The notes: generated by a model from the sequence alone, not told the origin. A stretch of DNA of 64,000 nucleotides from a virus (IMGVR_UViG_3300038530_003085:32001-96000); one strand, 5' to 3'. Positions 1 through 64,000 are shown, counted from the first letter of the stretch. Numbers and translations: made by a program.

Positions 1-109
1 CAGTCTGGTTAGCATATTGCTCGCCACACTCCAAGCAGTGTTCATATCCCAAGGCTTTCCGCTTCGGGCTAAACTCTTCACCGCAATCGAAACATTGAGG
101 CCAGTTCAT
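1..109 (-). CDS. C4 zinc-finger protein, TraR/DksA-like spacing (runs off window edge)
   Basis: Hand translation MNWPQCFDCGEEFSPKRKALGYEHCLECGEQYANQT...; CxxC-x15-CxxC; GGAG RBS; ATGA overlap with upstream ORF. Confidence 0.55.
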   Translation of the reverse strand, partial: MNWPQCFDCGEEFSPKRKALGYEHCLECGEQYANQT

Positions 110-198
110 TTGTTCTCTCCATTTTCAAGCGAATAGATCATGTAGATCGCGCCGCCAGCAGCAGCAAACACACTAAGGGTAACCAACAACAAAACCAT
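106..198 (-). CDS. small membrane peptide (30 aa)
   Basis: MVLLLVTLSVFAAAGGAIYMIYSLENGENK; first ORF after promoter module A, with AGGAG/GAGG RBS. Confidence 0.6.
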   Translation of the reverse strand: MVLLLVTLSVFAAAGGAIYMIYSLENGENK

Positions 199-222
199 TT
201 CCTCTCTCCTTTCTATACATAT

Positions 223-278
223 AATATAACATAGAGATTGGTGATATGCAAGAGTTAAGTTGTCAAGAGAATGTCAAG
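223..278 (-). promoter_or_regulatory. composite promoter module A
   Basis: CTTGACATTCTCTTGACA-N9-TTGCAT-N17-TATATT on minus strand. Confidence 0.8.
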
Positions 279-346
279 AGATAAAACATTCCGCCAAACA
301 CAACAGTGGAAATAGCGATCATTACGCACTGCTCCGCATATGTCAT
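263..346 (-). CDS. small membrane peptide (27 aa)
   Basis: MTYAEQCVMIAISTVVFGGMFYLLTFS; ATGA-coupled to the upstream ORF; stop lies inside a TGACA repeat. Confidence 0.5.
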   Translation of the reverse strand: MTYAEQCVMIAISTVVFGGMFYLLTFS

Positions 347-510
347 GATGGATTGACAACCTGAAGCCACTTAACGGGCTCCCAATCAGCGATGTTAACT
401 TCTGGCCAGTAGACTTTGGCTCGCTGGTCGAAGTGGTTAAATCCTACCACCACGCCGATTGGATCCGGTCCACGAGTCGAGGGAAATCTTACAAGATCAC
501 CTAACTTCAT
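343..510 (-). CDS. small SH3/KOW-like paralogue
   Basis: MKLGDLVRF...GVVV...KVYW...WLQVVN; start could be 528. Confidence 0.7.
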   Translation of the reverse strand: MKLGDLVRFPSTRGPDPIGVVVGFNHFDQRAKVYWPEVNIADWEPVKWLQVVNPS

Positions 511-537
511 TTCTTTTTCCTTAATCATTCCAAATAC

Positions 538-939
538 TTACCAGCCTGTAGGGTCATTCGGACGTGACCACAGGTCATGGCCCTTAATCTCTGATGTTGT
601 TTCATCATCAGCGGCAGGAGCCTCAACAGTGAACTCACCGAAGCGCAGGCGTGCATTACGACGGCTTGCGGCCCGGCTGTTTGCCTTCATTTGCTCGCGG
701 GCCTGAATGCCAGCATCGATAAAATCATCCTCAGCGACCGTAAAGCTAAAGCCCTCGTCAATGTCAGTCGGCTCGGTGTCAATAACCCAGTCAGGGTCAT
801 CGTGGCGAGCAACTTGTTCAAGTAGATCGTGCATAAGATCCTGAGACTCAGGGGTTGGCATAATCGCACCATTGAGGGCATCCATAATCATATTGACCTC
901 AGATTCGGTAAGTGTAATGTTCAAAAGTTCGTCATTCAT
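538..939 (-). CDS. acidic hypothetical protein
   Basis: ORF track; AGGAG RBS favours start MNDELL at 939. Confidence 0.7.
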   Translation of the reverse strand: MNDELLNITLTESEVNMIMDALNGAIMPTPESQDLMHDLLEQVARHDDPDWVIDTEPTDIDEGFSFTVAEDDFIDAGIQAREQMKANSRAASRRNARLRFGEFTVEAPAADDETTSEIKGHDLWSRPNDPTGW

Positions 940-950
940 TTTGTTGTCTC

Positions 951-1052
951 CTAACAAGTTGCCCATTGAAAGGCAAGAAAAATAAGGGCGGACCAGCAGG
1001 TCACGTCAGCGATGATAAGAGCGGCCATCATGCCGCGGCGTTGTTGAAGCAT
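951..1052 (-). CDS. small membrane peptide (33 aa)
   Basis: MLQQRRGMMAALIIADVTCWSALIFLAFQWATC; AAGGAG RBS directly after promoter module B. Confidence 0.6.
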   Translation of the reverse strand: MLQQRRGMMAALIIADVTCWSALIFLAFQWATC

Positions 1053-1076
1053 TTGCTTTCTCCTTCTTACTCTTAT

Positions 1077-1132
1077 AATATAGCACCCGCGAGGGTACAA
1101 GTCAATGGTTTTGTTGTCAAGTGGATGTCAAG
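1077..1132 (-). promoter_or_regulatory. composite promoter module B
   Basis: CTTGACATCCACTTGACA-N9-TTGACT-N17-TATATT, extended -10 TG. Confidence 0.85.
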
Positions 1133-2351
1133 AGTCGATTGCAATCACACGTTCGTTTGTTTGAAAGTATGGGCGCGCCGCACAGCGCGCGGTAGTCATC
1201 CACATACGCTGGCACTTACTTGGAACAGGCTTAGGTGCCATCATATCAGTTAGAACAATGTGACCGTCAAACTCTCGTTCGTTAACGTACTTTGTAGGCG
1301 CGTTAAAACAAGTACCACCAGTCAAGACACGCTCGGTCTTACGGCTTTGTCCTTTCTTCCAAACGTAGACCATAGACTCAGCAACCGCGGTGTCAAAAGG
1401 GATCACCGTGAACTCCGCAATCTCTGCTAACTGGTTAAGTTCGGAGAAGAAAGCAGCCAACATAGCATCATCGACAGAACCAGATTGGTCAATAGAAACG
1501 GCTATCTTTGCGTGTCTACGGACTCGCTTGCCCGGATGGACCCGCGGGTAACGTTTGTTGATACGACGCGGTGTAGACCGCTTGTCGGCCCGTTGTGAGG
1601 TCTTTACGAAGTACCGCAGCACCTTGCGCCAGTCAATCTTGGTAGCAATACGGTCCATAATCTCAGAGCGCATACTTGATGAGACGGTGCCCCAGTTACG
1701 CGACTTCTCAGCCTCATCGGCAGCTTTCTTGATAGTGTCCTTAAGACGCTCCTTAGCGATCTCTTGAGTGGTTCCGTCAACGTCACCAAATCCGTCGTGG
1801 TCATCCATAGAATCCATACCACCAAACGGATCACCGTTGCCTTCACCCTCTTGCTTTTCATTCTCTACCATTTCTTTGAGGGCTTCAAGGTACCACTCAT
1901 AGGTCTTGAATGATGGAAGGTCCTTAAACATACCCTCACCGGGGATACAAGCCTTCATAGCTTGACCGCCAACGTCTGGGCCGGGTGTCGCTTCAGAGGG
2001 CAGGTAATCCGAAATGTGGCAGTTAATAGCCAAGTCCATAGCAATATTATCAATCTTCTTGAGACCGTCTACAGGCTTACGGCCAGTAACATGCTCAAAG
2101 ATGAGGTGATAGAACTCGTGCATCAACACACCCTGCATATGCCGATCCGAAAGCTGACCCATAAACTCAGGGTTGTACATCAGTTCAAACTGTGCCGTGG
2201 TGGGGTTAACACGCACACCAGCGGTAGGAATGGCAGTGGTCGAAATCTTGTCGATACGACGGGACAATGCAGCGAAGAAAGGCTCCCGCATAAGCAGCCG
2301 TGCAGTGTGCATATTCAGGTCAAATGGCTTAGTAGTCTTGTCGTCTGACAT
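1128..2351 (-). CDS. DUF2201-type putative metallopeptidase with C-terminal VWA-like domain (MoxR partner)
   Basis: PTAGV, HEFYH zincin motif, NIAMDLAIN; MIDAS-like DQSGS, GGT and LTD in the C-terminal part. Confidence 0.85.
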   Translation of the reverse strand: MSDDKTTKPFDLNMHTARLLMREPFFAALSRRIDKISTTAIPTAGVRVNPTTAQFELMYNPEFMGQLSDRHMQGVLMHEFYHLIFEHVTGRKPVDGLKKIDNIAMDLAINCHISDYLPSEATPGPDVGGQAMKACIPGEGMFKDLPSFKTYEWYLEALKEMVENEKQEGEGNGDPFGGMDSMDDHDGFGDVDGTTQEIAKERLKDTIKKAADEAEKSRNWGTVSSSMRSEIMDRIATKIDWRKVLRYFVKTSQRADKRSTPRRINKRYPRVHPGKRVRRHAKIAVSIDQSGSVDDAMLAAFFSELNQLAEIAEFTVIPFDTAVAESMVYVWKKGQSRKTERVLTGGTCFNAPTKYVNEREFDGHIVLTDMMAPKPVPSKCQRMWMTTARCAARPYFQTNERVIAIDS

Positions 2352-2372
2352 GTTCTATCTCCTTACATATAT

Positions 2373-2428
2373 AATATAGCACCGTGAGGCACCAAGGTCA
2401 AGGTTTAAGTTGTCAAGGAAATGTCAAG
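2373..2428 (-). promoter_or_regulatory. composite promoter module C
   Basis: CTTGACATTTCCTTGACA-N9-TTGACC-N17-TATATT. Confidence 0.85.
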
Positions 2429-2639
2429 GGATTTTATACAAAGCTCTGAATGCAGTTTCGGTTATCCAGCCGCAGCTACCGTCAGATACATATACTTTGA
2501 ACTTGTATCTCCGGTTGACAATATCACCATATCTGGATCTGGCAGTCTCTTCTTTGCCAAGAACAATGCCCGGCAAACCTTCGTATTTCTTAATAACAAG
2601 ATCTCCGATGGCTATTTTATCAATCCACATTTGAGACAA
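2424..2639 (-). CDS. small SH3/KOW-like paralogue
   Basis: IAIGDLVIK...PGIVLG...FKVY. Confidence 0.65.
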   Translation of the reverse strand: MSQMWIDKIAIGDLVIKKYEGLPGIVLGKEETARSRYGDIVNRRYKFKVYVSDGSCGWITETAFRALYKIP

Positions 2640-2853
2640 CGATTAGATCCTCTTCGTGAAAGTCCATATTCTCTTCAGTCTTTAGCCAGCGAACTTTATA
2701 GCGTTTCCTTCGGTCTATCGGCTTATAAATCTCAACCACCATACCGATACCGTGGGCCCTTTTAAAAGCCATACCAAGGCCGCCGGGGCCTGATAGTTTT
2801 ACCAGATCCCCGATTTTAGGCGGTGATAGTCGTGGCGGAATGCGATGGCGCAT
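2620..2853 (-). CDS. small SH3/KOW-like paralogue
   Basis: KIGDLVKL...GMVVEI...YKVRW...EEDLIVVS. Confidence 0.7.
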   Translation of the reverse strand: MRHRIPPRLSPPKIGDLVKLSGPGGLGMAFKRAHGIGMVVEIYKPIDRRKRYKVRWLKTEENMDFHEEDLIVVSNVD

Positions 2854-3941
2854 TAGTCTTCAGTATTGCCTCCCAAGATTTCAACAAGGTGGTCGCTCAC
2901 ACGCTTACCATCGTGAGTGGTGGCCTTGTGCAGAGCCACAACGTTCTGCATGTTATCAGCATCTCCAAGGACGGTCCAAAGCTTCATAGCGATCTCGGAT
3001 GGAAGACGGACAAAGTATTCAGCCAAGTTAGTAACTTGAGTTTCGCTAAGCTGCTCGATGAAGATTTCTGAGGCTTCAAACTTCTCAATCATCGCGGCGT
3101 GGTCATTGATACCCCAGTTATCAACCTTCTCAAAGTCGCCATCATCAATGATGTCCTCAATGGTCACTTGCCACTCGTACTTCTCAACGAAGTCACGGAG
3201 AGTAACAGCGGCCTCGAAGCCAACAAAAGCAGTGGCGAGGTTGAACAGCAGATCACGATCGCCATCTTCGGCGAACACACCAGCAGGCTCAGCGGTACCG
3301 CAGAAGCGGTCCCAAGAGCGACGAGAAGGATAGACCTTGTTGGGCTCAAAGTCACCCTCGTGTTCCAAGTGCTTGCGGTTGTGGTTAATGAAGTCCCAAA
3401 CAATAGATGGGACGCGTCCATGGGCCCACTTAAGCCAATCTTCAATGGTAGGCTCGACATCGAACACAGTCCAGCGGTCAAGCTCTGCAGGGTCCATCTC
3501 GCCCACTTGGTATTGAGCACCGTGCTCGCCACCATTGACAGCAGCGACAATCAAAGTGTCCTCGTGCAAGTGCCAACCGTTCAGCTTGCGGCTATCGGTA
3601 AGCTCGAAAAGACCTTGACGGACTTCCATAGTAGCACGGTCAACCTCATCCAAGAAGAGAAGTACACCTTGCTCACAAGCAGTAACAAGCCAGTCAGGGG
3701 CATTCCAAGTGGTGGCCTTGCGACCATTGATAGCGGTATCAGCCGTATCAGGAAGACCAAGCAGGTCACCCTCGGTCATCTGTGATGCGCGGCGCTCAAC
3801 GACAGGCAGACCGCGCTCCTCTGCAATCTGGTAGACGACTTGTGATTTACCGATACCGTGACGGCCGCGAAGCAAGACGGGAAGTCGAGCATCGAGGATG
3901 AACGGAGCGGTAGTGGTGAATGTTGCGAAGTCGATAGCCAT
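2853..3941 (-). CDS. MoxR-like AAA+ ATPase
   Basis: Walker A GRHGIGKS, Walker B LFLDEVDR, sensor AAVN, DPAELDR, PSRRSW. Confidence 0.9.
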   Translation of the reverse strand: MAIDFATFTTTAPFILDARLPVLLRGRHGIGKSQVVYQIAEERGLPVVERRASQMTEGDLLGLPDTADTAINGRKATTWNAPDWLVTACEQGVLLFLDEVDRATMEVRQGLFELTDSRKLNGWHLHEDTLIVAAVNGGEHGAQYQVGEMDPAELDRWTVFDVEPTIEDWLKWAHGRVPSIVWDFINHNRKHLEHEGDFEPNKVYPSRRSWDRFCGTAEPAGVFAEDGDRDLLFNLATAFVGFEAAVTLRDFVEKYEWQVTIEDIIDDGDFEKVDNWGINDHAAMIEKFEASEIFIEQLSETQVTNLAEYFVRLPSEIAMKLWTVLGDADNMQNVVALHKATTHDGKRVSDHLVEILGGNTED

Positions 3942-3991
3942 GTTGTGTTCTCCAGTTTGGGAGGTTGTTTAGTTCTTTGCCTTACTCTATA

Positions 3992-4047
3992 AATATAGCA
4001 CCGAATGGTGTTTCGGTCAAGTATTTTATTGTCAGAGAAATGTCAAG
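3992..4047 (-). promoter_or_regulatory. composite promoter module D
   Basis: CTTGACATTTCTCTGACA-N9-TTGACC-N17-TATATT. Confidence 0.85.
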
Positions 4048-4861
4048 AGATCATATTTGGATAATCATCAGTCAAGCCAAGTTTGATAATAATATCTCTC
4101 GCTTGCTCATTTGGGAAACGAAACTGAGTCCGTCGTTTTTCGTAGCCTTTCCGGGTTGTGAAAAACTGCTTGTAAGCGAACTTAACAGTTTTCTCATCTT
4201 CAAAGTCGAGCCAGCCCTCTGGCATATTGTATGTGGTGGTCACGCTCATCAAATCAGCGGGAACATTACCACTGTCGATATGTTCTCGCGATTCCCGCAA
4301 AAGTCCAACAATAGTGGTTGAATCACCATAACCGGGCTTTGTAATATCTTTAATGTTTTTGTGGATTGCTTTGAGTTCACTATTGCCCCAGTGGCAGCCC
4401 TCCCACTCAAAACCCGTAATGTAGCGAAGAGTTGGCTTGTAACCATATCCCTTATCTTCGCCAAGGTATTGAAACGTGCGAACTGGCACGATTGAGCCCA
4501 CACCGACACCATTGTTTACCAACTGCTCCCAGACTGCTTTTCTGGTAAACTTTGAAATCTCAGCGAATACTTTTTTGTCGCTCTTCAGAAAGCGGCAAGT
4601 CCGGCGAGTGTGACCTTGCCGACCACAGTAACCACAGTGGACGTTGGTTGTCCTCTTCTTCTTGGGGAGATCTTCGCCAGTGACAATGTTCAAACCAGTC
4701 CGGGCCTCATACTCTTGACGGAATGTATCAGCACGGTAATCGCCTTGCTCAATAGCCCTCTCGTAACCTTGCTTCAGGTGCTCGTTCTTTTTCGGGCAGG
4801 TGCGAGAGTTATGACCTGTACGGTAACAGTATGAGCAGCGGACGGTACCATTGTATGACAT
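4043..4861 (-). CDS. protein with two CCHC zinc knuckles
   Basis: CSYCYRTGHNSRTC and CGYCGRQGHTRRTC (C-x2-C-x4-H-x4-C). Confidence 0.8.
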   Translation of the reverse strand: MSYNGTVRCSYCYRTGHNSRTCPKKNEHLKQGYERAIEQGDYRADTFRQEYEARTGLNIVTGEDLPKKKRTTNVHCGYCGRQGHTRRTCRFLKSDKKVFAEISKFTRKAVWEQLVNNGVGVGSIVPVRTFQYLGEDKGYGYKPTLRYITGFEWEGCHWGNSELKAIHKNIKDITKPGYGDSTTIVGLLRESREHIDSGNVPADLMSVTTTYNMPEGWLDFEDEKTVKFAYKQFFTTRKGYEKRRTQFRFPNEQARDIIIKLGLTDDYPNMIS

Positions 4862-4882
4862 TTGTTCTCTCCTTACCCTTAT

Positions 4883-4937
4883 AATATAACAACATCAGGG
4901 CCATCGTCAATGCGAAAGTTGTCAAGCAGATGTCAAG
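4883..4937 (-). promoter_or_regulatory. composite promoter module E
   Basis: CTTGACATCTGCTTGACA-N9-TTGACG-N16-TATATT. Confidence 0.85.
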
Positions 4938-5080
4938 AGTTCCAACAAATCACTGCGTGCTGGTAATGGATCGGCATAATCGTGCCACTTAACAAGTAAA
5001 TCACCATTGCCGACAAACTTTCCAACCTCGACAACGATACCAACGGAACCTTTCCAGCGGACCAAATCACCCACTTTCAT
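4922..5080 (-). CDS. small SH3/KOW-like paralogue
   Basis: MKVGDLVRW...GIVVEV...LVKW...LLELLTS; start trimmed to the ATG at 5080. Confidence 0.7.
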   Translation of the reverse strand: MKVGDLVRWKGSVGIVVEVGKFVGNGDLLVKWHDYADPLPARSDLLELLTSA

Positions 5081-5402
5081 GCATTTTCTCCGTGATGTGC
5101 CGACACTTTCGTCGCCAGCCAAACCCGGCACACGTGCAACCCCATACGTGGCCGTCATAGGTCACTGTATAGCTTTTGCCAGTGCTGCCTTGGACTTCCC
5201 AAGACTGAACATTAGAAGGCGTCTCAGGCGCGCTCCTTGGCTTGTAAATCATAACGTGATCAATAGAATCAAGTGTTGCAGTCTCGTCAACTGGCAGCCA
5301 AAACTGACCGGAAACCGCCCACTTCTGACCGTTTCCATCAGTGTAGAGCATTGGGCGCATATTAACAATAACAGGTAGTTCCACAATAACCTCTAAAGAC
5401 AA
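5067..5402 (-). CDS. SWIM zinc-finger protein
   Basis: VQGSTGKSYTV...CTC...KCRH; start uncertain. Confidence 0.8.
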   Translation of the reverse strand: MSLEVIVELPVIVNMRPMLYTDGNGQKWAVSGQFWLPVDETATLDSIDHVMIYKPRSAPETPSNVQSWEVQGSTGKSYTVTYDGHVWGCTCAGFGWRRKCRHITEKMHESG

Positions 5403-5563
5403 GCAGGAGTTTTAACAAAAAGACGATACCCGTCTCTGGGCTCAAAGTTGTTTTCGCGGATAAAAGTGCTTCGAGCCTCTTCTTTAGTCTCGGCGACAAT
5501 GGAAGCCAAAGTCTCGTAAGTCTTTGTTTTAAAACAGTAAAGTTTGATATCAAATGATGTCAT
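5393..5563 (-). CDS. hypothetical protein (56 aa)
   Basis: Hand translation MTSFDIKLYCFKTKTYETL...KTPACL; GGAGG RBS; fills the gap. Confidence 0.6.
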   Translation of the reverse strand: MTSFDIKLYCFKTKTYETLASIVAETKEEARSTFIRENNFEPRDGYRLFVKTPACL

Positions 5564-5764
5564 TTATGCCTCCGCCGGGATAGTAGCTGCAACACTAAGC
5601 GTCATAAAAGTTTCAACTTCTTCTTTCGATACTTTTGGATCGTTCAATGAACCCTGAAGCATCAGGGCAGTAATAGTCGCATCCAAACCAATCTTAGTTC
5701 TTTCAATCTGTGTAAGACCTTTTGACCAGTCTTCGGTGCGGATAAGTGGGATATCAAATGTCAT
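5564..5764 (-). CDS. hypothetical protein
   Basis: First ORF after module F, AAGGAG RBS. Confidence 0.7.
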   Translation of the reverse strand: MTFDIPLIRTEDWSKGLTQIERTKIGLDATITALMLQGSLNDPKVSKEEVETFMTLSVAATIPAEA

Positions 5765-5785
5765 GTTGTTTCTCCTTACAAATAT

Positions 5786-5840
5786 AATATAACCTTTTAA
5801 GGGCGCGCGTCAATGAATGTAATGTCAAGCGAATGTCAAG
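5786..5840 (-). promoter_or_regulatory. composite promoter module F
   Basis: CTTGACATTCGCTTGACA-N9-TTGACG-N16-TATATT. Confidence 0.85.
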
Positions 5841-6321
5841 GCTTCTTTTCATACTTTTGCCTGTGCTCTTGTTTCATAGCCAAATAAGGCGCAAACTCGC
5901 GGGCCTCTTTCCAACAGGCATAAAATATTCGAGCAGATTGTGCTTTTTCGCAGGTTAGCGCATCAGGCTCCTGCGGAATAATACTGCCGTCATCATTATA
6001 CTTTCGTCCATCGCGATGATTTGCATAACGTCGAGCGCGTGTAAATCCCATATGCAGGAACTTTTTAGCCATATCGGCGCCAACAAAATCTCCCTCGTTA
6101 ACGTAAGTATAGAACATCATTAGGATATTTTGACTTGATACTTGCGCCTCGCGAACAGTCTTGAAACGCCAGTGCGCGCAGATATCAGACTTGTAAGGCT
6201 CACATAGCAACACACCCTGTTGGCCGCGGCCAATCCTGTACATTTCAGGGTGTTTCCTATAGTCAATATCGGGGTTCCACTTTTCAAAATATGATTTATC
6301 AACTTGCTTTCTTGCCATCAC
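5836..6321 (-). CDS. DUF4385-family protein
   Basis: YRIGRGQQGVLLCEPYKS...HWRFKT...DFVGADMAKKFLHMGFTRARRYANH recognised as this family. Confidence 0.8.
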   Translation of the reverse strand: MMARKQVDKSYFEKWNPDIDYRKHPEMYRIGRGQQGVLLCEPYKSDICAHWRFKTVREAQVSSQNILMMFYTYVNEGDFVGADMAKKFLHMGFTRARRYANHRDGRKYNDDGSIIPQEPDALTCEKAQSARIFYACWKEAREFAPYLAMKQEHRQKYEKKP

Positions 6322-6584
6322 TTCTTCTTTGGAAATCTTCCTTGATTACCCATACCATCATAATCAATAAAATCGCTATCAGGTTCAGTATAATTGAGTT
6401 TATTATTCTCGTCAAGTTTTTTAACTAAATGATCTGATAGCTCTTCCAATTCATTAATAACAAAAGCATACTCTCGTAGATTACCATTGCGTTGCAAATG
6501 CAATGCTTGCTCTTGAAGTCTAGTAATTTTCTTTTTGATACTATTAATTTCTCTGTTGAAGAGAAAATCTTTAATAAATTTCAT
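6318..6584 (-). CDS. small helical protein (DUF6435/Lacal_2735-like)
   Basis: LQEQALHLQRNGNLREYA pattern. Confidence 0.5.
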   Translation of the reverse strand: MKFIKDFLFNREINSIKKKITRLQEQALHLQRNGNLREYAFVINELEELSDHLVKKLDENNKLNYTEPDSDFIDYDGMGNQGRFPKKK

Positions 6585-6916
6585 TTCTTTCTCCTTGGTA
6601 AGTATGGTCTGATACCATAAGCAAAAATATAGTAACCGGCGTCAAATAAACTTCTCACAACAGGGAGACGAGAGATACAAACTGCCCTGTTAAAGCCCAT
6701 TTTTTCATACATCAGCCTGAACGTTTCAGGCCCTTTGGTTGCCTTTTGGTCAAACCAGCCAATCATTTCTTTTTCAAAGTCAGCGACGTTGCCATCAAAG
6801 TCTTCGGCACTAATGTCAACAAATTCGATACCACATGCTTCAGCCCTTTCACGGATCGTGTTAATCTCTAGCGAGCAAACATAACAACTTTCATCATAGT
6901 ATACTTTGTCAGACAT
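6581..6916 (-). CDS. DCC-family thiol-disulfide oxidoreductase (DUF393-like)
   Basis: N-terminal VYYDESCYVC (DxxCxxC), IEFVDIS, late Y..FA..R. Confidence 0.8.
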   Translation of the reverse strand: MSDKVYYDESCYVCSLEINTIRERAEACGIEFVDISAEDFDGNVADFEKEMIGWFDQKATKGPETFRLMYEKMGFNRAVCISRLPVVRSLFDAGYYIFAYGIRPYLPRRKK

Positions 6917-7011
6917 TAGTTATCCATATTGTCAAGAATGTAAAGCGAAAAAGTGAATCCAAGCACAATAAACGCCACTACACAATTAATAAAAACTTGA
7001 TACATTTCCAT
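6916..7011 (-). CDS. small membrane peptide (31 aa)
   Basis: MEMYQVFINCVVAFIVLGFTFSLYILDNMDN; GGGGG RBS. Confidence 0.55.
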   Translation of the reverse strand: MEMYQVFINCVVAFIVLGFTFSLYILDNMDN

Positions 7012-7019
7012 AGTTCCCC

Positions 7020-7208
7020 CTATCTTTCACTTATAACTGTTAGTAAATCCACGTTGTTCCAGTCCCTTGGGCTTTCATCTGACCACTGGTCAAACCAATG
7101 AACTTGAGCCTCGTTGAGTTTTGATTTTTTTCTGAATTTAATTATCACACCGTGACCAATCCATCCAGTCGGATCATATGTAACTCTCACCAAATCACCG
7201 ATCTTCAT
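7020..7208 (-). CDS. small SH3/KOW-like paralogue
   Basis: MKIGDLVRV...GVII...VHWFD...LLTVISE. Confidence 0.75.
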   Translation of the reverse strand: MKIGDLVRVTYDPTGWIGHGVIIKFRKKSKLNEAQVHWFDQWSDESPRDWNNVDLLTVISER

Positions 7209-7371
7209 CGATCACTTCCAATCTTTTAGCTTGATCATTAGTATAATGCCATTGTCCATTAACACCAAACCATTTAACAACAACGTAGTCAGGTGTAATT
7301 TTCTCTACCACACCATTAGCAACTTCATATTTCCACATAGGCTGCATTCTTACTTTGTCGCCAACTTTCAT
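7195..7371 (-). CDS. small SH3/KOW-like paralogue (58 aa, not in ORF track)
   Basis: MKVGDKVRM...GVVEKI...VVVKWF...LEVIDEDR. Confidence 0.7.
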   Translation of the reverse strand: MKVGDKVRMQPMWKYEVANGVVEKITPDYVVVKWFGVNGQWHYTNDQAKRLEVIDEDR

Positions 7372-7658
7372 TTTACAAACTTCAAATCCTTTCTAAAAAA
7401 GTAAGAAGTTTGGTATGGTCTTGCTGCTCTCATATTGCCATTATTCCATCTTCCTGCCGGTCCATCCGGCATCCAACGAACAAAATAATACTTTTTTTCG
7501 TTATCCGAAGTGTGATTGGTAATATGTGGATTGTCTTCAACATTAATAATCATACCAATAATATTCTTTTTCTCCATCCAAATCTTGTTACGCCACTTCC
7601 ACATTGGAGCAGTCTGCAGAACATACGAGGATAAAGTAACCAAATCACCGACTTTCAC
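7368..7658 (-). CDS. small SH3/KOW-like paralogue
   Basis: GTG start (M)KVGDLVTL...GMII...YFVRW...DLKFVK. Confidence 0.7.
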   Translation of the reverse strand: MKVGDLVTLSSYVLQTAPMWKWRNKIWMEKKNIIGMIINVEDNPHITNHTSDNEKKYYFVRWMPDGPAGRWNNGNMRAARPYQTSYFFRKDLKFVK

Positions 7659-7780
7659 ATCACGCTCCAAATACTGTAGCCAATCACTGCTAACGCAACA
7701 GTAATACCAAGCCAGCTATACACCAGCAAGAGACGCTCTGCCCTTTCAATATCATCTTTAAATGTTCTATTTTCCTTCAC
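7655..7780 (-). CDS. small membrane peptide (41 aa)
   Basis: GTG start, MKENRTFKDDIERAERLLLVYSWLGITVALAVIGYSIWSVM; fills gap between two paralogues. Confidence 0.55.
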   Translation of the reverse strand: MKENRTFKDDIERAERLLLVYSWLGITVALAVIGYSIWSVM

Positions 7781-7949
7781 TTAGCACCTTCAACATTTTT
7801 TTAAGCTCAAAAGTTATTTCACCATCAAACCATTGAACCTTGGCAACTGACCTGCCATGATCAATCCTCGTTTCTTTGGGTCCAATAACCGTGATGATTC
7901 CTCGATGACTAGAGTCATGACGACTGCAAACCAAATCCCCTACATTCAC
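7767..7949 (-). CDS. small SH3/KOW-like paralogue
   Basis: (M)NVGDLVCS...GIITVI...AKVQWFDG...LKVLSE; GTGA overlap with upstream stop. Confidence 0.7.
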   Translation of the reverse strand: MNVGDLVCSRHDSSHRGIITVIGPKETRIDHGRSVAKVQWFDGEITFELKKMLKVLSEGK

Positions 7950-8212
7950 GGGCGCACCATAGACTGCTTGAGAGCCTCGCAAGTTTCATCACTGATGCAG
8001 TTGGTTACAGCCCTAAAGATGGCGTCTTGGTTTTCAATCATAATCTCCAGATCGCCGGTCATTTTTTCCGTAAGATAAATCATATTATCAAGGCTTTCGG
8101 CAGATCTATCCAGTGATTCAGATACACTATCCCGCGCTAGCGGGATCGCGGTTTCTACGTTTTGTGGGTCATTGCAGCCAATGATGATGGGTAATACGAT
8201 AATGTTTAGCAT
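7946..8212 (-). CDS. putative lipoprotein
   Basis: Hydrophobic N-terminus ending IIGC; AGGAG RBS. Confidence 0.55.
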   Translation of the reverse strand: MLNIIVLPIIIGCNDPQNVETAIPLARDSVSESLDRSAESLDNMIYLTEKMTGDLEIMIENQDAIFRAVTNCISDETCEALKQSMVRP

Positions 8213-8236
8213 TTTGTCTCCTATTTGCTTGTATTG

Positions 8237-8515
8237 TTATTGAGCGCCGTTGAACACACGATCAGCGAAGCGCTTTGCATTGCGAAGGTTTGGCAAGTCG
8301 TCTAGGTCTTTAACTTGTGTAGAGTCTTCGCTCTTCATATGTTGGATAGACTCGCGCATATACTTGCGAAGAAGCTTAATGAACTCAATCTTGCCAAACT
8401 CCTCCTTGTGATACGTAACATTGCGTGAGTACTTTGTGTGCATAATACGCACCATCTTCAATGCGTCGTTGATGCCTTCGGGGTCATCGGAATCAATTAC
8501 AATTGTCATTTTCAT
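8237..8515 (-). CDS. hypothetical protein
   Basis: Start moved to MKMTIV, 6 nt downstream of a consensus -10 (probably leaderless). Confidence 0.65.
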   Translation of the reverse strand: MKMTIVIDSDDPEGINDALKMVRIMHTKYSRNVTYHKEEFGKIEFIKLLRKYMRESIQHMKSEDSTQVKDLDDLPNLRNAKRFADRVFNGAQ

Positions 8516-8521
8516 AGAACT

Positions 8522-8550
8522 ATTATAAGCCCTTGCTTGCGCCTTGTCAA
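8522..8550 (-). promoter_or_regulatory. sigma70-type promoter
   Basis: TTGACA-N17-TATAAT, perfect consensus. Confidence 0.8.
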
Positions 8551-8604
8551 GCGTTGTGTTTGTAAAAAGGAAAAATTTACCGAAAAAAATCGCGCGATCG
8601 GCGC

Positions 8605-8913
8605 TCAATCACTCTCTAACATCACCACTCCGGGGGGCGCGCTGCCTGAAACGACGCCCCCGTGCTTCGCTATGACTGTGGTGACAAGCCAAACTGGGAC
8701 ATACGGATAAACTGTGCCCGTTGGGTCTGTGTCATCCTCGCAATACTTCTCAATCAATGGCTCGACTCTGTTTGGGAACCCAATCTCGACTGATTCATAT
8801 ACCTCGGCCGTGTCCGACTGCGGGTAGCTGTAGGAATACGCACTCGCTTGAACGGACATACTAAAGCCGCTCTTGCAAACTATTCTTTGGTAGAATGGCC
8901 TTTCCCTACTCAC
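8605..8913 (-). CDS. conserved phage hypothetical protein
   Basis: CKSGFSMSVQAS...YESVEIGFP...TVYPYVP...KHGG. Confidence 0.7.
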   Translation of the reverse strand: MSRERPFYQRIVCKSGFSMSVQASAYSYSYPQSDTAEVYESVEIGFPNRVEPLIEKYCEDDTDPTGTVYPYVPVWLVTTVIAKHGGVVSGSAPPGVVMLESD

Positions 8914-8916
8914 AAA

Positions 8917-9150
8917 TCAATCCTCAACTAGTTCTAGAAACATCTCGTGAAACTTTAAAACTTTACCGCCGGCAAAAGCAACATTATAAAATGCAGTGTA
9001 TGAACGACTCTCATCGATTTCTTCAGGAACCGTCTCCATCACAAGGCCCAGCCTGTGGCTTGGGATTGCGACATCATGAGTTGAGTCCTTGACACGCACA
9101 AGGTTACCGGGCTTAAACTTTGACAAATCTAATATCTCGTTTCTCCTCAT
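8917..9150 (-). CDS. small SH3/KOW-like paralogue
   Basis: FKPGNLVRV...GLVME...YNVAF...FLELVE; start uncertain. Confidence 0.65.
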   Translation of the reverse strand: MRRNEILDLSKFKPGNLVRVKDSTHDVAIPSHRLGLVMETVPEEIDESRSYTAFYNVAFAGGKVLKFHEMFLELVED

Positions 9151-9159
9151 AAGTAGTCC

Positions 9160-9336
9160 CTAAACTCTAACAACCGAATGTGAAACATCATTAACGATGC
9201 TAGAGTAATGTATAACATTTTTTGCTCCATCATTCCAATGAATCGTAATGTAGCCTTTAGACTCCTCGATAACAACTCCCATCCTCTTGTCAAAGGATCT
9301 ATAAATAATCAAGTCTCCTACTTTAATAGTTTCCAT
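9160..9336 (-). CDS. small SH3/KOW-like paralogue
   Basis: IKVGDLIIY...GVVIE...IHWNDG. Confidence 0.7.
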   Translation of the reverse strand: METIKVGDLIIYRSFDKRMGVVIEESKGYITIHWNDGAKNVIHYSSIVNDVSHSVVRV

Positions 9337-9514
9337 CAATAATCTCAAGTACGCCCGTATCGTACCACTCCGTTTCCCCGTTTATAAAATGAACTTTAGC
9401 AGAAAAAGTAATGTGACCTGTTTTAGAAATCTCAAGAATAACACCAAGATTGACCTCCTCATCTGCATAAGGATGAGGTACAAACTTGTACCTTACGAGA
9501 TCACCCACCTTCAC
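9323..9514 (-). CDS. small SH3/KOW-like paralogue
   Basis: GGAGGT then GTG (M)KVGDLVRY...GVILEI...AKVHF...LEIID. Confidence 0.75.
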   Translation of the reverse strand: MKVGDLVRYKFVPHPYADEEVNLGVILEISKTGHITFSAKVHFINGETEWYDTGVLEIIDGNY

Positions 9515-9683
9515 TGATAACCTCCAACCAAGCTTTTGGCTCCCAATCAATCTTGCCGGAACCTCCTATCCATCGAACACCAACTAGTGCGGTTCGACCG
9601 TAGCCTCTCTTGTTAACACTCACAACCACACCGACAAAGCCAGTTTGGTGCGTGTGCATTCTTACAAGACTTCCAATCTTCAT
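9501..9683 (-). CDS. small SH3/KOW-like paralogue
   Basis: MKIGSLVRM...GVVVSV...VRW...WLEVISE. Confidence 0.75.
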   Translation of the reverse strand: MKIGSLVRMHTHQTGFVGVVVSVNKRGYGRTALVGVRWIGGSGKIDWEPKAWLEVISEGG

Positions 9684-9719
9684 ACAAATAACTTAACATT
9701 GATCAGAACAAAAAGCAAG

Positions 9720-9917
9720 TCAAGAGCCTGTGATAATTATAACATCATCGACTCTTTCATTAATTAAGCACTTATGTCCGTTGATCCAGACGATCCAAAT
9801 TTCCTCATCCCTCTCAAAACCTTTGCTAATGTAAGAATCAATAATAATACCCGGATTTGACCAATCATCATCCCCGAAAGACTTGGGCTTAAAAGAAATC
9901 AAATCACCTACTTTCAC
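9720..9917 (-). CDS. small SH3/KOW-like paralogue
   Basis: MKVGDLISF...PGIIID...IVWING. Confidence 0.7.
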   Translation of the reverse strand: MKVGDLISFKPKSFGDDDWSNPGIIIDSYISKGFERDEEIWIVWINGHKCLINERVDDVIIITGS

Positions 9918-10119
9918 TTATGACCTCAATTAAATCTATTTCAGGCATAAGAATGTGCTCCTTCATATCATCAAAACAATACATTTTAAGCACCGAAGTT
10001 CTGTCATCGGAAGGAACTTCAACAATCACGCCGATGAACGGATCACCCCATCCCTCAATCGATTGATCGTATGGGTTCTTCATAGCATATTGCAGCTTAA
10101 TCAGATCCCCTACTTTTAT
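9904..10119 (-). CDS. small SH3/KOW-like paralogue with ATA at the expected start (or pseudogene)
   Basis: Open frame IKVGDLIKL...GVIVEV...LIEVISESR; no in-frame ATG/GTG/TTG upstream of the motif. Confidence 0.55.
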   Translation of the reverse strand: MKVGDLIKLQYAMKNPYDQSIEGWGDPFIGVIVEVPSDDRTSVLKMYCFDDMKEHILMPEIDLIEVISESR

Positions 10120-10267
10120 TGATAATATCGTAATCGAAACTCTCCATAATTCTGTCTTGTTTGATAAGTTTACGAGACAGATTGATAATTTGTGACCTAT
10201 GAAACTTGATCATACGATGGTGAGATTCAATACATTCCTTAATCATATTTTCCTGTTGTTCAGTCAT
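10097..10267 (-). CDS. hypothetical protein (56 aa)
   Basis: Hand translation MTEQQENMIKECIESHHRMIKFHR...; fills the gap. Confidence 0.55.
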   Translation of the reverse strand: MTEQQENMIKECIESHHRMIKFHRSQIINLSRKLIKQDRIMESFDYDIINKSRGSD

Positions 10268-10499
10268 TTAATTCTTTTTGATCCTCCAAATTACACACAA
10301 TAACGGTATCTGAGTCTTCATGAATCTTAATCACATAAAACTTTTGCCCTTCCGTAATTTCACAAGGAAATGCGTTAATTGGCATCACTGCTTGTGCTGG
10401 TCCGCCATTTAAGGCAGGATTTGCACTAAGCTCAACGGAGGCAAAATGTGAATCAAAAGAGTCAATAACACCCACAAGCACAAAAGTTTTTAAAATCAT
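10260..10499 (-). CDS. DUF3006-like small protein
   Basis: VIDSFDSHFASVEL...FPCEITEG pattern. Confidence 0.5.
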   Translation of the reverse strand: MILKTFVLVGVIDSFDSHFASVELSANPALNGGPAQAVMPINAFPCEITEGQKFYVIKIHEDSDTVIVCNLEDQKELND

Positions 10500-10503
10500 A
10501 ATA

Positions 10504-10725
10504 TTAGTCCTCCATATCTTCGTATATTTTTAAGTAAGACGCCCACTCTTCAGTGATTATACCAGTGTGCCAACGTATTTTAAATCGTGGGGTATGTGAA
10601 TATGAGTGCTCAATGGCCTCCACAATAATCCCCGGTGGTCTGCGCTGACCTAAGCCTCTATATCTTTCCCACTTAAAAAGTGCTGACGGCTCAGGCACAT
10701 ATGTAACCAGATCACCGACTTTCAT
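10504..10725 (-). CDS. small SH3/KOW-like paralogue
   Basis: MKVGDLVTY...PGIIVE...FKIRW...YLKIYE. Confidence 0.75.
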   Translation of the reverse strand: MKVGDLVTYVPEPSALFKWERYRGLGQRRPPGIIVEAIEHSYSHTPRFKIRWHTGIITEEWASYLKIYEDMED

Positions 10726-10898
10726 TTTAGCACATCATTGATTCTATCTTTCAAGCGCTGATCTTGGGTTTCATTAGCGATTTCTGCAAGAAAATCTTCA
10801 AGTTGAGACAGGCGTTTTTGTTGCTCGTGCAATGGATTAACAACAGAAATACCTTTATCCTCTAACTTGGAGTGGTAATAAGAATCATGATATGACAT
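10722..10898 (-). CDS. hypothetical protein (58 aa)
   Basis: MSYHDSYYHSKLEDK...INDVLK; GAGG RBS; ATGA-coupled to the next gene. Confidence 0.6.
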   Translation of the reverse strand: MSYHDSYYHSKLEDKGISVVNPLHEQQKRLSQLEDFLAEIANETQDQRLKDRINDVLK

Positions 10899-10938
10899 TG
10901 CAAGCCTCGATTATAAATAGTTAGTAAATTACATAAAG

Positions 10939-11014
10939 TGGTACGGGTGGCAGGATTTGAACCTGCGACCAATCGCATATAAGACGACTGCTCTTACCGC
11001 TGAGCTACACCCGC
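10939..11014 (-). tRNA. tRNA-Ile(UAU)
   Basis: GCGGGTG acceptor, anticodon arm GTCGT-CT TAT AT-GCGAT, GGTTCAAATCC T-arm, encoded CCA. Confidence 0.9.
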
Positions 11015-11021
11015 AAAGAAA

Positions 11022-11098
11022 TGGCACACCCTGTAGGGCTCGAACCTACGACCCTCGGCTTAGAAGGCCGATGCTCTATCCAACTGAGCTAAGGGTGC
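11022..11098 (-). tRNA. tRNA-Arg(UCU)
   Basis: Anticodon arm TCGGC-CT TCT AA-GCCGA, GGTTCGAGCCC, CCA end. Confidence 0.95.
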
Positions 11099-11107
11099 TT
11101 AATACCT

Positions 11108-11521
11108 CTATAGCATAACTTTTGCTTGCTTCTTTGTCAAGTACTTTTCAGACAAAAGTGAATACTTTACGAAAGGTGAAATATTCTCGTATTGAAAAGA
11201 CATTTCATCCTCCATTTCAATGCGATCATCAAAACGAAACCCAACAACAAACACTTTACCAATCGATTCACTTTCGGGGTCAGTGACAGCCCAAAAAGTG
11301 TGCTTCATCCCACGCTCCCTGTGCATACAGGTAACTTTAGTATTCTTTGGAAGATGATCGAGATGCCACAAGTGTGACATTTTGCCATCACGATCTCGCC
11401 AGTAATGTGGAATCGTGTAAGCTTTGTCCATTGTTTCAAACTTTGCAAGGTTAACAAAAGGAAGATGTGAGTCATCCCTAAGAAATGCAACGGTGCCTTT
11501 GCGTACTTTAGCTTGCTTCAT
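11108..11521 (-). CDS. hypothetical protein
   Basis: GGAGGAG RBS favours start MKQAKV. Confidence 0.7.
   Translation of the reverse strand: MKQAKVRKGTVAFLRDDSHLPFVNLAKFETMDKAYTIPHYWRDRDGKMSHLWHLDHLPKNTKVTCMHRERGMKHTFWAVTDPESESIGKVFVVGFRFDDRIEMEDEMSFQYENISPFVKYSLLSEKYLTKKQAKVML
11112..11140 (-). promoter_or_regulatory. sigma70-type promoter for tRNA-Arg/tRNA-Ile
   Basis: TTGACA-N17-TATGCT just upstream of tRNA-Arg. Confidence 0.6.
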
Positions 11522-11714
11522 TGCCAGACTCCTCCGGTGAAATACAATCCTCAAAGTAAACAACAATATTGCCCGGGCAGATTGCTAGTGGCTCTTGCCC
11601 CTCCTCGGCGTGATTATTAATATAATCATACCAAGCATCATTCTTATCGTGTGAGGAAACAAAAGTATAACTTCCATTCCCACTCTGACTGCTATAAATA
11701 ATTGTGTAGATCAT
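11508..11714 (-). CDS. hypothetical protein
   Basis: ORF track, GGAGG RBS. Confidence 0.65.
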   Translation of the reverse strand: MIYTIIYSSQSGNGSYTFVSSHDKNDAWYDYINNHAEEGQEPLAICPGNIVVYFEDCISPEESGNEAS

Positions 11715-11987
11715 TTAATCCTCCGTAATAAGTCTACCTGCTGAATCTCTACCCTCAAGTTCCCACTGTAATTTTTTTAGCTCTGCAAGCCTTAAACAAG
11801 AATTCCATACTTTGGTTGCATAAACGAGGCAGTCACTATTCTGACTGTAGAATGCATCTAGTTTATCATTCTTGACTTTACTTTGCAACTCTTTGGTAGC
11901 ATCTTCTAAAGATTTGAGATTCATTTCTAAAGTCTTTAAACAAAGATTTTGTGCTTGCCACAGTTTATTTGTTTTGAATATATCCAC
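11715..11987 (-). CDS. hypothetical protein
   Basis: ORF track, tight packing. Confidence 0.6.
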   Translation of the reverse strand: MDIFKTNKLWQAQNLCLKTLEMNLKSLEDATKELQSKVKNDKLDAFYSQNSDCLVYATKVWNSCLRLAELKKLQWELEGRDSAGRLITED

Positions 11988-12117
11988 TTGTTTCTTCGCT
12001 TACTTTTTTAGTTGAGCCCAACTTAAAGATAAACCACCGTAAGCCGACAACAAAAAAAGTTGCCGTGCTTACAAATGATGCCATCCCCAAGAACTCATAA
12101 AGGTTGCCTGTCATATT

Positions 12118-12303
12118 CTACTCCCGATAGTAATTTGCCAAGCCCATAAGTGTTGGGGCCCAAAGACCGACAAAGATTCCAAACCTTTCAGCGTGTGCCG
12201 GATCTGCACTTGATGCAACCCAGACATAAATGCTGCAGGCGACGGAAATCAGAGAGGCTGCAAAGAATGCCACAGCCACATTATTGTCTCTTGTAGTTAA
12301 CAT
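12118..12303 (-). CDS. small two-helix membrane protein
   Basis: Hydrophobic; ERFGIFVGLWAPTLMGL motif; GGGAG RBS. Confidence 0.7.
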   Translation of the reverse strand: MLTTRDNNVAVAFFAASLISVACSIYVWVASSADPAHAERFGIFVGLWAPTLMGLANYYRE

Positions 12304-12328
12304 ATTTTCTCCCTTTTGTTATGTTAAA

Positions 12329-12405
12329 TGGTGGGCCCTGTCGGACTCGAACCGACGACTCTCCCGTTATGAGCGGGATGCTCTAACCAACTGAACTAAA
12401 GGCCC
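12329..12405 (-). tRNA. tRNA with CAU anticodon, Ile2-like (elongator Met not excluded)
   Basis: GGGCCTT acceptor, CCCG-CT CAT AA-CGGG, GGTTCGAGTCC, ACCA; overall resemblance to bacterial tRNA-Ile2. Confidence 0.85.
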
Positions 12406-12407
12406 AA

Positions 12408-12560
12408 AAGTGCCCTTGCCTATCCTCCATCCGTCGAACAATCATGATAGCTGCAGCTATTAATCTCTTCAACCAGACTTCTGAACTTCTCGCAAGGGTG
12501 TGGTGATCAATGTGCATCCAGCTTGCTTAACGGACTTGAACCGATTTGTGATTCCACAGT
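12408..12560 (-). ncRNA. candidate structured RNA between tRNA-Leu and tRNA-CAU
   Basis: TGTGG..CCACA stem enclosing T-arm-like CGG-TTCAAGT-CCG; CCCTTGC..GCAAGGG stem enclosing palindrome ATAGCTGCAGCTAT. Confidence 0.4.
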
Positions 12561-12571
12561 AAAATAAAAGA

Positions 12572-12657
12572 TGGTAGCTGATGCGAGACTCGAACTCGCA
12601 AGCCCAAAGGGCGACAGATTTTAAGTCTGTTGTGTATACCAATTCCACCAATCAGCC
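12572..12657 (-). tRNA. tRNA-Leu(UAA)
   Basis: ACAGA-CT TAA AA-TCTGT, long variable arm GCCCTTTGGGC, GTTCGAGTC, ACCA. Confidence 0.95.
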
Positions 12658-12665
12658 ATAAATAA

Positions 12666-12694
12666 ATTATAATAGGTTAGCGACACGCTGTCAA
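12666..12694 (-). promoter_or_regulatory. sigma70-type promoter for tRNA-Leu cluster
   Basis: TTGACA-N17-TATAAT ending 8 nt before the tRNA. Confidence 0.85.
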
Positions 12695-12701
12695 GTAGTT
12701 T

Positions 12702-12938
12702 TTATAATTTTATTAGTTCGGATTCAATAAAATATCGTTTTGTTCCGTCAAGACATAAAACAGTGTAGACATAATCTTGAAAGTATTCCATTTCATAGTC
12801 GATATCAATGATGACACCAGTGTGGGTTGTAGTAAAATAATCATCAGGATCATCGTGCCAATAATAATATTCAATAATATCATAAAAGCCCTTAACGAGA
12901 TTGCCTATCTTATATTTTGGTGGTATATCAAATCCCAT
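12702..12938 (-). CDS. small SH3/KOW-like paralogue (acidic)
   Basis: YKIGNLVKG...GVIIDI...YTVLCLDG...ESELIKL. Confidence 0.7.
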   Translation of the reverse strand: MGFDIPPKYKIGNLVKGFYDIIEYYYWHDDPDDYFTTTHTGVIIDIDYEMEYFQDYVYTVLCLDGTKRYFIESELIKL

Positions 12939-12959
12939 ACATTATTTAGTATGAGCCAC

Positions 12960-13586
12960 CTACTTTCTTTTTAACTTAATAAACCGCTCTTCAATAATCA
13001 CCGGGATTGTGCTACCGATCGGTAGAATCTTATACATTTTTGCACCCTTGGCAGCAGAACGAATAACATCTAGCACTCGAATGATAAGGCCACCTTTGGC
13101 GCGAAAAGCCTTAACAGCTTGATCTTGGCTACTCCAAGTTGTGGGTGCCGAAATGCCAATATTCTTTGCATAACAGTTCGCGCGAGCAGCCACAAGAGTG
13201 CCGGCAGGATATTTAGGTTCAGCGTGGTGTGTATCTAAAACTCTCTGAGCATACTTATTACTACGCATTTTCGTATATGCCCGCATATCAGGCACCAAGC
13301 CTTTGAGAATATCGCGAGTTAACTCAGAAAAGTAGCCGGTGGTGTTATAATACTGCGCAAGCACAAGTGCATCCGACTTATGCTCTTTAATGTATACGCT
13401 CTCCCACTCATCGTGAAGGGATTGAGCCTCCTCGCCGTTACGAAGGATAACTTTGGTAGCAGTCGTAACTTGTTTCTCTGAGAGTGTACGACCCTTCTCA
13501 AGCTGACCTAAAATCGATTCAAGAAATCCACGGTCCCACCCTGTACATACTGGACGACTAAGAGCCATTTCAATTTCTTCTTTCAT
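12960..13586 (-). CDS. hypothetical protein with C-terminal SH3/KOW-like domain
   Basis: N-terminal WDRGFLESI...LSEKQ; C-terminal KYPAGTLV...GLII...YKIL...IEERFIK. Confidence 0.7.
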   Translation of the reverse strand: MKEEIEMALSRPVCTGWDRGFLESILGQLEKGRTLSEKQVTTATKVILRNGEEAQSLHDEWESVYIKEHKSDALVLAQYYNTTGYFSELTRDILKGLVPDMRAYTKMRSNKYAQRVLDTHHAEPKYPAGTLVAARANCYAKNIGISAPTTWSSQDQAVKAFRAKGGLIIRVLDVIRSAAKGAKMYKILPIGSTIPVIIEERFIKLKRK

Positions 13587-13604
13587 GTTCCCTCCAACAC
13601 TTAT

Positions 13605-13658
13605 AATATATAGGATACATACTAGAAGGTCAAGAATTATTTGTCAGCTAAATGTCAG
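13605..13658 (-). promoter_or_regulatory. composite promoter module G
   Basis: CTGACATTTAGCTGACA-N8-TTGACC-N17-TATATT. Confidence 0.8.
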
Positions 13659-13963
13659 TAATCATCAACTTCAGGGGACAGTACGATTGCGTCGATGTAT
13701 CCGTGTGGAACTTTAACAACTTGACATCGCCAACCACCCCATTTAGGGATTACATCAAATAGTGGAAAGTCGGGACACTGTGTGATTATGGTCTCACTCG
13801 GAACATCAACCTCAACAATTACCTCAAGAACAGAACCCCCATCATCAGAACCAGCGACAACTTCGTACCTACCACCGTAGTAATTGGATATTTCAAGTGT
13901 CAGGGAGTTGATAGCATTTTGTTTTGATAATTTTTCGCCATCATTAAAAAATATATTAGCCAT
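13655..13963 (-). CDS. hypothetical protein
   Basis: Start MANIFF, coupled to the upstream ORF. Confidence 0.65.
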   Translation of the reverse strand: MANIFFNDGEKLSKQNAINSLTLEISNYYGGRYEVVAGSDDGGSVLEVIVEVDVPSETIITQCPDFPLFDVIPKWGGWRCQVVKVPHGYIDAIVLSPEVDDY

Positions 13964-14195
13964 CTTTTCTCTCACTGATAACTTCAACGAAATCATAATT
14001 CGTATCTAAAATAACTAGCTTTGAATCCTTACAATCGAAACAGTGGGCAATAATAGCAGTGCTTTTTTTGCGTGATATATCCAAAACTATACCATATCTG
14101 TATATCGGCGAGATCCCCACAACATCAGTTGGTGAAGCTTTAAAAGTGTCGTGATGTGAAACCCACTTAATGAGGTCACCATTTTTTACCCGCAT
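13956..14195 (-). CDS. small SH3/KOW-like paralogue
   Basis: VKNGDLIKW...YGIVLDI...FVEVISE. Confidence 0.7.
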   Translation of the reverse strand: MRVKNGDLIKWVSHHDTFKASPTDVVGISPIYRYGIVLDISRKKSTAIIAHCFDCKDSKLVILDTNYDFVEVISERKDG

Positions 14196-14206
14196 ATAGT
14201 AACTAT

Positions 14207-14470
14207 TTATTCTTTAATATTTGTCTTTAAAATGGTAACTTTTGATCTAGCAGAAAAGTAATTTACTTTTATGTCAAGCTCGCCTTTAAATATGTTTCTT
14301 AGTATTGTAACAGTTGGCTTAATTGATGAGTCATCAAGTCTAATAAAAACCCCAGAATTGCCCGTATTGCACAGTTTAAGCGCATCGCGGTGCGCGGCCT
14401 TAATTGACGAGTAAACGCCATACAGGCTATCATTATCGTCAAATAAACAATATATATTAATCTTTGTCAT
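14207..14470 (-). CDS. hypothetical protein
   Basis: ORF track, tight packing. Confidence 0.65.
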   Translation of the reverse strand: MTKINIYCLFDDNDSLYGVYSSIKAAHRDALKLCNTGNSGVFIRLDDSSIKPTVTILRNIFKGELDIKVNYFSARSKVTILKTNIKE

Positions 14471-14728
14471 TCAATTATTCTCTGAGAAAGGCAAATCAAT
14501 TAGATCAGTAATTTGGCAGGCATGTTCAATAAAGCAAATCTGCTCTTCAAGTTCTTTAATTAAGTCGGGGTCATCATTATTTTTAGCAATCTGCAATTGT
14601 ACAACAAGCTCTTGATGTTGCATCATAGTTTCATAGTATAGTTGAGAGAAGTACAGCGATGTGCCAAAATCATCAACCCTTTTTAGGACATCTGCGAAGG
14701 GCCCGCAGGAAAAACCAGTACTTTTCAT
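14471..14728 (-). CDS. hypothetical protein
   Basis: AAGGAG RBS. Confidence 0.65.
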   Translation of the reverse strand: MKSTGFSCGPFADVLKRVDDFGTSLYFSQLYYETMMQHQELVVQLQIAKNNDDPDLIKELEEQICFIEHACQITDLIDLPFSENN

Positions 14729-14749
14729 AACTAAACTCCTTTTAATTGT

Positions 14750-14986
14750 TTAACCACCACACCCCTTGCATCTTGAGCGGTAGTGTTCTTTGTGTTCATT
14801 TGGATCCATATCAATCTTTTTGAAATTATTAATTTTATCTTCAATATATCGGCCTTGTCCAAAGGCTCGAATCATATCATTGCTGCGGTTGAACGCCCCA
14901 CATAAAACAATTATTTGGCTGGGCTCATAAAGCAAATATTCGCCGGGGAAGACTTTACTACTCTCGTCAATACTAACAAACTTCAT
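14750..14986 (-). CDS. hypothetical protein
   Basis: Coupled to NTase gene; ends CKGCGG. Confidence 0.65.
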   Translation of the reverse strand: MKFVSIDESSKVFPGEYLLYEPSQIIVLCGAFNRSNDMIRAFGQGRYIEDKINNFKKIDMDPNEHKEHYRSRCKGCGG

Positions 14987-15906
14987 TATTGATCCTTAAT
15001 AGTCATTTTATCATCATACGCTTTCTTTTTTAAATCATTCAAATAGCCGAGCGTGTCATTTCTTCTCAGTATTTTGAACGCAATATTTTCAACTGAGAAT
15101 TCCTGCTTAGGGCTTTCAAGTCCAGCACGACGCATATTCCTAATCTTCTCTTTTAGTCTATCGATATTTTTCAAAGCTGTGTTATATTTTTTAGCTGTGA
15201 TTAGGTTAGCAACTATATTAACTTGAAATTCAATATCTTGTGCTTTCATTTTGGCAGAAGGGAAATCAATACTGCTTCTGTATTTTTTTGGTCGTTTAAT
15301 CCAATCACCTTTTAAAAGAGAATAAACCCCGGATGACTTGTGCGATTCACCTTCATTTTCAACATATATCTCAACGTCATACCCCTTCATTGTAATATCA
15401 TGGTCATTATTCCACTTCATACGCGCATTGTCAAAAAATGATTTAACAAGATCTATATTTTCATCAACTTCTAAAAAATCAACAATAATATGTAAATCAA
15501 CATCAGAGTAGTTTGACCAATTGTAGTTAGCAAGTGAACCAGTCAAAGTAATGTCTTTAACGTTAACATCGATGGGCAGCCCATCAATAAAATTCAGTGC
15601 TATTTGAATTAATCTCTCGCGAATACGGGGGTTGATTTCTTCACCATCCCATATTTCAGGCTCAAGTGTTTCATTTGTATCGAAAGATGATGCTTCAACT
15701 TCCTCGCCCAATGCTCCAAAGCCCGGAGGCGCAGACTTTGATCTAGTGTCGGGCGGTTCTTCATCAAATGGTGCACCGCCTTGTCGTTGTGGGCCAGTCT
15801 GGGTGTACTTATTTCGGCCTTTCACATAGCCCTTGCGGACTTTCTTTTGATATGCTTCCACTTCGTGAATTGAGTCTACGAAGTCCTTCCAATTTGTTCC
15901 ATTCAT
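14986..15906 (-). CDS. Pol-beta-superfamily nucleotidyltransferase
   Basis: LTGSLANYNWSNYSDVDLHII (hGS...DxD) and later DVEIYVE. Confidence 0.8.
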   Translation of the reverse strand: MNGTNWKDFVDSIHEVEAYQKKVRKGYVKGRNKYTQTGPQRQGGAPFDEEPPDTRSKSAPPGFGALGEEVEASSFDTNETLEPEIWDGEEINPRIRERLIQIALNFIDGLPIDVNVKDITLTGSLANYNWSNYSDVDLHIIVDFLEVDENIDLVKSFFDNARMKWNNDHDITMKGYDVEIYVENEGESHKSSGVYSLLKGDWIKRPKKYRSSIDFPSAKMKAQDIEFQVNIVANLITAKKYNTALKNIDRLKEKIRNMRRAGLESPKQEFSVENIAFKILRRNDTLGYLNDLKKKAYDDKMTIKDQ

Positions 15907-15918
15907 ACTATAATTAGT

Positions 15919-16593
15919 CTACCAACTACTAATTGCTACTCTTCGCCAAGTATCAGTAGCAATACAAATGTAAATATAATTTTGGTCATAACATATTTCG
16001 CCAGCTTCACCAAAAGTATTTGAGCTAGGAATTGTTCTTTGGCTTCTCAATCTGATAGTGTCGCCATCAATGTCAAGTATTTGGCTTGGTGACTTAGTAT
16101 TAATACCAACCTTATCATTAGCACCATCTACATAAATCATGTGAGTGTTGTTGTCAGACTCAACACGGAAATCCATCAGGGAAGTAGAGCCGTCATTAAT
16201 CACCACCTCTGGCGATGTAGACCCTTGAATATTTGAAGTGGCTCGTAACCTCAGCCCCTCTCTCAAAGTACCACCATCGCTAATCTCGAACACCATATGC
16301 TTATTGCTAGCTCGGTTCACAACCTTTAGGTTATCCGAATCATTGATAAATATTTCTGCCCGGTTCTGTCCACTCTCGGTAAACTTTATCTTAGGTTGTG
16401 TCCCATCAAGACTTAAAAGAGAATCAGGGGTTGTCGTTCCGATTCCAACATTAGAGCCGGAGACAACCAAAACAGCGGTTCCAGCAGCCTCAAGAGCGAT
16501 GTAATCGTCCTCAAAGTCAATCTCGGTGTTTGTGTCATCTTCAAATTGAAGATCTCCAACTTTGCGATTGCCTCTCGAATATTTGTATGTCAT
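15919..16593 (-). CDS. tail fibre/virion appendage-like protein
   Basis: VGIGTTTP and VGINTKSP repeats; C-terminal GEICYDQNYIYIC...WRR. Confidence 0.6.
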   Translation of the reverse strand: MTYKYSRGNRKVGDLQFEDDTNTEIDFEDDYIALEAAGTAVLVVSGSNVGIGTTTPDSLLSLDGTQPKIKFTESGQNRAEIFINDSDNLKVVNRASNKHMVFEISDGGTLREGLRLRATSNIQGSTSPEVVINDGSTSLMDFRVESDNNTHMIYVDGANDKVGINTKSPSQILDIDGDTIRLRSQRTIPSSNTFGEAGEICYDQNYIYICIATDTWRRVAISSW

Positions 16594-16603
16594 AACTTAA
16601 TTC

Positions 16604-17815
16604 CTATAAAGGATAATATACATCGGCTGCCATCGCCATATTAGCAATACCATCAAAAATGTGCGGCACGGCATAGTTTGGAGAGGTTGGACCTTGTAAA
16701 GAATCTGATATTTTTACCCAAGTTTCAGCATTGTCTGTACTCTTAAAAATGTTTCCACCTCTGGTGCCAACCAACCAAGTAGTGCCATCAGTAGCGGAAC
16801 AGCGGATTGGTTTGGAGTTTCCACCTGCAAATTGAATGGTGTCCAAATTTGATATTGAGGTTCCGTTTACATCAAGAATTGCAATTCTTGAGGCTTTGTT
16901 CACGTTACTGTAAGGTTGAATCATTACCCTTCCATTGTATGCTCGGATAAAATGGGGAACTGCACCCACATCAACAAATGTGCCGGCATTACCAGTAATT
17001 ACTGTTTCGCTACTCCAAGTAGTAAAGTCTGTGCCAGAACAAGTCCTAACATTGTAGTTTCCACCATTAATATATGAAACAATCCAAGTGTTATTTGATT
17101 TATTATAGCCGATACCCACCCCTCTTACCATAGTAAATGGGGTAGATTTTGTGAAGCTCGCACCATCATCGGTGCTCAGATAGAAGCCGTCATCGTGAAC
17201 AAAAGCCCAAGTTCCAGAACCGTTTGATGCAATTGTGTGGACATCTTCACTAGAATCCCCAGACGGCACTGCAATAGCTTGCCAATTTTGTCCGCCGTCT
17301 CTACTTCTATAAACAGCCTGATCATTACTTTGCTCGCCAACAGCCATCCAAGTTCCGGCGGCCGCTCCACCAGAGTCAGCACCCCAGACTACATCAAAAA
17401 TCTGTACTTGATTACTGTTGGAGCCGGTTACATCTACTAAAGTCCAAGGGTTTACATCTGCAGCACTTGGTGGAGTACCGGCGACGACTTCGACAGCAGA
17501 GCCCGACTGGATAGCAAATTCATTAGTGGTGTGACTTACTTGTGCTGCTATATAAATACCATTACCGCTGGCATCTTTACCATATCCTAATGCACGAATA
17601 CCACGGGCGGTACGACTTTCAACACCCCATATGTTGTAGCCTCCAAGCCAATCATGAGCAGAATTATTAGTTGTGGCGGCTGTTATGGTGTCATTAGACA
17701 AATAGTAAAACTTACCTTGATTATCGCCGCTTCGACCAGATGTTACAGACCATCGTGTTGCACCAGTGCTTGGCTCTGTGTAGTCAATAGTTGTCCCTCT
17801 AAATTTGTAAGTCAT
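16604..17815 (-). CDS. BNR/Asp-box beta-propeller protein, paralogue 1
   Basis: SRDGGQNW, STDDGASF, STDNAETW. Confidence 0.75.
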   Translation of the reverse strand: MTYKFRGTTIDYTEPSTGATRWSVTSGRSGDNQGKFYYLSNDTITAATTNNSAHDWLGGYNIWGVESRTARGIRALGYGKDASGNGIYIAAQVSHTTNEFAIQSGSAVEVVAGTPPSAADVNPWTLVDVTGSNSNQVQIFDVVWGADSGGAAAGTWMAVGEQSNDQAVYRSRDGGQNWQAIAVPSGDSSEDVHTIASNGSGTWAFVHDDGFYLSTDDGASFTKSTPFTMVRGVGIGYNKSNNTWIVSYINGGNYNVRTCSGTDFTTWSSETVITGNAGTFVDVGAVPHFIRAYNGRVMIQPYSNVNKASRIAILDVNGTSISNLDTIQFAGGNSKPIRCSATDGTTWLVGTRGGNIFKSTDNAETWVKISDSLQGPTSPNYAVPHIFDGIANMAMAADVYYPL

Positions 17816-17827
17816 AATTCATTTTCC

Positions 17828-18964
17828 TTAATCAAGTGGTAAGAATACATCTGCCGCAACACCGCCCATACCACCATTTCCAAAACCAGTTATACCATTG
17901 GAAAGTCTAATCCAGTTTGCTGTATTGTCCGTGCTGATCCAAGTGTCTCCATCTCTAGCAGTGATCATCCACACATTCCCATCGGTGAATCCACTACAGA
18001 ATGTATCGGTAGTGCCCGTTAGTTGTTGGGTATCCATATTCGAGATCGTAGTGCCGTTAACATCGCAAGTCGCAACTCTGGATTTCTTGGAAGTATCTGT
18101 TGCTGATACAAACATAACTTTTCCATCGTATGCGACGACTCTCACTCTTCTACCAAAACTTGTGCCGATGTCTGATGAATGTCCCTCTACGGCACCGCCG
18201 GTGCCAGTTAGTGCCGTCTCCGCGCTCCAAGTGGTAAAATCCGTCCCAGAGCAAGACCTTGCATTTAGGACACCGCCGTTAGTGTATGAGACTATCCAAG
18301 TGTTGTTTGATGCATTGTAAGCAATGCCATTGCCTCTGACCATTGTAAACGGTGTTGATTTTGTAAAGCTTGCACCATCATCAGTGCTGAGGTAAAAACC
18401 GTCGTCGTGAACGAATGCCCAAGTGCCTGAGCCGTTTGATGCGATTTGGGGAATGTACTCGCCCGTATCGCCATTTGGCACTGCTACGGCCGACCAGTTT
18501 ACTCCACCGTCAGTGCTTCTATACACACGTGAGTGAGCGCCTGTACCAACTGCCATCCAAACACCTGCGGTAGCGCCGCTAGAGTGGGCTGCCCAGAGCA
18601 CATCGACAATTACAGCGATACCTCCCGTAGTGCTGATATTGATAGTCGTCCAATTAGCAGTGCTGGTGACATCGGTGCCGCTGCGGGCAAGCTCTTTGTT
18701 TCCATCGTTCGCGGCTGCAATGTAAATACCATCGCCATTTGAGTCTTTTCCATAGCCCAGAGCGAAAACATTTTCTTCGCTGCCAAAAGGTGTATAACTA
18801 CCACTCCAGCTATTAACAGTGCCAGTACTATGTCCACTTACTGTATCGTTATCAAGATACCAAAATCTACCGCCGTTGCTACCGCCGCCAATTACAGACC
18901 ATCGTGTAGCCCCAGCGCTGGGCTCCGTATAATCAATTGTTGTTCCTCTGAACTTGTAAGTCAT
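17828..18964 (-). CDS. BNR/Asp-box beta-propeller protein, paralogue 2
   Basis: STDGGVNW, STDDGASF, STDNTANW; N-terminus almost identical to paralogue 1. Confidence 0.75.
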   Translation of the reverse strand: MTYKFRGTTIDYTEPSAGATRWSVIGGGSNGGRFWYLDNDTVSGHSTGTVNSWSGSYTPFGSEENVFALGYGKDSNGDGIYIAAANDGNKELARSGTDVTSTANWTTINISTTGGIAVIVDVLWAAHSSGATAGVWMAVGTGAHSRVYRSTDGGVNWSAVAVPNGDTGEYIPQIASNGSGTWAFVHDDGFYLSTDDGASFTKSTPFTMVRGNGIAYNASNNTWIVSYTNGGVLNARSCSGTDFTTWSAETALTGTGGAVEGHSSDIGTSFGRRVRVVAYDGKVMFVSATDTSKKSRVATCDVNGTTISNMDTQQLTGTTDTFCSGFTDGNVWMITARDGDTWISTDNTANWIRLSNGITGFGNGGMGGVAADVFLPLD

Positions 18965-18987
18965 TCTCACTATCTCCTTTGTGTATA

Positions 18988-19380
18988 TTAAATAGTTTGC
19001 TCTGTCTCAGATTCCGCAGAATTCTTAACTATTGAACCATCGGCTTTATGAACAATTTGTTCGCCATCTTCAAATGTAATAATTGTATTGTTTGTCGGAT
19101 GAGAACTAACGTGAATTTTAATAAAATCATCGAATGCATCAAAGAAAGCAATTGATCCCCTAGGGGCTGGCGTTAGCCAGTGTATAACCGTATGACCGGT
19201 GGCAAATGTTGCACCTTCTATCACAACACCTTCACCCGATATGCCTGTCTCGTCATTCTGCCGGCAGACTGTAAAGGTGCGGATGCCCTGCGGTGCTCGT
19301 TTAGATGGCTTCTTAGGTTTTAAATCTTCGGCTACGGTCGAAATCTCATCTTCGTCTCTGATTTCATCGGTGCTCATCAT
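18988..19380 (-). CDS. conserved phage hypothetical protein
   Basis: RTFTVCRQNDETGISGEGVVIEGATF...HW motif; start trimmed by GAGG RBS. Confidence 0.7.
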   Translation of the reverse strand: MMSTDEIRDEDEISTVAEDLKPKKPSKRAPQGIRTFTVCRQNDETGISGEGVVIEGATFATGHTVIHWLTPAPRGSIAFFDAFDDFIKIHVSSHPTNNTIITFEDGEQIVHKADGSIVKNSAESETEQTI

Positions 19381-19546
19381 TATCCTCAGTTGTGGTTTGT
19401 TTGGAAAGTTTTTCTGTATCAATCCTTTCATTTATCATTGCCTTAAATATTTTAATACTGTTTTGGATTTCATTAACCTTAGTGTCCAAACTCTCAAGCT
19501 TATCAATCATAGTTGTATAGAAACATGGTATCTTATTTTCCGACAT
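19364..19546 (-). CDS. small coiled-coil protein
   Basis: ORF track, overlaps neighbours. Confidence 0.55.
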   Translation of the reverse strand: MSENKIPCFYTTMIDKLESLDTKVNEIQNSIKIFKAMINERIDTEKLSKQTTTEDNDEHR

Positions 19547-20324
19547 TTGTTAATTCCTTTTTAGTAATCACAGACCAATCGACTTTGTATATAGGTACGA
19601 CAATCATTACATTTTCTAAAATCGCTGTTCCAAATTCGTTTTGTCCTACATCAATAGCCAGAATATAGCCCATTAATTTTCCTGATTGATCAAAAACACC
19701 AGAACCAGATGAGCCTGACCAAGCATACGATTGTATGTAAATTAGACCTTGAGAATCAAAACCCATTATATTACCAGCGACAGTCAGGGGACCAATTGAA
19801 TTTGGGTATCCTGTATATACAATTTTATTTAATAATGTTAATGACTTACTCCACCCATTATTGTTCTTTACGAAGTCTTTAGGATAAGTTAAAGGCTTTC
19901 TATTGGTTACATAATCCACCTCTAATATAGCATAATCGTTTTGCTTGTCAATGACAATTTCATCAAAGCAATCAAAAAGCTCGCCATCGGACTCAATTTG
20001 TATTGTTTCGCAACCACCAAGTAAGCCGTGTGAAGTAGTGATAACATAATTTGTATTATCATAAACAAAAAATGTTCCGCTAGAAGTGGATATCATACCG
20101 CCATCGATATCAAGCGACATCACTCTAACTGAACTGGTTCGTGATTTTTTAATTGATTTTACACTATTGACATTTCTAGCATCAGAAATTTTCGATATTG
20201 TACTTAAGTCACGAACTGGCAACTGATTACTAACATATTGTCCATATACAACAAGATGAGTTAAGAATGCAGCGATAGTAGCAATTACAAAACAACCTAA
20301 TACATTCTTTAACATACTACTCAT
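19533..20324 (-). CDS. membrane-anchored trypsin-like serine protease
   Basis: N-terminal hydrophobic helix; triad contexts TTSH, DYAIL, GSSGSGV. Confidence 0.8.
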   Translation of the reverse strand: MSSMLKNVLGCFVIATIAAFLTHLVVYGQYVSNQLPVRDLSTISKISDARNVNSVKSIKKSRTSSVRVMSLDIDGGMISTSSGTFFVYDNTNYVITTSHGLLGGCETIQIESDGELFDCFDEIVIDKQNDYAILEVDYVTNRKPLTYPKDFVKNNNGWSKSLTLLNKIVYTGYPNSIGPLTVAGNIMGFDSQGLIYIQSYAWSGSSGSGVFDQSGKLMGYILAIDVGQNEFGTAILENVMIVVPIYKVDWSVITKKELTNVGK

Positions 20325-20326
20325 AA

Positions 20327-23300
20327 TTAAACTTGCGCCTGATAACTAAAAAATACTGGCACTTCATCAAGACCAGATTTCTTAGCGAACCAAACAATAT
20401 CTTCATTGCCTGTTATTTTTGCACGACCATTTTTACCAATCGAGAAGTAAACAGGATTTTGTGCACCATATTCAATAAAGTTTTGATACATACCATCAAA
20501 TGCATCTTTAGGCGCTCTAAATTCCCTACCGATATATGGCAATAACTCCTCTACTGGTACCATAACATGATACGAACTGTCATTAGTATTCATTGGCCGG
20601 TCATAACCCATCACTCCGCCTTCAACCCAATCGTCGATGACTTGCTGAAGCATTTTGCGAGGCGTTGGCATAGGTGCAGCTTGAGGCATTCTAGCAAATC
20701 CAAGACCTGTCGCAACACCACCAAAATTTGATATACCACCACCAGTGGCGGCGCCTGCTCCATACTCTTTAAGAGTCTTAGGCTTATCTGCGAGTTCAGC
20801 CTTACCAATGCGAAGTATGCGAAGCCCTTTAATTTTCATAAGGCCCGGAATCAAAACATTTTTACGATATTCTTCTCTTGAAACACTGCCCAACAATTCA
20901 AACTTGATTTGATATGTTGCAACTTGACTTGTACCAACATCTCGGCTATCCCCGATTGCCCTGACAGTGGTAACACCTTCAATACCTCTAATCTCTGTTT
21001 GTGTTTGCTGTACTTCTCCACCAACATTTTTTTGTATTGATAGATCAGCCCTAATTGAATAAATTCTTAAATCATAGTTTGGATCTCTTTCATTCAGCAG
21101 CCTATCAATCCTGTTAATCTGATCCTCAACTGATTCGCTCATAGGCTTACCAGTCGCTCTGTGTTCTAATTTTCTCACAAGATAATCAAATCGCTTGGGC
21201 TTGCCATCTTCATCGATTGAAGTTATATCGGTGCTGAACATATTAAAGTTTCCGCGAGCCATTGGAACAAGGAATCTCGTAACCAATACATACCTTTCAT
21301 ACTCACTCATATTTGCATAGTTGCTCTCAAACCAATCCAACATCAACGGTCCTCGCTCCCGTATGAGTTCCGCAATTCGATTCGATAAAGGGATGAATGC
21401 ACCCGGGGCTCGGTCCAACACCATTTGCATTTGAGACTTCGATTTGTTAATGAGGGCTTGCACATCTTGATTACTCGTCACTCGACTTTTTCTTAGCTCA
21501 AGCTTCTTGATAAACTCGTCAACATAAAACTTGATTGTCTCGTTGGCTGCTTTGACAACCAGTTGTGGGTTCTCGTTCAAGTAGGAAGCGATGTCTTTAA
21601 TGACTCCCACTTCATCAGCACCTGACTTCGGACCAACTCGCATACGATACAGCCAAGCGATTCTAAATGTTGGAAACTCTTCAGGGCTGGATACATCGTA
21701 TTTAACCGATGGCAACACCACAAAGTCAGTGTCATCTGCGAGCAACTTAGCAGCCTCTTGAGGTTTTACATAATCTGGACCAAAGTCAAAATCTTGTTGT
21801 CCTTTTGCTTTTGTTGCCATTGCTTCTCTGACGGCATTGTTAAGTTTGGCGGCGAATGCATTCGCAATTGATGGATCCATAATGCCCTGCATATTTGCAT
21901 AGCCGTATCGTTTACCATACCCAAATATCTCTATCAAGATTTGCATAGGGTCTGATGTTCCGCCAACAACATTTCCTGTTCCCATAGCATACAAAAAAGT
22001 AGATGTTGGTAATTTTTGCGGGTAGTAATGGAGTGGCTGTCTATCGTCTGCGAGCCAATCAAACTCAAGACCGCCGCCCATATCTTTAACATGCCACTTG
22101 TCAAGATCAGTTAAGTTAATTAAGTCTTGCTTGTCTCTATCATATCTTGTCTTCTCGATGTAATCTTCTGCGGCGAGTGCTTGCCTGATAGTTTCGATAG
22201 ACTCAGGTGCGACATCACTTTCAAATTCAAGCATAGAGTCAGCCCAGTCATCATACTCTCTGACCTCGCCGTCTTCGTCAGCATAGGTTGTTTCATAATT
22301 CATTAATCGAACACGAAGGTGTGCAGTTGCTGGGTAACTTGGATCAAAGTCTTCGTCATCTGGCTGGGCTGCCACAAGCATTACTACGTCATATTCATAA
22401 TCGGCTTGGTCGCCGGGGAGTTCATTAGCCATATCGTCTAGCCCAATCTCAGACGCGAAGCGGGATCGTTCGGAATATGAACCACCGGGGATATCCTCAA
22501 GTTCTAGTGGCTCATCAGAATCAGGTCCAGCCATTGGTCTAAACATTCCGTCCCTGCTTTCAACACCGGGCCAACCGAGATTAATTGTAAACTCATAATC
22601 TGCGGACATATTCACATACACGGTGTCGCCGCCATCATAAGTTTCTGGTATATCATAACCTATGGATGCTCTTTCAAGTTCATCACGGTTATCGTAGAAT
22701 CTGTCATCTACATTCCGACAGTATTCTTCGGCTGCTTCGGCGGTCGCTTCCGGTCCTGCCGTGGTTCTGGCACCGGTCTGACTAGCCAAATATTGCACCA
22801 TCTCTCGAAGACCTTCTTCATCTTGCGAGTGTTGGCCAGTTTCACGGATCTCTTCTATGCCCATATTTTCAACAAACCAAACAATGTGATCCCAAGTTTC
22901 CTCTGGTGGTGCCAAGTTTTCTCTGCCTTTGATTTGGTAGATAACATTATCACCGGCTGCGATTGTCACATAAGATGATGGGTCTCTTCTTTTTGATTGT
23001 TGCTTGCGAAGCGAATACAAAGAACCTTCTGGTGTATCGCCACAGTGTCCCATACGACTTGCTTCTATTGAACAGTTGGATGTCTGCAAGTCATACCAAT
23101 ACGAGCCGTCATCAAACTCGTGTAAAACTTGCTCAGGGTTTTCTCTATCTAGGAAGTATTGCTGTGCGTAAGCGTTTGCTTCGCGGAGGCTGTCCTGATC
23201 TTTGATGAGTTCATAATTGGTCGGGTCATCATTAAGAAATGCGATCAATTGATCGTATCGATTCCACCACATATCAAAGTTATCTTGGTAGAAGTTGGCA

Positions 23301-23824
23301 AGGTATTCTTTTGTGCTCTCGACTTTTTCGCTTGGGATGCCTGCTTTGCTTAGTGCCTTGATGCCCTTCATAAATGCTTTCCGCCAAGTTCCCATTGGCT
23401 TACCGACTGCATTACGGAGATTGATAAGGACAAAACTAACTTGTTCAGATTGCTTGATTCTCTCGTCATCGTATGCCACTCGCGGAGCATTAGTGCCCTT
23501 GTTTATATCAAACGGCTCTACCGTTCTCGCCACAGGGTCAGCCATTCTTTTTGTAGGATCTTCTAACTGAACATAATCGCCATAATCATCGATCAACTTG
23601 GTGACCAATACATACTTTAAATTGTTTGGTGTAAAGGCGCCTCGCATAGAGCCAACTGATTTCTTCCAGTTGTTGCCAATGTACATCTTTGCTTTCTCGG
23701 ATGCATTTGGCATTGCCTCTTCAATCCGATCAATAACAAACTCAGGCAAACCGATGTCTCGTATGCCCTCCGTCAATACTTCTTCGCGAAGATACTCAAA
23801 CCAATTGCCTGTAGAAATATCCAT
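20327..23824 (-). CDS. large multidomain protein, probable virion/internal protein
   Basis: 1165 aa; PcfJ-like MGHC...YSLR...VTI...QIKGREN segment; weakly ParB-like C-terminus; upstream ACTATTTATA. Confidence 0.6.
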   Translation of the reverse strand: MDISTGNWFEYLREEVLTEGIRDIGLPEFVIDRIEEAMPNASEKAKMYIGNNWKKSVGSMRGAFTPNNLKYVLVTKLIDDYGDYVQLEDPTKRMADPVARTVEPFDINKGTNAPRVAYDDERIKQSEQVSFVLINLRNAVGKPMGTWRKAFMKGIKALSKAGIPSEKVESTKEYLANFYQDNFDMWWNRYDQLIAFLNDDPTNYELIKDQDSLREANAYAQQYFLDRENPEQVLHEFDDGSYWYDLQTSNCSIEASRMGHCGDTPEGSLYSLRKQQSKRRDPSSYVTIAAGDNVIYQIKGRENLAPPEETWDHIVWFVENMGIEEIRETGQHSQDEEGLREMVQYLASQTGARTTAGPEATAEAAEEYCRNVDDRFYDNRDELERASIGYDIPETYDGGDTVYVNMSADYEFTINLGWPGVESRDGMFRPMAGPDSDEPLELEDIPGGSYSERSRFASEIGLDDMANELPGDQADYEYDVVMLVAAQPDDEDFDPSYPATAHLRVRLMNYETTYADEDGEVREYDDWADSMLEFESDVAPESIETIRQALAAEDYIEKTRYDRDKQDLINLTDLDKWHVKDMGGGLEFDWLADDRQPLHYYPQKLPTSTFLYAMGTGNVVGGTSDPMQILIEIFGYGKRYGYANMQGIMDPSIANAFAAKLNNAVREAMATKAKGQQDFDFGPDYVKPQEAAKLLADDTDFVVLPSVKYDVSSPEEFPTFRIAWLYRMRVGPKSGADEVGVIKDIASYLNENPQLVVKAANETIKFYVDEFIKKLELRKSRVTSNQDVQALINKSKSQMQMVLDRAPGAFIPLSNRIAELIRERGPLMLDWFESNYANMSEYERYVLVTRFLVPMARGNFNMFSTDITSIDEDGKPKRFDYLVRKLEHRATGKPMSESVEDQINRIDRLLNERDPNYDLRIYSIRADLSIQKNVGGEVQQTQTEIRGIEGVTTVRAIGDSRDVGTSQVATYQIKFELLGSVSREEYRKNVLIPGLMKIKGLRILRIGKAELADKPKTLKEYGAGAATGGGISNFGGVATGLGFARMPQAAPMPTPRKMLQQVIDDWVEGGVMGYDRPMNTNDSSYHVMVPVEELLPYIGREFRAPKDAFDGMYQNFIEYGAQNPVYFSIGKNGRAKITGNEDIVWFAKKSGLDEVPVFFSYQAQV

Positions 23825-23867
23825 TTATTTTAACTCCAACAATATAAATAGTTGTTTTTGACAGTAT

Positions 23868-24626
23868 CTACGAAAAAGGCTCTGTCTTTAATAGTTCTGC
23901 TGTATCTTCCCAGGTTTCTACCTCATAAGCGGCGCCATTTCGATGCTGACGCAATACCTCAGCCAAGGAGTGGTCATTACCTGGGAAAGGAATTCTATCG
24001 CCTACAAAGTGAATCTGATTGTATTCCAAAGCCTCAACAAAAAAACGTGGAATAACCTGTGACTTATCATTGCCCTTATTAAAAATATCCATTGAGACGG
24101 CACCACCAATAACAAAGTCAAGTTCAGGATACTTTTTACGAAGTTTGTTAACTATTCTGGCCCTTTCTTTATTTTCAATATCGTACTTTTCGTAATCCAT
24201 TCGCTGCTTTTTGGTAGCGTTTCTGCCAACAATTGAAAAGTTAATCATACCAGTTCTCAAATCATGATGTTTCCCTGTCTTTGTGTGATAATTGGACTTT
24301 GCGACGTAAGAATTCAATGATCTATAAAGGTTTTTAGGTGCAATAAATTTATTTTCATAGACAATATCCCATTCGTGCATACCTGAATTATTAATTTGTT
24401 CACGTCTCTGATAAAAAACATTACCCATACAAGCGAATACACCCTGAGTAGAGTTAATAATATCAGTGCCAAGTTGATCAATTAGCCTTACAAATGAACC
24501 ACCGGATACGATATAAACCTCTTTGTCATCCATCCAATGCAAAAATGTTTTTTTAAATTTATCGTCTATCTTCGACTTAGCAGGTGTTAAAGTTCCGTCA
24601 ACGTCAAACAAATAAATACTACCCAT
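23868..24626 (-). CDS. HAD-IIB phosphomannomutase-like protein (eukaryotic PMM type)
   Basis: LFDVDGTLT, VSGGS, RTGMINFSIVGR, GGAVSMDIF, FVGD...GND. Confidence 0.85.
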   Translation of the reverse strand: MGSIYLFDVDGTLTPAKSKIDDKFKKTFLHWMDDKEVYIVSGGSFVRLIDQLGTDIINSTQGVFACMGNVFYQRREQINNSGMHEWDIVYENKFIAPKNLYRSLNSYVAKSNYHTKTGKHHDLRTGMINFSIVGRNATKKQRMDYEKYDIENKERARIVNKLRKKYPELDFVIGGAVSMDIFNKGNDKSQVIPRFFVEALEYNQIHFVGDRIPFPGNDHSLAEVLRQHRNGAAYEVETWEDTAELLKTEPFS

Positions 24627-24629
24627 ATC

Positions 24630-24980
24630 TCATCTCCAAAATAATTGCACTGCCACAATAAGTGCGGAAAGTAATACGCACACCATAGTTTTTAATGTGA
24701 ACATACTTTCATTTAGGTAATACCAAGTCAATATAGGAAATGTGAGGTAAGACATACAAAAAATCAAAAATCTAGGACCCCAGACTTCACCCCACTCTTC
24801 ATAACAAAGCTTGATACCGTACCAAAAACAGATACCTGTCGGTACAGAAAATAATACTGCGGCTAAAAGTGGCTTGTCTTTCCACCAGTCCCACACGAAT
24901 TGCGAGTTTAGCTGAAACCAGCCAAGTGTTTGGCCAAGTGCAAATAGGAAACACGCAAATAAAATATTAAAAGTTGGCAA
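24630..24980 (-). CDS. four-helix membrane protein (DMT/SMR-like)
   Basis: Four hydrophobic segments, YLNE before the last helix. Confidence 0.6.
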   Translation of the reverse strand: MPTFNILFACFLFALGQTLGWFQLNSQFVWDWWKDKPLLAAVLFSVPTGICFWYGIKLCYEEWGEVWGPRFLIFCMSYLTFPILTWYYLNESMFTLKTMVCVLLSALIVAVQLFWR

Positions 24981-25731
24981 TCAGAACCTCCTCAGCAAAC
25001 TTTGTTGCCTCTGTATTTCTACCCCATTTGTCAATAATTTTGACATTATAATCTTTGTACAAGTTTAGCGCTTGTTTGGAGTAATTGTATAATATAATAA
25101 CCTTTTTGTCCGTGTTGTCAATAAATTTTTTTAAATCTTTATGTATTACTCTGGTCTGCTCAAAACCAAGATTTTTACCATCTTCTAAAAAATTGAATGA
25201 AAAATTTCTGACCGGCAAAAAAACATAGTCACATCTATTTTGAATCTTGTTTATGGAATTAATAAAATTATCATCTTTGTCAAATACAACATGTAAATTT
25301 TCATTTTGATATGATTTAAGCTTAATCAGTTTTCTGCTAAAGTCCACATTATCTAATAGCTTACCAGAAGATACGTACCCCAAGTCAGAACTATGGTTCA
25401 ATAAATAAAACATAGCAGATCTAATAAATGGATCATGATATTTTGGCCACTCTTTCTGCAACACATCAAAAATATTTTCACTTTCTATGGGGCAGAAATG
25501 TTTTACAATCTCTGACAGTCTGTTAGCATCGTGCTGTAGGCACTCCCAAAACTCGTAGTTCACGTATTTATTGGTGTGAGCAACGACAAATCTTTTGTCT
25601 CCAGCCAACTGGGACTCTATATTCCCATCATACAATAGGAAAGAATGCACGACTGAGCCAACAGGTATTATTTTTTTTAGTGTTGAGAGCGATTTACTAT
25701 CACTAATCGGAGACTTCAGAGGATTGTTCAT
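24967..25731 (-). CDS. degenerate Dam (D12-class) methyltransferase-like protein
   Basis: RSAMFYLLN, DYVFL and ILYN layout, but no DPPY and no F-x-G-x-G. Confidence 0.5.
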   Translation of the reverse strand: MNNPLKSPISDSKSLSTLKKIIPVGSVVHSFLLYDGNIESQLAGDKRFVVAHTNKYVNYEFWECLQHDANRLSEIVKHFCPIESENIFDVLQKEWPKYHDPFIRSAMFYLLNHSSDLGYVSSGKLLDNVDFSRKLIKLKSYQNENLHVVFDKDDNFINSINKIQNRCDYVFLPVRNFSFNFLEDGKNLGFEQTRVIHKDLKKFIDNTDKKVIILYNYSKQALNLYKDYNVKIIDKWGRNTEATKFAEEVLIANF

Positions 25732-26101
25732 CGCTCATTCTCTCAGAAAATGCTTTAAGCTTTTGCTCAATATTATTAAACGTATCCGCATTCGGGGCGA
25801 ATGGATTAACTTGGTGCTCAGGTTCTTGTTGCACAGCCTGTCGAGGCTCCTCAACATTCATCCTAATATAGCCCGTCACGATCTTGGTTATGTCATCAAG
25901 GATATGATCGGCACGAGAGAGAGAAAGTCTCAGTTCATTAATCTGTTTTATGCCCTCGACAGAAATGACATCTGCGACAAGTTCATTGTATAATTCACCA
26001 GTGACTTCGTTTTCAGCGCCAAACTTTTCAACCAGCCTTTCAACCTCACTAGGTAACTCATCTAAATCAATTGAAAATTGTATATTTACTCTTTGTGACA
26101 C
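25703..26101 (-). CDS. hypothetical protein
   Basis: ORF track, GAGG RBS. Confidence 0.7.
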   Translation of the reverse strand: MSQRVNIQFSIDLDELPSEVERLVEKFGAENEVTGELYNELVADVISVEGIKQINELRLSLSRADHILDDITKIVTGYIRMNVEEPRQAVQQEPEHQVNPFAPNADTFNNIEQKLKAFSERMSDEQSSEVSD

Positions 26102-26102
26102 T

Positions 26103-26402
26103 TTAACCTCTCAAAATTGTTTTTGTTTGTTGTAATTTTTCTTCTACTAATTGCGGTGAGCCAACTACAATAATTTCAGTGCCAGTTTGACCACGATTAA
26201 TGGTCAGCTTGGTAAACTGGTGATTACTATCCATACCGGGTAACAACGAATTACTTTCGTTTAATTGTCCAAGGCGTGAGTCTTCACGTATCATTACTAC
26301 GTGCTCAGGGTTGACAAAAATATCACGCAGGGAATACTCTTGTTTTGAAGAGGTAAGAGTATTTCTTTGACAAACCTCTGTCAGCTTAACTAACATATTC
26401 AT
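26103..26402 (-). CDS. FlbD-like protein
   Basis: MLVKLT...IFVNPEHVVMIRE...TKLTI...IVVGSPQLV. Confidence 0.55.
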   Translation of the reverse strand: MNMLVKLTEVCQRNTLTSSKQEYSLRDIFVNPEHVVMIREDSRLGQLNESNSLLPGMDSNHQFTKLTINRGQTGTEIIVVGSPQLVEEKLQQTKTILRG

Positions 26403-26595
26403 TCTCCATTGGATATACATCCCTTCTTTTTAAATTCCATTCTGCACCATTAGCATAAACAAGATAAACAGTGTTAGTGCCTCCCAAATAAACACCAACG
26501 ATGGGTCTATCAGTTGTTCGATGTCTCATACCACTACCGGCATCTGACCACAATTGTACGCCCTGCGGAATATGAATTAAATCTCCTTGATTCAT
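26386..26595 (-). CDS. small SH3/KOW-like protein
   Basis: MNQGDLIHI...GVYLG...LVY; ATGA overlap with groEL stop. Confidence 0.55.
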   Translation of the reverse strand: MNQGDLIHIPQGVQLWSDAGSGMRHRTTDRPIVGVYLGGTNTVYLVYANGAEWNLKRRDVYPMENEYVS

Positions 26596-28178
26596 ACATC
26601 GGCCCCAGTTTGAACAATTCCGTAGTTTGTTGTTATCAGTGTTCCGGCGCAACTAGCGGCATTTTGCAGGGCAGTACGTGTAACCTTCACGGGATCAATG
26701 ACACCATCACTTGTTAAATCTGTTAGTTGGTTACTCCTAAAGTTCCAGCCCATATTAGTATCAGAATCCAAAACTTCTTGTACAATAATGTCAGGAGACA
26801 AGCCAGCGTTTTCAGCCATCTGTCTAATGGGTGCATAACAGGCATTCTTAACAATGACAGCGCCATTAATCTGCTCATGGTGGCCATCTTCAGTGGCAAT
26901 AACCATCTTTTGACAAGCACGTAATAACGCTGTCCCGCCACCGGGCACTACACCCTCATCTTGTGCGGCTTTTACAGCCTCTAGTGCATCCTCAATCCTG
27001 TGCTTTTTCTCGGTCATTTCAACTTCTGTTGCTCCACCAACACGGATGACAGCTACGCCGGATGCAAGTCGTGTAATTCTATTTTGTATCATTCTGCAAG
27101 CGTCAAGAGAGTCGGTATCTTCCATAATTGCTTTTAACGAGTCAATTTTACTTTCGATAACTTCAACATTGGCATTGCCACCAACAAAGATAGTACTATT
27201 TTTACTTGACTCAACAAATTTAGAAGTCCCAAAATCAATCATCTTGGTATCTTGCAATTTCTTGCCGCTCTCCTTTGATACAAATGTTGCACCTACAGAT
27301 AATGCCAAATCAGACAATGTGTTTCTACGCTCCTCTCCGTATCCGGGGGCTTTGATGGCAGCTACCTTCATCGTACCTCGCATAGCATTCATAATTAACG
27401 CTGCTAATGCTTGGCCTTCAATGTCTTCAGAAACAATAATCAATGGGCGACCTTCGCGCGCTGCAGTCTCAAGCACAGGCAGGATTTGATCAACCGAAGT
27501 AATTCGATAATCGGTTACCAATATCATAGGATCATCGTGATGCATTACAGCCCTGCGATCATCTGTAACAAAAGCAGAGGCACAATACCCAGAATTAAAA
27601 CTAAAGCCCTCTGTGATATCGAGGGAGGTGTCAATAGAATTTGATTCCTCAATTGTAATTGAGCCATCATGGCCAACCCGGTCAAAAGCCATTGCAATGA
27701 GTTTTCCAATGGACGCATCATTGTTGGCCGATATAGTGGCAATGTGCTCAACATCTTCAAGACTATTAATCGGTATCGCCATATCTTTCAGATTTAAGAC
27801 AACTTGTTTAACAGAGGCCTCAATGCCGCGTTGTAGCTCAATTGGTGAAACCCCAGACGCAATAAATTTCTGTGCTTCTGTTAAAATAGAGCGAGCCAAC
27901 ACGGTTGATGTAGTGGTGCCATCTCCAGCACCGTTGTTAGTTTCAATAGCTGCTTGTCGAATGATTTGAGCACCAGCGTTTTCAAATGGATCATCAAGAG
28001 AAACAAACGCGGCAACAGTAACACCGTCCTTGGTAATAAATGGATTCTTGCCTTTTTCTTGTAGCAGAACATTTCGGCCGCGAGGGCCGAGTGTAGAGGC
28101 AACGTTGTCTGCTAGAACATTGGCTCCTGTTATAATCTTTTGTTGTAATGATTGATTGTCGTCATATGCTCGACTCAT
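26592..28178 (-). CDS. groEL: chaperonin GroEL
   Basis: TLGPRGRNV, ITKDGVTVA, GDGTTT, KAPGYG, GVVPGGG, IDPVKVTRTAL. Confidence 0.97.
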   Translation of the reverse strand: MSRAYDDNQSLQQKIITGANVLADNVASTLGPRGRNVLLQEKGKNPFITKDGVTVAAFVSLDDPFENAGAQIIRQAAIETNNGAGDGTTTSTVLARSILTEAQKFIASGVSPIELQRGIEASVKQVVLNLKDMAIPINSLEDVEHIATISANNDASIGKLIAMAFDRVGHDGSITIEESNSIDTSLDITEGFSFNSGYCASAFVTDDRRAVMHHDDPMILVTDYRITSVDQILPVLETAAREGRPLIIVSEDIEGQALAALIMNAMRGTMKVAAIKAPGYGEERRNTLSDLALSVGATFVSKESGKKLQDTKMIDFGTSKFVESSKNSTIFVGGNANVEVIESKIDSLKAIMEDTDSLDACRMIQNRITRLASGVAVIRVGGATEVEMTEKKHRIEDALEAVKAAQDEGVVPGGGTALLRACQKMVIATEDGHHEQINGAVIVKNACYAPIRQMAENAGLSPDIIVQEVLDSDTNMGWNFRSNQLTDLTSDGVIDPVKVTRTALQNAASCAGTLITTNYGIVQTGADV

Positions 28179-28201
28179 TAATACCTCTCAGTTGTGTAAA
28201 T

Positions 28202-28230
28202 ATTATATATCATTAAAAGAAAAATGTCAA
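28202..28230 (-). promoter_or_regulatory. sigma70-type promoter for groEL
   Basis: TTGACA-N17-TATAAT. Confidence 0.85.
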
Positions 28231-28235
28231 TTTAT

Positions 28236-29930
28236 TTATTGGGTGTCTCTAACTTTTTCTGTCTTTGTTTCGATATTTTGTGCGTCACCAATCGCGCTAG
28301 TTGCTTTTTCCGTATCTGCTAAACCACTAGCAAAGAACCCGTTCAAGTTATCAGAAAGCTCCCTAAGAGACTCAAAGATAGCAAATACTTCAGAATTAAG
28401 TAAAGATGTAGTTTGAGCTAACATTTGTTGAATTGCTGCAGCACCAACTTCAAGGGTTGCCATAGGCTTAGCTAGATTCAATACTTCTGACCTGTTAAGA
28501 GAAAACTGCATTTCATTCAAATAGCCATTTGATTTTAACAATGCTTGCTTTTGAGCTTCTTTATTGCCTTTAATACCATTATAATATTCAATACTTCTCT
28601 CGGCGGCCGCATTAATGTTTGCAGCCTCTGCGGACCTTTCCTTACCTTTGCTGCCTTTTGTTACACGATAACTTGACAAAGATGGAAGGATTTGTGCAAT
28701 TTTTTCCTTTCGTCCAGCGCGAAGTTCTCCAACTTGTTCTGAAGCTTTGTCTAGCGCAGAATAGATAGCTAACACAACCTGCCCCAACTCCTGTGCGTTC
28801 TCAAGCGCTGGAATACCTCTGAGAACTTGCTCCATATTCTCTCGATTGGATTTCTTTCTTTTGTCAGCATAGCGTCGAACAGGGGTGGATGAACTTGCAA
28901 TCGAAAACATTTCATCAGTACCATATTGGAAATAGGGACTTGAAACAATGGCATTAACAATTTGATCATTATTAATTAAATCATTGAGGTTTTGAACAAA
29001 AAGCTCTTGAACCATATCTGTCGTTACCCTAATCCGCTCAGGTGCCTCAACATCAGATAGTTCGTTGCCCTCAAGTGGCAGGATAATACATGCTGCGGAT
29101 GCTGGTTTCGATTCACCAATAATATCCATAATGTTATCAAGAGTGAAATCAAACTGATAGAAAGTTAGGTTTCCTGTTAAGTTTTCCGCTTCTCCTTTAA
29201 GATTTTTCATAACGACAAGATATGTCATTCTATTGTCTTTAGAATCGTTTAATAAATCGCCGACAAGATCAACAAAACTACCTCCAACCTCTACGCTCTT
29301 TTCATTATAAAGTTTAAGACTGATAGGCTCACCATCTGTACCGCCAGCATAGAAATCTGCAATTGTTCCCGTATTGGCAGGCACCTGAACACCATCTAAT
29401 AGTGTTGCTAGGAAAGATTCAAAACTGAAACCGGCTGATGATGCGTTGAAATTAGCAATGATTTTTGTCAGCGTTTTATAGAAAACAAGCATTGATACAG
29501 CCTGTTGGACCTTAGCAGATCTTGTTTTCGCAGATTGAAGATATTGTTCGGGATTGTTATAAAAATTTGATAGTTTACTAAGTTGTTCAGGCAACGAATT
29601 AAGTCCGCGGACAGAATCTGCACCAAGTATGTTCTCTAAATAACTCTCAAGAAGCTGACGTTCGCGACCCTTAACTGGCGCGCCTCCACCATCGGGAGTG
29701 CGTACATCAGACCAGCCTAATTCTGAAACTTCGATTTCAGGGATCATAGAAAGTTTAAACGTTAAATCTCGTGATTTCTTTTCGGACACAATAGCTTTAT
29801 CGTAAATCACTTTGGTAACACTATCAATGATCTGTTCCAATTCATTTAATGGTGAGGCTTCTTTTGTGTTTTCTCGAACCTCGATAAACATATCTTTTAA
29901 ATAATTTGACACTTCATACTCCTTATACAA
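28236..29930 (-). CDS. hypothetical protein with possible PD-(D/E)xK-like domain
   Basis: GFSFESFLA...IADF...ISLKLY. Confidence 0.5.
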   Translation of the reverse strand: MYKEYEVSNYLKDMFIEVRENTKEASPLNELEQIIDSVTKVIYDKAIVSEKKSRDLTFKLSMIPEIEVSELGWSDVRTPDGGGAPVKGRERQLLESYLENILGADSVRGLNSLPEQLSKLSNFYNNPEQYLQSAKTRSAKVQQAVSMLVFYKTLTKIIANFNASSAGFSFESFLATLLDGVQVPANTGTIADFYAGGTDGEPISLKLYNEKSVEVGGSFVDLVGDLLNDSKDNRMTYLVVMKNLKGEAENLTGNLTFYQFDFTLDNIMDIIGESKPASAACIILPLEGNELSDVEAPERIRVTTDMVQELFVQNLNDLINNDQIVNAIVSSPYFQYGTDEMFSIASSSTPVRRYADKRKKSNRENMEQVLRGIPALENAQELGQVVLAIYSALDKASEQVGELRAGRKEKIAQILPSLSSYRVTKGSKGKERSAEAANINAAAERSIEYYNGIKGNKEAQKQALLKSNGYLNEMQFSLNRSEVLNLAKPMATLEVGAAAIQQMLAQTTSLLNSEVFAIFESLRELSDNLNGFFASGLADTEKATSAIGDAQNIETKTEKVRDTQ

Positions 29931-30555
29931 TAATGTCTGCGATCCCTAGTTCTACCGCTTCTTCTGCAGATAAATAGACATTTACTTTCTTCTCCAGAAG
30001 CTTCTTTAAATCTTTCTTTGTCAAGTTGGTCTCTGCTATGAGGGCGTCACTGTACATTTTTTGTATCTGCTCGATGGCATCCATTTCATTTATAAGATTG
30101 TGAAGTGGGCCATGGCTACCACCAATAACAGAGTGAACCATTACTCTACAGTTTTTACCAATACAACGCTTTCCTTTGGTGCCGGCAGCTAATAACAAGA
30201 CGCCTGCTGACATAACCTTGCCCAAACCAATAGTTTGAATTGGGGTGCGCTCTCTTATTACACGCATTATATCATACATCCCAAACATATCATCAGCGGA
30301 GCCACCATACGTTGAGATATAAAATTCTACTGGTCTATTTTCGTCAGTGATTCTGTTAATCTCGTCGAGATATATCAGCGCGTGTATCAACTCAGCTATT
30401 TTGTCGTCTGAAACATCAGAGAACAAACCTATCACTCGCAAGTCCGGTTGCGGAGGAGAAGCAAGTAGTTTTTCAAGTTCACTTTCTAAAAGTTTCTTTT
30501 CTTTGTCACTAACCTTTTTACCACCTGCAATCCTATCCAATATTCTATTAATCAT
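29923..30555 (-). CDS. clpP: ClpP-family protease (Asn at the triad Asp position)
   Basis: ISTYGGS, GKVMSAG, VMVH, NVYLSAEEAVELGIADII. Confidence 0.9.
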   Translation of the reverse strand: MINRILDRIAGGKKVSDKEKKLLESELEKLLASPPQPDLRVIGLFSDVSDDKIAELIHALIYLDEINRITDENRPVEFYISTYGGSADDMFGMYDIMRVIRERTPIQTIGLGKVMSAGVLLLAAGTKGKRCIGKNCRVMVHSVIGGSHGPLHNLINEMDAIEQIQKMYSDALIAETNLTKKDLKKLLEKKVNVYLSAEEAVELGIADIIV

Positions 30556-30955
30556 TATCTATTCTCCAAAATTTATATGCCTCTTCTTGATGGAGAACAA
30601 GGTATTGCATTGCAGAATCCCAATCATCAAATCCTATGATATCTCTAAATGTTTGAGGTGTGTTATTAATTAACCACATTACACTCTTACTTTTAAAACT
30701 TTTTCTTTCGTCTTCTACGCCTCTTTTAAACCTATCAATAACAATTTGATCACTCTCAGAATCTTTAAGATTTGTGAGCATTACTTCTTCTGCAATTTTA
30801 TAATTTTCCATTGCTTTTGCCATCATCAATAAGTAGATGACTCTACCTGATTTCATTAATTTAAGTGAAACCCTCGTTGACTTAAAAAAATAAAACGTTT
30901 GACATGTGACATATCCAAACAAAAAAACTAGCGCATATAACCAAAATGGATCCAC
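30548..30955 (-). CDS. membrane-anchored hypothetical protein
   Basis: GTG start after GGGGG; N-terminal hydrophobic helix. Confidence 0.65.
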   Translation of the reverse strand: MDPFWLYALVFLFGYVTCQTFYFFKSTRVSLKLMKSGRVIYLLMMAKAMENYKIAEEVMLTNLKDSESDQIVIDRFKRGVEDERKSFKSKSVMWLINNTPQTFRDIIGFDDWDSAMQYLVLHQEEAYKFWRIDND

Positions 30956-30965
30956 AATACCCCCG

Positions 30966-31000
30966 AAAAAAATAACCACTAGCATTGCTGCTAATGGTTA
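30966..31000 (-). terminator. intrinsic terminator
   Basis: TAACCATTAGCA-GCAA-TGCTAGTGGTTA-T7. Confidence 0.75.
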
Positions 31001-31028
31001 TTATAATGACTCACAACAGTTTTGTCAA
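31000..31028 (-). promoter_or_regulatory. sigma70-type promoter abutting terminator
   Basis: TTGACA-N17-TATAAT. Confidence 0.8.
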
Positions 31029-31643
31029 CTATTTTGATGTTAATCTGTTTAAAATTCTTTCTGCGAGTTGATCAATCATCTCTGCATTTTCGTTTTTTGC
31101 CTGAAGTCTCTCAGCAACTCGACGTGCGATTTCATTGACAACTTCTTCTTCATTGATATCATCATCGTGTTCTTCTTCCATCATAGGATCATCGTCACCG
31201 TCATCCATCGCATCTACCGCGGCGTCCATTTCCATACCACCGGGCTCATCCTCACGATCCATATCCATTTCAGCATCGTCATCCATATCAACCTCAACTT
31301 CATCATCTAAAACGTCTTCGAGGGCAGATTCAAGCGCTCCCATAAAGTCATCGATAGACACCATCTTGGCACCGCCAGCAGGGGCGTCCATTTTCATATC
31401 CATGTCCATATCCATTTTTGGGGCATCATCGTCATCATCGCCCATATCCATATCCATTTCTTCGGAAGTTACACCAGCTTCGCCGGCAGGATCATCGTCT
31501 TGAACGTTTTCACCCTCTTCCATAGTATCGTCTTCATCTTGACCATACATTTCTCTAATTTTATCATCACCGATGGGTCTAAGTTCAGCAAGCTTCATAA
31601 AGCTACGAAGTTCAGCCTCGGTTAAAAGTGTTTTGCGAGCCAT
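31029..31643 (-). CDS. highly acidic Asp/Met-rich protein, scaffold-like
   Basis: MDMDMD low-complexity tracts, LLTE and INE sites, helical C-terminus; upstream ACTATTTAT. Confidence 0.6.
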   Translation of the reverse strand: MARKTLLTEAELRSFMKLAELRPIGDDKIREMYGQDEDDTMEEGENVQDDDPAGEAGVTSEEMDMDMGDDDDDAPKMDMDMDMKMDAPAGGAKMVSIDDFMGALESALEDVLDDEVEVDMDDDAEMDMDREDEPGGMEMDAAVDAMDDGDDDPMMEEEHDDDINEEEVVNEIARRVAERLQAKNENAEMIDQLAERILNRLTSK

Positions 31644-31735
31644 TATATTTCTCCTTTAAAATGTGTAAATTTACAATTTTGGCATCAAAATAAGTCAGTA
31701 ATAAATAGTCCTGTATTTTACAAAAACTAATAAAA

Positions 31736-31987
31736 TTACCATTCTACGCCTAAGCGGCGTAACTTCATAAGAGCTTTTTGCTCTATTTGTTTAACTCTGG
31801 CAAACGAAATTGACAGTCGCTCACCTATTTCTCTAAGGGTCATTGAGTCGTTTTCATTGATTGAAATGAGCGTACAATTTTTCTCATCTGGGTAATCAAT
31901 CCACATTCTACAACTTTCCACAGGACAACTAGTATTAAGTTCTATACATTTTCTGGAACATGGTCTGAGACCATCAAAGTTTTTCAT
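31736..31987 (-). CDS. stand-alone sigma70 region-4 HTH protein with Cys-rich N-terminus
   Basis: MTLREIGERLSISFARVKQIEQKALMKLRR; five Cys upstream. Confidence 0.85.
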   Translation of the reverse strand: MKNFDGLRPCSRKCIELNTSCPVESCRMWIDYPDEKNCTLISINENDSMTLREIGERLSISFARVKQIEQKALMKLRRLGVEW

Positions 31988-32313
31988 AGCTCTGGGTGTT
32001 CCTCTGCAATTAAATCAAAAATATCTTGAATCTGCTCATCGGAAAAGCCTGAGTCATTTAGAAGTTTTTGCCCAGATTTACGCAACCTATTCGATTTATC
32101 TTTTCTCTTTATAGATTGATCTTTAATATCATCAAAAAAACTGACTATTCTATCATCTTGTTCAATGTAACCTGTGATTAAACTACGAAAAAACTGTGCT
32201 TGTTTCATACCGTCGGTACGTAAACGCACCAACAGTTGGGCATGCCGATGATCCGTATCAGTAAAAACAATACGCTTATCGTTTCTACCGTATTTTGGCT
32301 CGTCGCTCACCAC
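31984..32313 (-). CDS. hypothetical protein (possibly ribbon-helix-helix)
   Basis: KRIVF strand followed by two helices. Confidence 0.5.
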   Translation of the reverse strand: MVSDEPKYGRNDKRIVFTDTDHRHAQLLVRLRTDGMKQAQFFRSLITGYIEQDDRIVSFFDDIKDQSIKRKDKSNRLRKSGQKLLNDSGFSDEQIQDIFDLIAEEHPEL

Positions 32314-33365
32314 TTTCTCCCTAATATATGCGTTCTGCTCTCGCCCATTCCGGCCGGCGTCTGCTTGATTAGTTCTGCTACTGACTGAAACTCTGTGAGC
32401 GTTCTAGCACCACTGTATGAGAAGCCAGAACGAATACCACGTTCTAAGTCTTGAAGAATCTTGACAACCGATCCTCTATATGGAACCCTTGCAGAAACAC
32501 CCTCAAATGAAGAATAATTACCTCGCCAGCTAACTTGTGCCTCTTTTGAGGCCATACCTCGATAAGTTTTCCATCTAGAGCCATTCAAGTCTTCCTGAAT
32601 CTTACCGGGACTTTCATCTGTTCCTGCCAAAAGAGAGCCGCACATAACCGCGTCAGCGCCACAGGCGAAAGCTTTTACAATATCACCAGAGTTTCTAATT
32701 CCACCATCAGCGATAATTGTCACATTTCGGTCGGTTTGCGAGCAATCTAAGATGGTTTGCAGGCCCGGGACACCATGGCCCGTCTGTACCCTAGTCGAAC
32801 AAATAGAACCACCACCAATGTTGCAACGAATAGAGTCAGCACCCCAATCTGCTAGATCGTTGATCCCCTCTAGTGTAGCAACATTACCAGCCATGATATG
32901 AACATTACTGCCAGCCGCTTGTCGAATTTTTGTAATAGCCTCCTTCATTAAAATATGGTGGCCGTGAGCAACATCAACACATAAAAATGTTGCACCCGCA
33001 TCAATTAGCGCTGTCGCTCTTTCAACGAAGTCTCCTGAAATACCGACTGCTGCACCAATGTCAATAGACATATTATACTTTGTCTTTGCAATCTCGCAGG
33101 CCATAGATACCATACGGCATTGATTCTCGGCGCTGTTATACCTGTGAATGATAGCGGCGCCGCCAAGACGACCCAGAGAGACAGCCATAGCTGTCTCAGA
33201 AATAGTATCCATAGGTGAGGCCAGAACAGGCAGATTCAAGACCAAGCCGTTGCCTAGATCGGTTGTAGTACTGACCTCGGACCTGCTACGAATATCAGAA
33301 TATTGTGGTACCAAAAGAACATCATCATATGATAACATTTCTCTGGAATTTGTAAGTGGCATCAT
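32307..33365 (-). CDS. IMP dehydrogenase/GMP reductase family (no CBS domains)
   Basis: SYDDVLLVP, SPMDT, DVAHGH, GGGSICSTR, IIADGG, YRGMAS, EGV. Confidence 0.92.
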   Translation of the reverse strand: MMPLTNSREMLSYDDVLLVPQYSDIRSRSEVSTTTDLGNGLVLNLPVLASPMDTISETAMAVSLGRLGGAAIIHRYNSAENQCRMVSMACEIAKTKYNMSIDIGAAVGISGDFVERATALIDAGATFLCVDVAHGHHILMKEAITKIRQAAGSNVHIMAGNVATLEGINDLADWGADSIRCNIGGGSICSTRVQTGHGVPGLQTILDCSQTDRNVTIIADGGIRNSGDIVKAFACGADAVMCGSLLAGTDESPGKIQEDLNGSRWKTYRGMASKEAQVSWRGNYSSFEGVSARVPYRGSVVKILQDLERGIRSGFSYSGARTLTEFQSVAELIKQTPAGMGESRTHILGRKW

Positions 33366-33733
33366 TTCATCTCCGTTATAAATTGTTTTATATCCCTAGA
33401 GCGATACCAAGTTTGCTCATTGGGCTTATCTGGATCTTTTAAAATCCGAACTTTAGGACTTACGTCTTCTGTATAAGTTTTCACTAGGGATATCGTTGGT
33501 ACGCCATTGAACTTTAATTGCTTTTCAATGTCGGGATAGTTGTCAACATTAAAAGCAAAAAAATGGATGTCAGAAAATTGATCATTATTCGATATATCTT
33601 CATAATAATCTTTCAAGTTATGACACAAATGACAACCATTAGAATAAAACTTAATCACACAGGTAGCATCTTCCTTGACTTCTCCGCCTAATATCTTTTT
33701 AAGGCCCTCGGTCGATAGTCTCGTTACGCTCAC
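33362..33733 (-). CDS. thioredoxin-fold protein
   Basis: KFYSNGCHLC, GVPT. Confidence 0.85.
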   Translation of the reverse strand: MSVTRLSTEGLKKILGGEVKEDATCVIKFYSNGCHLCHNLKDYYEDISNNDQFSDIHFFAFNVDNYPDIEKQLKFNGVPTISLVKTYTEDVSPKVRILKDPDKPNEQTWYRSRDIKQFITEMK

Positions 33734-33965
33734 TTATCACCTCCCTCGTTTTTTCAATACAATCAGGACAAAACAGTCTTACAACTTCTTGCTTCACAAC
33801 GACACTCCAAGATTTTACCATCTCTTTGTCTTTCTTGTCAAACTCTTTCTCACAAGCATTACAAGATTGAGGTAGTTGGCCAAATAGTGCGACCTTGTTA
33901 GCCATTGCATCTGTGGCCTTTTTACCTGCATGCTTTTTCATTGCTCTACGTTGCTGGCGATTCAC
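33699..33965 (-). CDS. small C4 zinc-binding protein
   Basis: MNRQQRR N-terminus; CNAC...CPDC. Confidence 0.7.
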   Translation of the reverse strand: MNRQQRRAMKKHAGKKATDAMANKVALFGQLPQSCNACEKEFDKKDKEMVKSWSVVVKQEVVRLFCPDCIEKTREVISERNETIDRGP

Positions 33966-34318
33966 TTCTTACCCTTTTTCTTTTTCTGGTGAGCTTGTGA
34001 ATTTCTGAATGTTTTTGACTCTTTTTCAAGATATTCTTCAGTAATAAAACCTTCATTTTTTTCTTCAGGAATCTGCTCCTCTTCGGGCTCTTCTTCCGGT
34101 TCTTCTTCAACTGCAGCAGAATCAATAATGTCTTGCTTGTAGCCCCTCAAAGTGAGCAGGGCGCCTTCATATTGAGCCAATTTCATACTAAGCTGGGCAA
34201 CCTTATCTACGTCGCCTTCCTGTTGCTCTCGTCTGTATATATCTTTTATCATTCCATAGGTCTCAATCACAAACGATTGAAGTCTAAGTATAGATGCATT
34301 TAATCCTTCTTCAGTCAT
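33962..34318 (-). CDS. hypothetical protein
   Basis: AGGAG RBS. Confidence 0.7.
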   Translation of the reverse strand: MTEEGLNASILRLQSFVIETYGMIKDIYRREQQEGDVDKVAQLSMKLAQYEGALLTLRGYKQDIIDSAAVEEEPEEEPEEEQIPEEKNEGFITEEYLEKESKTFRNSQAHQKKKKGKK

Positions 34319-34327
34319 AATAATCTC

Positions 34328-34801
34328 CTATCTGTTAATGCCTTCGACTCTCCACGGCCCAGACTTGCCATTGAATACTACAACGGCAGATGGAAATGGT
34401 GCGGAGTTGTCGCTATCACCGAATTTAAGTCTACCTCTAACAAAATAAATCTCTGATGCCTTCATTACATAGTTATGCCAATACTTTGTATCTGTACGTG
34501 CTGGAATAAGCATCACAACTTTAGTGTCAGGCTCTAACGCTGACTCGTAAGCTTTCTTAATCCACTTATCAATACCTCGCCCATATGGTGGGTTTACAAA
34601 AACATTGTTACCAGTCCAATCTTTATCAAGACCATTCTCTTCTTCAGTAAAGTACTTATCACATTTAGCGTTACTGTGACTAGCACAAGGGTCAAGATCA
34701 AAAGGGCCAAATCTCCAATCCAATTTTAAAAAGAAATCGTGTGGTGTTGCCCAGTTACCTGTTTTTGAACTAAACATAACAACTTGTGTATTCTTATCCA
34801 T
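34328..34801 (-). CDS. phage-type DNA N6-adenine methyltransferase
   Basis: WATP, FDLDPCA, VFVNPPY, LIPARTDT, GRLKF. Confidence 0.92.
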   Translation of the reverse strand: MDKNTQVVMFSSKTGNWATPHDFFLKLDWRFGPFDLDPCASHSNAKCDKYFTEEENGLDKDWTGNNVFVNPPYGRGIDKWIKKAYESALEPDTKVVMLIPARTDTKYWHNYVMKASEIYFVRGRLKFGDSDNSAPFPSAVVVFNGKSGPWRVEGINR

Positions 34802-35669
34802 TTTTTATTCTCTCCATAGATTTAATATAATATGTTTCATCCATCTCGCAACCAATAAAGTTACGATTATTTCTCATCGCAGCAATTGCAGTGGTGGCAG
34901 AGCCGGCAAAGCAATCTAATACAGTATCACCCTCATTCGAGTGTTTCTTGATCAAATCCTCGAACAGTGGTAGACTTTTCTGTGTAGGGTGAAAGCGATC
35001 TTTACCGCCCTGCAATGGGTATTCGTATACCCCCTTGTCATACTTACTATTGAATGTGGGCTTAGATTTTTTAATGCCGAGTAACGCAATCTCTCTACAG
35101 TTTGTAAGATAATTAACTTTGCTGTTGATCGGTTGCGGGTTTGTTTTCAACCACTCAATCATTCTTATTTGCTTAAACTTCTCGCCCTCAAGCATGTCCT
35201 TGAGGTTGGTAATCTTCCACAAATCAAAAAACATAATACACGTGCCACCGGGACGAAGAATGCGATAAAAATGCTTTACAAATAGCTCAAGCTGCTCCAT
35301 CGTAAATTCTGAATCCCATTTACCGTAGTTGGTTTTAACAGCATATTTTTTACCATAGATGCTACCATACTTAAGAAAGTCTGCTTTCATTTTCTTCAAG
35401 GCATTTGGACGCTTTAATACATCAACATTTGAGTTTTCAAACCACTGATTCCATTGTTCAGTGGTCTTATACTCATTCCAATCCTTCTCAGTCATTACAT
35501 TGACGGAGCCAGATGTATCTTGTTTAGCGATATGATTAACCCACTTGTCCATACCTGAATCACGCGATGTGATATAAGGCGGGTCTGTCAAGATTAGATC
35601 TACAGAGTTATCGGGTATATCCGACAGAAACTGTAGACCTTCTTGATGTTTAAAGACTATACTGTTCAT
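34794..35669 (-). CDS. beta-class N4/N6 DNA methyltransferase
   Basis: DLILTDPPY early; HPTQK and VLDCFAGSATT late. Confidence 0.92.
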   Translation of the reverse strand: MNSIVFKHQEGLQFLSDIPDNSVDLILTDPPYITSRDSGMDKWVNHIAKQDTSGSVNVMTEKDWNEYKTTEQWNQWFENSNVDVLKRPNALKKMKADFLKYGSIYGKKYAVKTNYGKWDSEFTMEQLELFVKHFYRILRPGGTCIMFFDLWKITNLKDMLEGEKFKQIRMIEWLKTNPQPINSKVNYLTNCREIALLGIKKSKPTFNSKYDKGVYEYPLQGGKDRFHPTQKSLPLFEDLIKKHSNEGDTVLDCFAGSATTAIAAMRNNRNFIGCEMDETYYIKSMERIKNG

Positions 35670-36637
35670 GGTGTGGTTTTAAGTTGGTACATATTTTCTT
35701 TGTTTGTGCCACTCTTAATTTGTGGCGCAAAGTATACATTAATGTTCCAGCCATAATGCTTAGATACTTTCTTTGCCCAATCAAGAACCTTTTGTCTTTC
35801 AGCTTTTAGCTTAGCATCATTCTTGCCAGCCATATTACCCACACAATATATTAATGTATAAGTGATGTTTAAATTATCCATAGCCTTAGACGCGATGAAA
35901 CCAATAACATTTGGATTTGTATGACTCAAGTTCATAAAAGGGAAGACTGCCTCGCCGCTTGAGATCTCGCCCACCTTTGTGCCTGAAAAGTTATGCAGTG
36001 TCTTGTACATTTCAAAAAGCTGCTTCTTAGTGTATGTTTCATATCGCACACCAATGTGTCCTTTAAGGGAACCCTCAATAGAGCGAACCCACCAATCTTT
36101 TTCCTTTCCAGCGTTGGGCAGTTTCTTCCGATAAATATCTACAGCCTGTTCGATATATTTGTCTTCGTTTCCAGTGTAGGCAAATCCAACCTTTAAAGTC
36201 ATCGCCCCAGACGATTGCTGACGACAAAGATAATCTTTAATATCTTGTGAAGCGTTAGGTGAGCTTTTAGGGTGATCGTTAAATTGCAACTGCAGATCTT
36301 CCCACTCATCAGGAGTAGGAGTAAGCTGAGTATCATGATACCAGCTAACCCATAAATGTGTTCCGGCAGCCTCTGCGGCTAAAGCTCGTGTATTTCCATC
36401 TTTTAGCTCATATTCTCCACCCGGCAGCTTGCGGACTGATGCAGGAGGAAATGCTTTAGGACCATCTTGTCGAAAGGTGGCCGTATAAGCAGGAATTTTA
36501 CTCGTCATATGACCAGCAGATCTAATTTGTGATTTGCTTTTACTATACTTTAGTGAACTTGTGGGTACAAGTTGTGTGTATAGGATGTCAAAATTAGAAA
36601 TCTTACCTTTAAGATCATCGTAAATTTGTTCTCTCAT
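35666..36637 (-). CDS. ParB/sulfiredoxin-like domain protein
   Basis: QIR...FPP...YELKDGNTRALAA. Confidence 0.6.
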   Translation of the reverse strand: MREQIYDDLKGKISNFDILYTQLVPTSSLKYSKSKSQIRSAGHMTSKIPAYTATFRQDGPKAFPPASVRKLPGGEYELKDGNTRALAAEAAGTHLWVSWYHDTQLTPTPDEWEDLQLQFNDHPKSSPNASQDIKDYLCRQQSSGAMTLKVGFAYTGNEDKYIEQAVDIYRKKLPNAGKEKDWWVRSIEGSLKGHIGVRYETYTKKQLFEMYKTLHNFSGTKVGEISSGEAVFPFMNLSHTNPNVIGFIASKAMDNLNITYTLIYCVGNMAGKNDAKLKAERQKVLDWAKKVSKHYGWNINVYFAPQIKSGTNKENMYQLKTTP

Positions 36638-36638
36638 T

Positions 36639-37133
36639 TTAAATTACCTTTGTCCCATATTGTTGAATTTCAGACCACGTAATGTTTGCGCTTAGACGTG
36701 GATCTTTTTTATCTAAGACAGTATCGTATTTTTGCTCAAGCTTCGGCAGCAAGATATTGTAGACATCAATGCCGCTCATTTTCCAAGACTCAACAAGCTT
36801 GCCGTCTTTAAACCTATTATAATAGTGTTCAGGGTATTTTGCAAGCTTTTCTTCAAATAAATATCGCTTTTGTTCTTGCCAAGATGACTGAACTGAGATG
36901 CCAGTATAAGAACCTTTACACTTACTTGAAATAGTAGACTTGTATTCTACCTCCTGACCCTCTGCATTGACAGCATCGGCACCAGAAAATGTGTCGGCAA
37001 CCGTATGTCCTAGAACTGTAGCTGCATAGATTTCTTTGCTACGTGCGTAACTAAAAGGATCGCCCCACCCTTCCTCTTTGCAGACTTGTGCCAATTCCTC
37101 ATAAAGCATTTGATAACGTTGCTCAGGACTCAT
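36639..37133 (-). CDS. PvuII-like type II restriction endonuclease
   Basis: GADAVNAEGQEVEYKS, LAKY and YGTKVI match, from memory, PvuII GNDAVDNAGQEYELKS, IAKY and HGTKIY; similar length. Confidence 0.7.
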   Translation of the reverse strand: MSPEQRYQMLYEELAQVCKEEGWGDPFSYARSKEIYAATVLGHTVADTFSGADAVNAEGQEVEYKSTISSKCKGSYTGISVQSSWQEQKRYLFEEKLAKYPEHYYNRFKDGKLVESWKMSGIDVYNILLPKLEQKYDTVLDKKDPRLSANITWSEIQQYGTKVI

Positions 37134-37584
37134 CAGTGCTCCCCAAGGCTCCATCACCTCTATCGCTAATAGTAATCGCACTACGATACAAATCACCTGA
37201 TGTACTGTGTACGGCCCTAAAATTTACAACTGGAATCATTACAACTTGTGCAATCTTGTCGCCTGACTGTAAAAACTGTGGGCTTTTTCCGACGTTGTGT
37301 AGATTGATAAAGACCTCTCCATCATATCCAGAATCAATAACACAAGCACCAACAAGCAATGAGCGCTTAGAAGCCACAGAGCTTCGATTCTTTACCTCCA
37401 GCATATACCCGTGTGGAATACCGAATCGCAGTCCTGTAGGGATAATGCGACTTTCACCGGGATTTACTGATATTGCTTGTCCTTCGTTTACTGGTGAATA
37501 AAAAACATCAAGCCCTGCGTCAGAAGGATTGGCCCTCTGTGGATCGTGTGCATCAGGACGTGTACGGGCATACTCAATTATCAT
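37123..37584 (-). CDS. dut: trimeric dUTPase
   Basis: DAGLD, NRSS, VIDSGYDGE, GDKIAQ, RGDGALGST. Confidence 0.95.
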   Translation of the reverse strand: MIIEYARTRPDAHDPQRANPSDAGLDVFYSPVNEGQAISVNPGESRIIPTGLRFGIPHGYMLEVKNRSSVASKRSLLVGACVIDSGYDGEVFINLHNVGKSPQFLQSGDKIAQVVMIPVVNFRAVHSTSGDLYRSAITISDRGDGALGSTDES

Positions 37585-37825
37585 TTTGACCTCCCCTAAA
37601 CATGTTAAAGTTTTCAACGACTTCATCAATGTCCACGTTATCCTTAAAAAGACGGTATGCCTTCACAGCAGCACGAATTTCGTCAGTGCTAAGCCAGCCA
37701 TTCTCCCTAAATTCAGCTCGGAGTTCGCGCTTTTGTTCTTTGTAAGGCTCCATTGCTTCTTCAATTGCCACAAGGGAACGGATATATTCTTTAACGTATT
37801 GCATACGTTGGTCTTCGTTTGACAC
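37574..37825 (-). CDS. GapR/DUF2312- or T4 DsbA-like DNA-binding protein
   Basis: KEYIRSLVAIEE...KRELRAEFRENG...IRAAVK pattern. Confidence 0.5.
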   Translation of the reverse strand: MSNEDQRMQYVKEYIRSLVAIEEAMEPYKEQKRELRAEFRENGWLSTDEIRAAVKAYRLFKDNVDIDEVVENFNMFRGGQNDN

Positions 37826-37848
37826 TTTTACCTCCTAAGTGTACCTAA

Positions 37849-37877
37849 ATTATAATCAGTATTGACGGGGAAGTCAA
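37849..37877 (-). promoter_or_regulatory. sigma70-type promoter
   Basis: TTGACT-N17-TATAAT; the -35 contains the purA stop. Confidence 0.75.
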
Positions 37878-38860
37878 ATAGTTTTTGGGGATGCAGAGAA
37901 GAAAATTTCATCTACACATTCTGGGGCATTGTCGGTGATAAATTTCATAAAGCCGTCTTCACCATCAGCAAAGAAAGCGTCTGGATTTTTCATACCCCAA
38001 CTTTTAACTTCACGTAGTACATCAACTTTATTAAAGATCAGCTTGTTTACTCCATTCATACGAATAGCTCTAGTAAGTTTCTCAAAGTCAAGCCAGTTAC
38101 ATTGCCGAACGCGGCCGGTCGTTGCACCAAATTCTGAACCTGCTTTTTGAATAGTCTCAAATATTTTGTCTTCTGGCTGAAATTTTTTCATTCCAACATA
38201 AGTTTCGTAAACTTTTGCAACACCCCACACATTACGAATTGATCGAGGATCAATCCCATTATTGATGGCTGCACCAACACCACAGTTGCTACTTGTCACA
38301 AATGGGTAATCACCCCAATCCACATCAAGCCAAAAGCCTTGGGCCCCTTCCATTAGAATAACTGATTCCTCACCACCGTATAATTCTTCTTGCATATCCA
38401 CAATAAAAGGAGCTAGCAGCGGTACGTTCTCGGCACGAACACCTGATCTGTGAAACTTATCTCTATACGCAGGACCATTACCAGACTTAGTGGTGCCAAT
38501 CTTATAGTCTTTAGAATCTTCGGTTACGTGTTCTTTAGTAATAATATGAGCGTTTCTAGCAATCTTAACATTGTTCTCAATGTCAATCCCGTTTTCTGCT
38601 AGATAGTTTAGCTCTTTAAGAAACTTGTCAATGTTAACCACACATCCGGGCCCAATGATCGCCGGGATCCCAAAGAATACCGATGCTGGAATATGGTGGG
38701 TAACAAATTTCTTATCGTTGTGAAAGATAGTGTGGCCCGCGTTACACCCACCGTTAAAGCGTATGCAATGTGTGTAGTCGCCATTCTTAAGTAAATGATG
38801 AGTTACCTTTCCTTTACCCTCATCACCGTGCTGTATGCCCAAAACAATATCTGTAATCAA
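37874..38860 (-). CDS. purA: adenylosuccinate synthetase (short form)
   Basis: GDEGKGK, GGCNAGHT, EGAQG, PFVTSS, EFGATTGR. Confidence 0.93.
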   Translation of the reverse strand: MITDIVLGIQHGDEGKGKVTHHLLKNGDYTHCIRFNGGCNAGHTIFHNDKKFVTHHIPASVFFGIPAIIGPGCVVNIDKFLKELNYLAENGIDIENNVKIARNAHIITKEHVTEDSKDYKIGTTKSGNGPAYRDKFHRSGVRAENVPLLAPFIVDMQEELYGGEESVILMEGAQGFWLDVDWGDYPFVTSSNCGVGAAINNGIDPRSIRNVWGVAKVYETYVGMKKFQPEDKIFETIQKAGSEFGATTGRVRQCNWLDFEKLTRAIRMNGVNKLIFNKVDVLREVKSWGMKNPDAFFADGEDGFMKFITDNAPECVDEIFFSASPKTI

Positions 38861-38868
38861 GTTGCCTC

Positions 38869-39582
38869 CTAAACGTTTATATTGAAAAGATGTTTGATAA
38901 ACTTACGAATCAGATTGTCTTTCTGTTCATCAGTTTCGCATTCAGAGAATGAATAATTATATGTTGTTTTCTTTTTGCTAACTTGTTCTTTCATCATTTT
39001 TAGTTCTTTTTTCATCCAGCGGATTTGCTGTTTATAATTTTTAGGACTCTTAATTTTAAACTTGGAAGCTAAATCAAGCAACACAAAATATTTTCTTTCA
39101 TCTAAAGCTTCTTTAGCTTTATTGAACATATCAATCATATCATCACGTTCTTCAGTTGTCAAGGAAGAACTAAGCTTATCTGGATGTAATTTTAATGCCA
39201 ACGCTCGAAAGAGCTTCACAAATGACTCGTGCATCTCAAGCTCTTCTTGAGTCATCTCATATTCAGTTTGTTTATTATTGTTCGGTGAATTTGCAAATGT
39301 TGAAGGTAAATTTTCGTTATCGTGTTCGGGGTCAATATCTATTACTTTTTGCTCGTCAGTTTCTTTGTCTTCATTTATTGAATAGAGTTCCGTAATCTTA
39401 TCGTGATTTTCTCTATTCAATTTATCGATATCGATATTGTTTCTTCTACAAAATTCCTCGTAATAAGCTTGAAAGTGCTTATTATACTCGTAAATTATAG
39501 AGTCTACTAACTCAGCTTCTTCATTTAAAAATGTCAACTCGTTAATAAGTCTTTTCCATCTTATGATATCAATATTTGACAC
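38869..39582 (-). CDS. J-domain-containing protein
   Basis: LFRALALKLHPDK...FNKAKEA. Confidence 0.75.
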   Translation of the reverse strand: MSNIDIIRWKRLINELTFLNEEAELVDSIIYEYNKHFQAYYEEFCRRNNIDIDKLNRENHDKITELYSINEDKETDEQKVIDIDPEHDNENLPSTFANSPNNNKQTEYEMTQEELEMHESFVKLFRALALKLHPDKLSSSLTTEERDDMIDMFNKAKEALDERKYFVLLDLASKFKIKSPKNYKQQIRWMKKELKMMKEQVSKKKTTYNYSFSECETDEQKDNLIRKFIKHLFNINV

Positions 39583-39616
39583 TTGTTAGCCCTCATATAT
39601 AAGTAGAGCTAAGTGA

Positions 39617-40219
39617 TTAATGAAGTCCAAATTCAACCTTGATAGATACACTAAAGTCTGGGACGTAGCTGTGATTAGCTAAATTATGCTTCAGGCACTC
39701 GTCATGCTCTAAAAACCAATCAGAATGCCCCTTATCGTGCACAATATCGAGAAAATAGTCTGAGTGATGACCGCAGTTTTCCGCCATCATATGATATATC
39801 TTCGTATTAAGACGATCAGTTTCCTCAGCAGATGCTTTAATCTCTTCGACTTTGCCCCAGCCCATAGAACTAACATCATGAATCATAAGCGTCGAATCAG
39901 GATCCATATATCTATGACCTTCAGCACCAAAACTAAACAATATAGCACCGCAAGACATCGCCTTGCCTTGAACTATTGTTGCCACTGGAACTTTGGAGTG
40001 TTTGATATCGGATATCATTGACATCAAACTATAAACTTGACCACCATAACTGTCGATAATAACTGGTATTATGTTCTGGCCTGTGTTTTGAGCCTTCATA
40101 ATTGCTGTTGAAAAAGCTTTTGCTGTGGCTTCGTCGAATTTATTAATCCTAACAATGACAGGTTCATTTTTTAGCTCTGGCTCTTTGAGAAGCGGGCTAT
40201 AATATCTCATTACGTTCAT
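39617..40219 (-). CDS. clpP: ClpP-family protease
   Basis: IDSYGG, GKAMSCG, LMIHDV, SDWFL. Confidence 0.88.
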   Translation of the reverse strand: MNVMRYYSPLLKEPELKNEPVIVRINKFDEATAKAFSTAIMKAQNTGQNIIPVIIDSYGGQVYSLMSMISDIKHSKVPVATIVQGKAMSCGAILFSFGAEGHRYMDPDSTLMIHDVSSMGWGKVEEIKASAEETDRLNTKIYHMMAENCGHHSDYFLDIVHDKGHSDWFLEHDECLKHNLANHSYVPDFSVSIKVEFGLH

Positions 40220-40224
40220 ATTTT

Positions 40225-43200
40225 TTATCCTAACAATCTAAAATTGTGCCGAATAGAACGAGTGGAAAATCCCCACTGCTCATTGTAGTCAAGCCGGCTC
40301 ATATAAGGTCTGTTGATATGAACTTGATCTTTATCAGGCTTAACTCCCCAGCACCTAATTCTAGTTAGTTCATTGTTTGAGTCAATCGCCTCAATAATCC
40401 AATAAAGTTTACCATTCTTAGTTTTCTTCTCAACAATCTTACGTGGGATAAACCAACAAATTTGCAACTCTTCATCAAATTCAGAGATGGGTGGAATGTA
40501 CTTTTCCTTAAGCTTTTCAATAGTTTCTGTAGAAATAACGAGGTTGATAGGGAAAACACCGATCAGTTCGGTTTTGAACTGGATGATCTCCTCTTCAGAG
40601 AAGTCACCCTCGGGGGCAAAGATATCAATGTTCTCGCTAAATTTCTTCAAGTTCTTAGGACGCTCAACAATACAAGCAGACCAGAAATGTTTACGTCCCG
40701 TAAAACGATCATCTACAATATTGTCTAGTGCACCGCCGCGGCAAAGTGCATCGAGCGCTTTCTTATTGAGTTTGCTATACGAAATATCTTCGCGGAATAG
40801 AAGATCTTCGGCATTCATGAATGGTCTATTTTCCAACACTTGCTCGATGGCTGCCATACCTAGGCCCTTAATCGATGTCAATGGTTGAATAAGTGTTTTA
40901 CCATCGTCACTAATCTCCCAGACAGTACCAGATTTATTAATATCTAAGGCGGCAATCTCGAATCCATATTTCTTGGCAATGTTGATTGCTTTTTCCTTAC
41001 GAGATTCTGGCTCTTTGTCCAAGAAAGCTGCCATCCATTCAGCAGGGTAGTAGTTGAATAGCCAAGCACACTGGTAGGAGATAATTGAATAACTTACGGC
41101 GTGAGACTTATTGAAACCGTATCCAGAGAAATATTCAAACTTATCCCAAAGAGCTTGCGCTTCATCTCGTGGGATCTTCTTGGATACGCATCCATCAATA
41201 AACTTACTATGAAGTTTATTCTTCACTGAGCCTTTACCCGTACCCTTCTTTGTCAACACTTTACGAAGCATATTACCTTCATCAAGTGTTAAGCCGCCAA
41301 GCTTGTGAGCAAGCAGTGCAATCTGTTCTTGAAAGATTAGAAAGCCAAAAGTTTCCTCAGTGATTTCGCGAGCGTCTTCATTTAGATACTGGATATAGTG
41401 TGGGCTTTCCTTTGCCTCAACATATTCGTCGTGTACATTAGCAGCTAGTGGACCCGGACGATAAATAGATGTGATAGCTGACACATCAATGATGTTGGTT
41501 GGCTTCACTCGAGTACAGAACTGTTGTGCTCCGTGCTCTGTGAACTGGAAGATACCTGCCCATTTACCCTTATGAAAGATATTTTTATACACATTCTGAT
41601 CATTCAAATCGATTACATCAGGGTGTAAGTTCTTTTCGTAATATTCGCGCACTTGAGCGAAGGTTGGCTCCTCAACTCCGTGATGACGCTTGAGGATGTG
41701 ATAAATAGCACCTTCCATCATCTTGAGCGTAGAGAGACCGAGTAAGTCGAACTTAATAAATCCCATCGGTTCGAGGTGCCTGACGTTCTGACCTTCAGCC
41801 CACGGAGCCTGACGGACGCCGCCTGAATTAATTAAGGGCATACTCTTATCAAGGTCCTCTGCGATGACCACACCGCCAGCATGTCGAGAACAAGAACGAA
41901 CCTGACCAACCAGACCTTCAACGTGTGTTTTAACCGCTGGATACTTATCAAGGTATGCACGCAATGTTGGCGAGAATTCAATCACCTCTTCCCACGTGGG
42001 ACTATAAACACCGGCTCGAATGCCGTGTTTCTGCTTAGCGGCGGGTGTAGCCTCTCGAATCATAATAGAGGTTACAGTATTAACTTCTGTAAATTCGATG
42101 TTGTACAATTTTGAAATATCTTTGATCAGTGACTTGAGTTGCAGAGTATTCCAATTAGAAATGGGAGCAACACAGTCCTCACCCCACATTTCGACCAGCT
42201 TCTCCTTCAAGGTCATACTATCAGACACATCATAATCGATATCTGGATAGTCTGTTGCGTCTGATCGCAAAAACCGAGAGAACAGCAGTCCGTGTTTAAT
42301 CGGGTCAACTGTTGTGATATTAAGAGCGTATGCAACTAACGAACCTGCAGCAGATCCTCGACCGGGGCCTGTGAGCATCATATCAGTTGCCACATCAACA
42401 ATGGACTTCATTGTTAAGAAATACTTTGAGAATCCTCGGTCATCAATAACGTTGAGTTCTTGACGCAGACGATCGGTATATTCTTTGTTTGTATGAAGTC
42501 CTTTGTCTTTTAGTCCCTCAAGCGCATAGTTTACAAGTGCTTGCGTGGCCGTAAACCCTGCTGGAACGACGAATTCAGGCAAACGAACGGTATTATCCGG
42601 CAAAAACTTTTCAATGCGCTCAAAGGCGATACGGTGCGTTTCTTCAATACTTTGCAAAACCAAGTCATCATCATAATCAAAACCTTGTTCCTTAGAGTAT
42701 TGCTTGTAACTCTCCCACATCTGATCCCCATTCTTAGGGTATAGCTCGTAACCAATCTCTTCGACGCCATCTGGCAACTCTGATTCGCCTTCAGCCCAAG
42801 ATGGAGTGCCTTTGCCAAGCCAACCAAGACGCTTGTAAAGCTCACGGTCCTTCCAAGCGTCAGGGTTGGGGTAATGGCTATCGGCTGTAGAAACCAGTCC
42901 AACGCCAAACTCTTTGGCAACTTGAATTACATATTTGTTCAATTCATGTTGCTCTTTAATATTATTCCACTGGATCTCGGCATACCAGCGATCACCGAAA
43001 ATGTCCACCATACGTGCTGTTGTTTCACGCATAGCTTCAAGCACGGCTTCATCGCCTTCCTCTCGATTTTCCCAGTAGTTACCTGCATACACCCCGCCAA
43101 GACAAGCAGAAGAAGCGATGATGCCCTCATTGTACTTTTCCAATAGCGCATAGTCAATACGTGGGTAGCGGTAAAAATTCTCCGGTTGATATGATTCGGA

Positions 43201-43659
43201 TACCAACTTAAATAGATTGTTCAGCCCAGTTTGATTCTGCGCTAGCAGGACAAGGTGACGCCGGCGACGTAAAATATCTTGAACTTGTTTACTATTGCCC
43301 TCGTCCTCAACGGTAGCGCCAGATTGAGCGTCTTTCTTGATTGAACGGGCGCGCTTCTTGTCTGCCATAGCTTGCTCATAGGCATCGCGCCACTCTGTAA
43401 TGGAGGGAGTGAAATATGCTTCACAACCAAAAATCGGCTTGAACTCTTTACCGGCCTCTTGCATTTTCTTGGCATGCAACACCTGATAAGCTAGCCCGTT
43501 CATATTACCGTGATCTGTTAGTGCTAGTGCTTCACATCCGTTCTCATATGCAAAATCCATATGATCCTGTGGATATCCAATAGCATCAAAGATAGAACCA
43601 GCCACACTGTGCGCGTGCAGTCCTACAAATTTAATTTTAGAGTAAACCCGCTCTGCCAT
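40225..43659 (-). CDS. dnaE: DNA polymerase III alpha subunit
   Basis: PHP LHAHS/TDHG, GPGRGSAAGS, PDIDYD, KFDLLGL, YGFNKSH. Confidence 0.97.
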   Translation of the reverse strand: MAERVYSKIKFVGLHAHSVAGSIFDAIGYPQDHMDFAYENGCEALALTDHGNMNGLAYQVLHAKKMQEAGKEFKPIFGCEAYFTPSITEWRDAYEQAMADKKRARSIKKDAQSGATVEDEGNSKQVQDILRRRRHLVLLAQNQTGLNNLFKLVSESYQPENFYRYPRIDYALLEKYNEGIIASSACLGGVYAGNYWENREEGDEAVLEAMRETTARMVDIFGDRWYAEIQWNNIKEQHELNKYVIQVAKEFGVGLVSTADSHYPNPDAWKDRELYKRLGWLGKGTPSWAEGESELPDGVEEIGYELYPKNGDQMWESYKQYSKEQGFDYDDDLVLQSIEETHRIAFERIEKFLPDNTVRLPEFVVPAGFTATQALVNYALEGLKDKGLHTNKEYTDRLRQELNVIDDRGFSKYFLTMKSIVDVATDMMLTGPGRGSAAGSLVAYALNITTVDPIKHGLLFSRFLRSDATDYPDIDYDVSDSMTLKEKLVEMWGEDCVAPISNWNTLQLKSLIKDISKLYNIEFTEVNTVTSIMIREATPAAKQKHGIRAGVYSPTWEEVIEFSPTLRAYLDKYPAVKTHVEGLVGQVRSCSRHAGGVVIAEDLDKSMPLINSGGVRQAPWAEGQNVRHLEPMGFIKFDLLGLSTLKMMEGAIYHILKRHHGVEEPTFAQVREYYEKNLHPDVIDLNDQNVYKNIFHKGKWAGIFQFTEHGAQQFCTRVKPTNIIDVSAITSIYRPGPLAANVHDEYVEAKESPHYIQYLNEDAREITEETFGFLIFQEQIALLAHKLGGLTLDEGNMLRKVLTKKGTGKGSVKNKLHSKFIDGCVSKKIPRDEAQALWDKFEYFSGYGFNKSHAVSYSIISYQCAWLFNYYPAEWMAAFLDKEPESRKEKAINIAKKYGFEIAALDINKSGTVWEISDDGKTLIQPLTSIKGLGMAAIEQVLENRPFMNAEDLLFREDISYSKLNKKALDALCRGGALDNIVDDRFTGRKHFWSACIVERPKNLKKFSENIDIFAPEGDFSEEEIIQFKTELIGVFPINLVISTETIEKLKEKYIPPISEFDEELQICWFIPRKIVEKKTKNGKLYWIIEAIDSNNELTRIRCWGVKPDKDQVHINRPYMSRLDYNEQWGFSTRSIRHNFRLLG

Positions 43660-43689
43660 ACATCCCTCCTGAAATAAATGTATTTAAAT

Positions 43690-43718
43690 AGTATAATCAA
43701 TATGACCGTACATTGCAA
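43690..43718 (-). promoter_or_regulatory. sigma70-type promoter for dnaE
   Basis: TTGCAA-N17-TATACT. Confidence 0.6.
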
Positions 43719-43720
43719 GT

Positions 43721-44608
43721 CTAAATTTCTTCAAAAGGAAACTTTTCGTGCGTATGTGGTCTAATCAGTTCTGAATAAGGCTTTTTAATAAGATTATCGG
43801 AGGACATATATTCTTTATACTGTGTCCACTGGTGTGCATCATAAAACCACGGAGTTTCAATCTTCGTCGTCTTGCTGTTCGTCATCACCGAATGGAAAAC
43901 AACGCTCAAAGGGAAGTGGCGAGCCGTCCACCTCTCCTTCAAGGGGAGTTTTTCCGAAGGAAAAGGCTGGTCGGGTGAAGGGGGTAAAAACTCCCTTGTG
44001 GTTTCTCTGTTGATGTGCTTTCTGCATTTTTTAAAATCCTCTCCAAACATTGTAAATGAAAGTGGCAAATCATTTTTAATGTTTTTGTTATTAAATGTAA
44101 AGAAAAAGTTGTTTTTCTTGTCTCGAATTAGTTTTCTATTTTCCCTAACGACCGAAAAATCGAAAAAACCTAACGGAAATGATACATAATACTTATCTGG
44201 CGTTAACCAAGACGATATTTTGTTAGCTGTATGCCAAGCTGTTAACTGGCCACAAAGGACCGACCATCCATAAGAGTCTCTTCTGTCTCTGTCCTTCGGG
44301 TGAATAGGAACGTAGTAAATAGGTATCTCTTTTCTTTCTTGGCTTGAGAATTTTGACATTCTATTGTAATAAACCGGGTCATATATCCAATCACCAACTG
44401 TGTGACGTATAATTGGCGCCATATCATCATTAGCAACAATCCATATTGTGCTACAACCAGCCAGTGCACATTCATACACCGACTTCTGTATGGCGGTGAA
44501 GCCATTGTCAACCGGTAACATAACCTCTGGCAGTGGGTTATCGTGATCTGTTTTAATATTAGCTATGGGGATAATCCCAGCCATATGTAGCCTAAAGCTT
44601 GTTTCCAT
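43721..44608 (-). CDS. divergent sugar-nucleotidyltransferase-fold protein
   Basis: AGIIPIA...PEVMLPV...ALAGCSTIWIV; lacks AAG-G-R. Confidence 0.55.
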   Translation of the reverse strand: METSFRLHMAGIIPIANIKTDHDNPLPEVMLPVDNGFTAIQKSVYECALAGCSTIWIVANDDMAPIIRHTVGDWIYDPVYYNRMSKFSSQERKEIPIYYVPIHPKDRDRRDSYGWSVLCGQLTAWHTANKISSWLTPDKYYVSFPLGFFDFSVVRENRKLIRDKKNNFFFTFNNKNIKNDLPLSFTMFGEDFKKCRKHINRETTREFLPPSPDQPFPSEKLPLKERWTARHFPLSVVFHSVMTNSKTTKIETPWFYDAHQWTQYKEYMSSDNLIKKPYSELIRPHTHEKFPFEEI

Positions 44609-45458
44609 TTAGATACTCATAGTTCATCAAAACATCATGATTGATTTGATTTAATAATTTAGACACATCGGAATTAATTTTTTTTATTCGATCATTCTCA
44701 ATCCAATGTGGCTGCTCTATCTTTAATTTTTTGCGTTCAATATTGTGAGCCTTGAAATCATAGTGTCGCGGTGTTCCATTCTTAGTAAAGCCGTTTTGTT
44801 TGCCCCGCATCCCGTTCTCTTTCATAATCGATAATAGCTTAAATCTTGCCATTGTGTTAGTAAATGACGGATCATTCAACTGCTCATAAGTGAGTGTTGA
44901 TAAAACATAAGCATCTTTAACACCAGTATTCCCGCAAATTCTGTCACTTGAGAAAAACCATACTTTGCTAACAAAATCATCGTCTGTCTGGAAGTAGTCG
45001 ATATCGTGTTTGCCACCTGATGTAAAAGCAATTTTATCGTAGACCTTATATCTAACATTTTTGGGCTCCTTTAAATTAATTAATTTGTATGTTTTATTAT
45101 CCCCACCATAAAAACAATTTTTAAATTTTATCTCGCATAATTTTGAATACTCTGTTGAACAAACTAATCTTTCGCCATCATATCTTATTGTATCACAAAT
45201 ATCTGCGAGTGGCAATAGTCCTTGCATAGACAATAGAAAATATAACCTTTCCCACATATCAATCTTTTGTATTCCAAACTTATAAATATTGTTAAAGGAT
45301 TTAAAACTGTTGGAACCGTCATTGTGATAGTCAACAAAGAAATCAAATTGATGTGGCTTGTTTTGCTCTGTGAAGAAAATTGGGTATTGATTGATAAATG
45401 CAAATAATAAAGATTTTAAATCGCTGCCAATCACGATATTATCGTATTCAAACTTCAT
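44592..45458 (-). CDS. hypothetical protein with degenerate Rossmann-like N-terminus
   Basis: YDNIVIGSDLKSL. Confidence 0.55.
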   Translation of the reverse strand: MKFEYDNIVIGSDLKSLLFAFINQYPIFFTEQNKPHQFDFFVDYHNDGSNSFKSFNNIYKFGIQKIDMWERLYFLLSMQGLLPLADICDTIRYDGERLVCSTEYSKLCEIKFKNCFYGGDNKTYKLINLKEPKNVRYKVYDKIAFTSGGKHDIDYFQTDDDFVSKVWFFSSDRICGNTGVKDAYVLSTLTYEQLNDPSFTNTMARFKLLSIMKENGMRGKQNGFTKNGTPRHYDFKAHNIERKKLKIEQPHWIENDRIKKINSDVSKLLNQINHDVLMNYEYLNGNKL

Positions 45459-45473
45459 TAAAATATTATAACT

Positions 45474-45989
45474 TTAATCCACATAATTTTTATAGAAAAG
45501 TTTCAAACCACTTGAATTATGGCCGCCGGTGTGCCAATTAGAGTTCATTATATGAAAGGGCTGATTGATATGTGGCCAACCAAGAGCGTGTCCTAATTCG
45601 TGCTCAATGACTCTTTCTTTATTAGCAGTTTTAGGAAATACAAATATTTTTGCCTTAACAATTTCTTTTGTTTTGTTTGAGATTGTAATCCTTGTGGAAG
45701 CCAAATGATTTCCAAAGTCAAATTCTTGATTTGGCAACGTTATAATAATCTCACCATATCTGGGCTCACCGCAACTAATACTGTCATCGTATCTAATGTA
45801 ATCAAATTTATAGCCAAGTCTTTCCCAGTATTTTACAGACTGAGAAACACGATAACTATGCACACCAGAATTGTTGCATACTGTTATACCGGGTGCCATC
45901 TGCCATTCGTGCGTGCGAGTCCTCACTATCTCAGCGTAGTTTGCTGACTGTAGTCCCATCATCAGAAATAATAAATTGACAAACATCAT
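45474..45989 (-). CDS. matrixin-like zinc metalloprotease
   Basis: HELGHALGWPH plus Met-turn HIM; signal-like N-terminus. Confidence 0.85.
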   Translation of the reverse strand: MMFVNLLFLMMGLQSANYAEIVRTRTHEWQMAPGITVCNNSGVHSYRVSQSVKYWERLGYKFDYIRYDDSISCGEPRYGEIIITLPNQEFDFGNHLASTRITISNKTKEIVKAKIFVFPKTANKERVIEHELGHALGWPHINQPFHIMNSNWHTGGHNSSGLKLFYKNYVD

Positions 45990-46906
45990 TCATCTAACAC
46001 CTCACTGGTGCAAGATATTTCATCTAATAGACTTTTTATATCTAAACCGGCACAATCTATCTTTCTTTTACTAACGTGATAATGACTTACAAAGCCAGAG
46101 AACTTGCCATAAGCGACCTGCTGCTCGTATTTAGTTGATGTACTACCAAACTGGTTTAAGGGTGTTTGATACGGGATATTTGTTGCGTGATGAATCGCTT
46201 CCCAAAGTTTCTTTAACGCTTCAAGCTGAACAGGGTAAAACCCAGTAAATGGTTCAAGCTTTTCACCGTGCACCCAAGCATCGTCAATGACAGGGCGTTC
46301 ACCAAAGCCGTGTTTAGTATACCAGTTTTGATATTTTAAATAATAAGCGTTTGATATTTCAACACCGACAGAAGGTCTGTTAGTTCTATTTGAACCAGCA
46401 TGCCAAGCTGCGTGTTGAAGATCCATAGTTTGATAGATAGTTCCATCGTTATCGATAAGAAAATGAACTGATGCTCCTCGTCGATTGAGCACATTTTGAC
46501 AAGATTTAGAGTTTAAGCAGACATCCCAATGATTAACAAAATATCTGATTTGTCTTTTTGGTCGGCCGGAATAATCGTAGTAATTACCAGCCGGTGTCTC
46601 TATCCCACCCTTCTCGGACCACAAGACAAACTTGTCCCAATCAATTGGTACAAAATCACCGTTGTAAACAATATAATTGGAGAAGTGTTTGCTTTCAGGC
46701 TTGTAATTAGTAATTTCGGACTGTCTCTCAGTCCACAGTCTTCTAAATGTCGCAGGTCCGCATAGGCCATCCGCTGTTAGGTTTCTTGCTCTCTGCCATT
46801 TTTTAATTTCTCTGACTAATTTGTCATCAAAATATTTCTCTCCAAACCAAGAAGGTTCCCACCCAAGCTTCTTGGCGGAAGCCTCATTGTAGAAATTCTT
46901 ATCCAT
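45986..46906 (-). CDS. N-acetylmuramoyl-L-alanine amidase with peptidoglycan-binding domain (endolysin candidate)
   Basis: WQRARNLTADGLCGPAT; VNHW, SVHFLID, AWHAG, SVGVE, SHYH...KIDC. Confidence 0.88.
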   Translation of the reverse strand: MDKNFYNEASAKKLGWEPSWFGEKYFDDKLVREIKKWQRARNLTADGLCGPATFRRLWTERQSEITNYKPESKHFSNYIVYNGDFVPIDWDKFVLWSEKGGIETPAGNYYDYSGRPKRQIRYFVNHWDVCLNSKSCQNVLNRRGASVHFLIDNDGTIYQTMDLQHAAWHAGSNRTNRPSVGVEISNAYYLKYQNWYTKHGFGERPVIDDAWVHGEKLEPFTGFYPVQLEALKKLWEAIHHATNIPYQTPLNQFGSTSTKYEQQVAYGKFSGFVSHYHVSKRKIDCAGLDIKSLLDEISCTSEVLDE

Positions 46907-46922
46907 TACATATTACTTTATT

Positions 46923-47192
46923 TTATTCAGTAATTCCTATAACATAGTTGTCTAAAATTACATCATAATTAGTACTGCCAATAGTAATTTGCTCTACCAT
47001 CGAGCGATCAATGATGATTTTATTGTTTTGATGCAAATCAAATCTAACATCACTAGCAGCTTTAACTACAGTAACTTCAGAATATCTTTGTTCTTCAGGC
47101 TTGTAATCCTCTGGTAGTAATACAACCGAATTTGTCTCTGTTTGCTTGGGCGGCATTTTAATAAGTATATACCTGTTAACTGGATTAAACAT
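46923..47192 (-). CDS. groES: co-chaperonin GroES-like
   Basis: NPVNRYILIK, VVLLP, VTVV, YDVI...VIGI; 89 aa. Confidence 0.7.
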   Translation of the reverse strand: MFNPVNRYILIKMPPKQTETNSVVLLPEDYKPEEQRYSEVTVVKAASDVRFDLHQNNKIIIDRSMVEQITIGSTNYDVILDNYVIGITE

Positions 47193-47412
47193 ATCCTGTC
47201 TCCTTATGAATTAAGTTTTGTTGTGTAAAGTATTCTTCTTTTGTCAAAAATACATCTTTTCGCTTTGCACAGCGCTTACAGACCATTGTGAGATGTACGT
47301 TTTCACCCAGCATAGTCCTTACAGGGCCACGTGGAACATAGTAGCAACATGTATCTAAATCACCACATTTATCCCTAAGTTCTGCCTTTTTCATCAAATG
47401 ATTAAAATTCAT
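47185..47412 (-). CDS. small Cys-rich protein
   Basis: Start MNFNHL after GAGG; CKRC. Confidence 0.6.
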   Translation of the reverse strand: MNFNHLMKKAELRDKCGDLDTCCYYVPRGPVRTMLGENVHLTMVCKRCAKRKDVFLTKEEYFTQQNLIHKETGYV

Positions 47413-47422
47413 CAATACCTCT

Positions 47423-49390
47423 TCAGATTTCGCAAGATTCCCCATCACAATACTTTGTGCCAACACCTGCAACGTCAGTTTCAATTCTGTGGATTGGTGT
47501 AATATTTGCGGACATTTCCCTGTATTGTTCTTCGGTGATAGGTTCGTATGGTGCCTGCTCGTATCCAGTATCTTGGTATTTAAGAAATGATACCGCTTTA
47601 AGTCTAGTTTCATACATTTCTAATGCGTTTTTCAATTGCAGTGCTTCATCCTCTCTAAACGTCACAGTAACCGATACTGCATTGTCAGCCCAATAGTTCT
47701 GGTACTGTGCTGCAATCTCTAACTGCTCCCACATACTAACATCTTTCTTTCCTTTTGTAAAGAATTCTTCATGGATCGGAAACTCAACAACGGTTGTATT
47801 CGGTGAGTATTTATCTTTTTCTGTCTTATAGCCTGCTTTTTGTAACTGCGGCACAATAGGAGATGAGTTTGAAAACCTAATACGACGAATGTAGAACTCA
47901 CTCTCTGGGAAGTGTATTCCCGGTGTAGAGCCGTTTAATAGTGATACAGTACCGGAAGGCTTAATTGAGGTCATCTTGATTGATCTAGGTACACACAACC
48001 AATTGGAATATTCAGTATCTAGCTCTCGAACATAGTCGTAAGCATCATCACACCAGTCCATCATAGTGCGACGACCATGCTTGTTAAATGCCTGCACAAT
48101 ACCTGACTGTGAAAGTCCAATGCGGCGATTCTTTAACATCTTGGCATTTGTCTCTGGCCAGTGTGTATTTACAAGCGTGACGGTCTTTCCATATAGATAG
48201 GCACACTTCAATGTCTTAACATAGTCATCATAGTCTTCGTGTTTCGCCGGAAAAGTCTCAACCAGACAACACATTTCAGCATTATGTAGACTTTGCTCCA
48301 CACAAGGATTAAAGCCCATAACCTCTGCATCGTCATAATTGACACCATCCTTCATACGGCCAAATGCCCGGGCGTTTTCAAGCCAAATATATCCCGGCTC
48401 ACCGTTCTTTTGTGATTGTTCAGCATGCCAGTCATAAGTCATCCCAACTTCAGCGTTAAAAGAGTTATTAGAGCCCCAACGATGATGATAAAGCTTTTCT
48501 TGATCATTCTTCATTTCAAGATAACGGATATCATCGTGTTCGCCAATAGCTAAAGCTGCAGAGCGTCGGACATTGCCAGCCACCACGCATCGACCAATCA
48601 AGTTTTCAGTGTCTACAATATCAACAGAGGTGATCGGTTCTCCAATTTTCTCAGAATAAAGAGCTTTCAGATTATCGTGTAATTCAATAAGCGGTTGTGC
48701 ACCTGACGAAGTACCACCAAATCCTAAAATTGGAGCACCCTCTGGCCTGATTGCAGAGTAATCAAATCTAGGTACATTGGAGCCGTGAAAGAAACCATCA
48801 AGCAAGACATGAACAGAATTTACCCACCCTTCACGAGAATCATCAATTACAAGAGTATCATTTGTATATGTTGGTTCTTTGATGGTGATAGTGCCCGCAC
48901 CTTTGGTATCGAAGCCAACACCGACACCGACCATCAATGCATCCATAATCCAAGAAAATATATATCCACCTTTTCGATCTATATCTTGAGTTGAACGAAA
49001 AGCACAATTAAATAAAGCAGCACCCGTCCTCTCTTCAACAAACTTAGTACCCATCATCCATAAACCACGGCCGGGAGGTGTCCACTTAAGATTGAACAAT
49101 CGGTCAAAAGCATCCTTAGCAGTCTTTTGTGCTTTGTTATCATTCCACTCAAGACCAAGACTAACAACGTGCTGTTTTTGAATATGGAACATACCCTCAA
49201 TTACACGGCGACAAGTTTGCCACCACTCCTCAGTTCCAGTGGCGCCGGCTTCAAACTCGCTTAAACGTCTAGCATATGTTCTTTTGAACGTGACGTAACC
49301 AAGCGGGCCCCAAGGCACTTCTGCTGTTTTGTATGGCTCCACAAAGGAGTCGGATAATCTAAATTTTCTAATTGTGTCTAAAGTTCTCAT
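47423..49390 (-). CDS. nrdJ: class II (B12) ribonucleoside-triphosphate reductase
   Basis: PPGRGLW, FNCAF, GNVRRSA, NPCVE, IKPSGT, C-terminal CDGESC. Confidence 0.95.
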   Translation of the reverse strand: MRTLDTIRKFRLSDSFVEPYKTAEVPWGPLGYVTFKRTYARRLSEFEAGATGTEEWWQTCRRVIEGMFHIQKQHVVSLGLEWNDNKAQKTAKDAFDRLFNLKWTPPGRGLWMMGTKFVEERTGAALFNCAFRSTQDIDRKGGYIFSWIMDALMVGVGVGFDTKGAGTITIKEPTYTNDTLVIDDSREGWVNSVHVLLDGFFHGSNVPRFDYSAIRPEGAPILGFGGTSSGAQPLIELHDNLKALYSEKIGEPITSVDIVDTENLIGRCVVAGNVRRSAALAIGEHDDIRYLEMKNDQEKLYHHRWGSNNSFNAEVGMTYDWHAEQSQKNGEPGYIWLENARAFGRMKDGVNYDDAEVMGFNPCVEQSLHNAEMCCLVETFPAKHEDYDDYVKTLKCAYLYGKTVTLVNTHWPETNAKMLKNRRIGLSQSGIVQAFNKHGRRTMMDWCDDAYDYVRELDTEYSNWLCVPRSIKMTSIKPSGTVSLLNGSTPGIHFPESEFYIRRIRFSNSSPIVPQLQKAGYKTEKDKYSPNTTVVEFPIHEEFFTKGKKDVSMWEQLEIAAQYQNYWADNAVSVTVTFREDEALQLKNALEMYETRLKAVSFLKYQDTGYEQAPYEPITEEQYREMSANITPIHRIETDVAGVGTKYCDGESCEI

Positions 49391-50799
49391 TATTTGTTTT
49401 TCCTTTTTATATTTCTGAATTTAGCATATTTGTCTTGTAAGACTTCTCTCTGTTCTTTTGGTGTCAAAGCGACCGGACTAGTCGCTACTGCCGGCACCGG
49501 GCTTGATGGATTTGTCGGTATAACCGTGTTACTTTTTGGTAGAACCTTAATTTTAACACAAGAAGTATCCATGAATATATTATATATCATTCCGTCTGGT
49601 CCATTACGATTTTTTGCAATAAAAATCTTACCAGTATTATTTTGTTTGTCCTCAACAGTGCGGGACACGGACATAATAAAGTCCGCCACAAAGCATTTAT
49701 TAAATGCTTCGGAAATTTGTTCCATTGTGATCACCTCAGCATTAAGACCGGAACGATTCGTTTGTGAGGCAGTCCATATTGGACACTCAAACTCAGACGA
49801 CAAAGCTCTGAGTTCTTCGTAGATTGATTCTAGCTCTGCTCGTTTTTCTTTTCTCACAACAACTGGCTTCAGCAGATCTGCATAATCCACAATAATCATA
49901 CCCGGCACAGTTCCACGCTTCTTAAGCTTAGTCAAGTGAGAACGTATTGAATTGGTAGATGCTGACTTTGTAGGATACTCTTTTACGATTAGACGACCTT
50001 CAATGTCTTTAACAGATTCATAAATCTCTTCTTTAAAAGACATAAGGTTTGAAAGAGGATAACCAGTAATGCAACTATCGTATCTTGAGGCAACAACTGT
50101 GTCTTGCAGTTCCAAGGTGTAATGAACGACGGTCTTGCCTTCAAGCACTGCTTGTGCTCCCAAGTGAACAAGAACCATAGATTTTCCAGCACCGGTGGGT
50201 GCGACAACGACACCCAACTCTTGCATTCCCAAGCCACCACCACAAATTTTATCAATATCGTCCCAACCGGTTGTTATTGGCTTTCGATAACGAGGCTTAA
50301 ATCGTTCTTCAAAATCAGCCAGATAGTCATGACCAAAATTGTTTTCAGAACCTAATATTAATGAGTCATTAATGATTTTAGATATTTCATCAAAAGAGCA
50401 AGTCTGCAGTAGACCTACAGATTTCATCATTGCTTCTTTTAAGTTTTGTTTCCTACAAAAATCAAGCGATGTTTCTTTAACGTAGTCCGCGTCATTATCA
50501 ATATCTTTCGATAGTATTCTCGTAAAGTATTCTTTGACTTGATGAACTACTATTTCTTCTTCATCTTCAAGCTCAGTGTTTAAAATGGTGGCGATTGCAT
50601 TTGATGAGGGATGCGAGCCATAACGCTGTCTGTAGTTGATGATTTTGCTTGAAAACACGCGCAGGTATTCAAGATCTAGAAAGTTAAGATCTAAGACTTC
50701 CGTAATCTGGTCCGCAAACGGTCGATCTTGGTAAATCAGTTGAACTAGGTTTTCTTGAAACGATTTACCATAGTCTGCGAAATTAGGCTTACTCTGCAA
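49390..50799 (-). CDS. dnaB: replicative DNA helicase (DnaB/gp41-like)
   Basis: APTGAGKS, TLE, IVDYAD, ASQTNR, AKNRNG. Confidence 0.92.
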   Translation of the reverse strand: MQSKPNFADYGKSFQENLVQLIYQDRPFADQITEVLDLNFLDLEYLRVFSSKIINYRQRYGSHPSSNAIATILNTELEDEEEIVVHQVKEYFTRILSKDIDNDADYVKETSLDFCRKQNLKEAMMKSVGLLQTCSFDEISKIINDSLILGSENNFGHDYLADFEERFKPRYRKPITTGWDDIDKICGGGLGMQELGVVVAPTGAGKSMVLVHLGAQAVLEGKTVVHYTLELQDTVVASRYDSCITGYPLSNLMSFKEEIYESVKDIEGRLIVKEYPTKSASTNSIRSHLTKLKKRGTVPGMIIVDYADLLKPVVVRKEKRAELESIYEELRALSSEFECPIWTASQTNRSGLNAEVITMEQISEAFNKCFVADFIMSVSRTVEDKQNNTGKIFIAKNRNGPDGMIYNIFMDTSCVKIKVLPKSNTVIPTNPSSPVPAVATSPVALTPKEQREVLQDKYAKFRNIKRKNK

Positions 50800-50820
50800 A
50801 GTTGCTCCCGTCGATTAATA

Positions 50821-50848
50821 AGTATAACTCAATTCGGTGTAAAGTCAA
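50821..50848 (-). promoter_or_regulatory. sigma70-type promoter
   Basis: TTGACT-N16-TATACT. Confidence 0.55.
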
Positions 50849-50850
50849 AC

Positions 50851-51822
50851 TTAGAAACAATCAATTTTGATTCGATTCATATTAGTTTTTAAGTCTTCCC
50901 AGTTAAGTTCACCGAAACCATCTTCCATCATTTTCCGATAGATTTCTAACTGGTTGAAATTACATTCAAAGTTCTCAATTGCATTGTCAATAAACGTCTT
51001 AGACTGAATCGAGAGTTGTGGAGAATACAGTTGCATCATTTTGTAATTATGTTCGATCACTTGACGGCCGTCAATAATATTTGTGAAGAATTTTAGTTTA
51101 CTATCTGCATTTTCACAGAATAATATTACATCATCAATCGTATAATCTTTTTCAGATGCTAAGAATGACAATCTTTTCTTTACTGATGTAATGCCAGCAC
51201 CTTTGATACCCGGTAGATTATCGGATGCATCACCAACAATTGAGCGTGCCAAGGCCATATTAGTGGGGTGTACGCCAAAGGTTTCAATAACACGCTTGGT
51301 ATTCATTACTTCATCAACAGTGGGTCGATAAAGAATTGTATCCTCATCGCAAAGCTGAAGGAAATCTTTGTCATTGGAAATAATAACTTTTTGCCATCCA
51401 TCGTAATGACTCATTTTAGTCACATACGCAATAACATCGTCGGCCTCTACCTCTGGAATCATGATCTGAACAATAGGCATCTGGTTAATGTAGTCAATTG
51501 TCCTACTCTGTTGCCAAATCTTATTTTCTGTTATCTGATCGTCAGTTAGATTATTAACAGAACGGTTAAGGCGGAGTGGCTTACGGCCGGCCTTATAATT
51601 TTTGTCCATACTGCGACGTTTTCTAGATCCATTTGGACCGTCCCAGACAATCACAACTGAGTCTGGCTTTGTCATTCTCACAAGTTTCTGAAGAATCTTA
51701 AACGAGCCCTTAATACCGCCGATAGGATCACCATTGGTTGATAGCGACGGGTCCACAATGTAAGCCCTCAGAAACATATTGAGGGCATCAATAATGATGA
51801 CTCTTTTCTTATCTGTTGTCAT
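50851..51822 (-). CDS. 5'-3' exonuclease / RNase H (FEN family)
   Basis: IIDALN, YKAGR, EADDVI, SNDKDFLQL, GDASDNLPGIKGAG. Confidence 0.93.
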   Translation of the reverse strand: MTTDKKRVIIIDALNMFLRAYIVDPSLSTNGDPIGGIKGSFKILQKLVRMTKPDSVVIVWDGPNGSRKRRSMDKNYKAGRKPLRLNRSVNNLTDDQITENKIWQQSRTIDYINQMPIVQIMIPEVEADDVIAYVTKMSHYDGWQKVIISNDKDFLQLCDEDTILYRPTVDEVMNTKRVIETFGVHPTNMALARSIVGDASDNLPGIKGAGITSVKKRLSFLASEKDYTIDDVILFCENADSKLKFFTNIIDGRQVIEHNYKMMQLYSPQLSIQSKTFIDNAIENFECNFNQLEIYRKMMEDGFGELNWEDLKTNMNRIKIDCF

Positions 51823-52009
51823 AATATTCTCTCCATAATTTATCTCGCATTGAAATAGCCATTGAAATCATATGGTGCAATTTAGCCCACTCAGGATTTT
51901 TTGACAATATCCTCTCAGCTATTTCGCCGGGCTGAGGAAATTCATCCGGTGTCCAATCAAGTGGCACTTTTTCACAAGCACCACAAATATGGTGGTGTGT
52001 CTTCTTCAT
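51809..52009 (-). CDS. hypothetical protein
   Basis: Start MKKTHH after GGAGGG. Confidence 0.6.
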   Translation of the reverse strand: MKKTHHHICGACEKVPLDWTPDEFPQPGEIAERILSKNPEWAKLHHMISMAISMRDKLWREYYDNR

Positions 52010-52060
52010 AAAAAAACCCTCCGACTGATTTATTATAACCAATCGGAGGGCCAGAGTCAA
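52010..52060 (-). terminator. intrinsic terminator with an embedded sigma70 promoter
   Basis: CCCTCCGATTG..CAGTCGGAGGG-T7; TTGACT-N17-TATAAT with the -10 in the loop. Confidence 0.75.
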
Positions 52061-52069
52061 GTATTTTCT

Positions 52070-53212
52070 TTACTCTTTTACAGGAACTGATATATCTTCT
52101 GGATCTTCGTAAAACTCTTTTGCGTTCCCTTGCCGCTGATCGAACTTCTGCACGATCTCTTCATCCATTACTTTGAGGACACGATTCCTAAACTCCTGAT
52201 CGGAAGTAATGATACTGGTCCACTTGGATGGTTGAAACTTTTTTGTATATCCGTCAGGAGTGGCGAATGTATACCACGCACCTGCGGAAGTTAGGTGTTC
52301 CGAACCTTTGATTGCATCAAACCAAGACTCCTCATCTCGGATCCCAACATCGTCAGTGCCCCACATGATACGGAAAGCACAAGAGCGACCTTGAGTGCCG
52401 AAACGAGACTTCTCAAGCTTCACCTTAACTTCGGAGCCGATACGGAACCCTCGTTCATCTTCAATAAATGCTGACTTAGCTTTTCGGCCAGTCAACCAAA
52501 TACGAAGTGAATAAGCATAGTGCATCGCCTTACCACCGGGGGTGATATAAGGTGTTGTCATTGCTATTTGTCGGGCCATCGGACCCTGTGGAATATTTGT
52601 CTTCAACTGATTGAGGACAATGAATGTTGCTCGTTTATCCGCAATCGGAATAACAAGCTTTGACATTCCCTTCGCGAGAATGCGGGCTTTGACAGCCATT
52701 GATGATTGAGGATTGAAATCGCCCTCAACATCTGAAATTGATGGTGTGAATGCCAACGAATCCCAAATGAACACTAGTTGTTCGTCGGTTGCACCCAATA
52801 GTTCTTCGATAGTCTCAAGCACAAACTCTACGGAGGAAGCTTGCACATACATAAGGCGATCTAAATCGCAGCCTGCTCGCTCCAAAAACATTGGATCGAT
52901 AGCAGACTCAGAATCAAAATAAACGACCATCTTGCCCGCTTTCTGGGCATTTGCAGCAATCTGCGTTGCCATATAAGACTTACCAGTTGCTTCCAATCCT
53001 GCAATCTCGGTAATCTTGCCAACTGGAATACCAGCTACTTGCCCTTTGGCAATGATAGAATCAAGCCATCGTGAACCAGTTGGAATCCACTCTTTTACAG
53101 CAGTTGGGTTATCACCCGTCAGATTGTGTGCTACATTCTGTCCTGCTTTTTTATTAACAATCTTCATCAAATCTTGCATATCTACACGACCTGCTTTTGT
53201 GGCTTTTGCCAT
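52070..53212 (-). CDS. recA: RecA/UvsX recombinase
   Basis: IPTGS, GLEATGKS, FDSE, WDSL, NQLK, TPGGKA, KSRF. Confidence 0.93.
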   Translation of the reverse strand: MAKATKAGRVDMQDLMKIVNKKAGQNVAHNLTGDNPTAVKEWIPTGSRWLDSIIAKGQVAGIPVGKITEIAGLEATGKSYMATQIAANAQKAGKMVVYFDSESAIDPMFLERAGCDLDRLMYVQASSVEFVLETIEELLGATDEQLVFIWDSLAFTPSISDVEGDFNPQSSMAVKARILAKGMSKLVIPIADKRATFIVLNQLKTNIPQGPMARQIAMTTPYITPGGKAMHYAYSLRIWLTGRKAKSAFIEDERGFRIGSEVKVKLEKSRFGTQGRSCAFRIMWGTDDVGIRDEESWFDAIKGSEHLTSAGAWYTFATPDGYTKKFQPSKWTSIITSDQEFRNRVLKVMDEEIVQKFDQRQGNAKEFYEDPEDISVPVKE

Positions 53213-53282
53213 TCTAACTCCTTTTGAAATAAAGCAGCAGACTTTGACCGGTCTGCCAGCGGTTTCCCACACACTAGACTAT

Positions 53283-54056
53283 TTACTTATTGCTCATAAG
53301 TTCATCAAACGCTCGATCGACATCACTAGTGGAGCTACCTTTTCCATACGCTGTAGTCTCACTGGACAGAGATTCTGCAGATGATGGGTTTACTAATTGT
53401 TCATCGAGAATCGCGTCGATTTCTTCGGGGGTTTTGCGCTCGAAGAGCGAAGAAAAATCCGGCATACGATCGAGGAGGGCAGGGATCGCTTCTGTATCTT
53501 CTAAAAGTGAAGATGTGTTACGCCGCATTTTCATGCTAGTCTGCGGATAAGCTCCGGGGGCTGTTGGCTTGGTATAGGTGAGTGTAATGTCTGTGCCTTC
53601 TCCAATATCGGTGATATCTCCGTATTCTGGATCAAGAATGTAGCCAAGGAGAAGTTCGTAAGCCTTCTTACCATAACCATAAACCTTGATACCTTCACTC
53701 TCGCGTCCTCGAACAACAACTGGCGAGAAGTAGCGGCCGCGAACAAATAGTGACTTTGCAAGCTTCTTAGCTTCCTCATCATTATTTTCTGTGCCATCCC
53801 TCCATACTGCAGAGGCAAAATCACACACAGGGCAGCGTTCTCCAAAGTTACGCTTCGGACACAAAATACCACCCTTGTGCTCGCCTACATTATAATGAAA
53901 GAACATCTCCTTTAGAGGATCACCATCACTTGTTGGCACGATACGAATATCAGTATCTCCCTCATCTGGTTTAAAAAACAGCGAATCGCCGTCTCGTTGC
54001 CCTTCACCACGCAATGTGGCAAGTTTCTTTCGCATTAGTTCCATATTGATTGACAT
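53283..54056 (-). CDS. single-stranded DNA-binding protein (gp32-like)
   Basis: FFKP..G...IRIVP, H..C..CPVC, DITD...G.DI, acidic C-terminus AFDELM. Confidence 0.8.
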   Translation of the reverse strand: MSINMELMRKKLATLRGEGQRDGDSLFFKPDEGDTDIRIVPTSDGDPLKEMFFHYNVGEHKGGILCPKRNFGERCPVCDFASAVWRDGTENNDEEAKKLAKSLFVRGRYFSPVVVRGRESEGIKVYGYGKKAYELLLGYILDPEYGDITDIGEGTDITLTYTKPTAPGAYPQTSMKMRRNTSSLLEDTEAIPALLDRMPDFSSLFERKTPEEIDAILDEQLVNPSSAESLSSETTAYGKGSSTSDVDRAFDELMSNK

Positions 54057-54107
54057 TAGTTTTTCTCCTATTGTTTGTTAAAGTATTCTGTGCGTTCCAC
54101 AGAATCT

Positions 54108-54136
54108 AATGTATCACTCTTGCTCTAGCTTGTCAA
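54108..54136 (-). promoter_or_regulatory. sigma70-type promoter for ssb-recA
   Basis: TTGACA-N17-TACATT with extended TG. Confidence 0.65.
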
Positions 54137-54980
54137 GAGTATTTTTGTTTGATTGTGTCGCATTTGTATGGGCCACGACAAACCCAAAGTCTGGTAATTC
54201 TGTTTCATAAATTGAATATGAAATCTTGCGAAAAGCATTCCTTGGCTTACTTTTCAAGATATCCACAAGCTTTTTATGTAGACCCACTTCCCCCTCAAGT
54301 CGGTCAGAATTTATACACATATAATAGCACAATTCTCGCTCCATGTCAAGGTCGTAAAGCCACATTTCAGAAAGTTTTTTCATATCGAGCATTCCTACTG
54401 TGCGGATTCGACTGATCTCGCTTGGCTTCGACATGTTCCCAATATGCGGCTCAGTGTGCTCAAAATAATTTAAATAATGAACAGAAGAATAGATCGTATC
54501 ATTTAGCGTATCATAGTATGTTTTTAAGTTGATAGAGGAGTGAATTTTTTCAATGCTCTCGTTAGAGAAAATTGTAAAACTACGTAACATACCTGAGCGG
54601 GCGTATTCTTGTAGAACACCGAATACCATATTCTCAACTAAACGCGGTATACCGGTTAACAATTCGGTATCAGGTTTAATATAAAAGACATCAATATCTT
54701 TTTCTTTAATCTGCTCAAGAATCCCAAGACTGTAAATAGAACTTAAAGACGCACCGGTAACAAAGACTTGCACACGATCGTGACAATTACTAAAAAATTT
54801 AGTTAAATCTGGTATGTTCTTCTCATAATCTTCTGGTTTTTCATATGATTTTAATTTATATTTTTGCTTGGTATTTTTTTTAATCTTGTCGTTTAACAAA
54901 TAAACATCATACTGGGGGATGCTTTGAAATTTCGTAGCAATGGCTGATGCGGCATTGCCAATTCCAACAATTGAAATCAT
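54114..54980 (-). CDS. divergent tubulin/FtsZ-like protein
   Basis: N-terminal IVGIGNAASAIA; YIKP, IFSN and LNDTI positions fit the fold; GGGTG(T/S)G replaced by GASLSS. Confidence 0.55.
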   Translation of the reverse strand: MISIVGIGNAASAIATKFQSIPQYDVYLLNDKIKKNTKQKYKLKSYEKPEDYEKNIPDLTKFFSNCHDRVQVFVTGASLSSIYSLGILEQIKEKDIDVFYIKPDTELLTGIPRLVENMVFGVLQEYARSGMLRSFTIFSNESIEKIHSSINLKTYYDTLNDTIYSSVHYLNYFEHTEPHIGNMSKPSEISRIRTVGMLDMKKLSEMWLYDLDMERELCYYMCINSDRLEGEVGLHKKLVDILKSKPRNAFRKISYSIYETELPDFGFVVAHTNATQSNKNTLDKLEQE

Positions 54981-56170
54981 AACTTAAGCTCCTCAAGATC
55001 ATAAAAGTTCTTTCCGGCGCTTAAGTTAACTTTAAATGTGTCAAGCTTATTACTCGCAAATACAGCCTTAATATCAGGGACAATATTTTTGTCCTCATCC
55101 GCTAAATCAATCACAATCTCATCGTGAATAATGTGTGATACAAAACTCTTTTTGTCGTCTAGCATTTTTGATATTGCCACAGCACGCTCCAGCACCAAAT
55201 CAGACGTTGTGCTTTGAACAATATAACTTAGCGCCCTTCTTCTGTCAATCTCTATTTCTCTACCAAATATCGTTTTAACACTGCCGTTAGCATAGTATTG
55301 ATCAATTATAGAGTTTCTATCATATAGCTCAGACTGAATTACCTCAGATTCTGGGTTGTACAGCCAGCCAAAAAACATCACCTTTGCATCGTCTCTACTA
55401 ATTGATACCTCAGACGAGCTAAAAATATTAGCCATATTCCAAGCGTGAATATCTTCGGACGGCTGTGGTTGTCCAAGAAGCGATAGAACAGTTCTAACTT
55501 CTGCACCATTATAATCCAAGGATAGGAACCAGTCGTTATGTGGCTTTATAATACGCCTAAAATCCTTTTTCATCGTTAGTATGGGGAAAGACCTAGGGTA
55601 AGTGGTAAGGCGGCCTGTGGCAGTGCCAAACAAGTTATAATCAATATATTTGGATCCTTTTAAAATCTTTTGCAAACCAAGCCTGTTGTTGGTTGTAGTA
55701 AACAAGCTCTTGCAGTCTAAAGTGTCAATATTAAGTTCTTGTTCCCCAATATTGTAAATCAATTTGTGAGCATCATTCAAAAAATCGTAGTTTTCAGGCT
55801 TATCATTCATTGCGAAAACATATTCAGTTATCTTGTTTTTTATTTCACAAAAACTTGCCAATGAATCTTCAGGTATTAAGTCAAATATACAATGTTGTGT
55901 CATGTCTAACTTTGCTATCTGAAATGATTTAAAGAATGCCTCCATCTTTTTCATACTTGAGTTTAGTTCTTTCTCAAATTCTGGTGGACATACATCTCTT
56001 AGTGTTCTCCCTTGACAATAAAGCCACGCATACTCAATGTCATCATCTTTGATAGAACCTGAGTATCTCCAAGTTCTTTTTAAGTCTGTAGGAAAATTAT
56101 CAAAGTGTAGTTTTCCATCTTTGTATATGCCGACACATTCAGACTTGTCGTCAAGTGTTTGAAAATACAT
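54977..56170 (-). CDS. minimal family-A DNA polymerase (polymerase domain only)
   Basis: TATGRL, motif A DYNGAEVR, DIH, motif B RDDAKVMFFGWLY, VQST, motif C IHDE. Confidence 0.85.
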   Translation of the reverse strand: MYFQTLDDKSECVGIYKDGKLHFDNFPTDLKRTWRYSGSIKDDDIEYAWLYCQGRTLRDVCPPEFEKELNSSMKKMEAFFKSFQIAKLDMTQHCIFDLIPEDSLASFCEIKNKITEYVFAMNDKPENYDFLNDAHKLIYNIGEQELNIDTLDCKSLFTTTNNRLGLQKILKGSKYIDYNLFGTATGRLTTYPRSFPILTMKKDFRRIIKPHNDWFLSLDYNGAEVRTVLSLLGQPQPSEDIHAWNMANIFSSSEVSISRDDAKVMFFGWLYNPESEVIQSELYDRNSIIDQYYANGSVKTIFGREIEIDRRRALSYIVQSTTSDLVLERAVAISKMLDDKKSFVSHIIHDEIVIDLADEDKNIVPDIKAVFASNKLDTFKVNLSAGKNFYDLEELKL

Positions 56171-57447
56171 TAATAACCCGATGTATTAGTACTAGTTGTA
56201 GAAGTTTCGCTAGCAAAAGTTTCGCTTGAAGTTTCCTCTAGACCTTCGTTTTTAATTTTAACACGATTAAATAAGTCTGTCAAGGAACCACTGTAATTAT
56301 ATGTTTGGCCCACTATCTTTTCAAAACGATTAAGGGCAAAATTCACACCTCTCACCTCAGAGAGCGATATTGTATCTTTTGTTAATTTAAGTATTTCATA
56401 ATCCTCTAAGCCTGCGTTCTCTTCATTGATCCTAAGTTGAATATAGCTCTCTAAACAATAAGTGTCGCTTACGATTTTTTTAAAGTCGTTAAAACTATAA
56501 TTTAGGGTTTCAATTTCTTTTGTGATGGTTGTGCCATCAGCGCACATTTCTCTCTCTAGATACCTCTCTAATTTCATCAGGTTGTAGGCATCATAAATAA
56601 ATCTTTTATAAAACTCAAGATAGTTGAGATATGCTGGGGTATAATTGTTTGATAAGAGTGAGACCGTATTGTTAAAGCCACACGTTTGTTCATTTTTTGC
56701 ATATTCAATCATTTCATCAGATCCAATGTTTGCAATTAGTCTAAATGGATTAGAAGAATCAACAAGGAAACCATATGATCTACAAGTATTTAGGTAAAAT
56801 TTCCAGTTGGGGCTTTGCTTAAAACTTCTAATTTTTTCTTCGTCGTTAGCATAATCAATATCTGCAATTTCAATTACTAATCCACTGACATGAACTGGGC
56901 AAAATCGACTTTTTATAAATCCTGATAGGGTAATTGGTATTTCTTTAGAAATCGCCTGCAGTGAATCATTGAAAAAGGGGATGAATTCTTGAATGTTGGA
57001 AAATTTTCGACTTCTCTCGGACATAGCATTGGTCAAAAAGCTTAATATATTTGTCAAATGTGCATCGTATACCACACGTGGATCGATATATGCTTTTTTA
57101 ACTTCCAGCACACCAAGAAATTGATCATTTGTATTGAGTTCTCCCGATAATGTCTTGGTTAAAAATTTATTATTTAAATCATTGAACGCTTTGACAACAT
57201 AAGGTGCAGCAACAAAATTGTTGTTATTAGTATTAGTATTATTTAGTCCAGCCAGTGGTACGGCGTTTGAATTATAGACTATTGGAACATATGAGTAATT
57301 AACACGGCCGTACAGGTATTTTTCTGCGACCTCGAAATCAATCAGGTTATTGTACTCGTCTTCGCTAATTTCTAAATTGTAAATTTGACTTTTTTGATAT
57401 AAATCTTTAGCGCCTTCTTCATTGCTGCTTTTAAAAAAGAATGACAT
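56170..57447 (-). CDS. hypothetical protein, probably structural
   Basis: Last gene of the baseplate run. Confidence 0.65.
   Translation of the reverse strand: MSFFFKSSNEEGAKDLYQKSQIYNLEISEDEYNNLIDFEVAEKYLYGRVNYSYVPIVYNSNAVPLAGLNNTNTNNNNFVAAPYVVKAFNDLNNKFLTKTLSGELNTNDQFLGVLEVKKAYIDPRVVYDAHLTNILSFLTNAMSERSRKFSNIQEFIPFFNDSLQAISKEIPITLSGFIKSRFCPVHVSGLVIEIADIDYANDEEKIRSFKQSPNWKFYLNTCRSYGFLVDSSNPFRLIANIGSDEMIEYAKNEQTCGFNNTVSLLSNNYTPAYLNYLEFYKRFIYDAYNLMKLERYLEREMCADGTTITKEIETLNYSFNDFKKIVSDTYCLESYIQLRINEENAGLEDYEILKLTKDTISLSEVRGVNFALNRFEKIVGQTYNYSGSLTDLFNRVKIKNEGLEETSSETFASETSTTSTNTSGY
56255..56283 (-). promoter_or_regulatory. internal sigma70-type promoter at start of replication block
   Basis: TTGACA-N17-TAAAAT with extended TG. 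Confidence 0.55.
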
Positions 57448-57465
57448 ATTAATAATTCCTCACTG

Positions 57466-60400
57466 TTACGGTACACCAACTTCATCTTTGGGCGATGCTG
57501 CTGTTTCACCAGTAGGCGCGGCCTTAGATGAGCCTTTGTTTATTGATCTTTTAGACTTACACTTTTTACTTCTAGAGCTATTATTTTCTATTTTACCGCG
57601 CATATTAGAATCTGTGTCATCACCATCAATCTGATGAACCCAGACAGCAGATAGTTTTGTTTCTGCTAAACCTTCGCTGAAATCTGTTTCAGCGCGAGTA
57701 ATCATAAAGTAGCCACCGATTCCATACTTAGAAAGATCATATTTATTGAATGTGGCTGTAGCTTGGTTTGTATCGGGCGCAAAACCTCTAGGGTCTATAA
57801 AAATATAAGTGCCCGGATATGCAGATGGAAATGCAAATGTAGTGACAGATGCATTATACACTTCTCTTAATTGTTGCAATCCATCAAAACCCTCTTGTTC
57901 AAACCTTAACTCCTTTAAACCTTGAGCATCTGTTCTAGTCAAATCAATATTTTTTATAATACCAGAATCTTTTCCTAAAACATAGTGGAATATACCGTTT
58001 TCTTTATCCATAGCGTAATCACCAACTTTTGCATCATGAGGCTGGGAACGACCAGCATAATATATTTGATAATTAGTCTCCCTACTTATGTCACGTTTAG
58101 AGCGACTGTCGTTACGAACTCCCATTGTATTTAAAAGAGAGTCAGAAAAGACGGTTACTGTCCCTTGATAAAACAATTTTAATCTTGCATCTAGTTCCCC
58201 GGTCTTCTTTATTTGATCAAGAATTTTCTCGCTTATTTCGTCATTTTCTGCACCCGGAGGGCGATAAGATGTAACGGCTGTCGAAAATGTTGATATTCTT
58301 TGTTTTACTTCTCCATTAAAACAATCTTCAGAGTTCAAAAAACTTCTAACATAATTCTTTACAATATCAGAAACAAAAGAATTGATATTATATTCTAGTC
58401 TATCACGGGCTACTACTTTTTCAGTCATCCATTCAACAAAGTAAGATACCGATATTGGAATATCAGCCAATGAGCCATTATTATAAGCACCCGGAAATGC
58501 AGGATCACGAAGTTCTACAGGCCCTAACACAACGCGATATCTTTTAAAATTTTCTCTCATAGATTTCAGTATTTTTCTTTCAGCGTTGAGAAATTCCAAA
58601 GGAACATTATCTATTTGATCCAATACTTTTGCGTAACCAGACTCAGATAGTGATTCTTCTATGTTGTCCATAACAACTTCAACTAAATCATACAAATAAA
58701 AGTATGCAATTTGTTCGTCAACATTAGAATTTATTCCAGCACTTGGTGAAACTGCTGGGCCACTGGATGAAACAGGGCCGCGGCCTCTACCTTCTAATCC
58801 AACGAGATCTTCATTACGTTCCCCAAGGGTGGCGTCAGCAACTGCTCTTGCGGCCGATGTGACAACATCTTTAATAGAATCAAGAAGAGAGCCGCCGGAG
58901 GCTTCTGATTCAGGAGGAGAGTTAGTCGATGCTGCTTTAGGTGTATCGGGTGTAGGAGTCGATGGTGTCTCTACTGGAGACGCTGCAATACTAACAATTG
59001 AGTTGAGATCAACAAGTGGATTAAGGACAAAGTTTCCTAACTCGCTATAATTAACGTTGATTAGTTGTATTTTCTCCTTTATCAATAATTTTTCAAGTAT
59101 GCGTCTCAAAGAAGCACGTTGATTTTCGGGTGTAAGTTTATCCTCTTGATCTTTTAAGTCTTTAATTTTTTCAAACAAGCACTCCTGTTCATAGTACTTT
59201 CTCAATACCTTTCTTTTAAATATACCCGAAGTCACTCTTGGGTCAGAGAAAATATTGAAGTATGAAATATCAAAATAATCATCCACGTAAGCTAAATAAT
59301 TAATTTTAAAATTAACACGGCCAGAGTCATCAAATTTAAATTCATGAGTTGTTGGTGTCAGGTTCAGAGTTACAAAACTGTTATAAATTGCATCACTAAT
59401 TTCCTTACGAGTCAAGCCACCGGTGCCTCCAATAATTAAATTGGTTGGCATTTCATAACCAACAATGGCTTTTAGTCTAAATTTTAGTTTATCAAGATTA
59501 TCTATCACAGCGTCTGTGTTTATTTTACTTTGTGGATTAACAGAAGTATATTTTTTCATCTTACTGGAACCAGTTTTAAGGGCTAAATCAGCATATGAAT
59601 AAACTTTACCGTTTTTAGTTCGTCTTTCTTGTAAAATTTCTTCAAAGGAAGATGCAAATATTGACAAATCAGCAGATATACTCTTTTTGACACTAAACGG
59701 GTCAGAACCCTCATAACTAAAACCAAAGTTTTTTATTCCTACTCCGTACCCTCTTCTTGATTGGTTTCTTAGAGCATTTTCAGCAGTTATTTTTGAGCCT
59801 TCACTGTTCAAAAATTCAATTGATGATGGAAAATCAATTTCCACTTCATATTCTTTATCGTTTTCTGGATCTGTATATACTTTGAAAAGACTTATTTTTG
59901 GCTGAAGCTGTGACAAAATGCTTGTTGGTAAATCAAACAAGGCTGCGGTTGATTTTGGCATTGTCATTGTGTTCATAAAACCGAAGGGTATCCCTGAAAT
60001 TGCTAGGGGTCTATTTCTACCAGATTCAGGCCCTTCTTCATAAGGTAAAAGATTGGTAAATACACCATTAGCCTCATCATCTTGTCTAATTTTCATTAAA
60101 TCGAATGCATATCTTTGAAGAAAACACTGTTCTTTGAAAGTGGTGCGAAGTTCAGGATCTAAACCTAAAGTATTAATTAATTCTCTTTGGATCCTTATAA
60201 GGGCCGCTCTTCTTTCATTTAGCTCTGCGAGTTGATCTTCTAATCTGCTAGCAAGAAGTGGGCCAACAAATTCGCCTTTTGCTTGGATGCCAGCTAGATT
60301 TGCTTCTTCTTCAATTGAGGCAGCTTCGGCTTGAATTGCTGCTTGAATTAAGGCTAGCACTTCGACTAACGGGGATATTTGATTTCTTAAATTTAGAAAA

Positions 60401-60951
60401 GCACCGATTGCTAAGTAGAGTTGGTCGAGGGCTTTTTTAAGAGGCTCAATTTTGGCATCAGGATCACCACCGGGGGTATTAAGGGCAGCGATGGCTTGTT
60501 CAATTTTAGATTTCTGTGCGTTTAAACTTATAAAATCGGGTGGGCCATTTAAAATTATATCTATTTCTTTTAATTTATTTTCTGCTTCTGTTAGTCTTGA
60601 AACTAATGTTCCTGCCGTATCTGAAAATACAGTGGCATCAAAATTAGGTGCTAGGCCGGGCGGTTGAAAAGCGTTACGATCTGGTAATTTTACAGTGAAA
60701 GTAGTGCCGCTGGGTGTGTAACCATCATCATTAGGTGAACCTAAGAGATTGTTTTCAGCCAATATTCTCTCTGCTTCAGCGAGGGCATTTTTTGCTTTGC
60801 TGACCTTGTTGGATGTTATTTTTCCATCATCGAATATCAAGCCTATATTGTCTAAGGTGCTTTTATTTTCTTCGAGAACTTTTGCTGTTAAAAGGTCAGA
60901 CGTTGCACCATTATCTTTTAATTCTTTGATTAATTCATCAATTCTACTCAT
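57466..60951 (-). CDS. large baseplate hub-like protein
   Basis: 1161 aa, next to LysM-like gene; C-terminal PGTYIFID...GGYFMITRAET. Confidence 0.6.
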   Translation of the reverse strand: MSRIDELIKELKDNGATSDLLTAKVLEENKSTLDNIGLIFDDGKITSNKVSKAKNALAEAERILAENNLLGSPNDDGYTPSGTTFTVKLPDRNAFQPPGLAPNFDATVFSDTAGTLVSRLTEAENKLKEIDIILNGPPDFISLNAQKSKIEQAIAALNTPGGDPDAKIEPLKKALDQLYLAIGAFLNLRNQISPLVEVLALIQAAIQAEAASIEEEANLAGIQAKGEFVGPLLASRLEDQLAELNERRAALIRIQRELINTLGLDPELRTTFKEQCFLQRYAFDLMKIRQDDEANGVFTNLLPYEEGPESGRNRPLAISGIPFGFMNTMTMPKSTAALFDLPTSILSQLQPKISLFKVYTDPENDKEYEVEIDFPSSIEFLNSEGSKITAENALRNQSRRGYGVGIKNFGFSYEGSDPFSVKKSISADLSIFASSFEEILQERRTKNGKVYSYADLALKTGSSKMKKYTSVNPQSKINTDAVIDNLDKLKFRLKAIVGYEMPTNLIIGGTGGLTRKEISDAIYNSFVTLNLTPTTHEFKFDDSGRVNFKINYLAYVDDYFDISYFNIFSDPRVTSGIFKRKVLRKYYEQECLFEKIKDLKDQEDKLTPENQRASLRRILEKLLIKEKIQLINVNYSELGNFVLNPLVDLNSIVSIAASPVETPSTPTPDTPKAASTNSPPESEASGGSLLDSIKDVVTSAARAVADATLGERNEDLVGLEGRGRGPVSSSGPAVSPSAGINSNVDEQIAYFYLYDLVEVVMDNIEESLSESGYAKVLDQIDNVPLEFLNAERKILKSMRENFKRYRVVLGPVELRDPAFPGAYNNGSLADIPISVSYFVEWMTEKVVARDRLEYNINSFVSDIVKNYVRSFLNSEDCFNGEVKQRISTFSTAVTSYRPPGAENDEISEKILDQIKKTGELDARLKLFYQGTVTVFSDSLLNTMGVRNDSRSKRDISRETNYQIYYAGRSQPHDAKVGDYAMDKENGIFHYVLGKDSGIIKNIDLTRTDAQGLKELRFEQEGFDGLQQLREVYNASVTTFAFPSAYPGTYIFIDPRGFAPDTNQATATFNKYDLSKYGIGGYFMITRAETDFSEGLAETKLSAVWVHQIDGDDTDSNMRGKIENNSSRSKKCKSKRSINKGSSKAAPTGETAASPKDEVGVP

Positions 60952-60954
60952 AGC

Positions 60955-61293
60955 TTAAATTCCAAAATTATCTAAGACATCTTCCACACTAAGGGGAATC
61001 AATATTAAGTCACCGGGTAAAATATCCGCTTCGGTTGGACGGGCATTATACCAAGCTATTATCCACCATAATGTAGGATCATTGTAGAATTTGTTAGCCA
61101 ATTTGTAGTATCTATCCCCAAGCACCCAAATGTGTTGTGTGGTAGCCATACTAGCGCGCTCTGCAACGGTAGGGTGCCTAAGTATCGGAGTTTCATATTG
61201 AACAATGTTTTTAGTATTGTTTCTTTTCTGTCTGAGTTTACGATAATACTCGTTGGAGTTATTTAATACTCTGAAATTTTTGTATCTTGACAT
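60955..61293 (-). CDS. LysM-like baseplate wedge/tail X protein
   Basis: GDRYYKLANKFYNDPTLWWIIAWYN...PGDLILIP. Confidence 0.8.
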   Translation of the reverse strand: MSRYKNFRVLNNSNEYYRKLRQKRNNTKNIVQYETPILRHPTVAERASMATTQHIWVLGDRYYKLANKFYNDPTLWWIIAWYNARPTEADILPGDLILIPLSVEDVLDNFGI

Positions 61294-61296
61294 GGT

Positions 61297-62463
61297 TTAT
61301 ATACCTCTCAAAAGGTCTTCAGGATCTCCTGATTCAATATAGGCAGCCGCCCTTTCCTGTTTATTGATGGATTCCTGACCTCTCCTTGATGATTCTAAAT
61401 AATCAAGTTTTTCTTGTTGTCTCTCGCTTAAGTTTTCTTTGTCTCTAAGTCTATTTATTCTATTTTCATCCTTGTTAAAGCGCGCCTTACCACCTAACCC
61501 ACTGTACCGTGCCAATGCATTCGCACGATCTGCTTCATTTTGTCTCTCTCGTTGGAGTTCTTCATTGAAATCAGCAAATTGTGCTAAAGTCTCTGGTGTT
61601 TGCTCTGGTACTAAACCATCAGTTGTATTATATGGAAACCCACCAGCCATAAATTTACCATTTTGATACCCAAGAGTGTTCTCGTGAATAACATCAAAAG
61701 ACATATTCACTTCAATCAGCTTTGGTAAAACAGTATTTTTACCTAAATACAAAACACCACCACCATTATCAGGGTTTTCGATATTGTGCGATATTGTCAA
61801 GCTTTTAATAACGCCCATAGCGCCCTGTGAAGAGTCTGAATTAGATCTGTAGCCAGCAAATTTCTGAAGATCACCACGCTCTTGGCCGGCGGCCAACGCG
61901 GCGTCATCGGACGACACTGCTAGATTTGAACCTTGCTTGGCAAGAAGATTCATAACTTTTAATCTGACTAAAGAAGTCTGAGAAATTGTCTGTGCCGCAG
62001 GTATTCTTTTATAGGTTGGGTATACAAATTGAGCCAGCTTTTGTGCCTTAGCTAAATTTTCATAAGCCTCACTATATGTTGACGCAGGTATTTTCCAGTT
62101 GAGAGTAATATTTCTGGTTGTGTTTTTATACGTATAGATTGAATCTGTCCTTCCGAAGACAGTTTCTTCATTGTACGATGGGGCAATGGAATCATTAAAC
62201 GAAGTGATGAATGCTTTGAAATACAGATCTTGACCGCTTGGTAAATGTAAAAGGGATATCACAGCTTCATGTTGATTTGCTATATTATCAGTAGCCGAAG
62301 AATACTCAATACGACGGCCACGACGTGCATCGACATCGACGATATCGAAGGGGTCGTCCTCGATAATTGTACTACGGTTTCTAAGACTTGATATATCTTC
62401 GTCCAAAACTACAGGAAAATATTTTTGACTATCAAAACCTAATCCATCATCACTTTCTGCCAT
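61297..62463 (-). CDS. baseplate/tail-tube initiator-like protein
   Basis: FKAFITSFND...FGRTD...YKNTTRNITL...PKLIEVNMSFDVI; lies between tape measure and LysM genes. Confidence 0.7.
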   Translation of the reverse strand: MAESDDGLGFDSQKYFPVVLDEDISSLRNRSTIIEDDPFDIVDVDARRGRRIEYSSATDNIANQHEAVISLLHLPSGQDLYFKAFITSFNDSIAPSYNEETVFGRTDSIYTYKNTTRNITLNWKIPASTYSEAYENLAKAQKLAQFVYPTYKRIPAAQTISQTSLVRLKVMNLLAKQGSNLAVSSDDAALAAGQERGDLQKFAGYRSNSDSSQGAMGVIKSLTISHNIENPDNGGGVLYLGKNTVLPKLIEVNMSFDVIHENTLGYQNGKFMAGGFPYNTTDGLVPEQTPETLAQFADFNEELQRERQNEADRANALARYSGLGGKARFNKDENRINRLRDKENLSERQQEKLDYLESSRRGQESINKQERAAAYIESGDPEDLLRGI

Positions 62464-62474
62464 TTTTCAGTCTC

Positions 62475-64000
62475 CTACTTTTGTTGTCTCATATATTCTT
62501 GAACGCTTTCACCAATCACATTCTTTATATAAGTGTTAAATTGTTTACCATTGATTTCTAATTGAATTGTTTGTTTTGGTTGGTATGTGATATTTGCTGG
62601 AGCAGCAGAGAAGTTGGCCGCAGCACCAGCAACAGCATTAATTGACATCCCAGCACCTGTTGGGATTTTTTCCATTGCATTGGCGATTGCTTCTATCTCT
62701 GCTTTTACAAGCCCAAGGTTTGATACGTTCTCTGTTAATGTTGCTAAGCCAGTAACAAACGTGTTAAATGGGGTCATTTTCTCGCCAAGACTACCAAATG
62801 ACAGTGATAGGAGAGCTAGAGCCCCAGCTAAGACTACAATTCCGCCTGCAGCAGCAGGACCAGCTAGTCCCAATAGAATGGCTGAAGACGTGAATACAGC
62901 CAAGAATACTGATATACCAGTTATAGTATCAAAAGTTGTTTCTAGCCCTTTAAATGATTCAACTAAATAGGACATACCAACTGCTGCTATACCAACCGCG
63001 GCACCAATAGACAAAACTGCAAGTGCAAGTACGCCGGTCGGTGCTGCAGCAGCAAATGCGATTTTAGCAAATACTGCAAGTGCTATCCCAAGTGCTGCGA
63101 TACCACCAACAGCACCTATAATTTGATCGCCTGTAAGTTCACTAAATGCTTTTACTAAGAATGATACACCAAATGCTGCCATAGCGATCGAAGCGCCAAT
63201 CGCAAGAATTGGCTTAACCATTTTAGAAAGATTAGATGCGGCATCGCCAGATGCTTCGCCCATCGCTTCAATAGCACCGGCTGCATCTTCACCGTTTTCT
63301 GCTAGTTGAGTTGCAGCGTCTGAGAGAGGCTGCATTGCTCCACCAGCCATCTTCATTTGTCCAACAGCGGCCTGAGTGGCGCCCTTTTTGCTAAAACCAC
63401 CAAGAATTTTACCAAATAAATTAAATCCACCTTTGCCTTTGCCACCTAATTCAATACCAAGCATAGATGCTGAACCTTTCATTATTGCGCCGCGAAATGC
63501 ACCAAAGGCAACCCCGGCGGCAAGTGTTGTCTTAGGAAATTCAGCCATAACTTTAAGAAGTGGAATTAGAGAATTCTCGGCTAGCATCTTGGCGATGTCT
63601 GCAACTTTCTTAATATCTTCCCTATTATCTTCAAGTGCAACAGTAAATTCTCTAAATAATTCAACAAGTGGCGCGCTAACTGTTATAAGAGATCGTAATG
63701 ATGCTTGTAAACTTTCTTGCACATTTTGCACTTCTTTTGCTCTTTCTGCTTGTTTCGCAAAATCCGCAGAAGACATTTGAGTTGCCCCAGCAAGATCTGT
63801 AAAATCTCCACTCATTAACTTAGCAAGTTCGCCAACATCATTTAGTCCTGCAGCTTCTGTAAAGAATTTACGTTGAAAATATGACATGTCATCAAATGTC
63901 ATACCCGTATTTAAAATTGAATCACGCAACATTTCAAAACGTTCTATGGGATCTGTCGCCATCATCAGATCCATAGCATTTACAAAATTGCCTCCCAATG
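62475..64000 (-). CDS. tail tape measure protein (C-terminal part; starts beyond window)
   Basis: Ala/Gly-rich helical and hydrophobic stretches, C-terminal IQLEING; position before baseplate genes. Confidence 0.8.
   Translation of the reverse strand, partial: LGGNFVNAMDLMMATDPIERFEMLRDSILNTGMTFDDMSYFQRKFFTEAAGLNDVGELAKLMSGDFTDLAGATQMSSADFAKQAERAKEVQNVQESLQASLRSLITVSAPLVELFREFTVALEDNREDIKKVADIAKMLAENSLIPLLKVMAEFPKTTLAAGVAFGAFRGAIMKGSASMLGIELGGKGKGGFNLFGKILGGFSKKGATQAAVGQMKMAGGAMQPLSDAATQLAENGEDAAGAIEAMGEASGDAASNLSKMVKPILAIGASIAMAAFGVSFLVKAFSELTGDQIIGAVGGIAALGIALAVFAKIAFAAAAPTGVLALAVLSIGAAVGIAAVGMSYLVESFKGLETTFDTITGISVFLAVFTSSAILLGLAGPAAAGGIVVLAGALALLSLSFGSLGEKMTPFNTFVTGLATLTENVSNLGLVKAEIEAIANAMEKIPTGAGMSINAVAGAAANFSAAPANITYQPKQTIQLEINGKQFNTYIKNVIGESVQEYMRQQK

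Follow-up and report, generated by a model that had tools for sequence, protein, structure and literature searches.

Repeated double-box promoter modules and gene-block exchange in a distantly T4-related marine phage

Seven short elements recur in the analysed part of an uncultured, marine, T4-related phage genome of 187 kb (the window, meaning the whole stretch of 64,000 nt), each of them joining promoter-like sequences to the end of the preceding gene. An earlier note had taken them for a composite promoter, a regulator site and a gene-capping junction of a candidate cassette-array system, which raises the question of what these elements are and whether gene units are gained and lost at them. 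Family searches gave Gp23 and Gp20 matches, that is, T4-type capsid and portal genes, and the replication genes are DnaE-type; judging by its sequence, the phage is a distantly T4-related marine myovirus. There is no close relative among cultured phages (~30% identity for the best matches of DnaE and AAA), and the genome was compared with ten complete relatives of 184-205 kb. A search of bacterial genomes returned a sole match, a phage contig binned in a Neomarinimicrobiota MAG, which is either mis-binned or host-associated; an Rfam search detected tRNAs only. As cluster coordinates in IMG/VR terminal-repeat contigs are arbitrary relative to the physical genome ends, we drew no conclusion from position with respect to those ends.

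Architecture of the double-box modules

A pattern scan for YTGACA-N5-YTGACA returned seven copies in the window, all on the minus strand, against 0.02 expected from shuffles, and 0/100 shuffles reached seven. The two boxes 11 bp apart described in the earlier note were thereby confirmed, and its module coordinates stood, but the element and all genes had to be moved to the minus strand. The modules (box A being the first box and box B the second), their neighbouring genes and two promoters of the same region are listed below.

223..278 (-): module 1, with boxes at 261-277, -35 TTGCAT at 246-251 and -10 TATATT at 223-228; the upstream 27-aa ORF, 263-346 (-), stops at the box B TGA, and the first gene downstream is a 30-aa hydrophobic ORF, 106-198 (-)
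1077..1132 (-): module 2, with boxes at 1115-1131, -35 TTGACT at 1100-1105 and TGC-TATATT at 1077-1082; the DUF2201/VWA gene upstream, 1128-2351 (-), ends at the TGA of box A
2373..2428 (-): module 3, with boxes at 2411-2427, -35 TTGACC and TGC-TATATT; the upstream 71-aa ORF, 2424-2639 (-), stops at the box A TGA, and the module drives the DUF2201/VWA gene
3992..4047 (-): module 4, with boxes at 4030-4046 (the second being CTGACA), -35 TTGACC and TGC-TATATT; the double CCHC-knuckle gene upstream (272 aa), 4043-4861 (-), ends at the TGA of box A, and the module drives a MoxR-like AAA ATPase, 2853-3941 (-)
4883..4937 (-): module 5, with boxes at 4920-4936, -35 TTGACG and TGT-TATATT; the MKVGDLV SH3-like gene upstream (minus strand, ATG at 5080 and end at 4922) translates box A as Leu-Thr and ends at the TGA of box B
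5786..5840 (-): module 6, with boxes at 5823-5839, -35 TTGACG and TATATT; the DUF4385 gene upstream, 5836-6321 (-), ends at the TGA of box A, and the module heads the unit g27-g45-g11-SH3, which occupies a different slot in relatives L090 and L032
13605..13658 (-): module 7, with both boxes CTGACA (13642-13658), -35 TTGACC and -10 TATATT; the upstream 113-aa ORF, 13655-13996 (-), stops at the box A TGA, and the module drives a 208-aa ORFan and then a tRNA cluster
12666..12694 (-): box-less perfect-consensus sigma70 promoter, TTGACA-17-TATAAT, ahead of a tRNA-Leu
8522..8550 (-): second box-less perfect-consensus promoter, with a terminator-like hairpin just upstream at 8594-8612

Each module is ordered as double box, -35, spacer, TATATT -10, AAGGAG ribosome site and ATG. 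Alignment of the seven window copies showed that the TGACA of both boxes, the TTG of the -35 and the whole TATATT are invariant, and it bore out the -35 placement and the 16-17 nt spacer claimed for these copies. The distance to the -35 is 26 bp from box A (25 bp in the 13642 copy) and 15 bp from the second box, box B being followed by 9 A/T-rich nt that lead up to the -35. TG precedes the -10 in most copies. The module core, from the first box to the -10, spans ~55 bp, and the start codon follows ~75-105 bp from the first box.

A whole-genome scan, as the earlier note had proposed, raised the total to nine copies, all on the coding (minus) strand within genome 30.6-45.7 kb, two of which lie just outside the window (genome 30593 and 31383, the latter beginning with GTGACA). 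The 11-bp period is exact in 9/9 copies and the -35 is TTGAC in 7/9; other box spacings from 0 to 15 gave at most one match each in the 187-kb genome, and none was enriched. Terminator-like hairpins were seen in the spacers of three window modules (1083-1098, 2377-2394, 4000-4017). Family-wide, a stem-loop occurs in 42/288 modules (15%) vs. 20.1 +/- 3.4 in shuffles and is thus enriched, yet a minority feature and no constant part of the motif. A third or fourth upstream box is rare (7/353). Genes driven by the modules have no Pfam or PHROG family except for the MoxR-like AAA, DUF2201/VWA and DUF4385 genes. Use of a box as the -35 of a second promoter was rejected, since neither box is followed by a -10 at a workable spacing, and so was an antisense Pho-type promoter, as conservation upstream of box A ends beyond ~3 nt.

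A scan for TTGAC-N17-19-TATAWT gave 21 matches on the coding strand vs. one on the other strand, and the modules were also detected by a promoter scan. Fourteen other consensus-like matches in the genome lack the boxes, in line with the earlier note's statement on the remaining sigma70 promoters. Its further statement that none of them uses TATATT proved wrong: box-less TTGACA-N16-17-TATATT matches occur at genome 186873, 178229, 87248 and 51951, the last two without a clear upstream gene end. Likewise, the invariance of TATATT holds for the seven window copies but not family-wide, the orthologous g6 promoter having TATAAT in most relatives. Mismatches to the double box are distributed bimodally, with 0-2 in seven and at least 4 in 14 promoters of G000, and 0-2 in 332 and at least 6 in 37 promoters of the relatives; box A lies 26 bp from the -35 in 273 cases and 25 bp from it in 26. 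Promoters with boxes form a discrete class, as follows also from the perfect-consensus, box-less promoter at 12666..12694.

The module was found in more than 118 IMG/VR stretches, comprising 357 unique modules; these loci were retrieved by an exact-box pattern, which biases some of the family statistics. Double boxes are present in 10/10 complete relatives (7-14 in nine, one in G008), where they cluster on one strand of a single 12-20 kb region; two stray matches of 95 lie on the opposite strand, and a backwards-read control gave 0-1 matches. Orthologous junctions were retrieved via g3, g4, g6 and g12, which lie downstream; box conservation there is 90% or higher, whereas the interleaved positions vary. 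Between unrelated modules, identity is only 36-38% in the segment following box B and in the spacer that separates -35 and -10. The first base of the box varies (T/C/G) and its TGACA is invariant, whereas in the true -35 TTG is invariant and the rest varies.

Gene ends and gene exchange at the modules

All seven upstream stops in the window (263, 1128, 2424, 4043, 4922, 5836 and 13655) were confirmed as minus-strand ORF ends at a TGA inside a box, five in box A and two in box B; counted over the genome, the upstream ORF ends at a box TGA in 9/9 copies. The two TGAs fall in two frames because 11 mod 3 = 2. Across the family, 63% of 330 modules have the stop inside a box (51% in box A, 12% in box B), with 15% elsewhere in the module and 18% at -15 to -1; the frame of box A is used twice as often as by chance. 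A three-frame stop design was rejected, since only 37% of modules close the third frame ahead of the -35. Box-less promoters adjoin upstream stops likewise, at -12 to +8 of their -35, one of these stops being the TGA of TTGACT. We therefore read the stop-in-box pattern as tight gene packing and not as a designed cap. The earlier proposal that the boxes cap incoming ORFs is contradicted by the family-wide share of 63% rather than 100%, by the mostly open third frame and by the similar packing at box-less promoters.

Comparison of genomes indicates that related phages have swapped gene blocks at the repeated promoters. The unit g27-g45-g11-SH3 lies here between two modules at genome 36.9-37.8 kb, while in L090 and L032 it follows the VWA gene and the junction modules are chimeric. 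Indels vs. L090 are bounded by module copies, with alignment overlaps of 66 nt and 21 nt. The insertions and the one translocation bounded by modules, together with the chimeric modules, uphold the earlier suggestion that promoter-plus-gene units differ at these sites. The modules cluster in a hyperplastic, ORFan-rich region whose gene order varies among the relatives, and recombination between copies has yielded insertions, deletions and replacements. Homology breakpoints fall into module intervals, which cover 5% of the region, in 41% of 138 cases, an enrichment that may in part reflect faster drift of non-coding DNA; 23/25 downstream gene clusters sit behind at least two unrelated upstream contexts. 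Breakpoints are thus enriched at modules, as the earlier note had anticipated, but not fixed in the boxes: crossovers spread from box A to the start codon, their exact points being blurred where BLAST extends alignments across shared motifs. Within the region, gene order also differs at many junctions that have no module. Adjacency conservation was 16% with a module and 27% without, a statistic that is noisy because small-ORF calling is unreliable; modules are therefore not the sole breakpoints.

Function of the modules and candidate readers of the boxes

The module is probably a compact sigma70-type promoter with a class-specific double-box operator, heading early-region blocks that are shuffled by homologous recombination. 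Each copy, an intergenic cassette, heads a small gene block, mostly of ORFans, in a hyperplastic and presumably early region; a search for the T4 late motif TATAAATA, meant to fix temporal classes, showed no enrichment on the coding strand. That a host sigma70-type RNA polymerase would initiate ~7 nt after TATATT is suggested by a -35 close to consensus, the spacer of 16-17 nt, an often extended -10 (TG) and a short leader with AAGGAG, and a composite sigma70-type promoter is supported. The two CTTGACA repeats (~-61 to -45) would form a putative class-specific operator for a factor with affinity for tandem repeats spaced by one turn of the helix, a role suggested by their conservation and fixed spacing. 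A regulator site is plausible but unproven; a direct repeat with an 11-bp period, set at a constant distance from the -35 and conserved while neighbouring positions drift, points to a protein reader. In this reading, the genes lie so close together that the upstream ORF reaches, or extends into, the first promoter element, which contains a TGA and therefore usually supplies the stop codon. Promoter-plus-gene units are inserted, deleted and moved by homologous recombination between module copies, in the manner of promoter-early stem-loop (PeSL) elements in T4-type coliphages. This last step is shown by the comparison with relatives, nearly all complete ones of which carry the module 7-14 times within 12-20 kb.

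The boxes could alternatively be a site for a host response regulator of the OmpR/PhoB family, perhaps a Pho box on the opposite strand (TGTCAAG-nAAA-TGTCAAG), so that host phosphate or another two-component signal would tune a cassette regulon, a reading that we find rather improbable. The E. coli Pho box has the consensus CTGTCAT-AAAA-CTGTCAT, and the canonical site replaces the -35, with its repeats on the non-template strand. Two direct repeats one helical turn (11 bp) apart, the 7+4 layout, and the TGTCA core and A-rich spacer on the complementary strand agree with such a site, and the arrangement resembles the E. coli consensus; a domain search found no Trans_reg_C domain encoded by the phage, so a host factor is possible. 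The orientation is inverted, however, TGTCA reading on the template strand, and a good -35 remains intact next to the boxes, which stand at -61 to -45 and do not take its place. Flanking bases depart from the consensus, no module-driven gene is phosphate-related, and the cyanobacterial Pho box sequence is unrelated to the boxes. What remains of the OmpR/PhoB geometry first suggested is thus the direct repeat with its 11-bp period, but not the position and orientation of a Pho box. Binding of host PhoB to promoters of cyanophage S-PM2d provides a precedent, yet the same paper warns that Pho-box prediction in phages is unreliable (PMC10976474). If the boxes had no separate reader, they might serve as extra -35-like docking or UP-like elements raising RNA polymerase capture at very strong early promoters. 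They do equal the sigma70 -35 consensus and occupy the UP-element zone, with 9 A/T-rich nt after box B; we nevertheless consider this unlikely, as alpha-CTD sites are A/T-rich, box conservation (TGACA) differs from that of the -35 (TTG), neither box has a -10 within reach, and perfect-consensus promoters of the same region lack the boxes.

An 83-aa sigma70-region-4.2-like protein of the phage (window 31736-31987, minus) might read the boxes and switch the cassette promoters on or off, given that its Sigma70_r4 match (40 bits) is above the curated cut-off, its best solved-structure match is E. coli RpoD region 4, the boxes match the -35 consensus and the gene is present in 9/10 complete relatives. 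We regard this as very unlikely and set the protein aside as the reader, because it does not co-vary with the boxes: G002 keeps eight double boxes without a copy detectable by protein and HMM search, and G008 has the gene yet one box. Moreover, in the alignment to RpoD two of four base-contacting residues differ (R584 to F and E585 to A, which we take to be base-contacting in region 4). Least probable of all is a dedicated cassette-array system, in which the boxes would be both a site-specific recombination site and a designed ORF cap. It would account for the stops in the box of 9/9 upstream ORFs, the twofold use of the box A frame and the gain, loss and movement of units at modules. The Phage_integrase domain search found no tyrosine integrase, and there is no attC-like inverted repeat, the repeats being direct. 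The spread of crossovers over the module, the usually open third frame, the family-wide share of stops in the box and the packing at box-less promoters likewise speak against integron-like machinery, and this part of the earlier proposal is not upheld.

Comparison with known systems and significance

PeSL cassettes were described in the T4-type coliphages RB49 and phi1 (Arbiol et al. 2010, PMC2839356). The modules resemble them as repeated strong sigma70-like promoters in a hyperplastic, ORFan-rich region, which begin at the upstream stop codon and flank units inserted, deleted or replaced by recombination between copies, and the phage shares T4-type capsid and portal genes; the analogy drawn in the earlier note thus holds in function. 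They differ in that two strictly spaced CTTGACA boxes stand where PeSLs have their AT-rich zone ahead of the -35, only 15% of modules have the PeSL-defining stem-loop, and replication genes are DnaE-type. As in integrons, small-gene arrays differ unit by unit between relatives, but here neither a tyrosine integrase (Phage_integrase search) nor attC was found, each unit has its own promoter and the junctions lie at no fixed point. In the host-takeover module of Bacillus phage SPO1, strong early promoters cluster in front of small genes, and it has in common with the array described here dense consensus-type early promoters, strong ribosome sites and small genes of unknown function. To our knowledge, no upstream double box has been described for SPO1, nor has cassette shuffling at its promoters been established. 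A literature search found no paper on the double-box design among those it covered.

The modules show that cassette shuffling mediated by promoters, known from enteric T4-type phages, takes place in a distant, uncultured marine clade as well, whose version adds a strictly conserved putative operator. The 17-bp double box may be used as a probe to fish out the factor controlling the variable early genes and as a signature for hyperplastic regions in metagenomes, and the modules are a naturally occurring collection of compact, strong cassettes that combine promoter and ribosome site. How phage gene regulation is currently viewed would change only if the box reader were a host sensor. It is conceivable, if on the unlikely side, that the double box is a portable regulon tag, an operator for a host sensor protein (e.g. 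PhoB-like) or an unrecognised phage factor, which travels with the promoter and enrols captured genes clade-wide in one condition-dependent programme. If so, genes captured between modules would join a single early programme across abundant marine T4-related phages.

Double-box promoters and their neighbourhood

Results of the pattern search confirmed the seven double boxes (box A and box B, YTGACA-N5-YTGACA) that the earlier note had described in the window, every one on the minus strand and against an expectation of 0.02 from shuffled sequences. The record (187,393 bp, rated complete, 38.6% G+C) is coded practically entirely by its minus strand and holds nine copies, two of which fall shortly before the window start, at genome positions 30593 and 31383; the latter copy begins with GTGACA. 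Box spacings from 0 to 15 other than N5 gave at most one match each genome-wide. In coding-strand order, a copy consists of box A and box B with five bases between them, then nine bases rich in A/T, a −35 element (TTGAC in 7/9 copies), a spacer, TATATT and a short leader that contains AAGGAG ahead of the ATG. The −35/−10 spacer is 16–17 nt long, G+C-rich and in most copies ends with TG. Box A precedes the −35 by 26 bp, with 25 bp in one of the nine copies.

Matches to TTGAC-N17-19-TATAWT were found 21 times on the coding strand vs. once on the opposite strand of the genome, and are therefore largely real promoters. Seven of the 21 carry the double box with 0–2 mismatches; the other 14 have at least 4 mismatches, which is the random level. 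Two of these fourteen box-less promoters show a perfect consensus and are located within the range covered by the earlier note:

Window 8522–8550: perfect-consensus box-less promoter
Window 12666–12694: perfect-consensus box-less promoter

The strand bias, together with the seven double-box matches, supports the proposed role of the module (double box, −35 and −10) as a promoter, and the sequences support a class apart from the box-less promoters. The claim that other promoters lack the double box held, whereas the exclusive use of TATATT by the modules proved wrong, since some box-less candidates have it as well.

Genome positions 30001–37500 (window 1–5500 and 2 kb before it) form a G+C island of 47–49% vs. 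38.6% for the genome, which houses 8/9 modules. The following genes were observed around the modules, those for the AAA, VWA and CCHC proteins within the island:

Window 106–198 (−): hydrophobic 30-aa ORF, first downstream of module 1 (window 223–278)
Window 263–346 (−): hydrophobic 27-aa ORF, ending in box B of module 1
Near window 1052: small ORF, starting about 24 nt past the −10 of module 2 (window 1077–1132)
Window 1128–2351 and 2853–3941 (−): DUF2201 metallopeptidase/VWA protein and MoxR-like AAA ATPase, respectively, each with its own module
Window 4043–4861 (−): 272-aa protein carrying, close to its N-terminus, two CCHC zinc knuckles of retroviral type (C-X2-C-X4-H-X4-C)
Window 343–528 and 4922–5080: proteins starting with MKVGDLV, the second one SH3-like

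The tiny ORFs by modules 1 and 2 may encode small membrane peptides. The AAA and VWA pair is conserved across relatives and, in N4-like phages, is known as gp24-like. The CCHC protein matched no Pfam or PHROG family; its cluster counts 29–30 copies and is kept in the hyperplastic region of relatives. MKVGDLV proteins (50–80 aa; a further example at positions 2293–2814 of related locus L001) constitute a large paralogous family and, with 301 members, the biggest protein cluster in the retrieved loci. Their genes are often tandem, and copy number varies between close relatives at module-less points.

Stop codons of upstream genes

All seven upstream stop positions listed in the earlier note are true ORF ends. 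In this genome the upstream ORF stops at the TGA of box A in 6/9 copies and at that of box B in 3/9, which, given the family survey below, represents the high end of a family habit.

End of the longest upstream ORF in 330 unique modules (among the matches listed)
Box A TGA: 51%
Box B TGA: 12%
Elsewhere in the module: 15%
1–15 nt before box A: 18%
At −60 to −16: 4%
No upstream ORF of at least 40 codons ending nearby: 2%

The two TGAs are in different frames because 11 mod 3 = 2, and the third frame is closed ahead of the −35 in only 37% of modules (among the matches listed). In box-less promoters of the same genome, the upstream ORF stops between −12 and +8 relative to the −35; one such stop is the TGA within the promoter's own −35, TTGACT. 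As these promoters are equally packed, we read the stop in the box as tight packing of genes against the first promoter element, which incidentally includes a TGA, and not as a special design. The proposal that boxes were designed to cap incoming ORFs is thus not supported. The frame of box A is used about twice as often as expected by chance (among the matches listed), an excess that fits selection for short C-terminal tails.

Conservation and exchange of promoter-plus-gene units

A pattern scan of IMG/VR retrieved at least 118 stretches with at least 357 unique modules. Double boxes are present in 10/10 complete relatives (184–205 kb), with 7–14 each in nine genomes and a single one in genome G008. 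All but two of these 95 matches are on one strand and within one 12–20 kb region, vs. 0–1 matches for the control pattern read backwards. To control for retrieval bias, regions upstream of four conserved genes (g3, VWA; g4, AAA; g6; g12, CCHC) were fetched via the genes rather than the box pattern and aligned; the boxes were at least 90% conserved while interleaved positions varied. Most g6 promoters have TATAAT in place of TATATT. Unrelated modules share just 36–38% identity after box B and in the −35/−10 spacer. Box A is placed 26 bp before the −35 in 273 promoters and 25 bp before it in 26 (among the matches listed). Two relatives each have a spot where two or three double boxes crowd within 40–135 bp of one another (G005:C1:94544-94583 and G006:C1:83328-83462), which may be multi-dimer arrays. 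One related contig of 12.9 kb (NZIV01000080.1), syntenic with genome 27–34 kb, was binned in a Candidatus Neomarinimicrobiota MAG, a placement that hints weakly at the host if it is not a binning artefact.

Gene-order strings of the relatives revealed conserved anchors (CCHC g12, AAA g4, VWA g3, g5 and g6), between which module-bounded units vary in number. Comparison with the closest relative, locus L090 (84–93% identity), showed two insertions with module copies as their boundaries; the flanking alignments overlap within module sequence, over 66 nt and 21 nt. Here the modules at genome 37823 and 36920 enclose the unit g27-g45-g11-SH3, which directly follows the VWA gene in L090 and a second locus, L032. 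These cases support the module as a junction where promoter-plus-gene units are gained or lost. At the L090 junctions the inter-box bases go with the downstream gene, and 23/25 downstream gene clusters (collapsed to independent contexts) are preceded by two or more unrelated upstream contexts.

Across 17 relatives, 56/138 homology breakpoints (41%) fell in module intervals, which make up 5% of the region; exact crossover points are blurred by non-coding drift and by BLAST extension through shared motifs. Close pairs having only the upstream gene in common are similar in the box part (0.82) and lose similarity in the −35/−10 spacer (0.56), while pairs having only the downstream gene in common give a mixed pattern. 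Crossovers are thus distributed across the module, which homologous recombination between repeats would produce and a site-specific event would not. No tyrosine integrase was found in the genome. Module-less junctions vary between relatives too. The suggested cassette-array system is not supported.

Candidate readers of the boxes and comparison with PeSLs

Judged by their pattern, the boxes are plausibly a regulator site. The boxes have an invariant TGACA behind a variable first base, whereas true −35 elements keep TTG constant and vary in the remainder, which speaks against sigma region 4 as the reader. A host PhoB-like regulator is one candidate: the complementary strand of the repeat gives TGTCAAG-nAAA-TGTCAAG, whose core, period and A-rich spacer resemble those of the enterobacterial Pho box. 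However, the site is inverted and beside an intact −35, and no phosphate-related gene is driven. No OmpR-type domain was found in the phage. Cyanophage promoters are bound by host PhoB, and caution is urged in predicting Pho boxes in phages (PMC10976474).

The phage itself encodes an 83-aa protein (window 31736–31987, minus strand). Its N-terminal half is rich in cysteine, it has a clear sigma70 region 4.2 helix-turn-helix (Pfam, 40.8 bits), and among solved structures it matches E. coli RpoD region 4 best. Free-standing sigma region 4 is unusual. Although the protein is conserved in 9/10 complete relatives, it is an improbable reader: genome G002 has eight double boxes and no detectable copy of its gene, while G008 has the gene, yet a single box. 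It might bind DNA or act as a decoy for factors targeting sigma region 4.

The promoter-early stem-loop cassettes (PeSLs) of T4-type coliphages combine a strong, sigma70-like early promoter with a stem-loop and, upstream, an AT-rich tract. Each begins at the stop codon of the gene before it; they flank ORFans of hyperplastic regions, and recombination among them yields indels and mini-circles (PMC2839356). The phage studied here resembles PeSL phages in its T4-type capsid and portal genes, in driven genes that are mostly ORFans and in shuffling at modules. It differs in that the boxes take the place of the AT-rich tract and the stem-loop is not constant: three modules in the window scored terminator-like, and such hairpins were counted in 42/288 family modules vs. 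20 ± 3.4 in shuffles (among the matches listed). Among the papers covered by a literature search, none describing the double-box design was found. The polymerase is DnaE-type (Pol III alpha; window 40225–43659), and with T4-like structural genes (Gp23, portal) beside this non-T4 replication gene the phage is a mosaic; its Gp23 capsid gene (genome 105864–107417) is contained in a 604-aa open frame with the family match split in two. On this comparison, the modules are a variant of the PeSL kind rather than a member of it by the features that define PeSLs.
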